Shown here: piece by piece, positions 1 through 36,980 of the stretch
How positions within the stretch are numbered: the stretch's first letter is position 1
Layout of the letters: each line of letters opens with the position of its first letter
Source of the DNA: a bacterium
GTDB taxonomy: Bacteria; Patescibacteriota; Gracilibacteria; BD1-5; JAGOOR01
Reading direction: 5' to 3'
Assembly: GCA_031973055.1 (NCBI GenBank)
Contig: DALYDS010000002.1
Coordinates: 1-36,980 of the forward strand
DNA length: 36,980 bases
Position numbers and translations under genes: made by a program
The notes under the pieces: model-generated
Databases searched by the model: none
Told to the model about the DNA's origin: nothing
What the model saw: only the letters and a program-made list of their open reading frames with translations

Positions 1-164
1 ATACGAAGCTCATCCGTGTACTCACTCATGAATTCGGGCATGCCCTCTGACTCATGCATGTCGATGATCCTCGAGCTATTATGTACAGACTTAATCAAGA
101 CGAGAGCGAAACATTGACTGAAGCAGATATTACAGAACTTTCAAAAATTTGTCGACTCAGATAA
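1..164 (+). CDS. 3' end of a metzincin-type zinc metalloprotease (5'-truncated by the window edge)
   Basis: Frame 3 reads TKLIRVLTHEFGHAL[TGA]LMHVDDPRAIMYRLNQDESETLTEADITELSKICRLR, then TAA at 162-164. HEFGHALGLxH is the HExxHxxGxxH zinc signature and AIMY resembles a Met-turn. The invariant Gly is encoded by TGA at 48-50. Confidence 0.6.
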
Positions 165-203
165 CATTGCGCCAGGTAAATACAATCTATAATTTATTTC
201 CAG

Positions 204-1277
204 ATGAAGAAACTCCTCCTCTCCTCCTTCCTGGCAACAAGCATGTTTGCTTTTGCTTACACGCAAGTTGATATAGAAAATGCGAATTATCTCTCGGGCA
301 AAAGTATCATCAAAGCTCAATCATCTGCCACCAAATACCGTCTCGATGATACAATTACACGTGCAGAGGTAATAGGAATTGCTATGAAAATGAAATGAGA
401 AAATCTCCCCAAGGATTATACTTGCAAAAAGTATTTCACTGATGTAGTAAAAAATGATTGGATATGCAGAGCTGTGGAACTAGGAGCTAAGGCGGGTATT
501 GTCTCTCGGGAAAATGCTAGATTCCGTCCACTAGATCCTATTACAAGAGTAGAAGCATTAGCAATACTGATGAATTCTATGGGTACACGATGAGAAGAAA
601 CAGTCATTTCTCCCTTTCCATTCACCGATGTAAAAAAATGAACCTGGGAAGAAAAGTGGATATCAAGAGCTTACACTCTCAATATAATTACAGAAGCACC
701 TTGTGATTCATCTTGAGACGCAAGAACATGTTCTGGAGTATCATTTGGTCAATTTAGACCCACTAGTAATGCTACCAGGGCTGAGTTATTTGAGTTTGCA
801 AAAAATACTTATACATATGGTGTAAGTATTGGACTAGTGTGAAACCCTGAAAGCGCCTTTTTGAGTTATTCATACAGCTATACAACGGATGAAAACTATG
901 TTTACAAGAATAATAACATTGTCCCCAATATTGACCCTTCATCTTTCAGGATTAATTTAAAAGATTTCATAGAAGATAAAGATGGTGTTTATAAATATGA
1001 CGCCACTTCAAATATGGCTTATAAAGTTACATGAATTGACAAAGAAAGTATGAAAATATTAAACTACAATTATATCAAAGATGCTTACAATGTTTACCTC
1101 TGTACAAACTATGATGAAGCCTATGAATGTAGAATATTGCCAAATATAGATGTTGCCTCATTTTCCTGCTATGATCTAGAAAAGTACGGAAATCTTTGCA
1201 AAGATAATTATCATCAATATGACCTGGCCGGAAAAGAACAAAATATCGATTCTGAGATTTGGCCAAATAACCTATAA
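204..1277 (+). CDS. Secreted SLH-domain surface protein with a DKNYY-like C-terminal region
   Basis: Track ORFs 204..398 and 1050..1277 share one frame. The interval between them has no TAA/TAG, only in-frame TGA at 396, 591, 639, 714, 840 and 1032. The N-terminus is a signal peptide (MKKLLLSSFLATSMFAFA). Three SLH-like repeats are present (ITRAEVIGIAMKM; FTDVVKNDWICRAVE...FRPLDPITRVEALAIL; FRPTSNATRAELFEFAKN). The C-terminus has D-K-N/D-x-Y-Y-like repeats. Confidence 0.7.
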
Positions 1278-1286
1278 TTTACTCAT

Positions 1287-1961
1287 ATGAAAAAACTCTT
1301 CTTCTCTTCCCTCGTTGTTACTAGTGTTCTCGCTTTCGCTTATACACAAGTAGATGTCGATAACGCGACCTACCTTGCTGGTAAAGGAATTATTACCACC
1401 CAATCAGCGACAACTAGTTACCGTCTTGATGATACCATTACACGTGCTGAAGTAGCTGGCATAGCTCTCAAATTGAAGTGAATAGATTTGCCAGAAAATT
1501 ATCAATGTAGGAAATACTTCTCCGATGTCACAAAAAATGATTGGATATGTCGAGCCGTCGAGATCGCTGCTGATGCAAGATTTATTTCTCGGACCAATAC
1601 AACATTTCGACCACAGGACAAGATTACAAGAGCAGAGGCATTGGCAATTATAGAAAAGGCAGGTGGATTAGAAAAAATCACCTATATTCCTGGGGTAACT
1701 GATATGCGTGGTTCAATTGCTTTCGAAAAAGCAGTAGAAATAGCTTGGCAACGTGATGTATTTTGGACGTATATTAATAAATCTTACCAATATACTCAGG
1801 AGTGAGGCGAAAATTTTGAAGATGATATTAGCTATAATCCAAATAACTCTGCTTCGAGAGCTGAAGTATTTAGATTTACGAAAAATATCATGGAAATCAG
1901 AACAACAATGTCTGGTGAAATCACGATAACTTCGCAAGATCGAGCAGCAATCGAAAAATAA
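1287..1961 (+). CDS. Secreted SLH-domain protein, paralog of 204..1277
   Basis: Track ORFs 1287..1481 and 1488..1805 plus a tail to TAA at 1959-1961 lie in one frame, joined by TGA at 1479 and 1803. The N-terminal ~110 aa align with the upstream gene (AYTQVD..N..YL.GK.II..QS..T.YRLDDTITRAEV.GIA.K.K[TGA]..LP..Y.C.KYF.DV.KNDWICRAVE). The first TGA sits at the same aligned position in both paralogs. Confidence 0.7.
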
Positions 1962-1983
1962 TTTTATTTCTTTATTTTCTTCT

Positions 1984-2571
1984 ATGAAAAAAACCCTTTT
2001 TATTATCCTCGCGATAATCGTCGTCGGTGCTCTCTGGGCTGTCGGACAATATAACTCACTGGTCTCTGGTCGTGCTGGAGTTGATCGTGCATGGAGTGAT
2101 GTAGAGGTGGTTTATCAGCGTCGTGCAGATCTCGTACCTCAGCTCGTCGCAACAGTCGAAGGCGCAGCCAACTTTGAGAAAAAAACACTTACTGATGTAG
2201 TCGAAGCTCGTGCCAAAGCAACACAGGTCAAAGTCGATCCTACAAATGCTAATAGCATGGCACAATTTACGACATCACAAGGAGAACTCACAGGAGCACT
2301 GTCTCGTCTTCTCGTAACAGTAGAAGCCTATCCGACTCTTACAGCCACTCAAGGCTTCCGCGACCTCCAATCACAGCTCGAGGGATCAGAGAACCGCATC
2401 GCTAATGTCCGGTCTGACTATAATGGCGTGGCAAATACCTGGAACGTGACCGTTTCTCGCTTCCCAACAGTATTTATCGCTCGTCTCCTTGGTTTCGACA
2501 AGGCAGCTCTCTTCGATGCTCAACCTGGCTCAGAGAATGCTCCAAAAGTAGAGTTTAATTTGGACAAATAA
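1984..2571 (+). CDS. lemA: LemA family membrane protein
   Basis: An intact 195-aa ORF with an N-terminal TM helix followed by YNSLV...V..AWSDVEVVYQRRADLVPQLV..V....NFEKKTL..V..AR, which is typical of LemA. A TPM-domain gene follows, the usual LemA-TPM pairing. Confidence 0.85.
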   Translation: MKKTLFIILAIIVVGALWAVGQYNSLVSGRAGVDRAWSDVEVVYQRRADLVPQLVATVEGAANFEKKTLTDVVEARAKATQVKVDPTNANSMAQFTTSQGELTGALSRLLVTVEAYPTLTATQGFRDLQSQLEGSENRIANVRSDYNGVANTWNVTVSRFPTVFIARLLGFDKAALFDAQPGSENAPKVEFNLDK

Positions 2572-2600
2572 ACCTTCTAGCAAGAAAATAGAAATGGGTT

Positions 2601-2711
2601 TTTAGGGGCGAAACTGTCTGAGCGTCACGAAAACAGAAAAACAATTGCGGAATTGGAGAGCGAGTTTTTTGCCCCTAAATTGTTTTGGATACTTTTGCAA
2701 TCAAAAGTATC
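2601..2711. other. Structured intergenic element: a long-range inverted repeat plus a perfect 10-bp hairpin
   Basis: TTTAGGGGC (2601-2609) is complementary to GCCCCTAAA (2671-2679). GATACTTTTG-caat-CAAAAGTATC forms a perfect hairpin at 2688-2711. Neither is followed by a T-run. A local GC-rich CCGC-ctcc-GCGG mini-hairpin follows at about 2740-2751. Confidence 0.35.
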
Positions 2712-2774
2712 AAACGAATCAGCTAACTGGGCTTGATACCCGCCTCCGCGGTAATGACGAACAAGAAATCATTT

Positions 2775-3644
2775 ATGAAAAAAATCTTCCTCTTTGCTCT
2801 CTGCTCTCTGCTTTTTTCTTTCAAGGGAAGTTTTGCTGAATTCATAGTTCCCCCTCTCCCCTCTACTCCTGTCTATGATGAAGTTGTGCTTTTAAAGTCT
2901 GAAGAAAAAACAGCCCTCGAACAACAAATCCTCACACTCGAAAAAGAAACCAATCATCAAATTGGTATAGCAATTATCAAGAGCCTCCAAGGCCGAACGG
3001 TTGAAGAAGCCTGACTCGCAATCTTGAGAGGATGGTGAATCGGTCAAAAATGACTCGATAATGGCCTACTCATACTCCTCATGCCTGTCGGTTGAGTATG
3101 AGAAAGAGAGATGAGAATAGAGGTCTGAAAAGGGCTTGAGGGAGTGATAACAGACCTCATGTCCCGGAGAATTATCGATGAGAATTTCACCCCTCATTTC
3201 ATAGAAGGAAAGTATGGTGATGGTCTCGTTGAAGGCATCAATCGTATGGCGCCGCTTCTCAGGGGTGAAGTCGTCACTCTCCCAGAAAATAAAGTCTCTA
3301 ATATTGATGATATACAAGGTATTTTGATGATAGTTGCTGTCTTTGGATGGTGACTCTTGAGCGTCCTCTCTGCATCGAAATCATGGTGGCTAGGAGGAGT
3401 TTTCTGAGCAATAATCGGATTTTTTGTGATGTGAACAATAGGAGTTTTTTTAATTGGGATTTTCGGGCTCATTCTCGATTTTTTTCTTTCAAAATATGCT
3501 TACGGGAGAATCCCCTTTCTCAGAAGCATGGGTAATAACCGTTGGTGAGGGGGTGGATGATTCGGGTGAGGCGGCTCTAGTGGTGGCTGGGGTGGTTTCT
3601 GATGAGGAAGTGGCTGGGGTGGATGATCGAGTGGTAAATGGTAA
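2775..3644 (+). CDS. TPM-domain (YgcG-like) membrane protein with a Gly-rich C-terminal tail
   Basis: Track ORFs 2733..3014 and 3144..3353 plus short pieces share one frame through to TAA at 3642-3644. It carries 16 in-frame TGA. The protein has a signal peptide (MKKIFLFALCSLLFSF), then LEQQILTLEKETNHQIGIAIIKSLQG..VEEA[G]LAILRGW[G]IGQK[G]LDNGLLILLMPVG..REMRIEV[G]KGLEGVITD, two TM helices, and the tail W[G]GGG[G]FG[G]GGSSGGWGGF[G][G]GSGWGG[G]SSGKW. An alternative start is possible at 2754 or 2733. Confidence 0.85.
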
Positions 3645-3679
3645 ATTAGATATTTAGGATTTACCACTATAATTTCTCT

Positions 3680-4084
3680 ATGAAAAAAATAATACCCTAC
3701 GCAAGTATTTTGACAGTATTTTCTCCTGTTACTTTTGCAGATTGGAAAATCATAAATTGTCCAAATGGTAACTGTCTCAGAGCATGAGTGGATGCAATAA
3801 AACAGTACATAGCCAATGCCGGTCTCATAGCTGATAAGCCTCTCTCGATAGCAATACAAGATATTATTCAATATTTCCTCTCATTTTTGAGTTTGATTGC
3901 TGTTATCTACATCATGTGGGCAGGCGCGCAGATGCTGCTTTTTCCAGCAAATGAAAACTCCAGTGAAAAAACCAAAAAAATTATTATATCAGTCATTGTC
4001 GGATTAACCCTTATCTGGTTTGCATGGTGGATAGTGAATTCACTCTTTTTTGTTCTCGGAGGGTCATGAGTGTCTACAAATTAG
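3680..4084 (+). CDS. Small two-TM pilin-like membrane protein (TrbC/VirB2-like architecture)
   Basis: ATG at 3680, one TGA at 3785-3787, a second at 4067-4069, and TAG at 4082-4084. It has a signal peptide, a Cys pair (NCPNGNC), TM1 (FLSFLSLIAVIYIMWAGAQML), a short polar loop (PANENSSEKTKK) and TM2 (IIISVIVGLTLIWFAWWIV). This layout matches the pilin-like small proteins common in CPR and Gram-positive conjugative elements. TATAAT at 3668-3673 lies only 6 nt from the ATG, so the mRNA may be leaderless. Confidence 0.55.
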
Positions 4085-4560
4085 TATTTGATAATTAGTA
4101 ATCATATTTGTCAATACTCTTCCCTATACAAAGAGTGCGTCAGAACTTTGAATTCTCATGAACAATCTGGTACGATGGTCGTATATAACTCATGAAAAAG
4201 GCAATTCTCATCATATTTCTCTCGCTCACAGCATTCGTTTGTTTCGATGCCTTAGCCCAAAACTGGTCATTTAGCTGTAGCGGAAACAATTGTTTCAAGG
4301 CAGGCGTAGATTACGCTGGGAACACTATTGGTAAGAGTTCTGGTATTATCACTGGTAAGTGAATTGCAGAAGCTGTACAGGACGTTATCATCTATTTTTT
4401 GGGATTTCTCGCACTTATCTCTGTTATCTACATCATGTGGGCAGGTGCACAGATGCTCCTCTTCCCATCTGATGAGGAATCAAGCGAAAAAACCAAAAAA
4501 ATTATTATATCAGTCATTGTCGGACTTTTTGTGATATTCTTCGCATGGTGGATAGTGAAT
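3901..4560 (+). repeat. Direct duplication of the pilin-like module (3901-4039 versus 4422-4560)
   Basis: The two copies align without gaps at an offset of 521 nt. I counted 24 mismatches in 139 nt (about 83% identity). One 39-nt run is identical: 3965-4003 equals 4486-4524 (gaaaaaaccaaaaaaattattatatcagtcattgtcgga). Confidence 0.85.
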
Positions 4561-7500
4561 TTCATATTCAAAATACTCAATAATAAAGCGGCTCTCTCAG
4601 ATACGTGGATACCCCGAGCAGTAGCAGAGACACAAATTCGTGAAGTAGATTTCACGACCTACAGTAATCGCATACAGGCACTCAAGACAAAACTCTCCAC
4701 GTACAGCCCAGACATTACTCGCGAACTCTCTATCCTCGTCGATGGCGCATTTGATCACCTCCCTGACAGAGGTGATATGTACGTCAATCAGCAATACTAT
4801 GATAAAGTAAAGGCACAGATAACAAACTACGATCTCCATCACGACAGTATCGATCTCGGGACGCTCAACAATGCTCTCGATAAATTCTTACAACAGAGTA
4901 AAACATTTACGATTGAAGGACAAGTATCAGCAGCGCCTCGTACAGGTGACGCACCTCTCTCTGTAACATTGGAAGCAAAAGGCATGAAAGACGGAAGTGG
5001 TACACTCATACCAGACACAAACTATATATGGTGGGTACGGGTACCTGAAGGATCCAAAATTATTGGACGAGGGAAAACTATCAACTATATATTTCAGGAT
5101 GAGGGAACCTACACCGTCAATCTGACAGTAAACTCTGCGAGTAAAAATAGCAAAGGATTCCGTGATGTTATCAACTTCGAAGACAGTGTCACAATAGAAG
5201 TAGGACAACCAAAAGTAAAATTTGTGGTCTTTTTCAATGATCAACTCGCTACTGATAATGTGAAATTGTCATCACGAGAATCAGAACAAAAGGTTATCAT
5301 CGATGCCTCTCATACCAAATTTTCTTCTGGCTATACTATCAAAAAAACAGAATGGGACTTCGGTAATGGTAAAACAGATACTGTCGATGGAGCTCCTCTC
5401 ATCAAAACACAAGACTACAAAGAAGGAGAATACATCGTGAAATTAAAACTGACACGAAACGATGATGAAGTATTTACCAAAAATATTATTCTCAAAGTGG
5501 GTGATCCTATTGCCTCAATTTTTGCGAGCAAGCTCCAGCCAGACAAGGGTGAAAAGGTGACTTTTCAAGCTAAGAAGGTAAGCCAGGATGGTGTATCATA
5601 CGCTTGGGAAATCAGAAAAATAGGCTCAAATAGCCTCCTCGCCACAGCAACCGGTCCACGCATGGAATATGCATTCCTCGATGTAGGACGTTATTCTGTT
5701 GATCTCATATCTTCGAAGAGGGATATACGCGACAAAGAAAGCATAGAAATCCTCATCGATTCTCAGGTGCCAGTCGTACGATTCGATGCACAAGTCGAGA
5801 GTTCTGAGACTCCAAATATCTATCTATTCGATGGAACAGCCAGCTACGATCCTGACTATCCTGATGATCAGACTATGAAATATGAGTGGTTCATCAATGA
5901 CAAGCCTGTTCAATTAGTCGACACCAACTCGAGCAATAGTCGTGGAAATTATATTTTCCCAGAAAAAGGCACATACCAAATCGAGCTTCATGTCACTGAT
6001 AAAGAAGGTAAACAATGAATATTTAAGAAGACAATCAGTATCAAAAATCTCCTCTCTATTCAACTCAATATACGACCTCAGGTCGTCAAGCGTGGTGAAC
6101 GTGTACTCCTCTCTGCGACAGCACCAAATGCCGAAACATTTGAATGGAATATAGCAGGTAAGGAACAGGTCATACAAGAAACTGGTAAACTCATCACCTC
6201 GTTCGATAAATCAGGGACCTACCCAATGACCATAAAAGTAACAGATACAAATGGCGACACAAACATGCTCAAACGCAAAATCTATGTCGTTAATGGTGAA
6301 GAACCATTTGCCATCATGAATGTCACATCCAAGAGTCTCCTCTCAGGATACGAGCAAAATGCTTGTGAAGGACAAGAAGCACTCATTGCTGATCGTGTCT
6401 CTCCGGTCTCATTTGTGGGAGATAAGAGCGTCAACGCTGGTGGCAAAACGAGTGATCTCACGTATTTCTGGAAAGTAGGCCTCAATAAAACCTCTACTCA
6501 GAAAAATCTCAGCCATACATTTGATGAGCTCGGATGTGAAAAAGTCACCCTCATGGTCTCAGATAAAAAAACTGGTGTGACACATACAACAGAAGAATGG
6601 ATAAAGGTCGTCAACGTACCTCCGAGATTTTCTGATATAGAAGTGTCTGTAGAAAATATAGATATGGACCCGATGAAGGTCAATCTCCGTATCCAGGGCG
6701 CAAAAGACCCTGATGGAGTTATCCGTTCTTATACATGGTATTATGCCACTAATCCAGATGGGGACGAACCTCTCGGATTTAGGATTACCACAAAACCAGA
6801 GACAAGTTTGGTATTACAAAAACTCACAGGACGATATTACTTTTTCGTCATCATGGAGGATTCCAATGGTATGAGAGTGGATACTCGGAGCTCTTCTGAG
6901 ATGAGATTCTCAACTCCAGACCTCCTCATCAACCAAAATCTCGCGATGCCAGTGATAGATTTCCGTGTGAGTAGCAACGAAGTAGCATATGGTGACGAAG
7001 TAACATTTGACGTGACAGTCGAAGACGTCTTCAAGAAAAACATAGCTGACGCTTCTGAGTTTCGTTGGGATGTCGATGGAGATGGATTCTATGATATCAA
7101 GACAACACAGCCAACATTTAAATACAAATATACCACTCCTGGAGAATACCATCCAAAAGTAAAAGTCACTCATCGAGGACTCTCGACAACCAAATCACTC
7201 AATATCAAAGTCGTCAATCGGCTCATACCTCAGATTGATCTCCAGATTATCTGAGAAAAAATCATAGCCTACAATACATCAACTGGTATATTTGAGAGTG
7301 TTGCATGGTTTGCTGATGATAAAAAAATCTCAGAAAATAAAGAATATCTCTACTACGATGCATCTGGTGGGACATTCCCAAAAACTCTCAAGATACAGAT
7401 ATCAGACGGTAAAAAAACAGAAGAAAAAATATTTAATATTGCAAAAAATACTCAGAACAAAGCTATCGTCGAACAAATAAAAAATCAACTCGTCGTCCTC

Positions 7501-9651
7501 ACAAATTCAGATGGCACCATTACAGAGGCATCCGATAATATCGTATGGACTGATGGAACAAAACCGCTCTTTATCTATCTCGGAGAATCTCAGGGCGATA
7601 TCAAATACTATATTATCGACACCGATGTCGACATAGACACTGATTTATCAGGGGGCAAGGATGACGATGCTGACAATAAATGAACAGCATCATACAGAAT
7701 AGGTAGACCATTTCAGGTACCAGCTGGGACACAGAGAGTGACAATTATGAAGATACGACTCCTCGGTGCCGATGGTGAAGAAATAGGGAAGTCTCGACAG
7801 ATGCGTGTCACTCGTGATTTCATAGCTCCTATCGAGATAGTACCTGTCGTGACTGATGATAAAACACCAAAAAAATACAATCTCACGGTCGAAGACAAAG
7901 CACGACTTGAGAAACTCAACGCTCTCGTCAAAACAATACCAGAAACAGAGAGAAAATTATTTACGAAGTATATAGATCAGCTCGGTGATATCTGGTATGA
8001 TAGAGCTGACAGAGCAGAGACACTCCTCCAATTCTCACAAGCACTCCAAGCAAACAAAAATATATCTCCTGATCTCAAAGAACGTCTCGAGACAGCTATA
8101 GAACTCGTCTATACACAAGGAGAACAAGACGTAGAACAAAAAATTCTCGCTCGAAAAATCATAGCCGATTTCCTCGCTAACAGCCCATTCAAAAAGCAGA
8201 TATTTGGAGACGGTAACAAGGTAGGAGCACTCGATGAAATCATCGATAATCCAGAATACTATGACAAAAATAAATCTCTCATTACCAAGATTTACGATGA
8301 GTATGTCTTCACTGATGCAAATATTTCTGAAGAAGGCAAAAAGGCAATCAAGGCAAATCTAGAAATCCTCATTGGTTCCGCACCTGATCCAACGACAAAA
8401 GACCCAACCAATCCAGACAATCCACCTGTTGATAATAATCCTGCAACATCGGTAAATTACATGGAATATGTTGATAAATATGGTCTCCTCGCTGGTGGTA
8501 TACTAGCTATTATTATAGGACTCTTGGTAGTATTGAGCTTATTCCGATGACGCTCAAGAGGCTCAGATTCATGAATTCCTGATTTTCCAAATGAACATAA
8601 TGAAAGCCCTGCTGAGCCTCAACACGGTCCAGGCTGGCTCCATGACGATCACGATACAGGAGTACACCAAGACGATTCCGCAACTACCTCAAGTGATGCA
8701 CCTGACTGGCTCAAAGAAGCCGGGTCACCATTTGGAGAAGAAGATGTATTAGCAAAAGAGTCTTCGATTTCTGATAAAAAAAGCGAAACCGTAGTAACCC
8801 CCACACCTACCACAACAAATAAAACCACTTCAGATATCCCTGATTGGCTCAATGATTCCCACGATGAGAAAACAACAACACCAGTACCAACACAAACTCA
8901 AACAAAAGAGACTCCAGCTCCAGTAACAACATCACAAAACGATATTCCTGACTGGCTCCATGAAGATAATAGCACACCAGCTCCTGCCGCAAATACCAAT
9001 CCTCAGAACTCTCCTGAACCAGCTCTTGCTACAGAAACACCAACATCAAATACAACAAAAGAAGATCTCCCAGACTGGCTCGCCGGAGCACATGAAGAAG
9101 AAACAAAAATGCCAGAACCAGTGGCAACGATAGAACAAACTCCAGAAACAACGTCAGTGAGTTCCCCTGAACCAACAGTGAATGAGATTTTTACACCTGA
9201 AACAAATACAACAGGACTCGCTCCAACAACAGCCACTCCAGTCTCTCTCGATCATGATGATATACCAGATTGGTTGCGAGGAGCAGAAGAAGCAACAGAG
9301 TCAACCGTAGAGGCTTGAAAGAGTGAAGACAAGAACGATAATGTTGTTATTCCTCCTGTGGATACATGACTCGCTACTCCCGATGACGTTCCAGAAAGTC
9401 CTCTCACAGAAAAGTCAGACGACATTCAGACAGGGACAATACCAAAAACGTCAAAAGGAAAATGGAAAAGTGATACTCACTGGAAAAAAGACACAGAAAA
9501 AGCTCCCACCACTAAAAAAACAAAAACCATGAAAGATAAAAAGGAAACAAAAAAAGTAGCACCCGGGCTTCTCTGACCAGCCGAACATATCATAGGTCCA
9601 ACACATGACACATTGCTATCAGAATGACAAAATACTTCAAAATCTGAATAA
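4192..9651 (+). CDS. Giant (1,819 aa) surface protein: N-terminal pilin-like two-TM module, PKD-repeat ectodomain, third TM helix, PDWL-repeat tail
   Basis: Track ORFs 4399..6018, 6226..7254, 7738..8550 and 9109..9318 are all in frame 1. I checked codon by codon that the gaps contain only TGA (4360, 6016, 7252, 7681, 8548, 8572, 9316, 9367, 9574, 9625) and no TAA/TAG. The stop is TAA at 9649-9651. The N-terminus has a signal peptide, a SFSCSGNNC Cys pair and the same two-TM module as 3680..4084. Several PKD-like units follow (WDFGNGKTD...GEYIVKLKL; YEWFINDKPV...GTYQIELHVTDKEG; FRWDVDGDGFYD...GEYHPKVKV). A TM helix YGLLAGGILAIIIGLLVVLSLF lies at about 8476-8541, followed by basic residues. Confidence 0.75.
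8629..9276 (+). repeat. Six copies of a (D/E)-(I/L)-P-D-W-L peptide repeat in the C-terminal tail of the giant protein
   Basis: The copies are PGWL 8629-8640, APDWL 8698-8712, DIPDWL 8833-8850, DIPDWL 8941-8958, DLPDWL 9064-9081 and DIPDWL 9259-9276. Thr/Pro/Glu-rich spacers of about 30-60 codons separate them. Each copy is followed by acidic or His residues (HDDHD, KEAG, NDSHDE, HEDN, AGAHEE, RGAEE). Confidence 0.8.
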
Positions 9652-9660
9652 TTACTCCTC

Positions 9661-12000
9661 ATGCCTACCTTCAAAAATAAAACTCCGCTCCCAACCAATA
9701 CTCCACCAGTAAAAAAGGTAGGATTCTTTGGGCGGATTTTGAATTTTGCAGCTAATGACGAAAACTACGTACCAGACATACGAGAAAAAACAGTAAAAGT
9801 GGCTGTAAAACCAGTGAGTTTATGGAAGAGAATCAAGGCTCTCCTGATTGTCCTCGTGACATTCTATCTCCTCTTGTGTGTTTACATCCTCCTCAATCCT
9901 CAATTCGCACAATTCTTTATACGGGTATTCAAAATCGATATCTTGGTTCTCCGAACTATTCTTGAATATACCATATATACTGTTTATAGCATTTTTGCCA
10001 TTGTCTTGGCCATTGGTCTGATATTTTTCTGGTACCGAGCGATGACCATCAAGACACACAAGAGAGGGAAACATCTCAGTATTACTCTTTTGGCGGGACT
10101 TTTTGGAATTCTTTTCTTCGGAAATATAGCACTTTTCGCCTGGACTTATAACTGGTTCTTACAAAATTTTCTCAATGACGATAGTAATATCGTTGTCTAT
10201 GATAATACATACCTCAAATATCTCGGTAAAAACCAAGATATCAGTAAGGCCATCATCAGTTCCAAGAAAAATATTGGTCCCATTCATGTTCGTTATGATC
10301 TAAACAGATACATAAGTAGGGAATCAATAAAAACAGGTCTTCGCTTAGACAGTCCTTACACATTTGAAATTGATTATGATGGTGACGCACGACCAGATCG
10401 ATGATCAGGAGATAGTAATGGCGTTGAAAATAGTATAGCCAGCGGTAAAGCCCCTATTATCACTCCCGATTTACCGTATAATAAGGTAGGCACCTATAAA
10501 CCAAAAGCCATAATAAAAGGCGTAAACACGATTGGTGCACCAATTACTGTCGAAATTGATATGCCCGAGATTAGTCTCGAAGGAATAGTCACTATCGATC
10601 GAACCAATCTCGATAATGGTGGGATCCAGTATTCTTTCAAAGCTGATCAGAATCTCACTTCTCGAGGACAACTTGAGTGGAGTATTCTCGGACGAGAAGG
10701 CTCAAATATTATTGACACACAATACTCGCCTGCGAGCATATTTACGACACCTACGATTATTTGTCTCAAAATATTTAATGGTATAGAACCAGATCCTGCA
10801 GCTCCTTGTGATTGGAGGTTTGTCACAGAAGAAAGTACAAAGAGCAATATTCAGAATCCCGATATAAAAACCAAGATAGACCCTATCAACCCCCTCAAAT
10901 ACCAGTTCATGGTCGAACCAACGACGCTCCAATGAGAAGTGAGATACGTACGATGGTATATCGATAGTGAACTCTATGTGGGTAAATTTGATTCCGGAAC
11001 AGAAAAAATATTTGATTACAAATTTCACGATCCCGGCACTTATAGAATAGAAGCAGAAATAGAAGATAGTTTTGGAAATATCGTCCGTATCGGTCGTGAT
11101 CCTGTTTTCACCGCCGAGCTCGTGGATCTCAAAGAAGGATATAAACTCCAAATCGCTGATGAAAACAACGTCGATGTTTCAAAAAACACCTACGATAAAA
11201 AAACAATGTCCTATCTTCTCCCTGATTTTCCAGTACCTTGAACGCTCTCATTTGATGCGACAGGAATTAGAGCAGATTCTCCTCGTCTGAGCCTCAAAAA
11301 AGTTGAATGGGATGGAGATGGGGATGGAGTATTTGAGACAGAATGACTCACATTCGAAAAAGATCTCCCAACACCAGGACGATATGATATACGGGCAAAA
11401 TATACCTTTACTGATATTTCTGTTGATGGAAAAGATATACCAATTATCCATATAGACAAAATCGCTGTTGTCGGAATTCAAAAATCACTCGATGTTCGCG
11501 TGAAAATAATTCCTGAAAGCTCATATGCACCAACATCTGTTCGATTTGATGCCTCTGATTCCAAGACACTCAAAGGAGATATCCGTAAATTTATCTATGA
11601 TTTTGGCGACGGTAACAAACACGAAGGGGAGGGTATCGTCACCACCTACAAATACAAAAATCCCGGTGAGTACAAAATCACTGTCACAGCCGTCACAAAT
11701 AAAGGAGAAAAAGCATCACGAACCTACACGCTTATTCTCAAAAAACCACAAGAAACAGTCGATATACAACCGAGTATAGCTTCTGGTCTCGGGGAAGCAG
11801 AATTACCAATCACTTTCTCAGCAAAAATCCAAGGGATTGAAAATATAATTACCTGGAACTTTGGGGACGGAACAGATATTGCACATGGTCGGGATGTCGT
11901 GCACGTATTCAGAACTGGAGGCACCTATACTATCAACGTCAAAGTTGAGTACGCTTCTGGTATAGAAGAATCCGATACTATCACATACATCGTAAAATAA
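9661..12000 (+). CDS. Membrane-anchored PKD-domain protein (779 aa)
   Basis: Track ORFs 9661..10404, 10561..10935, 10939..11241 and 11500..12000 are all in frame 1. They are joined only by TGA (10402, 10933, 11239, 11344), and the stop is TAA at 11998-12000. Three N-terminal TM helices are followed by PKD-like units (VEWDGDGDGVFE...GRYDIRAKY; FIYDFGDGNKHEG...GEYKITVTAV; ITWNFGDGTDIAHG...GTYTINVKV). The gene starts 9 nt after the giant gene. Confidence 0.75.
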
Positions 12001-12004
12001 GCCT

Positions 12005-13099
12005 ATGAATTTCACCGATATATTTCACTTTTTACAAACGTATCAAGTACCATTAGGTATTATCAGCACAGGTGCTCTGATCTATTGTACGATTATCAAA
12101 TTCCTCGGAAAAATACCTCTCGTCCAAGTATTAACGATGTTTTTTACCGGTATTATTGTGATAACCTGTATTTTTCTGCCGTTCAATTGGTCTATTCAAA
12201 ATTCTGGAACGGGGAGAGAGGTCTCGCTCTTTTTCTTTGAAATCAATGTCGAAGGAAATAACTTTATCGCCATCCTCAAAAATCTCCTCTCAAAAAATGA
12301 ATACATCCCTATTATTGAATGATATTTTTCTCGATATAACGAAGGTGGTGCGAGTCTCCCGACAGATATCATTACCGTTTTTCTCGCATTTCTGGAGGAA
12401 TTTTCAAAGCTTGGACTCCTCATTCTCGCAATTCGTAAATCGCTTCGACTGCCTATCATGATCATATATCTCTTTCTTGTCTACGGACTCATACACAAAA
12501 TGGGAGGCATTGCATCTCTCTCGAGTAGCACTCTCGGAGGGCTCACTGTAGCAGGAATAATAGTCGGCGCAATCTTATGGTACATGCTCAGTGCTCCGTT
12601 GCGTACAGTGAGCGTTGCTGATTATATCTACAGCATTGCTCTCGTGGCCGCTGGTTTTGCCTTTGCAGAAAATATCAAATATATGATAGAAATAAGTGCC
12701 GCCTCTCATGGTGATATTCAGGCTATCAAAGAAAATGCTATTCTCCGTTCAGTTTTTGGATACCTCTCACATATATTTTTTAGTATGGTCTGTGTATCTC
12801 TCTACGCACGTGGCAGATTCGCATTTCTCCGTTATATTGATCAATCAGGGAATCTCTCATTTACTCAGAAAGCTCTCTGATGGAAAGGTTTTACTCAACT
12901 CAAAACCATTCAAGGCTTTTGGGCTGGTGTTATCTGCGCTTCTCTTATTCACGGTGTCTACAATATAATGATTGGTACAGGCAACATTATGATACCATCT
13001 GTCATTCTCATTATCGGTTTTCTCTTCCTCGAGCTCTTTGTGCTCCATGATTTGCGCAATAATACGAAATACGGGAATCTAGAAATATACATGAAATAA
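12005..13099 (+). CDS. PrsW-family intramembrane metalloprotease
   Basis: Track ORFs 12005..12322 and 12458..12880 plus a tail to TAA at 13097-13099 share one frame, with TGA at 12320 and 12878. The protein is polytopic and carries the PrsW motifs EEFSKLG (EExxK), GFAFAENIKY (FxxxEN), SHIFFS and IHGVYN (HGxY-D/N). It starts 4 nt after the upstream stop. Confidence 0.65.
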
Positions 13100-13105
13100 A
13101 ATCTC

Positions 13106-13133
13106 TTGATTTATAAATTAGCACCTATATAAT
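13106..13133 (+). promoter_or_regulatory. Putative sigma-70-type promoter of clpB
   Basis: TTGATT (13106-13111), a 16-nt spacer, then TATAAT (13128-13133). This lies 36 nt upstream of the clpB ATG. The -10 box sits inside the spacer of the CIRCE-like inverted repeat. Confidence 0.45.
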
Positions 13134-13144
13134 GTAGGTGCTAA
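13118..13144 (+). promoter_or_regulatory. CIRCE-like inverted repeat (candidate HrcA operator); it could also act as a terminator for the upstream gene
   Basis: TTAGCACCT-N9-AGGTGCTAA is a perfect 9-N9-9 inverted repeat. The CIRCE consensus is TTAGCACTC-N9-GAGTGCTAA, so 7 of 9 positions match in each arm. TTTT follows at 13145-13148, which also makes it a plausible rho-independent terminator for 12005..13099. Confidence 0.55.
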
Positions 13145-13168
13145 TTTTATATTTTATCACCTTAGAAT

Positions 13169-15787
13169 ATGAATCAAAACTACACCATGGCAGCCCAAGA
13201 AAGGCTACACGAATCAGTCCAGCTCGCTCAGAGCTCTGGACATACAACGATAGAACCTCTTCACTTGCTTCGAAGCATCTTGCATGCTTCTGAGAGTATT
13301 AATCAATCACTCATCGAGCGCGCTGGGGGGAATATTCAAGCGCTCAAATCCGATGTCGACAATGCCCTGTCGAAGTTGGCGAAGGTCAGTGAAAATACAT
13401 CAGAACCATGAGCTTCTCAGGAGTTAGCGAAGGTTCTCCAAAGTTCTGAGAAAGCCATGAAAACAATGGGGGATAGTTACACTACCGAGGAACATCTGAT
13501 GATAGGACTCCTCGAATCAGCGAAATCACTTGAGGTACTATTCAAGACAGCAGGAATCACACTGAAGAACTATGAAGAAGCTGTCAAAAAACTCCGCAAT
13601 GGTAAGAAGGTCACTTCAAATACTGCCGAAAATCTCTACGAGTCTCTCAAGAAATACACCATAGATCTCATCGACCAAGCAAAGAAAGGGAAGATAGATC
13701 CCGTTATCGGACGTGATGATGAAATCCGTCGAGCCATCCAAATCCTGGCTCGTCGAAGCAAAAATAATCCTGTCCTGATTGGCGATCCAGGTGTCGGTAA
13801 AACTGCTATTGTCGAAGGTATAGCCATAAGAATAATCAGTGGCGAAGTCCCCGATGCACTCTTGTCGAAGAAAATTCTCACGCTCGATCTCGGAGCTATG
13901 ATTGCTGGAGCGAAGTATCGTGGCGAATTCGAGGAACGATTGAAGTCTGTCATCGATGAAGTTGAAAAATCTGATGGCGAAATCATCCTCTTTATCGACG
14001 AAATCCATACCATTGTTGGTGCTGGCGCGAGTGAAGGATCGACAGATGCTGGCAATCTCCTGAAGCCCGCTCTTGCCCGTGGCCGCATCAAGGTCATCGG
14101 CGCAACGACGATTAATGAATACAGAAAATACATCGAAAAAGATGCTGCGCTCGAACGACGTTTTCAAACCGTCATGGTCGACGAACCAAATCGAGAAGAT
14201 GCGCTGACGATTCTCCGTGGCATCAAGGACAAGTACGAAACCTTTCATGCCATAAAGATTACTGACTCTGCGCTCGTCGCCGCAGTCGATATGTCGACAC
14301 GGTATTTACCGGATCGTAAACTCCCGGATAAGGCCATTGACCTCATCGACGAAGCTGCCTCAGCTCTGAAAATTGGCTCCACCAGTAAACCGGCTGAGAT
14401 AGACACGATAGACAAAAAAATTCACTCCCTCCAAATCGAGCGAGAAGCTCTTCTGCGTGAGCAAAAAGACAGACCAGAAGAGGGAAACAAGACACGCATT
14501 GTCGACATAGAAAAAGAACTCGCGAACCTCCAAGAAGAGCAGAAAAAACTCCATGCGGCCTACGAAGATGAGAAGAAAATGATGCAGGATCTGAAGAAAA
14601 TCCGTGAGGATCGAGAGAAGCTCATGCTCCAAGCAGAACAACTCGAACGAGATGCTGACTATGCAGCTGTCGCTGAAATCAGATACAAGAAACTCCCTTC
14701 CCTCGACACAGAACAAAAAAAGCTCGAATCTATCGCTGAGGCACGTCGACAAGATGGCCGGAGTTTCTTCCGAGACACAGTCGACATCGAAGATATTGCT
14801 GGGGTTATTTCTCGCTGGTCAGGAGTACCGGTCGGCAAACTTATCCAAACCGAGAATGACAAATATCTCAATCTCTTCGAACACTTAGAGGAATCTGTGA
14901 AGTGACAAAACCACGCTCTTAAGTCTGTGGCAGAAGCCGTCCAGCGTTCAAAGGCAGGACTCTCAGACAAGAATCGTCCAATTGGAAGCTTTCTCTTCCT
15001 CGGACCGACAGGTGTCGGTAAAACTGAAACAGCAAAAGCCCTCGCCAGTGCTCTCTTCGATCATAGTGGTGCCTTTATCAGAATCGACATGAGTGAGTAT
15101 GGTGAATCACATTCTGTCGCTCGTCTCATCGGCTCTCCTCCAGGATATATCGGACATGACGAAGGTGGACAACTCACGGAAGCCGTCCGTAGAAAACCCT
15201 TTTCAGTATTGCTCTTCGACGAGGTAGAAAAAGCTCATCCTGATGTCTACAATGTCTTTCTCCAGATTCTCGACGACGGTCGACTCACGGATGGAAAAGG
15301 TCGAACGGTCGACTTCCGAAATACCATTATCATCATGACCAGCAATATCGGTTCTGAGAAGATTATGGATTTCTTTAGTGCGGAAAAAGGTGGACACAAT
15401 GTTGATGATATTCAGATGAAGGCATTGAATGATATGATGATAGAACAACTCCGAAACTACCTCCGTCCTGAACTCATCAATCGTATCGACGACATCATCG
15501 TCTATCGACCTCTTGGCGACGAAGTCCTCCGCTCTATCATCGACCTCGAATTGGCGAAGGTGTCTACTATGCTCGCTGAAAAAGATATCACCGTCACTTG
15601 GGACAAATCCGTCCATGACTACCTCATGAAACATGGCATCGATCCTCAGTTCGGCGCTCGACCTCTCCGCCGTGCAATCACAAAATACATTGTGAATGCT
15701 CTGTCGACAAAACTCCTCGATGGAAGTCTCGAGGAAGGAAGTACAGTCAAGGTGAAGTTTGAAGGAGAGAAAATTAATATTCAATAG
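13169..15787 (+). CDS. clpB: ATP-dependent chaperone ClpB (872 aa)
   Basis: Track ORFs 13169..13411, 13457..14905 and 14927..15787 share one frame, joined by TGA at 13409 and 14903. Both AAA+ modules are present ([27 protein letters not shown]; [24 protein letters not shown]), along with the coiled-coil M-domain. The TGA at 14903 is the conserved Gly of the V-x-G-Q motif. Confidence 0.95.
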
Positions 15788-15803
15788 TTTTTCAATTGAA
15801 GGA

Positions 15804-18479
15804 CTATTTATTTTTCTCTTTTTTTCGACGAATTACGAGACCACCAGAAGAATCCCGGAGACCAAGTACAGATCCAGGAAGAGATTGAGCAGTAAATCAT
15901 CTTTTCGCGGCAACAACTTGGACAGCTTCGGTAGCAAGTGGCTGACATGGCGTAATATGGTATGTATGTGGTGCACAGCTGGCTTTGTGGGATTGTTTCG
16001 TATGAGTGCCGAGGGTGCGTTGAAGTTGGGTAAAAAATCATCGACCATTCGGAGCGAACATATCAGCCAAGGCCATCAAATAGGTTGTAGCCTGATGAGA
16101 ATCTGTCATAGGTATTTGTGAGTCTGGATGATGAGCCCCTACTCGTTGTATTATATCATCAGCTCTTTTGTCATAATGATAACTATGACTCTTTTTCATG
16201 GCTTGAATTATTTTTTCAAAAAGAATAAGACCTGCTGCCTGTGGAATATGGTGTATTTTTTCGATATAATTCAAAAAACTTTCTACTTCATTCACATCAG
16301 GCCCCGGACGAGATTCAGAGAAAAATGATATAATTTTATCTACCGGGATATTTATTGAAAGAGGTTTTTTAGATCCATCTGAAGTATATTCAATCGTTGA
16401 AGAGCAGATTTTCTCCAGGTCGGCACGAAGTATACCAGTGGCATATTTCATATCATACATCCTATGATGACGCTCGACATACTGACGATTTTGGAGAGCA
16501 TCGAGGACATTGATAGACCGAGCAAAGATCACTTTGCCTTTGTATTTATCGTGAATTGCTCGGATATCGTTGTCATTCATAAGGTCGGCCGCAATATACT
16601 CAAATCATATACCGAGCTGCTCATGTGTTGCACCAAGAACCGCCCGACAACTTTCGACACCTTCGACAGCGATATCGACACAGATGTATTTAGTTCTCTG
16701 GAGACGTGCCCTCAAGGTTGACGCTTGTTTATGTTTTATAAGAAGATTCTCCACAACGGCCAATGTTTCTGGTATACCATTCGCATGCCAGGTACCAGTT
16801 TCTAGGATGACATACTCAGGCTGGTCTCCTGCTTCTTCGAGAGCCTCGATGATATGTTCAGCTGATGCCTGAATTATTTCAGGACTTTTCGCAGATTCTG
16901 TACCGGCATCACCGGATTCTCCGCGTGCTGCTTGGAGGGCTCAGAACCAATCCCAACTATCTTTTTGTAGACGTTCCAATAGTGGTCATTCTTTCGGTAT
17001 TTTTGTTTCAAACAAGGCAACTCCAGGAAGAGGTTTTTTTTCTAAATGGGCTCTCAGGTATACTTCCAGTTGATCGAGAAATGGAGCAATATCGCTGTAA
17101 TTATATCTGACATCGATACGAATCTCATGAACCCCTCCTTCATCACTCGTAATAATTTCAACTGGCAAAATATGAGCATGGTTATTGGCTGACATACGAG
17201 AAAAATACACCTCACAATTCTTCCAAAATGGATGATCGATATATTCTCTTTTCAATTGTTTCATTTTTTCTAACACGGGGGTCAAAAGTGGGAGGAGTTC
17301 AGTAGAATACTGTGCCTCACTTTTTGGCTTTTTCTCACTCGAATAGAGTCCAGGTGGAACTATGACATTCATACCTTCAGCATGATAGAGTTGTTCAGCG
17401 CGATGAACATCCTGAGCATTTTTATGGGCGATATGATCAAAACCATTTTGATGTCGTCCCATACCGACTACATCTCACAAAAGCGAAAAACTCTCTCCTT
17501 TGGAACCCATAAAATGTATACCAGAAGCTCCGGCGAGTGACAACGCCCATTCCAAACAATTTCTAGTCAATTGATTGGCAAAGACTTTTACATAACCATC
17601 CTTGTTAGCTTTTTCAAATTTCTCAAGGAGAAATGCCGCTTCTGGATGCTTCTCGGGAATTATATTCATAAGGATAAACCAGAATTTGAGCGCTGCTAAA
17701 CTCGTCACATGAGGGAGTCCGACCAGAATAGGAATTTCTTTGCCTTCGGGAGCCGAGCGAAGCTGCATAAGAGCCTGATAAAATGTGTCGGGCATAAATG
17801 ACGCTGGCTGTGAAATCATAGCTCACATACCATGATGCATCTTACCGGCAACACAGTCAGGAGTGTCTGTATGAAAATTCCAGGCACCAAGGATAGACCT
17901 TCCGGGAAAGGCGCCTCTTGCATCGTCCATAAGTTCTCGAACATCGACTTGGTGACAGTCATCCATCAAAAAATCTTCAAGGAGAGGAATATGAATTTGA
18001 TATATTTCGAGAATTTTCTGCAATTTTCGAAGAGGATGTCCACCACTCACCACGAATAAACCAGCAGGATTATTAAGTTGTCACAGGTGTCCTCTCAGGG
18101 TTTCACGATCATACATCTGCGCTGGTATGGTACGGATATGTCTGGATTCGACATCTTCTGCCAATGATGCTACTGCATGACTCGGCTGTCGGTGTGTTAT
18201 CTCAGCGAGGAGTGATATGGTGAGATCTCTATGCTTCTGTGGCATTCCCTTGAATATAACTGACTTCTGAAGAATCGACCGAAGATTGCGAGCCAAAAAT
18301 ACGATTGGCGCCGGAAAATGAGGAAGTGCTGTCGTAATAATAGTATCTGCCGTTTTGGAACGAATCAGTCCTGAAATAGAGTCTACATCCGCAGCATATC
18401 GACTTCAATCCGCAAGACTATCTGGAGGTAAGAGCTCGACGCTGACATGTCCATTGGGTTGTAACAGCTGCTCTCCCAT
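15804..18479 (-). CDS. Large orphan multidomain protein (891 aa): N-terminal MTHFR-like barrel (weak), central VOC/glyoxalase-like segment (weak), unknown C-terminal half
   Basis: Track ORFs 18081..18296, 17823..18053, 17475..17819, 16986..17462 and 16038..16580 are all in the same minus frame. They are joined only by TGA (plus-strand tca at 18405, 18081, 17823, 17475, 16986, 16941, 16605, 16038, 15897). The start is ATG at 18477-18479, preceded by an in-frame TAA. The first TAA/TAG downstream is TAG at 15804-15806. The N-terminus resembles MetF (VSVELLPP; LFVVSGGH; MISQPASFMPDTF...IPILVGLPHVTS; ASGIHFMG). GFDHIAHKNAQDV looks VOC-like. The last 78 codons (below 16038) are uncertain. Confidence 0.55.
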
Positions 18480-18604
18480 ACTTTACTATTAAAATAAATA
18501 TTTATAAAGAATTATGAGAGTATAGATAAGAAATATCTTTGTCTAGAGAATTATCAAACATTATTGAGGGAAGTCTCGCTTCCATAAAAACACTTAAGTA
18601 ATTT

Positions 18605-18642
18605 TTGACAAACACAATTTTATACTACAATCACAATTGTAG
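18605..18642 (+). promoter_or_regulatory. Possible promoter with an overlapping 7-bp inverted repeat in a divergent intergenic region
   Basis: TTGACA (18605-18610), a 15-nt spacer, then TACAAT (18626-18631). CTACAAT-caca-ATTGTAG (18625-18642) overlaps the -10 box. A second TATAAT lies at 18651-18656, just before the ATG at 18660. Confidence 0.3.
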
Positions 18643-18659
18643 CCTTTTAATATAATATT

Positions 18660-19220
18660 ATGCACGATCCAGCAATACATCCGTCAACACCAGAATCAGT
18701 AAAAATAGATTTCGAAGAGGCTCTTAAAAAAAGGACAGAACTGAAAAGAATATTCAGAAAACTAAATATTGTTATCCAAAAAGTAAGTGATACATACATT
18801 CTCGAAATACAATTCAGTACAATAGAAGAGCGAAATAAAATCACTAATCATCCAAAATACGAAGAATTTGCACCATTCGTAACATTAGAGCCTGTGGGTG
18901 TCAAAAAAATTACAGATGATACTGCCGAACAAACTGGGAGAGTAATTGATTTTTTTCGATGAGATAAGGCAAATTTTATAGAAGGAACAGCTATAGTACA
19001 ATTAGCAGAATTTGATGATGCATTGCCACCGTGGTTGAAGGGCAAAATCCTCCATGTTAATCATGCAAACCGAGAGGCTGATTTATTTCGAGGACAGAGA
19101 TTTGCTCTGCAATTAGTAGTAGATAAAAAACAAGCGGCGATGCGTATTTTAAAAGATGCAAAATTACAATCCTTTCTTCCGTTCTTGCACCTCAAAGTGG
19201 AAACAAAAAATGCAGCATAG
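18660..19220 (+). CDS. Hypothetical protein (186 aa)
   Basis: Track ORFs 18660..18962 and 19023..19220 share one frame, joined by TGA at 18960 with no TAA/TAG between. The stop is TAG at 19218-19220. I recognised no motif. Confidence 0.6.
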
Positions 19221-19325
19221 TCGACATGTTCGACAAAATAGTAGACAAAACCTCTGTCAAACCATCAGAATACAGTTGTAAATAGGGATTTGTTGCAAAA
19301 AGACGGCTGAGTCTATCATATACAG

Positions 19326-21183
19326 TATGAAGAAACTGTTTTTTGTTGTGGCTACTCTTATTTTTTTGAGTAAAACGTTTGCGCTCGATACTTCGTGTTT
19401 ACTCGTTAAGAGCCAGCCTATCACTGTATCTCCAGGAGAAATCGTTGAGGTAGAAAATTACTTTGAGATATACCCAGTACAGTGAATAGAAATAGCGCCT
19501 CTCAAACTGCTCAATGAAAATTCCGCGACAGAGTATTATGACTATTCTATCGTCAAATCGAGTGGACTAAAGAATCCGACATGATCATACCTCTCAGATA
19601 ACAACCCTGCAACATTTATTCAATTTTCAGAAAATCCTAAGTCCATCACTCTCAAACTCGATACAGCCGTAACAGCGGGAGATTTTAGTTTTTTTCTTGA
19701 TGCTGACGTGTTTGATTTGGCAGAAATAGAAATTTCTAGTGATGGAAAAAAATTCGAAGCCATTCTCCTCTCTGATATAGAATACTTCTCATTCTGATAT
19801 ATTCGGCTATCATTTGTCGACACGCTCAAAAATTCGAAAACGACTCTTTTTGCACCAACAAAAATTCGAGATATTCTCTTTTCAAAAAAAGAACTCCAGA
19901 CATACCTCGTAAAGAGTAATTCATCTGAACCAATATCTATTTATACACAGCTCAATTGTGAAAATGCAGATATAAACAAGGAACTTGCAGCTGCGTATCA
20001 AAAAGGTGAAACAACAAAAATGAGCACTAGTATTAATACGAGAAAAGTAGACACGATGATGAGTAAAAATGAAAACTATAATGCGGACAAAGATGGCGAT
20101 AGTATTCCAAATAATGTAGACAACTGTCCTCTCAAATCAAACAAAGACCAAAAAGACACAGACAAAGATCTCGTAGGTGATGTCTGTGATGTCGATCCAA
20201 AAAATCGTAATCCTCTCCTCGGAGACAGCGATTTTGATGGTGTCGATGATGAGCGCGATAATTGTCCATTTACGAGAAATGCTGACCAGAGAGATGAAAA
20301 CTCTAATGGACGATGAGATGCTTGTAGTGATGATGACGGTGATGGATGGCTCGGTTCTGTCGACAATTGTCCGAGTGTGCCAAATGCGGACCAAAAAGAT
20401 GTGAACGTAAACAATATAGGCGATGTCTGTGAATCCGATCGCGATAAGGATGGTTTTTTTGATATCATGGATGTCTGCCCATCGATTCCCAATGCTGACC
20501 AAAAAGATTCAGATTCTGATGGAATAGGCGACCTCTGTGACAACTGTAACCGATACAATCCAGACCAGAGAGACGAGAATGATGACAAAAAATGAGATGT
20601 CTGTAGTGAATGGGAACTCTATGAAAAATCTCATGATGATGACAAAGATGGTGTCATAAATTGGGATGACAGCTGTCCAAAAATTGCCAATCCAAAAATC
20701 AAAGCCATGCATGCAAAAACTGGCAAAGAAGAAATTATGCAACCAGATAGAGATTATGATGGCGTTGGCGATGTCTGTGATAACTGTATAGATATCCAAA
20801 ACCACGACCAGGCTGATATCAACAAGAACAACCAAGGGGATATGTGTGAAGATATGGATGGCGATGGTCGACAATCATACCAGGATAATTGTCCTCTCGA
20901 TAGTAATGCAGACCAGGCTGACAAAAACAATGATGGAGTTGGCGACCTCTGTGACGATACAGATGGTGACAGCATACGTGCGTCGATTGATAATTGTCCT
21001 TATATCTACAATCCGGAACAACTCGATTCAGACAATGACAAACGAGGTGATAGGTGTGATGAAAAAGATGACCGATTTCTAGAGTCAAATAAGGGCGTCT
21101 TTGTGGCGATATTCGCACTCATCGGTATTGGTATGCTCGCGGGTATAATTGTTCTCGGAAAAAAACTTCTTTCGTCACATTAA
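19326..21183 (+). CDS. Surface protein with thrombospondin type 3 (Ca-binding) repeats and a C-terminal TM anchor; apparent 1-nt frame offset near 19485-19500
   Basis: The body (frame 1) is open from 19495 to TAA at 21181-21183. It crosses TGA at 19582, about 19795, 20314 and 20593, and includes track ORFs 20020..20316, 20377..20595 and 20707..21183. A signal peptide ORF (MKKLFFVVATLIFLSKTFA, ATG 19326) lies in frame 3. By my count it is offset by one nucleotide from the body. The first in-frame start of the body alone is GTG at 19708. Repeats of the form DxDxDGxxDxxDNCPxxxNxDQxDxD..GDxCD are present. The C-terminal helix is VFVAIFALIGIGMLAGIIVL. Confidence 0.6.
20080..21075 (+). repeat. Array of about 9-10 TSP3-like Asp-rich Ca-binding repeats
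   Basis: The recurring unit is NCP-x3-N-x-DQ-x-D-x-(D/N)-x-D/N-G-x-GD-x-CD, for example DNCPLKSNKDQKDTDKDLVGDVCD, DNCPSVPNADQKDVNVNNIGDVCE, DVCPSIPNADQKDSDSDGIGDLCD, DNCPLDSNADQADKNNDGVGDLCD and DNCPYIYNPEQLDSDNDKRGDRCD. Two of the conserved Gly residues are encoded by TGA. Confidence 0.8.
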
Positions 21184-21196
21184 TTTTTTATTTTTT

Positions 21197-24100
21197 ATGA
21201 AAAATCCTCTCAATAAGCTCGCCTGGGCAGCATCTCTCGCCCTTGGATTTCCAGTGGGAAATTCTATTATATCGCTCTCATTTGGGTATATAGAATGGGG
21301 ATGATTTCTTTCTGTTTGGGTGTGAGTATTGGCTGGCATACTCATCAAGTTAGCATTTTTCCCTGAAGATGTTTTCGATAGTCTCTCAGTTCGAACATGA
21401 ACTAAAAAAGTAATAAAAGAAGAACTCGAACCCAAGATAGATGATATATCGCCTGTCGTAATAAAAGAAAAATCCCGAGCAAAAGAAAGACTAGAGCCTG
21501 TCATCTACGAAAAACCAAAACCACGAAAACCAAATGCCCTTGTGAGCTGGTTTGCCGAAAACACACTCGCCAAAGTCGGAGGGCTCCTTATTTTTCTGGC
21601 GATTATAGCTTTTTTGAGTGTCATCTATACTCAAATCGGACCTGTGGGGCGACTCGTTATCAGTATATGAGTATCCCTGAGTATCTACGGTGTTGGTGTC
21701 TATCTCTTTTCAAAAAAAAGCTTTGTCCATGAATCTCAGATTGTTCTCGGTGTGAGTGTGGCTGCGCTTTATCTCTCACTTCTCTACATATTTCGAGTTC
21801 CCGTATTTTTGGAAAGTTTTGGTGCAAACTTACCCTATATTGTTCTCGGACTTCTCACGATAGCAGTGATATGGTGATCAATGACGGGTATGATTTTTGG
21901 TTCGACTTCTCTCTTTACTTTCTCGATTGCCCTAGCCTATATCAACCCATTTTTGATTGGGGCAAATCTTTCTACCATTCAATTTCTCATCTATATCATA
22001 TTGATTTCTGGCGGAGCTATAGCCACAGCTCTATATCTGGTTTTACAAAAAAAAGAAGATTCTCTAGCATCCATAGTTCTCCACATAGCTTTCTGGTGAT
22101 CGCTCGTCCTCATCGGATGGGTCAGCACAAATACTGCCTATGAATTTAATAGCGTCCTGGTCGTAATAGTAGCATTGACGGGGGCAACGAGTTGGGGAGC
22201 GAGTTTTTTGAAAGGTACGAAATCTCTCAGTATTTTTCTGATTGCTGGAGGTGTGAGTCTTTTTTTGACGATGTTGTGAACTGAGATTTATAATACCCTG
22301 AGCTGATCAATTGTGTTGGGCGCTAGTATGATTTGTATTTTTGGAATGCTCGGAAAATATAAGATGAAGCTCGGTGTAGGCACGTTGATAACTATTTTTA
22401 GTTTACCTCTTGTCCTCTGGGTGGCATGATATATTACTGGTTTTTGGTTTACTCCCGTTATAGCGTTTGGTGGCATGATACTCCTCTATGCAGTATTGCT
22501 GATGATTTTTACAGTTATACCTTCATGGTTTAGTTCGATTCTTTTCGTACTCTTCGGTGTAGCGGGTGTTTTCTTTACTCCAGGATTATTTGTCGATATC
22601 AGTCTGACTTCTCGCTATCTCTTGATGGCTATTGGTGTATTTTTGTTCGCATTTGGACATTATTTTACACTCAAGAGAAATATATCAGTCACTCCTATTA
22701 TTCATACCTTGACCAGTCTCGGACTCCTCGCGCTCAATCGTCCTGGCGCAGCTCCATTCTGGGCAATACTGGCAGTATCTCTCCTGACATTGGCAACAAT
22801 AGGCATCAGTTTTTATGCTTATAACAAAAAACTTCAGAGCTCTCTCGACCATATACTCGTACCAATTATCGGCGCTGCAAGTCTCGTCGGGACGCTCCTG
22901 TATTTCTGAACTATTCAGGCTCACTGGTGAATAGCTCTGGGTTGAATATTGCTCGTCGTAGCAGCTGTCTATATCTGAGCGTTTATGGTATTTTTGAAAC
23001 CACTGCAACAAAAAGTGGAACAATATATGACCGTCACGTATCTCGCGATTGCTACAAGTATTATTACCCTCGCGATTGCCTATCTCTTCTCTGATTATGA
23101 AAGCGCCAAGACACTCGCCTGGATCATAGAAGCCTCTCTGATATTCACTGTCTATGCTCGATTTACAAACCCCTGGGTACTCACCGGTGCTATCCTTGTA
23201 CAGATTGTGGGTATAAGCCAATTCGCCATTATGGGACCAGAATTACCCGAAGATATGGCTGTATTTGCTGTGGTATTTCTCTCATCATTTTGGAATATTT
23301 GGTCACTCCGAAATATCGCTACCGACAAAACATGGGCTGCAGAAATCGTATTATTTATCAGTACATGTATCTGGTATACGGCTCTTCTTTTTGAAGCTAA
23401 CTGGTCTTCAAAAGATTTCATAATTGTCTCAGAGATTCTCATCATGCTCCACACAATACTCCTCGCTCATGCATTCAAAAAAGTATATTTCTCAGGACTC
23501 ATGGTTGTATCAATTATGTTCCTGACAGTTTTCATAGAAACAATGGACGGAGATAAGTGGCTCTATTTTGTGGCTCCTTTTTGTTTATTTGTCTCCCAAT
23601 ACTATTTTGCAAAAAAACAACCAGGTATTTTCGCGAAAATGCAGTGGCTCATAGTAGGAATAGGGACATTTATTGTATCGAGCTTTTGGGTCGATGGTCA
23701 CTTCGCCAATCAATATATGCTCACCATCTGGTGGTCTCTCTGGATCGGAGGACTCCTCACGATAGGCATAAATCGCCAGATATCCATCCTACGTTCGCTT
23801 GGACTCATGGTTTACCTCCTCACACTCGCCAAAATACTTTTCGTTGATTTAGGACGTATTTTTTCTTCAAATGAAGGATCTGGCGTCTATGTGGGAATAG
23901 GAATCATTATGCTCCTCGGTATAGTCTCAATAGGGCTCTCTATGCTCTACAAAAAATTGATGGGTGACGGAGCGCTCAAGAGAGATTTTCTCTTTCAAGG
24001 CGGTGCAACAGAAAAAGAAAACATAAAAGACATACTCCTGAGGCTCAATATATCAAACATCAAAAGTGTTTCTTTCTCTTCTCCAAATGAAAAGCCAGTT

Positions 24101-24313
24101 CAGTCAGGAGAGTCTGAGAATCTGAAACGAATAGCACTCTACATAGTCAAAACAACAAAGAAAAACATATTTGAGCCTGGAGAGCTCGATGAATTTTATT
24201 CTCTCATTGCTCCTGTTATTGAGAGTAAATATGGTTCTGATGCGCTCACAAAAGGGAAGGCTATGATGAAAAACTTCGCCAAAAAAGGAGGTACTATCGA
24301 AATAAAATCATAA
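21197..24313 (+). CDS. Very large polytopic membrane protein (1,038 aa), DUF2339-like
   Basis: ATG at 21197. Track ORFs 21881..22099, 22475..22909 and 22985..24313 are in the same frame. The gaps contain only TGA (13 in total), and the stop is TAA at 24311-24313. After a charged linker comes SWFAENTLAKVGGLLIFLAIIAFL, then more than 20 hydrophobic helices and a soluble C-terminal domain of about 110 aa. Confidence 0.65.
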
Positions 24314-25147
24314 ATGAGCAGCTTCTTTCGACTCTTATTAATAGTACTTCTCCTGGTGTGAGGAGGTTTTTCGTTCTGGTATTTTTCAAAAGCTCCAAGT
24401 CTCGACCGTGATTGGAATGATGATCAAAAAATACTCGCCGAAATATCATTTAATGGAACAAAAATTGGACTCAAAAATGGTCGTAATTTTGATTACAAAA
24501 GTGAAAAAGAATTCACGATAGATTACTATGATGCTCATTTTGATACAACCAAATTGAGCCGTGCATGGTATATCATTGAGCCCTTTGGTGAGAGAGATGG
24601 ACCAGCACACACCATGCTCGCTTTTGATTTCAGTGATGGACAACACGTGGCTGTATCAGCAGAAATTCGAAAGGAAAAAGGAGAATCTTTTGATGCTCTC
24701 AAGTGACTCTTACGACAATACGAGCTCGTCTATATGATAGGTGATGAGCGTGATCTCATCGGTCTACGGAGTAACTATAGGCGAGATACCGTCATTATGT
24801 ACCCTCTCAAAATCCAACCAGACAATCTCCCAAAATTTTTTAACTCTGTCATGGAAAGAGCACAGAGACTCTCAGTACAGCCAGAATGGTACAATACGAT
24901 TACCAATACCTGTACAACAGCAATACAAAATCATGCCAATCTCCTCCTCCCAGACGATAAAAAAATACCCTGGAGCAAACAAATACTCCTCCCCAAGTAC
25001 TCTGACGAAATCGCTTATAATCTAGGACTTATTGATACCAAATTATCTCTCGAGGAAGCTCGCAAATATTACACCATCAACGAACGTGCTCTCGGTGCTG
25101 ATAAAGAAAAAGATTTTTCTCGTAAAATACGTCCAGAAATCCGATAA
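24314..25147 (+). CDS. DUF4105 (Lnb N-terminal periplasmic domain) family protein
   Basis: ATG at 24314 directly abuts the upstream TAA. There are TGA at 24359 and 24704, and the track ORF 24734..25147 is in the same frame. The protein has a TM helix, then DRDWNDDQKILAE...NGRNFDY...GPAHTMLAFDFSDGQHVAVSAEIRKEKGESFDALK[G]LLRQYELVYMIGDERDLIGLRSNYR...PEWYNTITNTCTT. Confidence 0.7.
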
Positions 25148-25184
25148 AAGTGGACAGCAACGAAGAAAAAAATACAATATTTAT

Positions 25185-25553
25185 ATGAAAATAATATTGA
25201 TTCGACTCCTTCTCGCCATTGGAGCTATGGCTATCCTCGGATGAGTCATAATTGGTACAAACAAATACCTCGACAACAAAAAACTCCAAGATCGTCTCTC
25301 TCAATTCACAGGAGAATATGCTGAACTCGCTCAAAAATGTCTCTGAAAAGAAGATGGTATCACCTGTTGTATCAGCTCTGTCCAATCCATGCAGGATGCT
25401 CAAGCAACTCTGACACCAGAAAAATGATGTCCTGACGGCAGTGTCGTGAATTCTCTGAAGTGTATTAGTTCGTATGCTTGGTGTGAAAAAAAAGACCTCA
25501 AACCAAAAGACCTCAAATGAGCACCACCGAAAGAAATCATCAAATACTATTAG
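25185..25553 (+). CDS. Small secreted or membrane-anchored Cys-rich protein (122 aa)
   Basis: ATG at 25185 with an N-terminal helix (MKIILIRLLLAIGAMAILG). There are four in-frame TGA and 7 Cys (CL, CC, CPDG, C, C). The stop is TAG at 25551-25553, which overlaps the convergent yhhQ-like stop. Confidence 0.45.
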
Positions 25554-26164
25554 GCTCCTTTTTTCATAAAGGCGACAACACGATAGGTAACAGGAGTAAA
25601 GAGGGCTTCGATGGCGACTTTAAAAATGATATTTGAAAGTGCGAGGGCAAATAAATCAGCATGCCCCATGGTGCCAAGAAATGCTATCAAACAAAAGACT
25701 GTGCTGTCGAAGGTCTGTCCAACAAGTGTCGAACCAATGGTTCTCATCCAGAGCCATTTTGTGCCAGTTATTTTTTTGATGGCCAAAAGTGTCCATGCAT
25801 TAGAAAAAGTACCAGCCAGGTAACCAAATATGCTACCGAGAGTGATACGAGGGACGAGTCCGAGAATAGTCTCATAGCTTATTTGATTCTCCCAGAAACT
25901 CGCTACTGGAAGTACTTGAACAATATAGAGAATGAGAGCATTGAGGACGATACAAGCGAATCAGAGAAGAATCACCTTACGGGAAACTTTCCAACCATAC
26001 ACTTCTGCAAAAACATCACCAAAAATATATGACAAAGGGAAGAGAATAGTACCTGCATCGAGAGTGAGTCCCGCAAATTGGGTCATCTTGGTCGAAGCAA
26101 TATTGGAGATGATAAGTATGACACAGAAAAATGTCACCAGGGTAGCAAATCGAAAAGAATTCAT
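25550..26164 (-). CDS. yhhQ: Queuosine-precursor transporter, YhhQ/DUF165 (VUT) family
   Basis: Track ORFs 25961..26164 and 25550..25786 share the same minus frame and are joined by TGA (tca at 25961). The sequence reads ...ILFPLSYIFGDVFAEVYGWKVSRKVILL[G]FACIV...KWLWMRTIGSTLVGQTFDSTVFCLIAF.... Confidence 0.75.
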
Positions 26165-26199
26165 GCGCTGGAGTGTATTGTCTGATACTCAGAAGTCAA

Positions 26200-27528
26200 T
26201 TAATGACTTTTTATCCATTCTACGAGTGAAGTAAGAGAGTTATGTGTCACGACAGACAGTCCGCTTATTTCTTGGTATTTTGATTGTGATGCTGGGATAT
26301 GAATGGTTTTAAATCCGAGTTTTTTTGCTTCTTCCAGACGTTTTTCGAGTTGTGCAACAGGCTTGATAACTCCTGTCAGAGATATTTCTCAGAGAAAGAG
26401 GGCATGGTCGAGTGGTTTTTTCTGGTCAGAAGAGAGAAGTGCTGCCACTATAGCAAGATCGACTGCCGGTTCGCCAACCGAAAGTCCGTGAGAGACATTC
26501 ACATAGACATCATCAGAATCGAGATTGATGCGGCCAAATTTGGCGATAGTCGCCAAAAGGAGCTCTACTTTTTGGCTTGAAATACCTCTTGCTGATCTCT
26601 TTGGATAGGGGTATTTTGTCGAATGTGTCAGAGCTTCTATCTCCATAATAACTGGTCGATTGCCCTCGAGGGCTATCGTCAGAGCTGAGCCAATTTGAGG
26701 GGTTGTCTTGAGCATACCTTCGGCTGGATTTTTGAGATCGAGGAGGCCGAATTCACCCATTTCAAAGAGTCCAATCGCATCTGTCGGACCAAAACGATTT
26801 TTCATAGCTCGGAGAATTCTATAACTCTGGTATCGATCTCCTTCGAGGAAGAGAACGGTGTCGACGAGGTGTTCGAGAGTCTTTGGGCCAGCCAGATCGC
26901 CATCTTTCGTCACATGTCCGATGAGAATAACAGCGGTGTTGGTATTCTTCGCAAAATGCATAAACGTCTCAGCAATAGACCGAATCTGGGCCATACCACC
27001 ACTGGAACCACCTTGAGATTCAGAGTAGAGGACACTCACAGAATCTATAATCACAATAGGGTGTGGGGCAGATTGAAGAGTGGCAATGATATCTTCGAGT
27101 ATTTCTCCATGAAAAAAATGGATATTGGGATTAGAAACACCGAGACGGTGAGCTCGGCCAGCAATCTGCTCCTCTCATTCTTCGCCAGAGACATAGAGAA
27201 CTGGAGTTTTTTCAGAGGCACACCATTGAGCGAGTTGGAGGGTCAGTGTCGACTTTCCAATACCGGGTTCACCCGATAGGAGAGTGAGACTTCCGCGTAC
27301 CAATCAGCCTCCGAGGACCGAAGCAAGTTCGACACTTTCGACACTCAGACGAGTATGGGATGTCGAACGAGGATTGAGTATTACGACATCTCCTTTTTTC
27401 CCAGATACTTTTTGTTTTCATGAAACTTTGACGACTTCTTGTTCAGAAAGAGTATTCCACTGTCCACACTGAGGACACTGACCTGACCATTTGAGCTGAG
27501 CATGGTGACAATTGGAACAAGTAAACAT
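26200..27528 (-). CDS. radA: DNA repair protein RadA/Sms
   Basis: ATG at 27526-27528. It has the zinc finger CSNC...CPQC, LGG[TGA]LVRGS, Walker [11 protein letters not shown], the KNRFG motif (MKNRFGPTD) and a Lon-like C-terminal domain. The track ORF 26389..27054 is the core. It is extended across TGA (tca at 27418, 27304, 27175, 26389) to TAA at 26200-26202. Confidence 0.95.
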
Positions 27529-27574
27529 ACCTCCATTGTATCCAAAATAGAGAGAATTCTAGCCCTTTGATGAA

Positions 27575-28033
27575 TTATCTAAGAGCTTTTTGGATATCTC
27601 GAAGAGTTTCCGCTATCTCCTCTTCTGTCATGACATATCTAGTCGTATGATAATGATCCAAATCACCCACTGCTACTTCAGGAATAACGTGAAAATGAGT
27701 ATGAAAAACGCTTTTATTTTTGGTATTTCCGTCACGAACAAGCAAAGAGATATTTTCGTATCCGAGATTTTTTAAAACTTTGATAGCTACTTTTTGAAGA
27801 GAAAATATATCAGACATTTCCTCCGAGCTCAGCTCTGAAATTTGTCCAATATGACGATGTGGTATGACCAGTAAATGGTGTTTATGATATGGGGAACGTG
27901 CGTATGTCAAAAAAGCGTGTTGGGAATCAAGTATAATTTTTTCTTTACCGCCACAAAATGGACAGTGGGTGGAGGCTTGTAAAAAAGTACTATACGTAAT
28001 CCTACATTCCGGTTGTATTTCTCGTATTAACAT
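27575..28033 (-). CDS. HIT-family (histidine triad) nucleotide hydrolase/transferase
   Basis: An intact 152-aa ORF with the triad HTHFHVIP, an N-terminal CPFCG, and a genuine TAA stop. Confidence 0.85.
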   Translation of the reverse strand: MLIREIQPECRITYSTFLQASTHCPFCGGKEKIILDSQHAFLTYARSPYHKHHLLVIPHRHIGQISELSSEEMSDIFSLQKVAIKVLKNLGYENISLLVRDGNTKNKSVFHTHFHVIPEVAVGDLDHYHTTRYVMTEEEIAETLRDIQKALR

Positions 28034-28035
28034 AA

Positions 28036-28458
28036 TTATACTCTAAAAGTTATTTTGAGGTCAGCTACGTATCATAATATACCCGTTACAACTGATGAAA
28101 TAGTACGAGCCCACACATAATGAAACGCGAGATAGTGTATGAGGCCATAAGTTATAAAAAGAATGGCTATCAGAGAATAGAGAGCTATGATGAGAAATCG
28201 TAGGTATCCTTTTTTGAAATGCACAGAAGAACGAAATGTCCATCGCTTATTCACATAAAACCCTATAAATGATTCCGCAATGAACGCAACTGCACAAGAA
28301 AGAAGATAATGAACTCAGAAAAATCTCGTAAAAAACCAAACTAAAATCAAATTAGCTGCCAACATCAAAAAACCAGCAAAGGTATAACGGCTAAATTGAT
28401 GGATGTGGTGCTTATGATGATGTGAGAGAGCAGGTTTGTGAGCGGCGATAAAAGTCAT
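28036..28458 (-). CDS. GtrA-family membrane protein
   Basis: ATG at 28456-28458. The frame of track ORF 28072..28254 was extended across TGA (tca at 28315 and 28072) to TAA at 28036-28038. It has four hydrophobic helices and the GtrA hallmark NKRWTFR. It ends 2 nt before the HIT start. Confidence 0.65.
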
Positions 28459-28517
28459 GCTTTGAATTTATGAGCATAACTTAGCATAAATAATTTAACA
28501 TGTCAAGTTATATTTTT

Positions 28518-28913
28518 CTACTCGAAATCTTTTCTCTCAAAAAAATCACGGTGATGTTCTTGTCCGAGAGGTTGATGAACGTGTTTGATGGCACAACTAT
28601 AGAGCTCCATTTGATTAACAACAGCCTTGGCGTAAGCAACCAAGCCATTAGCGTATTCACAGTAGAGACAGTTAAATTTTTGCCAAAATGTCAGTCGTGC
28701 TAACTTATAACGATCTAAAACAATATATTTTTTTCTCTCTATAAATGGTATTTCGAAAATACGAAAATAAATATTTTGGAATTGATACAAAAATATATCC
28801 ATCAAAACCAGCGGAACAATACAAATATAAGAAGAAATTGCGGCTACAATATCGAGAATTCTGTTGGAACAATCAAATTTGAGACCTTGTCCTGGAATAA
28901 CATGTTTAACCAT
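28518..28913 (-). CDS. Hypothetical membrane protein with a conserved Cys motif (NCLYCEYANG...SCAIKH)
   Basis: An intact 131-aa ORF ending in TAG. It has one or two N-terminal helices followed by LDRYKLARLTFWQKFNCLYCEYANGLVAYAKAVVNQMELYSCAIKH. Confidence 0.55.
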   Translation of the reverse strand: MVKHVIPGQGLKFDCSNRILDIVAAISSYICIVPLVLMDIFLYQFQNIYFRIFEIPFIERKKYIVLDRYKLARLTFWQKFNCLYCEYANGLVAYAKAVVNQMELYSCAIKHVHQPLGQEHHRDFFERKDFE

Positions 28914-28962
28914 AGTGAAGAATAATTATAAATTTAATATACAGTATTTTAAATCTAAAATC

Positions 28963-28986
28963 AAAAAAACACCCATTATTTGAGTG
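28963..28986 (-). terminator. Weak candidate rho-independent terminator downstream of tRNA-Leu
   Basis: On the minus strand it reads CACTC-aaataat-GGGTG followed by TTTTTTT (plus-strand A-run at 28963-28969). The stem is only 5 bp and includes one G-U pair. Confidence 0.3.
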
Positions 28987-29035
28987 CTTTTGAGTAACTC
29001 GAGGTTGAGGTCCTCGATGTATGTAAGTAAAACAA

Positions 29036-29120
29036 TGGTGCCCAAGAGAGGACTCGAACCTCCATGCCTTGCGGCGCTACCACCTCAAGGTAGTGCGTCT
29101 GCCAATTTCGCCACCTGGGC
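29036..29120 (-). tRNA. tRNA-Leu (anticodon GAG), type II with long variable arm, CCA encoded
   Basis: The reverse complement is GCCCAGG-TG-GCGAAATTGGCAGACGC-A-CTACC-TTGAGGT-GGTAG-CGCCGCAAGGCAT-GGAGG-TTCGAGT-CCTCT-CTTGGGC-A-CCA (85 nt). It folds as a cloverleaf with a 7-bp acceptor stem, a T-loop TTCGAGT and an anticodon loop T-T-GAG-G-T. Confidence 0.9.
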
Positions 29121-29141
29121 ATTGTATGGTGTACTATAAGA

Positions 29142-29834
29142 CTATTTTTCGTTTTTCAAGTTTTTTGCTTTTTCTTCCTTACTTTTGAGATATTCACGGA
29201 TAACTTCTGACGCTGCGGCTTGACCTCCGAGGCCAAAAGCGAGGCCAAAAGCGAGGCTCACTGCCGACACAAAACCAATCAGAATAGAACGAACGAGATA
29301 TTCAGGTATGATCTCAATGGGACCAGTATTGATGAGATTAATAACTATAGCAAAGATAAAAAACAAAAACAAAACAACAGTGATGTTAGCAATGATAACA
29401 GCAGTTCTCGGGTTTTCGAAATTGACTGTATTAAAGACAATATTGTACATGGTTCGAGAGGTTTGAACTCCAAGAAATGTGATAAATACAGCCAAGAAAA
29501 GATAAGGAAGGTAACTGACAACACTATTGAGAAATTTTTCCACTTCTGTGTATCCTGCGAGCTCTACCGCACTTCGGAGAAAAAGTATAAAAATAGAGAC
29601 AGCGATATATTTACCAACTGCTTTGGGAAGAGGATCGCTCCCAATTTTTGTTCCATGTCACAAAAAACGATGGAGGAGATTTTCTAAACCGGTTGAATGG
29701 AGAAACCAAACAATAAAATAATAGGCTACCACAGAAGCGCCCATTCCGAGCAAAAGACGCTGTCATCCCATCACCCAGGGAGATTGTGTCCAATCAGAAC
29801 CAAGAAAATAATAAAGATTAAAAGAATCATTCAT
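29142..29834 (-). CDS. Hypothetical polytopic membrane protein (possible 'conserved TM helix' / MscS-N-like family)
   Basis: Track ORF 29142..29543 was extended upstream in frame across TGA (tca at 29658 and 29763) to ATG at 29832-29834. The in-frame TAG at 29880 is the uvrB stop. The protein has 4-5 helices and a Lys/Glu-rich C-terminus. Confidence 0.5.
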
Positions 29835-29879
29835 AGAAACAGTGTATACTATTTTATCAGTCTGTGCAAATCTGGAGAA

Positions 29880-31829
29880 CTAGTTTTTCTCAAATGATAA
29901 TTCCAGTATTTTATCACGCAGATTAGCAGCTTTTTCAAAATCTAGATTAGCAGCTGCCACATCCATTTCGAGCTCCAATCTCTTGATATACGCCTCAAGG
30001 CTGACTCATTTAGGCACTTCAGAGGGTTCTTTTTTATCTTTGAATCAGAGATCTTTGATGCTTGAAATAATAGTGGTAGGAGTGATGTTATGTTTGGTAT
30101 TATAGTCTATTTGGACTTGGCGTCGTTTGGCTGTGATATCCATCGTTTCCTCCATAGATCGAGAAATAATTCCCTCGTGCGAGTAAAATACGACGTAACC
30201 ATTGGAGTTTCGAGCGGCACGACCGACGATTTGTATGAGTGATTGGGTAGAGCGTAGGAATCATTGTTTGTGTGCGTCGACTATACCAATAAATGACACC
30301 TCTGGGAGATCAAGTCCTTCTCGTAATAAATTAACTCCGACTATGACATTTACTTTACCAGTACGGAGGTCTTTGAGGATGCGTAATCGTTCTATAGTAT
30401 CAATTTCGGAGTGGAGATAGTGTGCTGATACGCCGTGTTCACGGAGGTATGTAGCGAGATCCTCACTCGATTTTTTTGTCACCGTCGTGATGAGGGCACG
30501 TTCGCCACGTTCGACAGCCTTGCGGATATTGTCGAGAAGGCTTTCAACCAATTTATCCATTGGTTCCACAGTTATGAGTGGGTCGAGGAGACCTGTTGGT
30601 CGGATTATCTGCTCCACGAGAGGTCATCCACGTTCTATTTCTGACTGTCATGGAGTTGCAGAAATACAGACGAATTGTTTTATTTTTGATTCAAATTCTT
30701 CGAAAAAGAGAGGGCGGTTATCGTAGGCACTTGGGAGTCGGAAACCATTTTCAATGAGCATATCTTTTCTTGCTTTGTCTCCAGCAAACATACCTCGTAC
30801 TTGCGACAGAGTAATATGAGATTCATCGACAAAGGCGAGATAATTTTCAGGGAAGAAGTCTAGTAGTGTCATGGGTGGAGCTCATGGTTCTCGACCATCG
30901 AGATATCGAGAATAGTTTTCAATTCCTTTGACATATCCAACTTCTGTCATCATTTCGAGGTCATATTCGACACGAGTTTTGAGACGTTCAGCAGCGACGA
31001 TATTGCCTTGTTCTTTGAAATATTTTATTCGTTTTTCGAGCTCCCCTAATATAGCGGGTTTGATAGCTTTGACATGTTCCGGGCTCGTGACAGTATGCGA
31101 AGCTGGGAAAATATCAACAGAGTTAATTGATTCGAGAACGTGAGAAGTAATTGGCTGAACAACGCGTATATTCTCTAGTTCTGTTCCGAAAAATTCGAGA
31201 CTATAATAGAGTTCATGACTCGCGGGAAATATTTGAATGGTATCTCCGAGAACACGAAACATGCCTTGTTTAAATTCAAGTGTTCCTCTCTCAAATTGGA
31301 GTCATACGAGCCTATCAATGAGCTCTTTCATGACATATTTCTCGCCAACACGGAATGACATAACGCCTCCGAGATATTCTTCTTTATTACCGATACCATA
31401 GATACAGCTCACAGACGCGACAATGATGACGTCCTCGCGGGTGAGGAGTCATTCGGTCGCAGCATGTCGCAATCTGTCTATCTCATCATTGATAGCAGAA
31501 TCTTTTTCGATGTAAGTATCGGTCTTTTGGATATAGGCTTCTGGCTGATAATAATCATAATAACTGACAAAATAATGGACAGCATTGTCTGGGAAAAACT
31601 CTCGAAATTCCTGACACAATTGAGCGGCAAGGGTTTTATTATGAGCGAGGATGAGCGTCGGTCGTTGGACTTTTTGTATGATATTTGCCATGGTAAAAGT
31701 CTTTCCTGAGCCTGTCACACCTTGAAGTGTTTGAAATCGATTGCCGGACTGGATACTCTCCACGAGTTTTTTAATCGCTTGAGGCTGGTCTCCCGTTGGC
31801 TGATAATTACTTTTGAGTTGAAATGGCAT
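29880..31829 (-). CDS. uvrB: Excinuclease ABC subunit B (UvrB)
   Basis: Track ORFs 31449..31829, 30882..31262, 30648..30872 and 30261..30617 share one minus frame and are joined only by TGA. The gene was extended to TAG at 29880-29882. It carries [36 protein letters not shown] and the C-terminal UVR motif [13 protein letters not shown]. Confidence 0.95.
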
Positions 31830-31842
31830 TTTTGACGATTTT

Positions 31843-32961
31843 TAGTGCTTCTTTTTCTTGATTATCAGTTCATTCTGTTATATCACGAGCTGTTGGGATA
31901 ATGATAAAATCAGGGATAATACCTACTCCGTCGAGGAGTTGTCCTCCTGCTGTTCTCCAATGAGCTGTGGTTACTTTGAGTTGTCCTCCGTTACTGAGCT
32001 CAAAGAGTTCCTGGACAGATCATTTTCCATATGTCTGCGAACCGATTATAGGCGCTTTGAGATAAAAATTGAGAGCGGAAGCGAGGATTTCAGAAGCCGA
32101 AGCTGTATTCGCATTCACGAGAATATAGAGAGGGGTGGTCGTGTTTTTTTCACCATAAGATGTGTATTGTTTGTTGTCTTTGCCTTCCACTGAGGCAATA
32201 ATAGAACCTTTTTTGAGAAAGATTGATCCTACATCGACGGCTGCTTGGAGTGTACCGCCTCCATTTTCACGCAAATCAAGGAGGATTTTCTTATATTTGC
32301 CTGCATATTTTTTGAGTGACTTTTGGACATCTTGACCAGAATAATCATTAAAAGAAAAGAGTTTTATGTGGAGAATATCGCCTTCGAGCTTGTCTTCCAT
32401 GATTGGTAGTTCGAGGTGTCGACGTATGAGAGTAACGTCTTTTTTGGTACCGAGAACTGTTGAGAAAATCTGAATTACAACTGACGTCCCTGCGGGTCAT
32501 CTAATTTTTTTAACAGCATATTCTGCCGTCTTTCCGTATAAAACCTCACCATCCACTTTTTGGACAAGATCTCATGGTAACAGTCATGCTTCTTGTGCAG
32601 GAGATCCTGGTAAAACGCCACGTATATATACATCGCTCGCATTATTCTCAATATAAGCACCTATGCCTTCAAAGTCGCCCTGTATCATGGTTTGGAAGGC
32701 GAGAACTTCGTCTGGAGGGAAATAGGTTGTAAATCTATTACCATAAGAATTCACAAATCCGGAGATGAGATGATTTTGTACGATGTTGTTTGATGGTTTT
32801 GGGAGGTATGTATCGAGGATATTTTGCAATTCTGAGTAAGGTATGTTATCCTTATTAAATACAGCCGTTGCGGGACTTTTAAACATTGGAATACCTGGTC
32901 CGAGAAAGATCAAAAAGGAAAGGAAGATTCCTGTAAAAAAGAAGAAGAGGTTTTTTTTCAT
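31843..32961 (-). CDS. ctpA: S41 C-terminal processing peptidase (Ctp/Prc-like) with a PDZ domain
   Basis: Track ORFs 32584..32961 and 32020..32400 share one minus frame. TGA occurs at tca 32584, 32572, 32497, 32020 and 31870, and the stop is TAA at 31843-31845. It has a signal or TM anchor, the PDZ motif GVLPGSPAQEA[G]LLP[G]DLVQKVDG, DLRENGGG and the catalytic-Ser motif NANTASASEILASAL. It ends 13 nt upstream of the uvrB start. Confidence 0.85.
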
Positions 32962-33092
32962 AGAGTAAAACCCATTATCGTAAAATAGTTCTTTTTTGCT
33001 ACTCTTTTTTTTACATTTTTTATTTGTAAAAAACTTCTTGTTTTTACTTACAGAAAAAAGATTTGTCGCAAAGAAGAAAGTCTAAAGAATAT

Positions 33093-33121
33093 TTGTATTT
33101 TGTGTTTAGATATGGTACTAT
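33093..33121 (+). promoter_or_regulatory. Putative promoter for 33134..34213
   Basis: TTGTAT (33093-33098), a 17-nt spacer ending in TGG, then TACTAT (33116-33121). It lies 12 nt upstream of the ATG, which implies a very short leader. Confidence 0.3.
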
Positions 33122-33133
33122 AGTTTTACGAGT

Positions 33134-34213
33134 ATGCCGTCTTACAAGATACATAGTTTAAAAGATAATAAAAAACTCTCATTTATAATAGAATGAGATT
33201 CTGATTCTTCTGTGGAACAAAAACTCTCAGGAGAAGGACATATAGTGCTCTCTGTTGAGGAGATACAACTCGATCAAGGTATACAATTTTTCTCTTTCGA
33301 AGGAAGAAAACCTGCAGATAATTCTTTTATTTCTGGAAAAATATCAGCAGAAAATATTTTCACAGCGTATGAGATGTTAACGAGAGATTATAATTATGGA
33401 CTGAGCCGACTCTATCCTTCTGAAATAGAAAACCCTGCCGAACAAGAAAAAATATTTCAACAACTCCTCTTCTCATTTCAGGAGAAAAAAGTAGAGAAAA
33501 AAGTAGAGAAAGCAGACTCTTCACAATGAAAAATTCAGAAAAATAAAAAGAACATACAAGCACTTATAACCTATATTGAGACAGAAAAAACCCTTTCAGA
33601 CAGCGAAGTAGTAATACAAGAACTCAAAAAACTAGATCAAATAAATAATAATTCAATCATCGAGGAAACACTCAGAAGTACCATAAAAAAAATATATAAA
33701 AACACCTCAAACAAACAAAAAATTCACCCCACCATCAAAGCAATAGCAAACGATCTTCATATTTTTCTCATACCACCTCTCTATAGGAGATTAGGACAAA
33801 AAACCCAAGAAATATTTGAGTTTTTTTCACCACTTATCCATCCTTCCGACAGTACTTATTCACCAAAAGAGATAAAAAAAGAGGTAACCCATGATACGAT
33901 ACAAAAAGACCCACACATCAATAAGCTCCTTCATCAAAAATATCACTCTAGTCTCATAAATCTGCTCGATATACGAGAAAGACAAGCTTATTTTTATGCG
34001 CTTTTCCGACAAAAACCAACTATTTTCCTCGGGAAAAAATCCTCAAAAATCCTCCAAAAAATCCTCCACACCAGCCTTGTTGTTTTTATTCTCGGTATGT
34101 GTATTTTAGCTCTCCTCGGTAAATACAATTTGTTTTTCTTTTCAACAGAGATTTTTGTGATGTTTGTGATTCTTTTGTTCTCCTCTCTTGTTTTTCTGGA
34201 CCAGACTGTATAA
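33134..34213 (+). CDS. Hypothetical protein (359 aa) with a C-terminal membrane anchor
   Basis: ATG at 33134. The track ORF 33212..33529 is in the same frame. There are TGA at 33194 and 33527 and no TAA/TAG until TAA at 34211-34213. The middle is Lys-rich and the C-terminus has helices (LVVFILGMCILALLG, IFVMFVILLFSSLVFL). I recognised no motif. Confidence 0.5.
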
Positions 34214-34220
34214 TTTTTAC

Positions 34221-35453
34221 ATGTTTGTCCTCCTGAGTTTGATACATATAGTTTTTGCGTCCATTTTTTTCCTCTTCGGGAGATATATAGAAATGTGAGT
34301 TATTGTTCTGGTTTATACTTTTTTCCTCTCCAAAATCATTACCCCACTTGATATATTTCATCGGCCTGCTTTTTTCCTCTCCAAAACACCAGATAATAAA
34401 ACTCTCGAGCAATCCCTCTACCTCAGTTCGGGAATATTGTTTTACACAGCTCTCATAGGTATATCACTCGGAATATCTGATTATTTTAATATATCTGTTG
34501 ATTTACAACTCTTTCATTACAGTGTATTTTTTCTCACCAGTGTTATTTACGGCATATATCTGCTCTTTTATCCGAAAAATCCGAGCGCTTTTCTCCTCTT
34601 CCGAACTCATACTATCCTCGCCGGACTTATAGTGAGTGGCATGGTTCTCGGAACGCTCTTCTTCGGCTTATTTTACATCGGTATTACGATGATCATCAAT
34701 CTCATCCTGCTGACATGCGGCATGGCGATAGTCATCATTCTCGACAGGACAATACCCAAGAATACACACATTCTCACGGTCTACTTTTTTGTTTTTTATT
34801 CATGCATGTTGGTGCTTGCACTACTTTCTTTTACACGACCAGAGATCAGCACTTCTGTATTTTTTGTCGTTGCTACTCTCGCCACACTTTATCTTATTTT
34901 TCCATTTTTCCTGTCCAAAATTGTCAGAGAATGATATCTCAAACTCCTCTCCTGGCATTTTTCAAATTTTGTCCTCGGTATTTCATGGGCATGTTTCTTT
35001 TATTTTTCCTGGGCTCTCTTTCTCTCCCCAGAATATTCACACCTAGTGACGTATGTAGGCTTTTTGCTTCTTTTTGCTCTCTGGGCATGGGTATATGCTT
35101 CCGAGGATCACAACCCCATCTTTTTCTCAGGTATGGTTATCGTGACAGGCACTCTGTACTCCTATCTCCTCTTTTCTAGTGGATTATTTTTGGAGTTCTG
35201 GGTGATTACTATCTGTCTCTTTATTTTTGCCTGACTTTTGTTGCTCTCGTCTATGAACTACAAAAACAAAACCGAAGAACTCATCCTCGCGGGAGGCAGT
35301 GTGATATTTTTGTGCGTGGCAGACTTAGTCATGATTTTCCAGGATTACGGACTCTTCCAGCTCTCGATTCTCTTCTTTTTCCAATCATTCCTCTGGTACG
35401 GTGCATACGAGATATTTCACCGACAATCGTATGTTAAAAACGCAGCACTATAA
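34221..35453 (+). CDS. Hypothetical polytopic membrane protein (410 aa)
   Basis: ATG at 34221 lies 8 nt after the upstream stop. Track ORFs 34437..34934, 35046..35234 and 35238..35453 are all in frame 3. They are joined by TGA (34296, 34932, 35232), and the stop is TAA at 35451-35453. The protein has about 10 hydrophobic helices. Confidence 0.6.
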
Positions 35454-35970
35454 ACGATATATATCGAATTTTTCACTCGATGCTGTGATAGTAGGTACGT
35501 ATTTTGACGATGAAATGCGCCGAAAAATCCATCGATTCAAGTTTGTCCACAATCATGTCGACAATGTCTACTTTGGAGAGCTTTTTGCTCAAATACAAAA
35601 GGAATACCCCTATATTCCAGACGTCATAGTATACCCTCCAATTAGTCTGAGAGATAGAGTTCTGAGATGACCAAACCATGCACAAATCCTGGCTCAATAT
35701 TTCTCCGCTCAGGATGTTCCAATTATTTCCCCTTTTCGCAAAAAAATATTTTCTAGTCATCAGTCACGGCGAACGAGAGAAGAGAGAACACAGGTCAGAG
35801 ACGAATATTCGTTGAATCGAAAACATACAGAATACATCAAAGGAAAGAAAATCCTCCTCGTTGATGATCTCATTACGACAGGCTATACAGCTCACACACT
35901 CGGAAAACTCCTCAAAAAGGCTGGGGCAAAAGAGGTTGTGGGATACTTTCTCGCCAGTGAAAAAGTTTAA
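35431..35970 (+). CDS. comF: ComF-family protein (phosphoribosyltransferase fold)
   Basis: This is the frame of track ORF 35401..35670, continued across TGA at 35668 to TAA at 35968-35970. The sequence reads R[G]PNHAQILAQYFS..., then the PRTase loop GKKILLVDDLITTGYTAHTLGKLLKKAGAKEV. The start is ATG at 35431 (or GTG at 35401), overlapping the upstream gene by 23 (or 53) nt. Confidence 0.75.
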
Positions 35971-36447
35971 TTACTTTACAATCTCAGTCCTGAGAGAGAG
36001 TATGGGATATAAAACCATTTTTGAAGCAGGATCTGACATCAGCTCTCATAATTCATTAATATCATAGAATATATGGCCTTTTTGTATCTCACTGTCACTC
36101 GGAGCGCCGACAACACTTAATACAATATTATTCTTCACACGAATACCGCGTAAGAGAAAAAATAAATTTCCTCCAGAATTTTCTCAAGATGTGTCCAAAA
36201 TTCCGCCACGAACAGACTCAATAAGGAGTCTTTCACCATCTTCCTCCAACACATCTAAATTAATACCCCTTTCTTCTAAATATGATTTCATGCCAGCAGG
36301 AAATAATGCCTTTTCAACTTCCGAAGACGTTCTAAGCTGTACTTTTCCTGTGGCTTTTGATGGTGGCAGCATAGGGGGCTTCGGTAGTCAAAAATAAGGA
36401 CTTAAAGGGTCGTTATTTATTTCCGGCAGAAGAGAAGTCATGCTCAT
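35971..36447 (-). CDS. Hypothetical protein (158 aa)
   Basis: Track ORF 36184..36372 was extended across TGA (tca at 36388, 36184 and 36046). The start is ATG at 36445-36447, preceded by an in-frame TAG. The stop is TAA at 35971-35973, which directly abuts the comF stop. I recognised no motif. Confidence 0.4.
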
Positions 36448-36480
36448 ATACTACTCTAAAATATATTCTCTGTCAAAAGC

Positions 36481-36508
36481 TTGCCACAATGGGATATTTT
36501 TCTATACT
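36481..36508 (+). promoter_or_regulatory. Putative uvrA promoter
   Basis: TTGCCA (36481-36486), a 16-nt spacer, then TATACT (36503-36508). It lies 18 nt upstream of the uvrA ATG. Confidence 0.35.
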
Positions 36509-36526
36509 CTCATATCGCTTTCATCT

Positions 36527-36980
36527 ATGTCCAATACTATCGATCTTTTCTGAGTCACCACCCACAATCTACGAGATGTAGATGTGTCTTTTACCAAAAA
36601 CGCCCTCACCGTCCTCACAGGCGTGAGCTGATCAGGTAAATCATCCCTCGCATTTACAACCCTCTGCAACGAATGACAAAGGAGATATCTCGAGTCCCTC
36701 TCTACCTACGCTCGTATGTTCATCGGTGGCATGAGTGAAGAAGCAAAAGTCCGCGAAATACGGGGACTCACTCCTACTATCAGCATCGAACAAAAAACCG
36801 TTGCGCATAATCCTCGTTCAACCGTCGGTACCATCACGGAAATATATGACTTTTATCGTCTTTTCTTCCTCAGTCTCGGGACTCGTATCTGTCCACATGA
36901 TGGCGAAGCTATGACCAAAAAAACTCACAAAGACGTCATGGAATATCTGAAAAAAATCAAATCAGGGACACGTATAGGTA
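36527..36980 (+). CDS. uvrA: Excinuclease ABC subunit A (UvrA), 5' part, 3'-truncated by the window edge
   Basis: The sequence reads MSNTIDLF[G]VTTHNLRDVDVSFTKNALTVLTGVS[G]SGKSSLAFTTLCNE[G]QRRYLESLSTYARMFIGG...GLTPTISIEQKTVAHNPRSTVGTITEIYDFYRLFF. The TGA at 36629-36631 is a Walker A glycine, and the TGA at 36674-36676 is the Gly of the EGQRRY motif. Confidence 0.95.

Follow-up and report, generated by a model that had tools for sequence, protein, structure and literature searches.

A Gracilibacteria-type contig that reads UGA as glycine under translation table 25

Translation table 4, in which UGA is a tryptophan codon, is used by Mycoplasmatales, Hodgkinia, Nasuia, Zinderia, Stammera and some Eggerthellaceae. 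The DNA analyzed here, one whole contig of 36,980 nt (the window), shares with these bacteria the capture of the UGA stop as a sense codon and an expected loss of RF2, but differs in the amino acid assigned to it, which is tryptophan there and glycine here. UGA encodes glycine (table 25) in Gracilibacteria (BD1-5/GN02) and Absconditabacteria (SR1), GTDB class JAEDAM01 (Campbell 2013 and Rinke 2013, as cited in PMC8629427), a recoding known in this lineage since 2013. Recoded members of both groups possess tRNA-Gly(UCA) and lack RF2 (PMC8629427; gTranslate preprint 10.64898/2026.05.24.727570), and proteomics of a BD1-5 bacterium recovered 97 Gly-unique versus 3 Trp-unique peptides (PMC4032931). 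The window has in common with table 25 systems in-frame UGAs at conserved glycines, UGG as a tryptophan codon and UAA and UAG as the only stops, and its GC content lies inside the 0.21-0.53 range reported for table 25 lineages.

Of the three stop codons, only TGA stands out in open reading frame (ORF) statistics. Under the standard code, the longest ORF measures 551 aa, and ORFs of at least 100 aa total 13,135 aa. With TGA as sense, these values rise to 1,820 and 32,072 aa, whereas with TAG or TAA as sense instead the longest ORF is still 551 aa (totals of 18,982 and 19,583 aa, respectively). Re-calling genes with TGA as sense, a check proposed in the initial annotation along with HMM searches, yielded 29 tightly packed genes at a coding density of about 96% of the window, and Pfam family and solved-structure (PDB) alignments continue uninterrupted across the TGAs. 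The 113 in-frame TGAs are spread over 26 of the 29 genes and amount to 0.96% of 11,830 codons, across which no TAA, TAG or frameshift interrupts a gene. The initial claim that every recognizable gene is split only at TGA therefore holds for the kind of interruption but not for every gene, since LemA, the HIT-family hydrolase and the 131-aa ORF contain no TGA. Within the window 28 genes end, 19 of them in TAA and 9 in TAG, as had been asserted for every placeable end, and the 11 TGA coordinates given previously are all in-frame TGAs, with strand, frame and peptide context right. The prediction that a standard-code annotation would be fragmented was borne out by near-identical contigs, on which table-11 calls split RadA (74 + 221 aa) and the TPM protein (79 + 64 + 53 aa). 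The features of the window, with in-frame TGAs in parentheses, are as follows.

3..164, plus strand: M10 (matrixin-type) metallopeptidase, 3′ end; Pfam PF00413 (1 TGA: 48)
204..1277, plus: SLH-domain protein 1; Pfam SLH, DKNYY; TAA end (6: 396, 591, 639, 714, 840, 1032)
1287..1961, plus: SLH-domain protein 2; Pfam SLH (2: 1479, 1803)
1984..2571, plus: LemA; Pfam PF04011, E = 7e-51 (none)
2754..3644, plus: TPM-domain protein with Gly-rich tail; Pfam PF04536 (15: 3012, 3036, 3051, 3093, 3099, 3126, 3351, 3405, 3432, 3546, 3558, 3567, 3600, 3603, 3624)
3680..4084, plus: small T4SS-pilin-like protein; Pfam PF18895 (2: 3785, 4067)
4192..9651, plus: 1,819-aa pilin::PKD-repeat surface protein; Pfam T4SS_pilin and PKD (10: 4360, 6016, 7252, 7681, 8548, 8572, 9316, 9367, 9574, 9625)
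9661..12000, plus: 779-aa PKD-repeat protein; Pfam PKD, syntenic orthologues (4: 10402, 10933, 11239, 11344)
12005..13099, plus: PrsW-family membrane protease; Pfam PF13367 (2: 12320, 12878)
13169..15787, plus: ClpB; Pfam ClpB domain set (2: 13409, 14903)
15804..18479, minus: 891-aa protein; ORF intact only with TGA as sense (9: 18405, 18081, 17823, 17475, 16986, 16941, 16605, 16038, 15897)
18660..19220, plus (the least certain strand call in the window): 186-aa hypothetical; ORF map (1: 18960)
19327..21183, plus: thrombospondin type-3 (TSP3) repeat protein with C-terminal anchor; Pfam TSP_3, E = 8e-51 (5: 19483, 19582, 19795, 20314, 20593)
21197..24313, plus: 1,038-aa polytopic membrane protein; ORF map, gene table (13)
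24314..25147, plus: Lnb_N-domain protein; Pfam PF13387 (2: 24359, 24704)
25185..25553, plus: 122-aa hypothetical; orthologue in contigs L011 and L213 (4)
25550..26218, minus: Vut_1 (queuosine-precursor/vitamin transporter family); Pfam PF02592 (2: 26189, 25961)
26200..27528, minus: RadA; PDB 5lkm_A, E = 1.5e-95 (4: 27418, 27304, 27175, 26389)
27575..28033, minus: HIT-family hydrolase; Pfam PF01230 (none)
28036..28458, minus: GtrA-like membrane protein; Pfam PF04138 (2: 28315, 28072)
28518..28913, minus: 131-aa conserved hypothetical; exact copies on 21 other contigs (none)
29036..29120, minus: tRNA-Leu(GAG), the sole tRNA in the window; ARAGORN, Rfam RF00005
29142..29834, minus: 230-aa membrane protein, weak MscS-like match; NCBIfam NF033912, below its cut-off (2: 29763, 29658)
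29880..31829, minus: UvrB; PDB 2fdc_A (8: 31449, 31302, 30882, 30648, 30624, 30261, 30045, 30006)
31807..32961, minus: S41 (C-terminal processing) peptidase with PDZ domain; Pfam S41 and PDZ (5: 32584, 32572, 32497, 32020, 31870)
33134..34213, plus: 359-aa hypothetical; L011 orthologue, 40% identity (2)
34221..35453, plus: 410-aa membrane protein; L011 orthologue, 51% identity (3)
35431..35970, plus: ComF-like phosphoribosyltransferase; Pfam PF00156 (1: 35668)
35971..36447, minus: 158-aa hypothetical; ORF map, gene table (3)
36527..36979, plus: uvrA, 5′ part; aligned to 43 standard-code UvrAs (3: 36551, 36629, 36674)

The 1,819-aa protein forms an uninterrupted single ORF only with TGA as sense and has orthologues in contigs L212 and L213. 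The 891-aa protein had no match in Pfam, NCBIfam or PDB, and a search of 1.84 billion representatives gave only 5 relatives. No family match was found for the 186-aa hypothetical, and the 1,038-aa protein had none in Pfam.

Three independent kinds of sequence evidence support glycine as the meaning of UGA: residue columns in standard-code homologues, codon exchange with recoded relatives, and internal paralogues. Glycine is the majority residue in 18 of the 27 alignable TGA columns, and log-odds summed over the TGA columns reach +52.8 bits for glycine, compared with -38 for serine, the next best residue, and -62.6 for tryptophan. Tabulating the residue opposite each TGA, as had been recommended, thus selects glycine. 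The accompanying statement that the TGAs fall on invariant glycines agrees with the Gly-majority columns but not with the remaining ones (about a third), which are variable sites occupied by A/S, D/E, K or I/L in distant homologues. Such columns, several of which are GGN in a close relative, are expected of an ordinary glycine codon. All three UvrA columns, the Walker A glycine of GVSGSGKS included, are Gly in 43 of 43 standard-code UvrAs. UvrB residues 3-647 aligned to 2fdc_A (E = 4e-226) through all eight TGAs, with Gly in 77-78 of 80 standard-code UvrBs at columns 316 and 523 and in 49 of 80 at column 394. Four of the five S41/PDZ columns are Gly-majority (8/8, 5/8, 8/8 and 8/8), the fifth being variable. 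In PDB alignments, ClpB TGA 14903 lies opposite the G of RVVGQ in T. thermophilus ClpB, and RadA TGAs 27304, 26389 and 27175 lie opposite the third G of VLGGG, the G of FVGE and an S, respectively (5lkm_A). M10 TGA 48 faces the G of HEFGHxLGLxH in MMP structures, while TPM TGAs 3036 and 3126 (WGIGQ and GyGLEG) face G in three of three PDB homologues; the TGA columns of the Gly-rich TPM tail are G in nearly all distant homologues.

Codon-level comparison with four TGA-recoded relatives aligned 101 window TGAs, which lay opposite 45 GGN, 25 TGA and no TGG codons; conversely, the relatives' TGAs lay opposite 49 GGN, 25 TGA and one TGG codon in the window. The L011 orthologues carry GGN at six of the eight UvrB TGA positions (TGA and GCC at the other two), GGT, TGA, GGT and GGA at the four in RadA, and TGA, GGT and GGA at the three in uvrA; TGA 29658 of the 230-aa membrane protein is opposite GGT, and the ComF-like TGA 35668 is opposite GGG. 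TGAs of the 122-aa hypothetical face TGA, GGC and AAT in L011 and L213. Within the window, TGAs 20314 and 20593 of the TSP3 protein occupy the xGDxC glycine, which is GGN in seven other repeats. The small pilin TGA 3785 is opposite GGN in the next gene, whose N-terminus is paralogous, and TGA 396 of SLH-domain protein 1 is opposite TGA 1479 of its paralogue, SLH-domain protein 2. TGG was confirmed as still encoding tryptophan, since it matches conserved W in ClpB, TPM and RadA homologues and is opposite TGG 110 times and TGA once in 129 comparisons with the recoded relatives.

Judging by the same kind of alignments, CGA and CGG behave as arginine codons. Both exchange with CGN/AGR codons in a relative, where the 23 CGG codons swap with CGA, AGA and AGG and never with TGG, and 10 of the 11 CGA columns compared hold a conserved Arg. 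The window therefore differs from the extended code of Absconditabacteria, in which UGA is likewise glycine but CGA and CGG are predicted to encode tryptophan and CGA is scarce, at fewer than 37 per 10,000 codons compared with 106 in the window (Shulgina and Eddy 2021, PMC8629427).

The suggested Gracilibacteria affiliation is upheld by UvrB, for which all named top matches are 'Candidatus Gracilibacteria bacterium', the best being 83% identical. All tested features agree with table 25 systems, although the GTDB species representative closest to the contig bears the title 'Candidatus Peribacteria', the name of a group described as standard-code; the DNA of this representative is clearly TGA-recoded.

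By analogy with characterized members of the lineage, a dedicated tRNA with anticodon UCA and glycine identity elements (G1:C72, C2:G71, G3:C70, U73) would decode UGA, RF2 would have been lost, and RF1 alone would read UAA and UAG. This contig carries neither prfA nor prfB, and ARAGORN and Rfam searches of its 36,980 nt found no tRNA(UCA). As the tRNA for UGA is not observable on this single contig, glycine could instead be inserted by some route other than a dedicated tRNA-Gly(UCA), such as wobble by another tRNA, or UGA could be ambiguous, with minor tryptophan insertion; Hanke et al. found rare non-Gly peptides at UGA (PMC4032931), and Shulgina and Eddy noted that wobble at U34 could blur the distinction between UGA and UGG (PMC8629427). 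We consider both variants very unlikely. Genes for tRNA(UCA) with glycine identity elements occur on other recoded metagenome contigs (L094, L100 and L162, GC 0.38-0.41; L148, GC 0.29; L215), as they do in recoded relatives described previously (PMC8629427). They have the acceptor stem GCGGGGG/CCCCCGC and U73, and adjoin tRNA-Gly(GCC). Moreover, the clean separation of TGA and GGN from TGG in codon exchanges argues for little ambiguity on evolutionary timescales.

Tryptophan as the meaning of UGA, as in table 4 of Mycoplasmatales and several insect endosymbionts, would seem to be favored by public protein catalogues, in which the window's proteins and their close relatives bear W at UGA columns. 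We traced these residues to table-4 translation: 13 of the 21 W residues in catalogue protein P0047 are TGA codons, and the GtrA-like and ComF-like proteins are present only as Trp-translated versions, whereas the NCBI translation of a TPM orthologue has 10 TGA-encoded glycines. Catalogues give W for such genes because coding-density heuristics have no power to separate table 4 from table 25, and naive residue tabulation against them would falsely favor tryptophan. The initial annotation, which named Trp in alignments as grounds for abandoning glycine, hence needs a warning on this point. At these columns W is very rare among standard-code homologues, and the invariant glycines of the UvrA Walker A motif, metzincin HExxHxxGxxH and RadA VLGGG are incompatible with it. 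Residue columns and codon exchange together effectively refute tryptophan, to which we assign only a minimal probability.

That the genes are standard-code pseudogenes or assembly artefacts with premature TGA stops would fit the fragmentation of nearly all of them under table 11, but this reading is refuted by reading-frame conservation and has a negligible probability: TGA is the sole interrupter, frames stay conserved past each TGA with up to 87% identity in relatives, TGA positions are kept or swapped for GGN in independent assemblies, and at least 10 independent samples contain near-identical contigs. Equally negligible is local recoding by selenocysteine insertion or programmed read-through, since, even though ARAGORN labels any UCA-anticodon tRNA 'tRNA-SeC', the UGAs lie in 26 unrelated genes at Gly rather than Cys/Sec positions, an Rfam search of the window found no SECIS-like or other RNA element apart from the tRNA listed above, and the tRNA(UCA) of recoded contigs (79 nt including CCA, 7-bp acceptor stem, normal-sized variable region) differ from tRNA-Sec architecture.

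This analysis demonstrates that UGA is a sense codon, that it means glycine, that genes end in TAA or TAG only, and to which lineage the contig belongs; UGA makes up about 14% of the glycine-family codons in the window. We regard it as nearly certain that the contig comes from a Gracilibacteria-type (CPR/Patescibacteria) bacterium on translation table 25, in which UGA serves as an ordinary glycine codon, UGG encodes tryptophan, CGA and CGG encode arginine, and translation terminates at UAA and UAG only.

The window is one entire deposited contig of 36,980 bp (40.5% GC), and the reading of TGA determines how much of it is occupied by long open reading frames. Read with the standard code (table 11), it has no ORF longer than 551 aa, and those of 100 aa or more total 13,135 aa; once TGA counts as sense, the longest reaches 1,820 aa and the total 32,072 aa. 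No gain over 551 aa in maximum length follows when TAG or TAA is taken as sense instead. With TGA as sense, 29 genes (two truncated by the contig ends) cover about 96% of the window and contain 113 in-frame TGA codons, or 0.96% of 11,830 codons and 13.8% of the GGN+TGA family, alongside 131 TGG codons. All 11 TGA codons cited in the initial annotation have the frame and peptide context reported there, and its claim that every recognisable gene is split at TGA holds for 26 of the 29 genes, LemA, HIT and a 131-aa ORF being free of TGA. As also claimed, genes end only in TAA (19) or TAG (9) at the 28 ends lying inside the window. Pfam families comprise an M10 peptidase, two SLH proteins, LemA, TPM, a T4SS-pilin-like protein, two PKD-repeat proteins, PrsW, ClpB, a TSP3-repeat protein, Lnb_N, Vut_1, RadA, HIT, GtrA, UvrB, S41/PDZ and a ComF-like phosphoribosyltransferase; the UvrA N-terminus is known through homologues in other genomes rather than through Pfam. 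Pfam and PDB alignments run unbroken across the TGAs, and residues 3-647 of UvrB align with 2fdc_A (E = 4e-226) over a span of eight TGAs. The fragmentation expected from standard-code annotation was seen on near-identical contigs found by look-up, all shorter than the window, where table-11 calls leave RadA in two pieces (74 + 221 aa) and TPM in three (79 + 64 + 53 aa).

Several of the genes recovered in this way are notable in themselves:
Window 204-13099: cluster of SLH protein(s), LemA, TPM, giant protein, PKD protein and PrsW
GCA_041660965.1 (L212) 9392-19684: the same cluster
183-kb JGI contig (L213) 8602-19662: the same cluster
Window 3680-4084: separate small pilin gene, paralogous to the giant protein's N-terminus
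Window 15804-18479, minus strand: 891-aa ORF with 9 TGAs
Window 21197-24313, plus strand: 1,038-aa polytopic membrane protein with 13 TGAs

From LemA through TPM, the giant pilin::PKD fusion and the PKD protein to PrsW, the cluster is syntenic in the GCA_041660965.1 MAG and the JGI contig. The giant protein (about 1,800 aa) has a T4SS-pilin-like N-terminus of 130 aa fused to PKD repeats and, past a transmembrane segment, a C-terminus with six acidic D[IL]PDWL repeats; its PKD neighbour is about 780 aa long. The SLH-to-PrsW cluster may form an apparatus that an episymbiont uses at its surface or for attachment. The 891-aa ORF has no match in Pfam, NCBIfam or PDB, and a TGA-free fragment of 188 aa found only five relatives among 1.84 billion representative proteins, so that the protein is confined to this lineage. 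The polytopic membrane protein has no Pfam match.

The residue encoded by TGA was then read from homologues in fetched standard-code genomes (80 UvrB, 43 UvrA and 8 S41 sequences) and from PDB alignments. All 43 UvrA sequences have Gly opposite the three TGAs of the window's UvrA, among them the one at the Walker A glycine. Gly occupies UvrB columns 316 and 523 in 77-78 of 80 sequences and column 394 in 49 of 80, the other UvrB TGA columns being variable (A/S, D/E, I/L, K), and Gly is the majority residue at four of the five S41/PDZ columns. In the PDB alignments, TGA faces the G of RVV-G-Q in ClpB, of HEFGHxL-G-L in the M10 metzincin, of W-G-IGQ and x-G-yGLEG in TPM, and of VLGG-G and FV-G-E in RadA, where one further TGA faces Ser. 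Summed over 27 usable columns, a set that takes in distant TPM homologues, log-odds were +52.8 bits for Gly, -38 for Ser as the runner-up and -62.6 for Trp. The tabulation proposed in the initial annotation thus gave a Gly majority in 18 of 27 columns, with Gly the only residue to score positive; its statement that the TGAs fall on invariant glycines does not hold for all of them, the remaining sites being variable.

Codon-by-codon alignment to four TGA-recoded relatives gave a matching picture. These were contig CAZWBM010000001.1 (L011), which is syntenic with the window and has an 84% identical UvrB, the MAG GCA_041660965.1, the 183-kb JGI contig, and the more distant CAZEON010000016.1 (L028). 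Of the window's 101 aligned TGAs, 45 face GGN, 25 face TGA, 31 face other codons and none faces TGG, and TGAs of the relatives face 49 GGN, 25 TGA and a single TGG in the window. TGG, by comparison, faces TGG at 110 of 129 aligned positions and TGA at one, and it aligns with conserved W in ClpB, TPM and RadA, in agreement with the initial assignment of TGG to Trp. UvrB sites 176, 402 and 595, which are not Gly in distant bacteria, are GGG, GGT and GGA in a close relative. The glycine of xGDxC in the TSP3 protein is encoded by GGN in seven repeats and by TGA in two. Opposite the TGA of the small pilin, the giant protein next to it has GGN in its paralogous N-terminus. On these alignments, we conclude that table 25 is the correct reading, with UGA as glycine, UGG as tryptophan and only UAA and UAG as stops. 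The window resembles other users of that code in every respect compared (in-frame UGA, Gly columns, exchange with GGN, UGG as Trp, UAA/UAG stops), and such usage is long known and ordinary for a contig of this kind.

Code 25 is brought about by a tRNA-Gly with anticodon UCA together with loss of RF2 (PMC8629427; gTranslate preprint 10.64898/2026.05.24.727570), and proteomics of a BD1-5 bacterium confirmed that UGA means glycine, with 97 Gly-unique versus three Trp-unique peptides (PMC4032931). The only RNA gene of the window is tRNA-Leu(GAG) (29036-29120, minus strand), whose position relative to its neighbours is kept in L011 and in a further locus, L002. No tRNA(UCA) was found in the window or in the relatives' loci L001, L002, L011, L028, L212, L213 and L214, and no release-factor gene lies within the 37-kb contig, which is too small to judge the absence of prfB. 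Rfam, composition-profile and tandem-repeat analyses of the window returned nothing bearing on the code. Metagenome contigs were scanned with a pattern that combines a glycine-type acceptor stem and a UCA anticodon, and this recovered tRNA(UCA) genes. Those seen on TGA-recoded contigs each adjoin tRNA-Gly(GCC):
L100 624-796: tRNA(UCA) and tRNA-Gly(GCC)
L162 3980-4151: tRNA(UCA) and tRNA-Gly(GCC)
L094 2639-2799: tRNA(UCA) and tRNA-Gly(GCC)
L148 8419-8641: tRNA(UCA) and tRNA-Gly(GCC)
L215 3717-3882: tRNA(UCA) and tRNA-Gly(GCC)

The recovered tRNA(UCA) has the acceptor GCGGGGG...CCCCCGC followed by U73 and an encoded CCA, and is drawn by ARAGORN with a 6-bp anticodon stem, an 11-nt D-loop and a 4-bp T-stem. 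Its glycine identity elements are G1:C72, C2:G71, G3:C70 and U73. ORFs on the contigs from the scan are 3- to 9-fold longer with TGA as sense, and GC is 0.38-0.41 in L094, L100 and L162 and 0.29 in L148. The order tyrS-tRNA(UCA)-tRNA-Gly(GCC)-ymdB, the last encoding a YmdB-family phosphoesterase, is found at three loci, L100, L162 and L215, its occurrences including one on a 462-kb contig; it is not in L214, a more distant named Gracilibacteria MAG. No contig was common to the matches of the YmdB neighbour and those of UvrB and TPM, and since the tRNA(UCA) contigs are thus not linked to the window's genome, they provide support only at the level of the lineage. The sense UGAs and TAA/TAG gene ends of the window are consistent with being consequences of stop-codon capture by tRNA-Gly(UCA) and RF2 loss. 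Decoding of UGA without a dedicated tRNA, or slightly ambiguously, is not favoured.

Separately, ARAGORN gave only two bases, "tc", for the anticodon of tRNA-Gly(UCC)-like genes at L095, L096, L098 and L102 and at about 30 other loci (assemblies with BNJ and VOF prefixes). A 6-nt anticodon loop, putatively CUUCAA, would fit this. We rejected these tRNAs as a new feature, as the search pattern had probably picked out genes with a single base deleted from a homopolymer in long-read assemblies.

Tryptophan at UGA (table 4) might appear to be favoured by public protein catalogues. By exact look-up, the window's GtrA and ComF proteins occur in a large catalogue with Trp at UGA, and their Gly versions are absent from it. 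Close TPM relatives there carry 15-24 Trp per ~285 residues, at columns where distant homologues have Gly, and the invariant-Gly UvrB columns 316 and 523 show W in 12-14 of the best 120 UvrB matches. In the 11 NCBI-named UvrB matches, which were translated by table 25, column 523 is always G and column 316 is G in 10. Fetched DNA showed that TGA encodes 13 of the 21 W in a JGI protein (P0047) and 10 of the 46 G in an NCBI protein (P0053). The W residues at TGA columns in catalogue proteins are therefore an artefact of table-4 translation; instances were seen in relatives P0042-P0059 and P0204-P0323, with DNA at 10001-10861 of the JGI contig L213. UGA as Trp is excluded: unlike in table 4, UGA in the window neither aligns with Trp, whose log-odds are strongly negative, nor exchanges with UGG. 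The initial annotation had named alignment with Trp as the sign of a wrong call; standard-code homologues have Gly, but catalogue relatives do show W, and against such catalogues that test gives a false alarm because the W residues are themselves translated TGA.

That the standard code applies and the genes are pseudogenes is likewise excluded, given that TGA alone interrupts them, that frames are conserved downstream of the TGAs and that independent assemblies have the same pattern. Selenocysteine or local read-through is excluded too, since UGA in selenoproteins lies at Cys/Sec positions with a SECIS, whereas the UGAs here occupy Gly positions in 26 unrelated genes and the window has no RNA element besides one tRNA.

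A second reassignment has been predicted for related bacteria, namely CGA/CGG as Trp for Absconditabacteria and CGG as Trp for some Gracilibacteria (Shulgina and Eddy, PMC8629427). In contrast to the Absconditabacteria prediction, CGA is common in the window (125 codons), and in 10 of 11 columns it is aligned with a conserved Arg. CGA/CGG partners in L011 are only Arg- and Lys-type codons, CGN and AGR among them, and never TGG. We therefore rejected this reassignment; nothing suggests one in the window, the CGG sample being small (23 codons, four aligned).

The contig has no rRNA or ribosomal-protein markers, and the named best matches of UvrB, TPM and YmdB type are all "Candidatus Gracilibacteria bacterium", with UvrB identities of 83% to GCA_041660965.1 and 55-61% to the others. 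A GTDB species representative with 84% UvrB identity is titled "uncultured Candidatus Peribacteria bacterium", yet is plainly TGA-recoded. L011 and L028 both carry this title and appear TGA-recoded, L011 clearly so by ORF statistics and codon alignment, and L028 by ORF statistics only, its UvrB having no TGA; for Peribacteria, the standard code has been reported. Table 25 is expected in GTDB class JAEDAM01 (Absconditabacterales and BD1-5; Gracilibacteria/Absconditabacteria in NCBI naming) and table 11 in GTDB class Gracilibacteria, including Peribacterales; orders JAYELJ01 and GCA-2401425 are misfits with table 25 and without RF2 (gTranslate preprint, 2026). The "Peribacteria" titles point to either a conflict of taxonomic labels or recoding beyond the recognised clade, and we read that of the 84% relative as a naming conflict. 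It is quite unlikely, in our estimation, that the clade of the window contig, L011 and GCA_041660965.1 lies outside JAEDAM01, a placement raised by the "Peribacteria" title, which points to the class where table 11 is expected.

The value of UGA as glycine here is practical rather than conceptual. Annotation of the contig requires table 25, as table 11 breaks up nearly every gene and table 4, favoured by coding-density heuristics, turns each UGA into Trp, placing it in Walker A, metzincin zinc-site motifs and glycine-rich tails. Such mistranslated entries contaminate alignments, profile HMMs and structure predictions, and mislead code inference from the residues of close relatives. Biologically, the window adds one more Gracilibacteria contig; should its clade nevertheless fall outside JAEDAM01, UGA as glycine would be older or wider in this branch of Patescibacteria than current ground-truth lists assume, or would have been gained or lost repeatedly.

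What the first reader, a model, noticed from the sequence alone, without database searches (positions are those of the whole stretch)
3680..13099. Candidate surface apparatus: pilin-like module, 1,819-aa pilin-fused PKD protein, TM-PKD partner and PrsW protease in one apparent operon
Four co-directional genes have tiny spacers: 107 nt between the first two, then 9 nt and 4 nt. They encode:
- a standalone VirB2/TrbC-like two-TM 'pilin'
- a giant protein with the same module at its N-terminus, followed by about 1,290 aa of PKD-type repeats, a third TM helix and a tail of about 365 aa
- a three-TM protein with a PKD ectodomain
- a PrsW-type intramembrane protease

If the pilin module has VirB2-type topology, the giant PKD region is extracellular and tethered to the membrane at both ends. 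That is an unusual arrangement. The window contains no VirB4, VirD4, relaxase or other type IV secretion component, so this is not a conventional conjugation locus. My inference is that the pilin-like fold has been co-opted as an anchor or polymerisation module for an adhesin, possibly for host-cell attachment in an episymbiotic or predatory CPR lifestyle. The adjacent PrsW protease is a candidate to release or process the TM-anchored partners.
Basis: partly seen in the sequence, partly recalled or inferred. Interest (0 to 1): 0.85.

Follow-up and report, generated by a model that had tools for sequence, protein, structure and literature searches.

The report
Pilin-anchored giant adhesin of Gracilibacteria
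A class of ultra-small, host-dependent bacteria encodes a conserved giant surface protein whose front end is a conjugation-type pilin membrane hairpin, always paired with a second membrane-anchored partner protein; this is a candidate for the host-contact adhesin that has not yet been found for these bacteria, although the link to a secretion machine is unproven.

Summary
With UGA read as glycine (code 25), four co-directional genes sit at exactly the stated coordinates. They encode a 134-aa pilin (g1), a 1,819-aa pilin–PKD giant (g2), a 779-aa three-TM PKD protein (g3) and a PrsW-type protease (g4). A strong terminator follows g4, and the window has no type IV secretion (T4SS) genes.

Both pilin modules pass Pfam's T4SS_pilin threshold. 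That family is remotely related to true VirB2/TrbC pilins (hhalign score 35.8 against 11±2 for shuffles). Structure searches could not discriminate.

- The conserved core is g2+g3, not all four genes. Up to 201 stretches in species-representative genomes (Gracilibacteria/Peribacteria labels) encode a relative. A standard-code lineage also places the pair next to tandem-pilin genes.
- PrsW is confined to one clade, and g1 to a sub-clade.
- One clade lost the hairpin and g3 together.
- The hairpin is conserved (62–78% identity), while g2's C-terminal TM helix is not (17%), so it is more than an anchor.
- The cytoplasmic tail carries 3–8 conserved PDWL motifs resembling the FtsZ C-terminal peptide.

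No T4SS gene recurs nearby, so T4SS coupling rests on homology and three genomes. Verdict: a new variant of known kinds, moderately high interest.

The parts
3680..4084 (+). g1: standalone VirB2-superfamily pilin (134 aa). It has a signal peptide (aa 1-20, ...TFA|D), a Cys-x5-Cys loop and a TM hairpin (aa 55-128). It is a paralogue of the g2 N-terminus.
   Evidence: PF18895 scores 36.0 bits against a cutoff of 26.6. It is 63% identical to g2 residues 26-129. The AF2 model has pLDDT 73.6 with helices 32-46, 55-87 and 92-130. The TPM-g1-g2 order recurs in L090/L091 and L092 but is absent from most relatives.
4192..9651 (+). g2: 1,819-aa giant. Its order is signal peptide, pilin hairpin, ~1,300-aa ectodomain, TM3 and a disordered cytoplasmic tail.
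   Evidence: ORF call under code 25. Pfam finds PF18895 and PKD families. Full-length orthologues share 47-62% identity, and more distant members 25-38%. Up to 201 stretches in GTDB species-representative genomes encode a relative.
4360..4581 (+). g2 pilin hairpin (aa 57-130): TM1, charged loop (PSDEESSEKTKK) and TM2. The core MWAGAQMLLFP..E.S.EKTKKII.SV is invariant.
   Evidence: Identity across 11 orthologues is 0.62 (TM1), 0.78 (loop) and 0.64 (TM2), against 0.17 for TM3 of the same protein. hhalign against the diverse pilin profile gives 100% probability.
4582..8469 (+). g2 ectodomain (aa 131-1426): helical linker, PKD/Ig-like repeats, Asp-rich segment and a helical membrane-proximal region.
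   Evidence: PKD_4, PKD, PKD_3 and K319L-like_PKD hits. Mean identity is about 0.60.
7612..7716 (+). Asp-rich segment (about aa 1141-1175, YYIIDTDVDIDTDLSGGKDDDADNKGTASY...). It lies in the most conserved 30-aa window of the whole protein and is probably a Ca2+-binding site (inference).
   Evidence: The sliding window starting at aa 1141 has 0.84 identity. Y, D, D, D, D, L, G, D, D, N, T and S are invariant even in members at 28-30% identity.
8470..8556 (+). g2 TM3 (aa 1427-1455), followed by RGRSRG. It is a plain, poorly conserved single-pass anchor.
   Evidence: Hydropathy. Identity is 0.17. It is present in all three clades.
8620..9282 (+). The stretch of the cytoplasmic tail that carries six P-x-W-L motifs (GPGWL, APDWL, 3x IPDWL, LPDWL).
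   Evidence: Every family member has 3-8 copies although the tail is only about 21% identical. The consensus from 284 instances is [DE][DE][DE]-[IVL]-P-D-W-L-K-G.
9661..12000 (+). g3: 779-aa partner with an N-terminal cytoplasmic segment, three TM helices (aa 54-162) and a PKD-containing ectodomain.
   Evidence: Pfam PKD_4/PKD. It lies immediately downstream of every hairpin-bearing g2 (27 of 28 loci) and is absent where the hairpin is absent (16 of 17). Its TM region is 0.52-0.62 identical in group A. A protein with the same topology follows the giant in the standard-code locus L012.
12005..13099 (+). g4: PrsW-type intramembrane metalloprotease (364 aa), probably active. It is associated with the pair only in the window's clade.
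   Evidence: PF13367 scores 39.7 bits against a cutoff of 23.5. E131-E132-x-x-K135, F218...E222, H256 and H316...N320 are invariant in 14 orthologues. A local g4 HMM finds it in the group A loci whose sequence extends far enough downstream and in no group B or C locus.
13115..13147 (+). Intrinsic-terminator-like hairpin (15-bp stem, T-rich tail) that ends the transcription unit after g4.
   Evidence: It is the strongest terminator-like site in 2500-13400. There is no comparable + strand site between g1, g2, g3 and g4.

Best explanation
g2 and g3 form a conserved envelope complex of Gracilibacteria whose job is contact with another cell or surface.

**Proposed mechanism**
1. g2 is exported by Sec and its signal peptide is cut.
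2. Its VirB2-superfamily hairpin inserts with the N-terminus out, the charged loop in and the C-terminus out.
3. About 1,300 aa of PKD/Ig-like stalk lies outside the cell.
4. A plain TM helix returns the chain to the cytoplasm.
5. A disordered acidic tail there displays several PDWL motifs to a cytoplasmic partner.

**Role of the hairpin.** The hairpin is not just a second anchor. It is a specific intramembrane assembly module that joins the giant to g3, to free VirB2-like pilins (g1 where present, polypilins in L012) and possibly to the dispersed, non-conjugative T4SS of these bacteria. On this reading g2 would serve as the adhesin for that T4SS.

**Role of PrsW.** In the window's clade, PrsW (g4) is an added, lineage-specific processing or quality-control step.

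**Shown:** the architecture, family membership, conservation pattern, synteny and the joint loss.

**Inferred:** adhesion, the hairpin-g3-pilin interaction, T4SS docking, the tail partner and the PrsW substrate.
For: **Family membership**
- PF18895 is above cutoff in g1 and g2.
- The g2 hairpin matches a 37-member pilin profile at 100% probability.
- That profile matches eight annotated VirB2/TrbC proteins at score 35.8. All controls scored 10-16.

**The hairpin is constrained beyond anchoring**
- Identity is 0.62-0.78 in the hairpin against 0.17 for TM3 in the same protein.

**g2+g3 is the conserved unit**
- Among loci with a complete 5' end and at least 3 kb downstream, the counts are: hairpin and g3 together 27, hairpin alone 1, g3 alone 1, neither 16.
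- The one 'g3 alone' locus (L085) has the hairpin as a separate 183-aa ORF just upstream.
- A standard-code lineage (L012) has two tri-module polypilins, then a hairpin-PKD giant, then a 3-TM PKD protein.

**g1/g2 co-variation.** Three hairpin positions share a state within a genome and differ between genomes.

**VirB4 co-occurrence** (Table S1 of PMC12102498)
- Two hairpin+g3 genomes are listed as having VirB4.
- The complete genome with the hairpin-less form is listed as lacking it.

**Literature.** VirB2-like pilins are widespread in Patescibacteria, and that study detected no PrgB-like adhesin in its genome set.

**Tail.** PDWL motifs are kept in number and sequence although the tail is about 21% identical. 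The same repeat occurs in an unrelated zinc-ribbon protein.

**Operon.** Spacers of 9 and 4 nt, and a terminator only after g4.
Against: - No T4SS gene lies in the window or recurs within ±10 kb in any of 76 related loci. The group B neighbours are a solute-binding protein, a prepilin peptidase, a type-IV-pilin-like protein and an M23 peptidase.
- The hairpin-less proteins form one clade. The hairpin/g3 association is therefore essentially a single joint loss, and the Fisher p of 4e-10 overstates it.
- That clade shows the giant protein can function without the hairpin.
- The VirB4 correlation rests on three genomes.
- Two Foldseek searches and one PDB profile search did not retrieve any VirB2-type pilin.
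- TM hairpins give spurious hits at E~1e-4: a GPCR in the PDB search and bacteriorhodopsin in 16 of 37 family members.
- g3's TM region matches the pilin profile only weakly (25.5 against a shuffle maximum of 22.5; 13% probability).
- There is no expression, localisation or binding data.
Confidence: 0.5

Rival explanations
1. Envelope scaffold with no pilin or T4SS function. On this view g2 and g3 are structural surface-coat or cell-envelope proteins. The VirB2-like hairpin has simply been recruited as a stable double-pass membrane anchor or homo-oligomerisation element, and it is unconnected to pilins or secretion.
For: - No T4SS genes lie near the pair in any of 76 loci.
- In group A the neighbours are envelope proteins: SLH, LemA and a TPM-domain protein.
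- Group C does without the hairpin.
- PF18895 hairpins are often concatenated 2-8 times in one polypeptide. That suits an integral-membrane oligomer at least as well as an extruded pilus.
Against: - The hairpin is far more conserved than g2's own plain anchor (0.62-0.78 against 0.17).
- The hairpin and g3 were lost together.
- In L012 the pair sits directly beside two polypilin genes.
- g1 co-varies with the g2 hairpin.
- The three mappable genomes fit VirB4 co-occurrence.
Confidence: 0.27
2. One reading: a releasable pilus adhesin. g1 is the major pilin and g2 a minor pilin carrying an adhesin. PrsW (g4) cuts g2 (and g3) near their TM anchors, so the pilin-adhesin can be extracted from the membrane and polymerised into an extracellular filament.
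For: - Both proteins carry a pilin module.
- g1 and g2 are adjacent and co-vary.
- g4 keeps all its catalytic residues and is translationally coupled to g3 by a 4-nt spacer.
- In VirB2-type pilins the C-terminus faces the outside of the filament, so a C-terminal passenger domain is topologically possible (own knowledge).
Against: - PrsW accompanies the pair only in group A.
- g1 is present only in a sub-clade. No standalone pilin lies beside g2 in the 76 other loci.
- TM3 and the PDWL tail are universal and motif-conserved. That argues the tether and tail work while attached rather than being discarded.
- No assembly ATPase lies nearby.
Confidence: 0.12
3. An ordinary conjugative or mobile-element T4SS locus whose other components lie just outside the window.
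For: Only the name of the Pfam family, plus a sub-threshold NCBIfam hit of g1 to a Mollicute ICE pilin-like protein (19.5 bits against a cutoff of 40).
Against: - The flanks are housekeeping genes in conserved synteny across many species: S6-SSB-S18, NusB, RNase III, HrcA, SLH, LemA and TPM upstream, and ClpB, RadA and UvrB downstream.
- No relaxase, VirB4, VirD4 or integrase lies next to group A loci.
- ClpB is 89-96% identical in the first relatives examined (82-96% over all related loci), showing vertical inheritance.
Confidence: 0.01

Closest known systems
VirB2-like pilins of the Patescibacteria T4SS (Pfam PF18895 T4SS_pilin / PF04956 TrbC; pilin arrays of Southlakia epibionticum and TM7x; PMC12102498, PMC12857230)
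   Same: - The same Pfam family.
- The same build: signal peptide, Cys pair, two TM helices and a short charged loop.
- g1 is a typical member.
- Paralogous copies sit side by side.
   Different: - g2 carries about 1,690 aa after the hairpin, including a third TM helix and a cytoplasmic tail.
- Published arrays consist of separate small genes, usually near virB4. Here there is no T4SS gene within 10 kb.
- I found no description of a pilin-adhesin fusion in the searched literature.
Surface adhesins of Gram-positive (MPF-FATA) conjugation systems, such as PrgB of pCF10
   Same: The proposed role is the same: a large repetitive surface protein that makes cell-cell contact for a monoderm T4SS. PMC12102498 reports that no PrgB-like adhesin was detected in Patescibacteria, so that role is unfilled.
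   Different: - There is no sequence relationship.
- PrgB is wall-anchored (LPXTG; own knowledge) and encoded within the T4SS operon. g2 is membrane-anchored at both ends through a pilin hairpin and a TM helix, and it is encoded apart from any T4SS genes.
Two-domain adhesin-pilins of other pilus systems (e.g. FimH/PapG of chaperone-usher pili; own knowledge)
   Same: The logic is the same: a pilin-type assembly module fused to a receptor-binding module in one polypeptide.
   Different: - The fold and assembly pathway are unrelated.
- Those adhesins are soluble periplasmic intermediates without a C-terminal TM helix or cytoplasmic tail.
Giant PKD-containing membrane proteins of predatory code-25 CPR bacteria (Vampirococcus lugosii; PMC8080830)
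   Same: They are very large predicted membrane proteins with PKD domains, proposed to mediate recognition of and attachment to the host.
   Different: That paper mentions no pilin hairpin, no g3-type partner and no tail motif. Whether the Vampirococcus proteins belong to this family was not tested here.
PrsW site-1 protease of Bacillus subtilis (cleaves the anti-sigma factor RsiW; own knowledge)
   Same: g4 passes the Pfam PrsW threshold and keeps the EExxK, FxxxE, H and HxxxN signatures. It sits beside single-pass and multi-pass membrane proteins that could be its substrates.
   Different: - There is no sigma/anti-sigma pair nearby.
- The association with g2/g3 is limited to one clade.
- The substrate is unknown.
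FtsZ C-terminal peptide (E. coli DYLDIPAFLRKQAD; binds FtsA, ZipA, MinC, ZapD, ClpX and SlmA; PMC4117426)
   Same: The g2 tail motif [DE][DE]-[IVL]-P-D-W-L-K matches D-I-P-A-F-L-R at the I, P, aromatic, L and basic positions. These include the two residues (I374, L378) reported as critical for partner binding. Both motifs sit in disordered acidic regions.
   Different: - It is repeated 3-8 times in a membrane protein's tail instead of occurring once at the end of FtsZ.
- It has D and W where FtsZ has A and F.
- The similarity is a pattern only. Binding is untested and the Gracilibacteria FtsZ tail was not examined.

Membership tests
Pfam PF18895 T4SS_pilin | Profile HMM score above the curated gathering threshold | tested here: met
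   g1 scores 36.0 bits and g2 34.8 bits against a cutoff of 26.6. A local HMM built from 37 diverse members gives g1 E 1.4e-41 and g2 E 5.1e-36, and hits no other window ORF.
Pfam PF18895 T4SS_pilin | Signal peptide, then two hydrophobic helices joined by a short charged loop; a small standalone protein | tested here: met
   This holds for g1 (134 aa). For g2 the module is intact, but the protein is 1,819 aa, so the 'small standalone' part is not met. Of the family representatives re-scanned, 93 of 148 have 2-8 modules, and 9 have a single module followed by more than 150 aa of extension.
Pfam PF18895 T4SS_pilin | Encoded next to virB4 or other T4SS genes (true for 1,135 of 1,948 Patescibacteria assemblies, PMC12102498) | tested here: not met
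   There are none in the window and none recurrent within ±10 kb in 76 loci. The same paper notes that T4SS genes are generally dispersed in Gracilibacteria.
TrbC/VirB2 pilins (Pfam PF04956) | Profile HMM score above the gathering threshold | tested here: not met
   g1 scores 21.3 bits against a cutoff of 27.9, and g2 has no hit. 22 of 37 diverse family members hit TrbC (best E 3e-8), but 16 of 37 also hit bacteriorhodopsin spuriously.
TrbC/VirB2 pilins (Pfam PF04956) | Remote homology by profile-profile comparison, above controls | tested here: met
   The pilin profile against eight annotated VirB2/TrbC proteins scores 35.8 (73.5% probability, E 3e-5) over 63 columns in register. Controls: global shuffles 10.5±2.0 (max 15.9), layout-preserving shuffles 11.3±1.9 (max 16.2), reversed 12.9, AtpE 10.9. 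The g2 hairpin on its own against VirB2 gives only 24.2 (17%).
TrbC/VirB2 pilins (Pfam PF04956) | Fold similarity to solved conjugative pilins | tested here: inconclusive
   The AF2 models are helical hairpins (pLDDT 61.9 and 73.6). Foldseek against the PDB gave no hit with E below 2.6, only generic helical proteins. The fold is too simple to discriminate.
TrbC/VirB2 pilins (Pfam PF04956) | Polymerises into an extracellular pilus with the help of a T4SS | not testable with these tools
   This needs microscopy or biochemistry.
Conjugative / T4SS gene cluster | VirB4 ATPase, coupling protein and relaxase in the locus | tested here: not met
   Pfam and NCBIfam scans of all sizeable window ORFs found none of these. 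Synteny with housekeeping genes is conserved across species.
PrsW intramembrane protease (Pfam PF13367) | HMM above threshold, and catalytic EExxK / FxxxE / H / HxxxN residues present | tested here: met
   39.7 bits against a cutoff of 23.5. E131, E132, K135, E222, H256, H316 and N320 are invariant in 14 orthologues. The assignment of these motifs is from my own knowledge.
PrsW intramembrane protease (Pfam PF13367) | Cleaves a neighbouring membrane protein (here g2 or g3) | not testable with these tools
   g4 co-occurs with g2/g3 only in group A. This argues against a general role.
PKD-domain surface proteins | Multiple PKD/Ig-like domains on the extracytoplasmic side | tested here: met
   g2 PKD_4 1.9e-38 and PKD 7.6e-32; g3 PKD_4 5.6e-29. 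The extracellular location follows from the predicted topology (inference).
FtsZ C-terminal-peptide-like motifs | D-[IV]-P-x-[FW]-L-[RK] pattern in a disordered cytoplasmic region that binds FtsA/ZipA/SepF-type partners | tested here: inconclusive
   The pattern is present in 3-8 copies per protein (284 instances), and the FtsZ sequence was confirmed from PMC4117426. Binding was not tested, and the organism's own FtsZ was not available.

The most novel reading that the evidence does not exclude
The g2/g3 pair may be an integrin-like 'outside-in' connector of ultra-small bacteria. Its VirB2-type hairpin would plug a giant host-contact adhesin directly into the membrane platform of the non-conjugative Patescibacterial T4SS; that T4SS has been shown to be essential only in the Saccharibacterium Southlakia epibionticum. 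This would supply the adhesin that has not been found for these systems. Its cytoplasmic tail would be a multivalent mimic of the FtsZ C-terminal peptide that recruits FtsA/SepF-type proteins. Attachment to the host would then be physically coupled to the cell's division or cytoskeletal machinery.
Probability: 0.1. Interest if true: 0.9.

Novelty: new variant of a known kind. Interest (0 to 1): 0.62.

Why it matters
**Background.** Patescibacteria/CPR make up a large share of bacterial diversity and live attached to other cells. The one genetic study to date found the T4SS and its VirB2-like pilins essential for that lifestyle. Nobody knows what those pilins do in a single-membrane cell, and no T4SS-associated adhesin has been found (PMC12102498, PMC12857230).

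**What this finding adds.** A VirB2-type hairpin is covalently fused to a ~1,300-aa PKD ectodomain in a protein that is conserved across Gracilibacteria and always paired with a 3-TM PKD partner. This gives a concrete candidate for that role. It also provides a natural experiment: one clade lost the hairpin and the partner together, and the only complete genome of that clade that I could map lacks VirB4.

**Why it would matter if the link holds.**
- It would show how a conjugative-pilin module was reused as an assembly handle for an adhesin.
- The conserved PDWL tail motifs point to a cytoplasmic partner that could be identified.

**If the link fails.** The family is still a class-wide marker surface protein, useful for host-range and attachment studies.

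Tried and rejected
1. **Structure route.** I made two AF2 models of g1 (pLDDT 61.9 and 73.6) and ran two Foldseek searches against the PDB. They returned only generic helical hits with E above 2.6. The fold is too simple, so I dropped this as a test.
2. **PDB sequence-profile search with 37 pilins.** It returned only GPCR TM5-loop-TM6 hits at E 3e-4. I used this as a warning that E~1e-4 is unreliable for TM hairpins.
3. **Is g3's TM2-loop-TM3 a cryptic pilin hairpin?** The hhalign score was 25.5 against a shuffle maximum of 22.5 (13% probability), and there was no signal against the g2 hairpin directly (16.3). This is left as inconclusive.
4. **Gene conversion between g1 and g2.** The identical-codon fraction is 0.55-0.57 within genomes and 0.29-0.50 between them, and three residues co-vary. 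This is suggestive, but it rests on only two genomes.
5. **T4SS genes among recurrent neighbours of groups B and C.** None were found. Type IV pilus genes (a prepilin peptidase and a pilin-like protein) turned up instead.
6. **Fisher test of hairpin against g3.** p = 4e-10, but the NJ tree shows a single loss, so I do not use it as independent evidence.
7. **PrsW as a general partner.** Rejected, because a local HMM finds it only in group A.
8. **The DZR-annotated neighbour in L006 as a carrier of PDWL motifs.** It has none.
9. **Mapping more genomes to the VirB4 table of PMC12102498.** Only three could be matched by name.
10. **The 891-aa reverse-strand ORF as a hidden T4SS ATPase.** It has no Pfam or NCBIfam match and is not conserved in syntenic relatives.
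11. **Exact-sequence lookup with my code-25 translation of g1.** I worked around this with P0001.

Full report

Yes. Under the standard bacterial code the region breaks into short ORFs. Reading UGA as a sense codon raises the summed ORF length of the window from 9.3k to 24.9k aa and yields a single 1,819-aa ORF. In UvrB, RadA and ClpB the UGA codons sit on glycines that are invariant in those families (SATPG, EGFLRS, LGGG, with the motifs from my own knowledge). The code is therefore 25 (UGA = Gly).

The four + strand genes are g1 3680-4084 (134 aa), g2 4192-9651 (1,819 aa), g3 9661-12000 (779 aa) and g4 12005-13099 (364 aa). Their spacers are 107, 9 and 4 nt. Pfam confirms every domain call:

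- T4SS_pilin (PF18895) scores 36.0 bits in g1 and 34.8 bits in g2, against a cutoff of 26.6.
- Several PKD families match g2 and g3.
- PrsW-protease scores 39.7 bits in g4, against a cutoff of 23.5.

Hydropathy gives g2 a signal peptide, a two-helix hairpin (58-92, 100-130), a third TM helix (1427-1455) and a 364-aa tail. It gives g3 three TM helices. g1 is 63% identical to g2 residues 26-129. A strong terminator-like hairpin lies at 13115-13147, just after g4, with nothing comparable between the four genes.

The rest of the window is ordinary chromosome. It encodes two SLH proteins, LemA and a TPM-domain protein upstream. Downstream are ClpB, a TSP3-repeat protein, a ~30-TM protein, Lnb_N, Vut_1, RadA, HIT, GtrA, UvrB, an S41 peptidase, a ComF-like protein and UvrA. 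There is no VirB4, VirB6, VirD4 or relaxase.

**2. Is the module really a VirB2-type pilin?**

Membership of PF18895 is solid. The link from that family to classical VirB2/TrbC needed care. g1's TrbC hit is below threshold (21.3 against 27.9). A profile of 37 diverse family members searched against PDB sequences returned only GPCR TM5-loop-TM6 segments at E 3e-4. Sixteen of the 37 members also hit bacteriorhodopsin. Such E-values are therefore not trustworthy for TM hairpins.

I fetched eight annotated VirB2/TrbC proteins that lie between virB1 and virB3 on conjugative plasmids. I then ran hhalign with controls:

| Comparison with the pilin profile | Score |
|---|---|
| VirB2/TrbC alignment (73.5% probability, 63 columns in register) | 35.8 |
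| Column-shuffled VirB2 | 10.5±2.0 (max 15.9) |
| Layout-preserving shuffled VirB2 | 11.3±1.9 (max 16.2) |
| Reversed VirB2 | 12.9 |
| ATP-synthase c subunit | 10.9 |
| g2's own TM3 region | 18.2 |

The g2 hairpin matches the pilin profile at 100% probability. The relationship is thus real but remote. Structure prediction gave the expected helical hairpin (pLDDT 73.6), but Foldseek could not discriminate.

**3. What is conserved?**

The close database hits to g1 were mostly table-11-truncated N-termini of g2 orthologues. Full-length g2 orthologues of 1,650-1,820 aa exist at 47-62% identity, with distant members at 25-38%.

A scan of GTDB species-representative genomes found up to 201 stretches that encode a relative. 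The 76 loci kept carry Gracilibacteria, Peribacteria, Patescibacteria or unclassified-bacterium labels, and three of them are complete chromosomes of 1.05-1.34 Mb. After I re-annotated all loci under code 25, three groups appeared:

- **Group A** (48-66% identity to g2; the window belongs here) has SLH-LemA-TPM-g2-g3-g4, usually followed by ClpB. In the first relatives examined ClpB is 89-96% identical (82-96% over all related loci), while g2, g3 and g4 are 52-62% identical (43-66% over all group A loci). These surface genes therefore evolve fast.
- **Group B** (~30% identity) has a hairpin-bearing g2 followed directly by g3, but no PrsW within 10 kb.
- **Group C** (~30% identity) has a g2-like protein with only a signal peptide at its N-terminus and no g3.

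Among loci with a complete 5' end and at least 3 kb of downstream sequence, the counts are: hairpin and g3 together 27, hairpin alone 1, g3 alone 1, neither 16. The single 'g3 alone' locus (L085) has the hairpin as a separate 183-aa ORF just upstream of a giant that has its own signal peptide. An NJ tree of the ectodomains shows group C as one clade. The association therefore reflects essentially one joint loss, and the Fisher p of 4e-10 should not be read as independent support.

g1 lies between TPM and g2 only in the window's lineage and in two others (L090/L091 and L092). A locus that uses the standard code (L012) has the same parts list beside SecE-NusG-L11-L1. It carries two proteins each made of three tandem pilin modules, then a 2,518-aa protein (signal peptide, hairpin, PKD repeats, C-terminal TM), then a 755-aa protein with g3's topology.

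**4. Anatomy that bears on mechanism**

- *The hairpin.* Across 11 orthologues, identity to the window's g2 is 0.62 (TM1), 0.78 (loop) and 0.64 (TM2). The PKD region is at 0.60, TM3 at only 0.17 and the tail at 0.21. TM3 shows what a plain anchor looks like in this protein, and the hairpin is constrained far beyond that.
- *g3.* Its TM region is also conserved in group A (0.52-0.62).
- *An Asp-rich segment.* The most conserved 30-aa window of g2 starts at residue 1141, in an Asp-rich segment (0.84 identity). It is invariant even in members at 28-30% identity and is probably a Ca2+ site (inference).
- *The tail.* It is disordered and acidic, yet every member of groups A, B and C keeps 3-8 copies of a motif. 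The consensus over 284 instances is [DE][DE][DE]-[IVL]-P-D-W-L-K-G. No other protein in any locus carries two or more copies.
- *The motif elsewhere.* The same repeat occurs seven times in an unrelated double-zinc-ribbon protein (P0188). It is therefore a wider class of cytoplasmic short linear motif.
- *Resemblance to FtsZ.* The motif resembles the FtsZ C-terminal peptide DYLDIPAFLRKQAD at the I, P, aromatic, L and basic positions. These include I374 and L378, which are needed for FtsA, ZipA and MinC binding (PMC4117426). This is a lead and has not been tested.
- *g1/g2 co-variation.* At three hairpin positions g1 and g2 share the same residue within a genome and differ between genomes. Identical codons are also somewhat more frequent within genomes (0.55-0.57 against 0.29-0.50). 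This suggests gene conversion or co-adaptation, but only two genomes are available.
- *g4.* It keeps E131-E132-x-x-K135, F218...E222, H256 and H316...N320 in all 14 orthologues, so it is probably an active protease.

**5. Link to a T4SS**

The published context is as follows:

- VirB2-like pilins occur in 1,948 Patescibacteria assemblies, often in arrays (PMC12102498).
- In Gracilibacteria the T4SS parts are generally not clustered with virB4 (PMC12102498).
- No PrgB-like adhesin was detected in that genome set (PMC12102498).
- A recent review calls these T4SSs unique among monoderm systems for their potential to make conjugative pili (PMC12857230).

In my data no T4SS gene recurs near g2 in any group. 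Group B's recurrent neighbours are a solute-binding protein, a prepilin peptidase, a type-IV-pilin-like protein, an M23 peptidase and MiaB. Group C's are SSB, signal peptidase S26 and TruB.

Three genomes could be matched to that paper's VirB4 table. CG2_30_37_12 and CG12_big_fil_rev_8_21_14_0_65_38_15 both have hairpin+g3 and are VirB4-positive. The complete genome 28_42_T64 has neither hairpin nor g3 and is VirB4-negative. This fits T4SS coupling, but it rests on three genomes.

**6. Best explanation and rivals**

I think the most likely reading (about 0.5) is this. g2 and g3 form a conserved cell-contact complex. The VirB2-type hairpin acts as a specific intramembrane assembly module that joins the giant to g3 and to free pilins, and possibly to the dispersed T4SS. 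The PKD stalk makes the external contact, and the PDWL tail engages a cytoplasmic partner. PrsW is a clade-specific addition.

The rivals are:

- **Envelope scaffold (0.27).** The hairpin would be only a stable anchor or oligomerisation element unrelated to pilins or secretion. This fits the missing T4SS neighbours, the envelope-protein neighbours and the hairpin-less clade. It does not explain the hairpin's conservation, the joint loss with g3, or the polypilin neighbours in L012.
It is weakened by the narrow distribution of PrsW and g1, and by the universal, motif-bearing TM3 and tail.
- **An ordinary conjugative element (0.01).** This is effectively refuted.

**7. Novelty**

VirB2-like pilins in Patescibacteria, giant PKD membrane proteins in code-25 predators (PMC8080830) and PrsW proteases are each known. 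In the searched literature I found no description of four things:

- the fusion of a VirB2-type hairpin to a giant ectodomain;
- its obligate 3-TM PKD partner;
- the conserved PDWL tail;
- the hairpin-less sister clade.

Databases label these proteins only 'PKD repeat protein' or 'Type IV secretion system pilin'. I rate this a new variant of a known kind, with interest 0.62. It gives the field a concrete and widely conserved candidate to test, but the functional claims are still inferences.

Noticed in passing
proteins P0036, P0049 and others; L012 8012-8851 and 8866-9828: Many PF18895 family members are 'polypilins', with 2-8 pilin hairpins fused in tandem in one polypeptide. Among the 148 representatives scanned, the counts by number of modules are 1:55, 2:12, 3:61, 4:9, 5:3, 6:5, 7:2 and 8:1. 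P0036 is a signal peptide followed by seven ~75-aa hairpins joined by 6-8 aa linkers. The T4SS survey I read reports only arrays of separate pilin genes. This is reminiscent of the fused c-subunit hairpins of rotary ATPases (own knowledge).
   Followed up: partly
P0188: An unrelated 329-aa double-zinc-ribbon protein (PF12773 DZR) from another organism carries seven [DE][DE]-x-P-[DE]-W-L repeats in an acidic disordered region. The PDWL repeat is therefore a wider short-linear-motif class with an unknown, presumably widely conserved, cytoplasmic partner.
   Followed up: partly
window 15804-19220: An 891-aa reverse-strand ORF (15804-18479) and a 186-aa ORF (18660-19220) have no Pfam or NCBIfam match and no counterpart in syntenic relatives. 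In those relatives ClpB is followed directly by TSP3/multi-TM, Lnb_N or Vut_1/RadA genes. This looks like a variable, lineage-specific insertion zone downstream of ClpB.
   Followed up: partly
window 19327-21183 and 21197-24313: The first ORF is a 618-aa protein made almost entirely of thrombospondin type-3 (Ca2+-binding) repeats, with a C-terminal TM helix. It is followed by a 1,038-aa protein with roughly 30 predicted TM helices (weak DUF2157 hit). The latter resembles the 'enigmatic' 990-aa, 32-TM protein reported for another Gracilibacterium (PMC6851277).
   Followed up: no
window 204-1277 and 1287-1961: Two tandem SLH-domain paralogues have nearly identical N-terminal ~120 aa (signal peptide plus SLH) and different C-terminal parts; one has a DKNYY domain. 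SLH-LemA-TPM precede g2 in all group A loci.
   Followed up: no
window 7612-7716 (g2 aa ~1141-1175): An Asp-rich segment (IDTDVDIDTDLSGGKDDDADNKGTASY) lies in the most conserved 30-aa window of the giant protein. It is invariant even at 28-30% overall identity and is probably a structural Ca2+-binding site near the membrane-proximal end of the stalk.
   Followed up: partly
group B loci, e.g. L065 3117-4091, L073 209-847: In the ~30%-identity clade, a prepilin peptidase (A24) and a protein with a type-IV-pilin-like N-terminus recur 2-5 kb from the g2-g3 pair (10-11 of 32 loci). A solute-binding protein sits immediately upstream of g2 in 21 of 32 loci. A link to type IV pili rather than to the T4SS cannot be excluded.
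   Followed up: partly
L085 9743-10294 and 10352-15364: A natural split version. The pilin hairpin is a separate 183-aa ORF that ends in TAA, 57 nt upstream of a 1,670-aa giant in the same reading frame. That giant has its own N-terminal hydrophobic segment, and g3 is retained. This could be a genuine gene split or a nonsense mutation or sequencing error.
   Followed up: partly
window 2733-3644 (TPM-domain protein): After its TM segments, the C-terminus is an extreme Gly/Trp-rich tail (GGGGGFGGGGSSGGWGGFGGGSGWGGGSSGKW).
   Followed up: no
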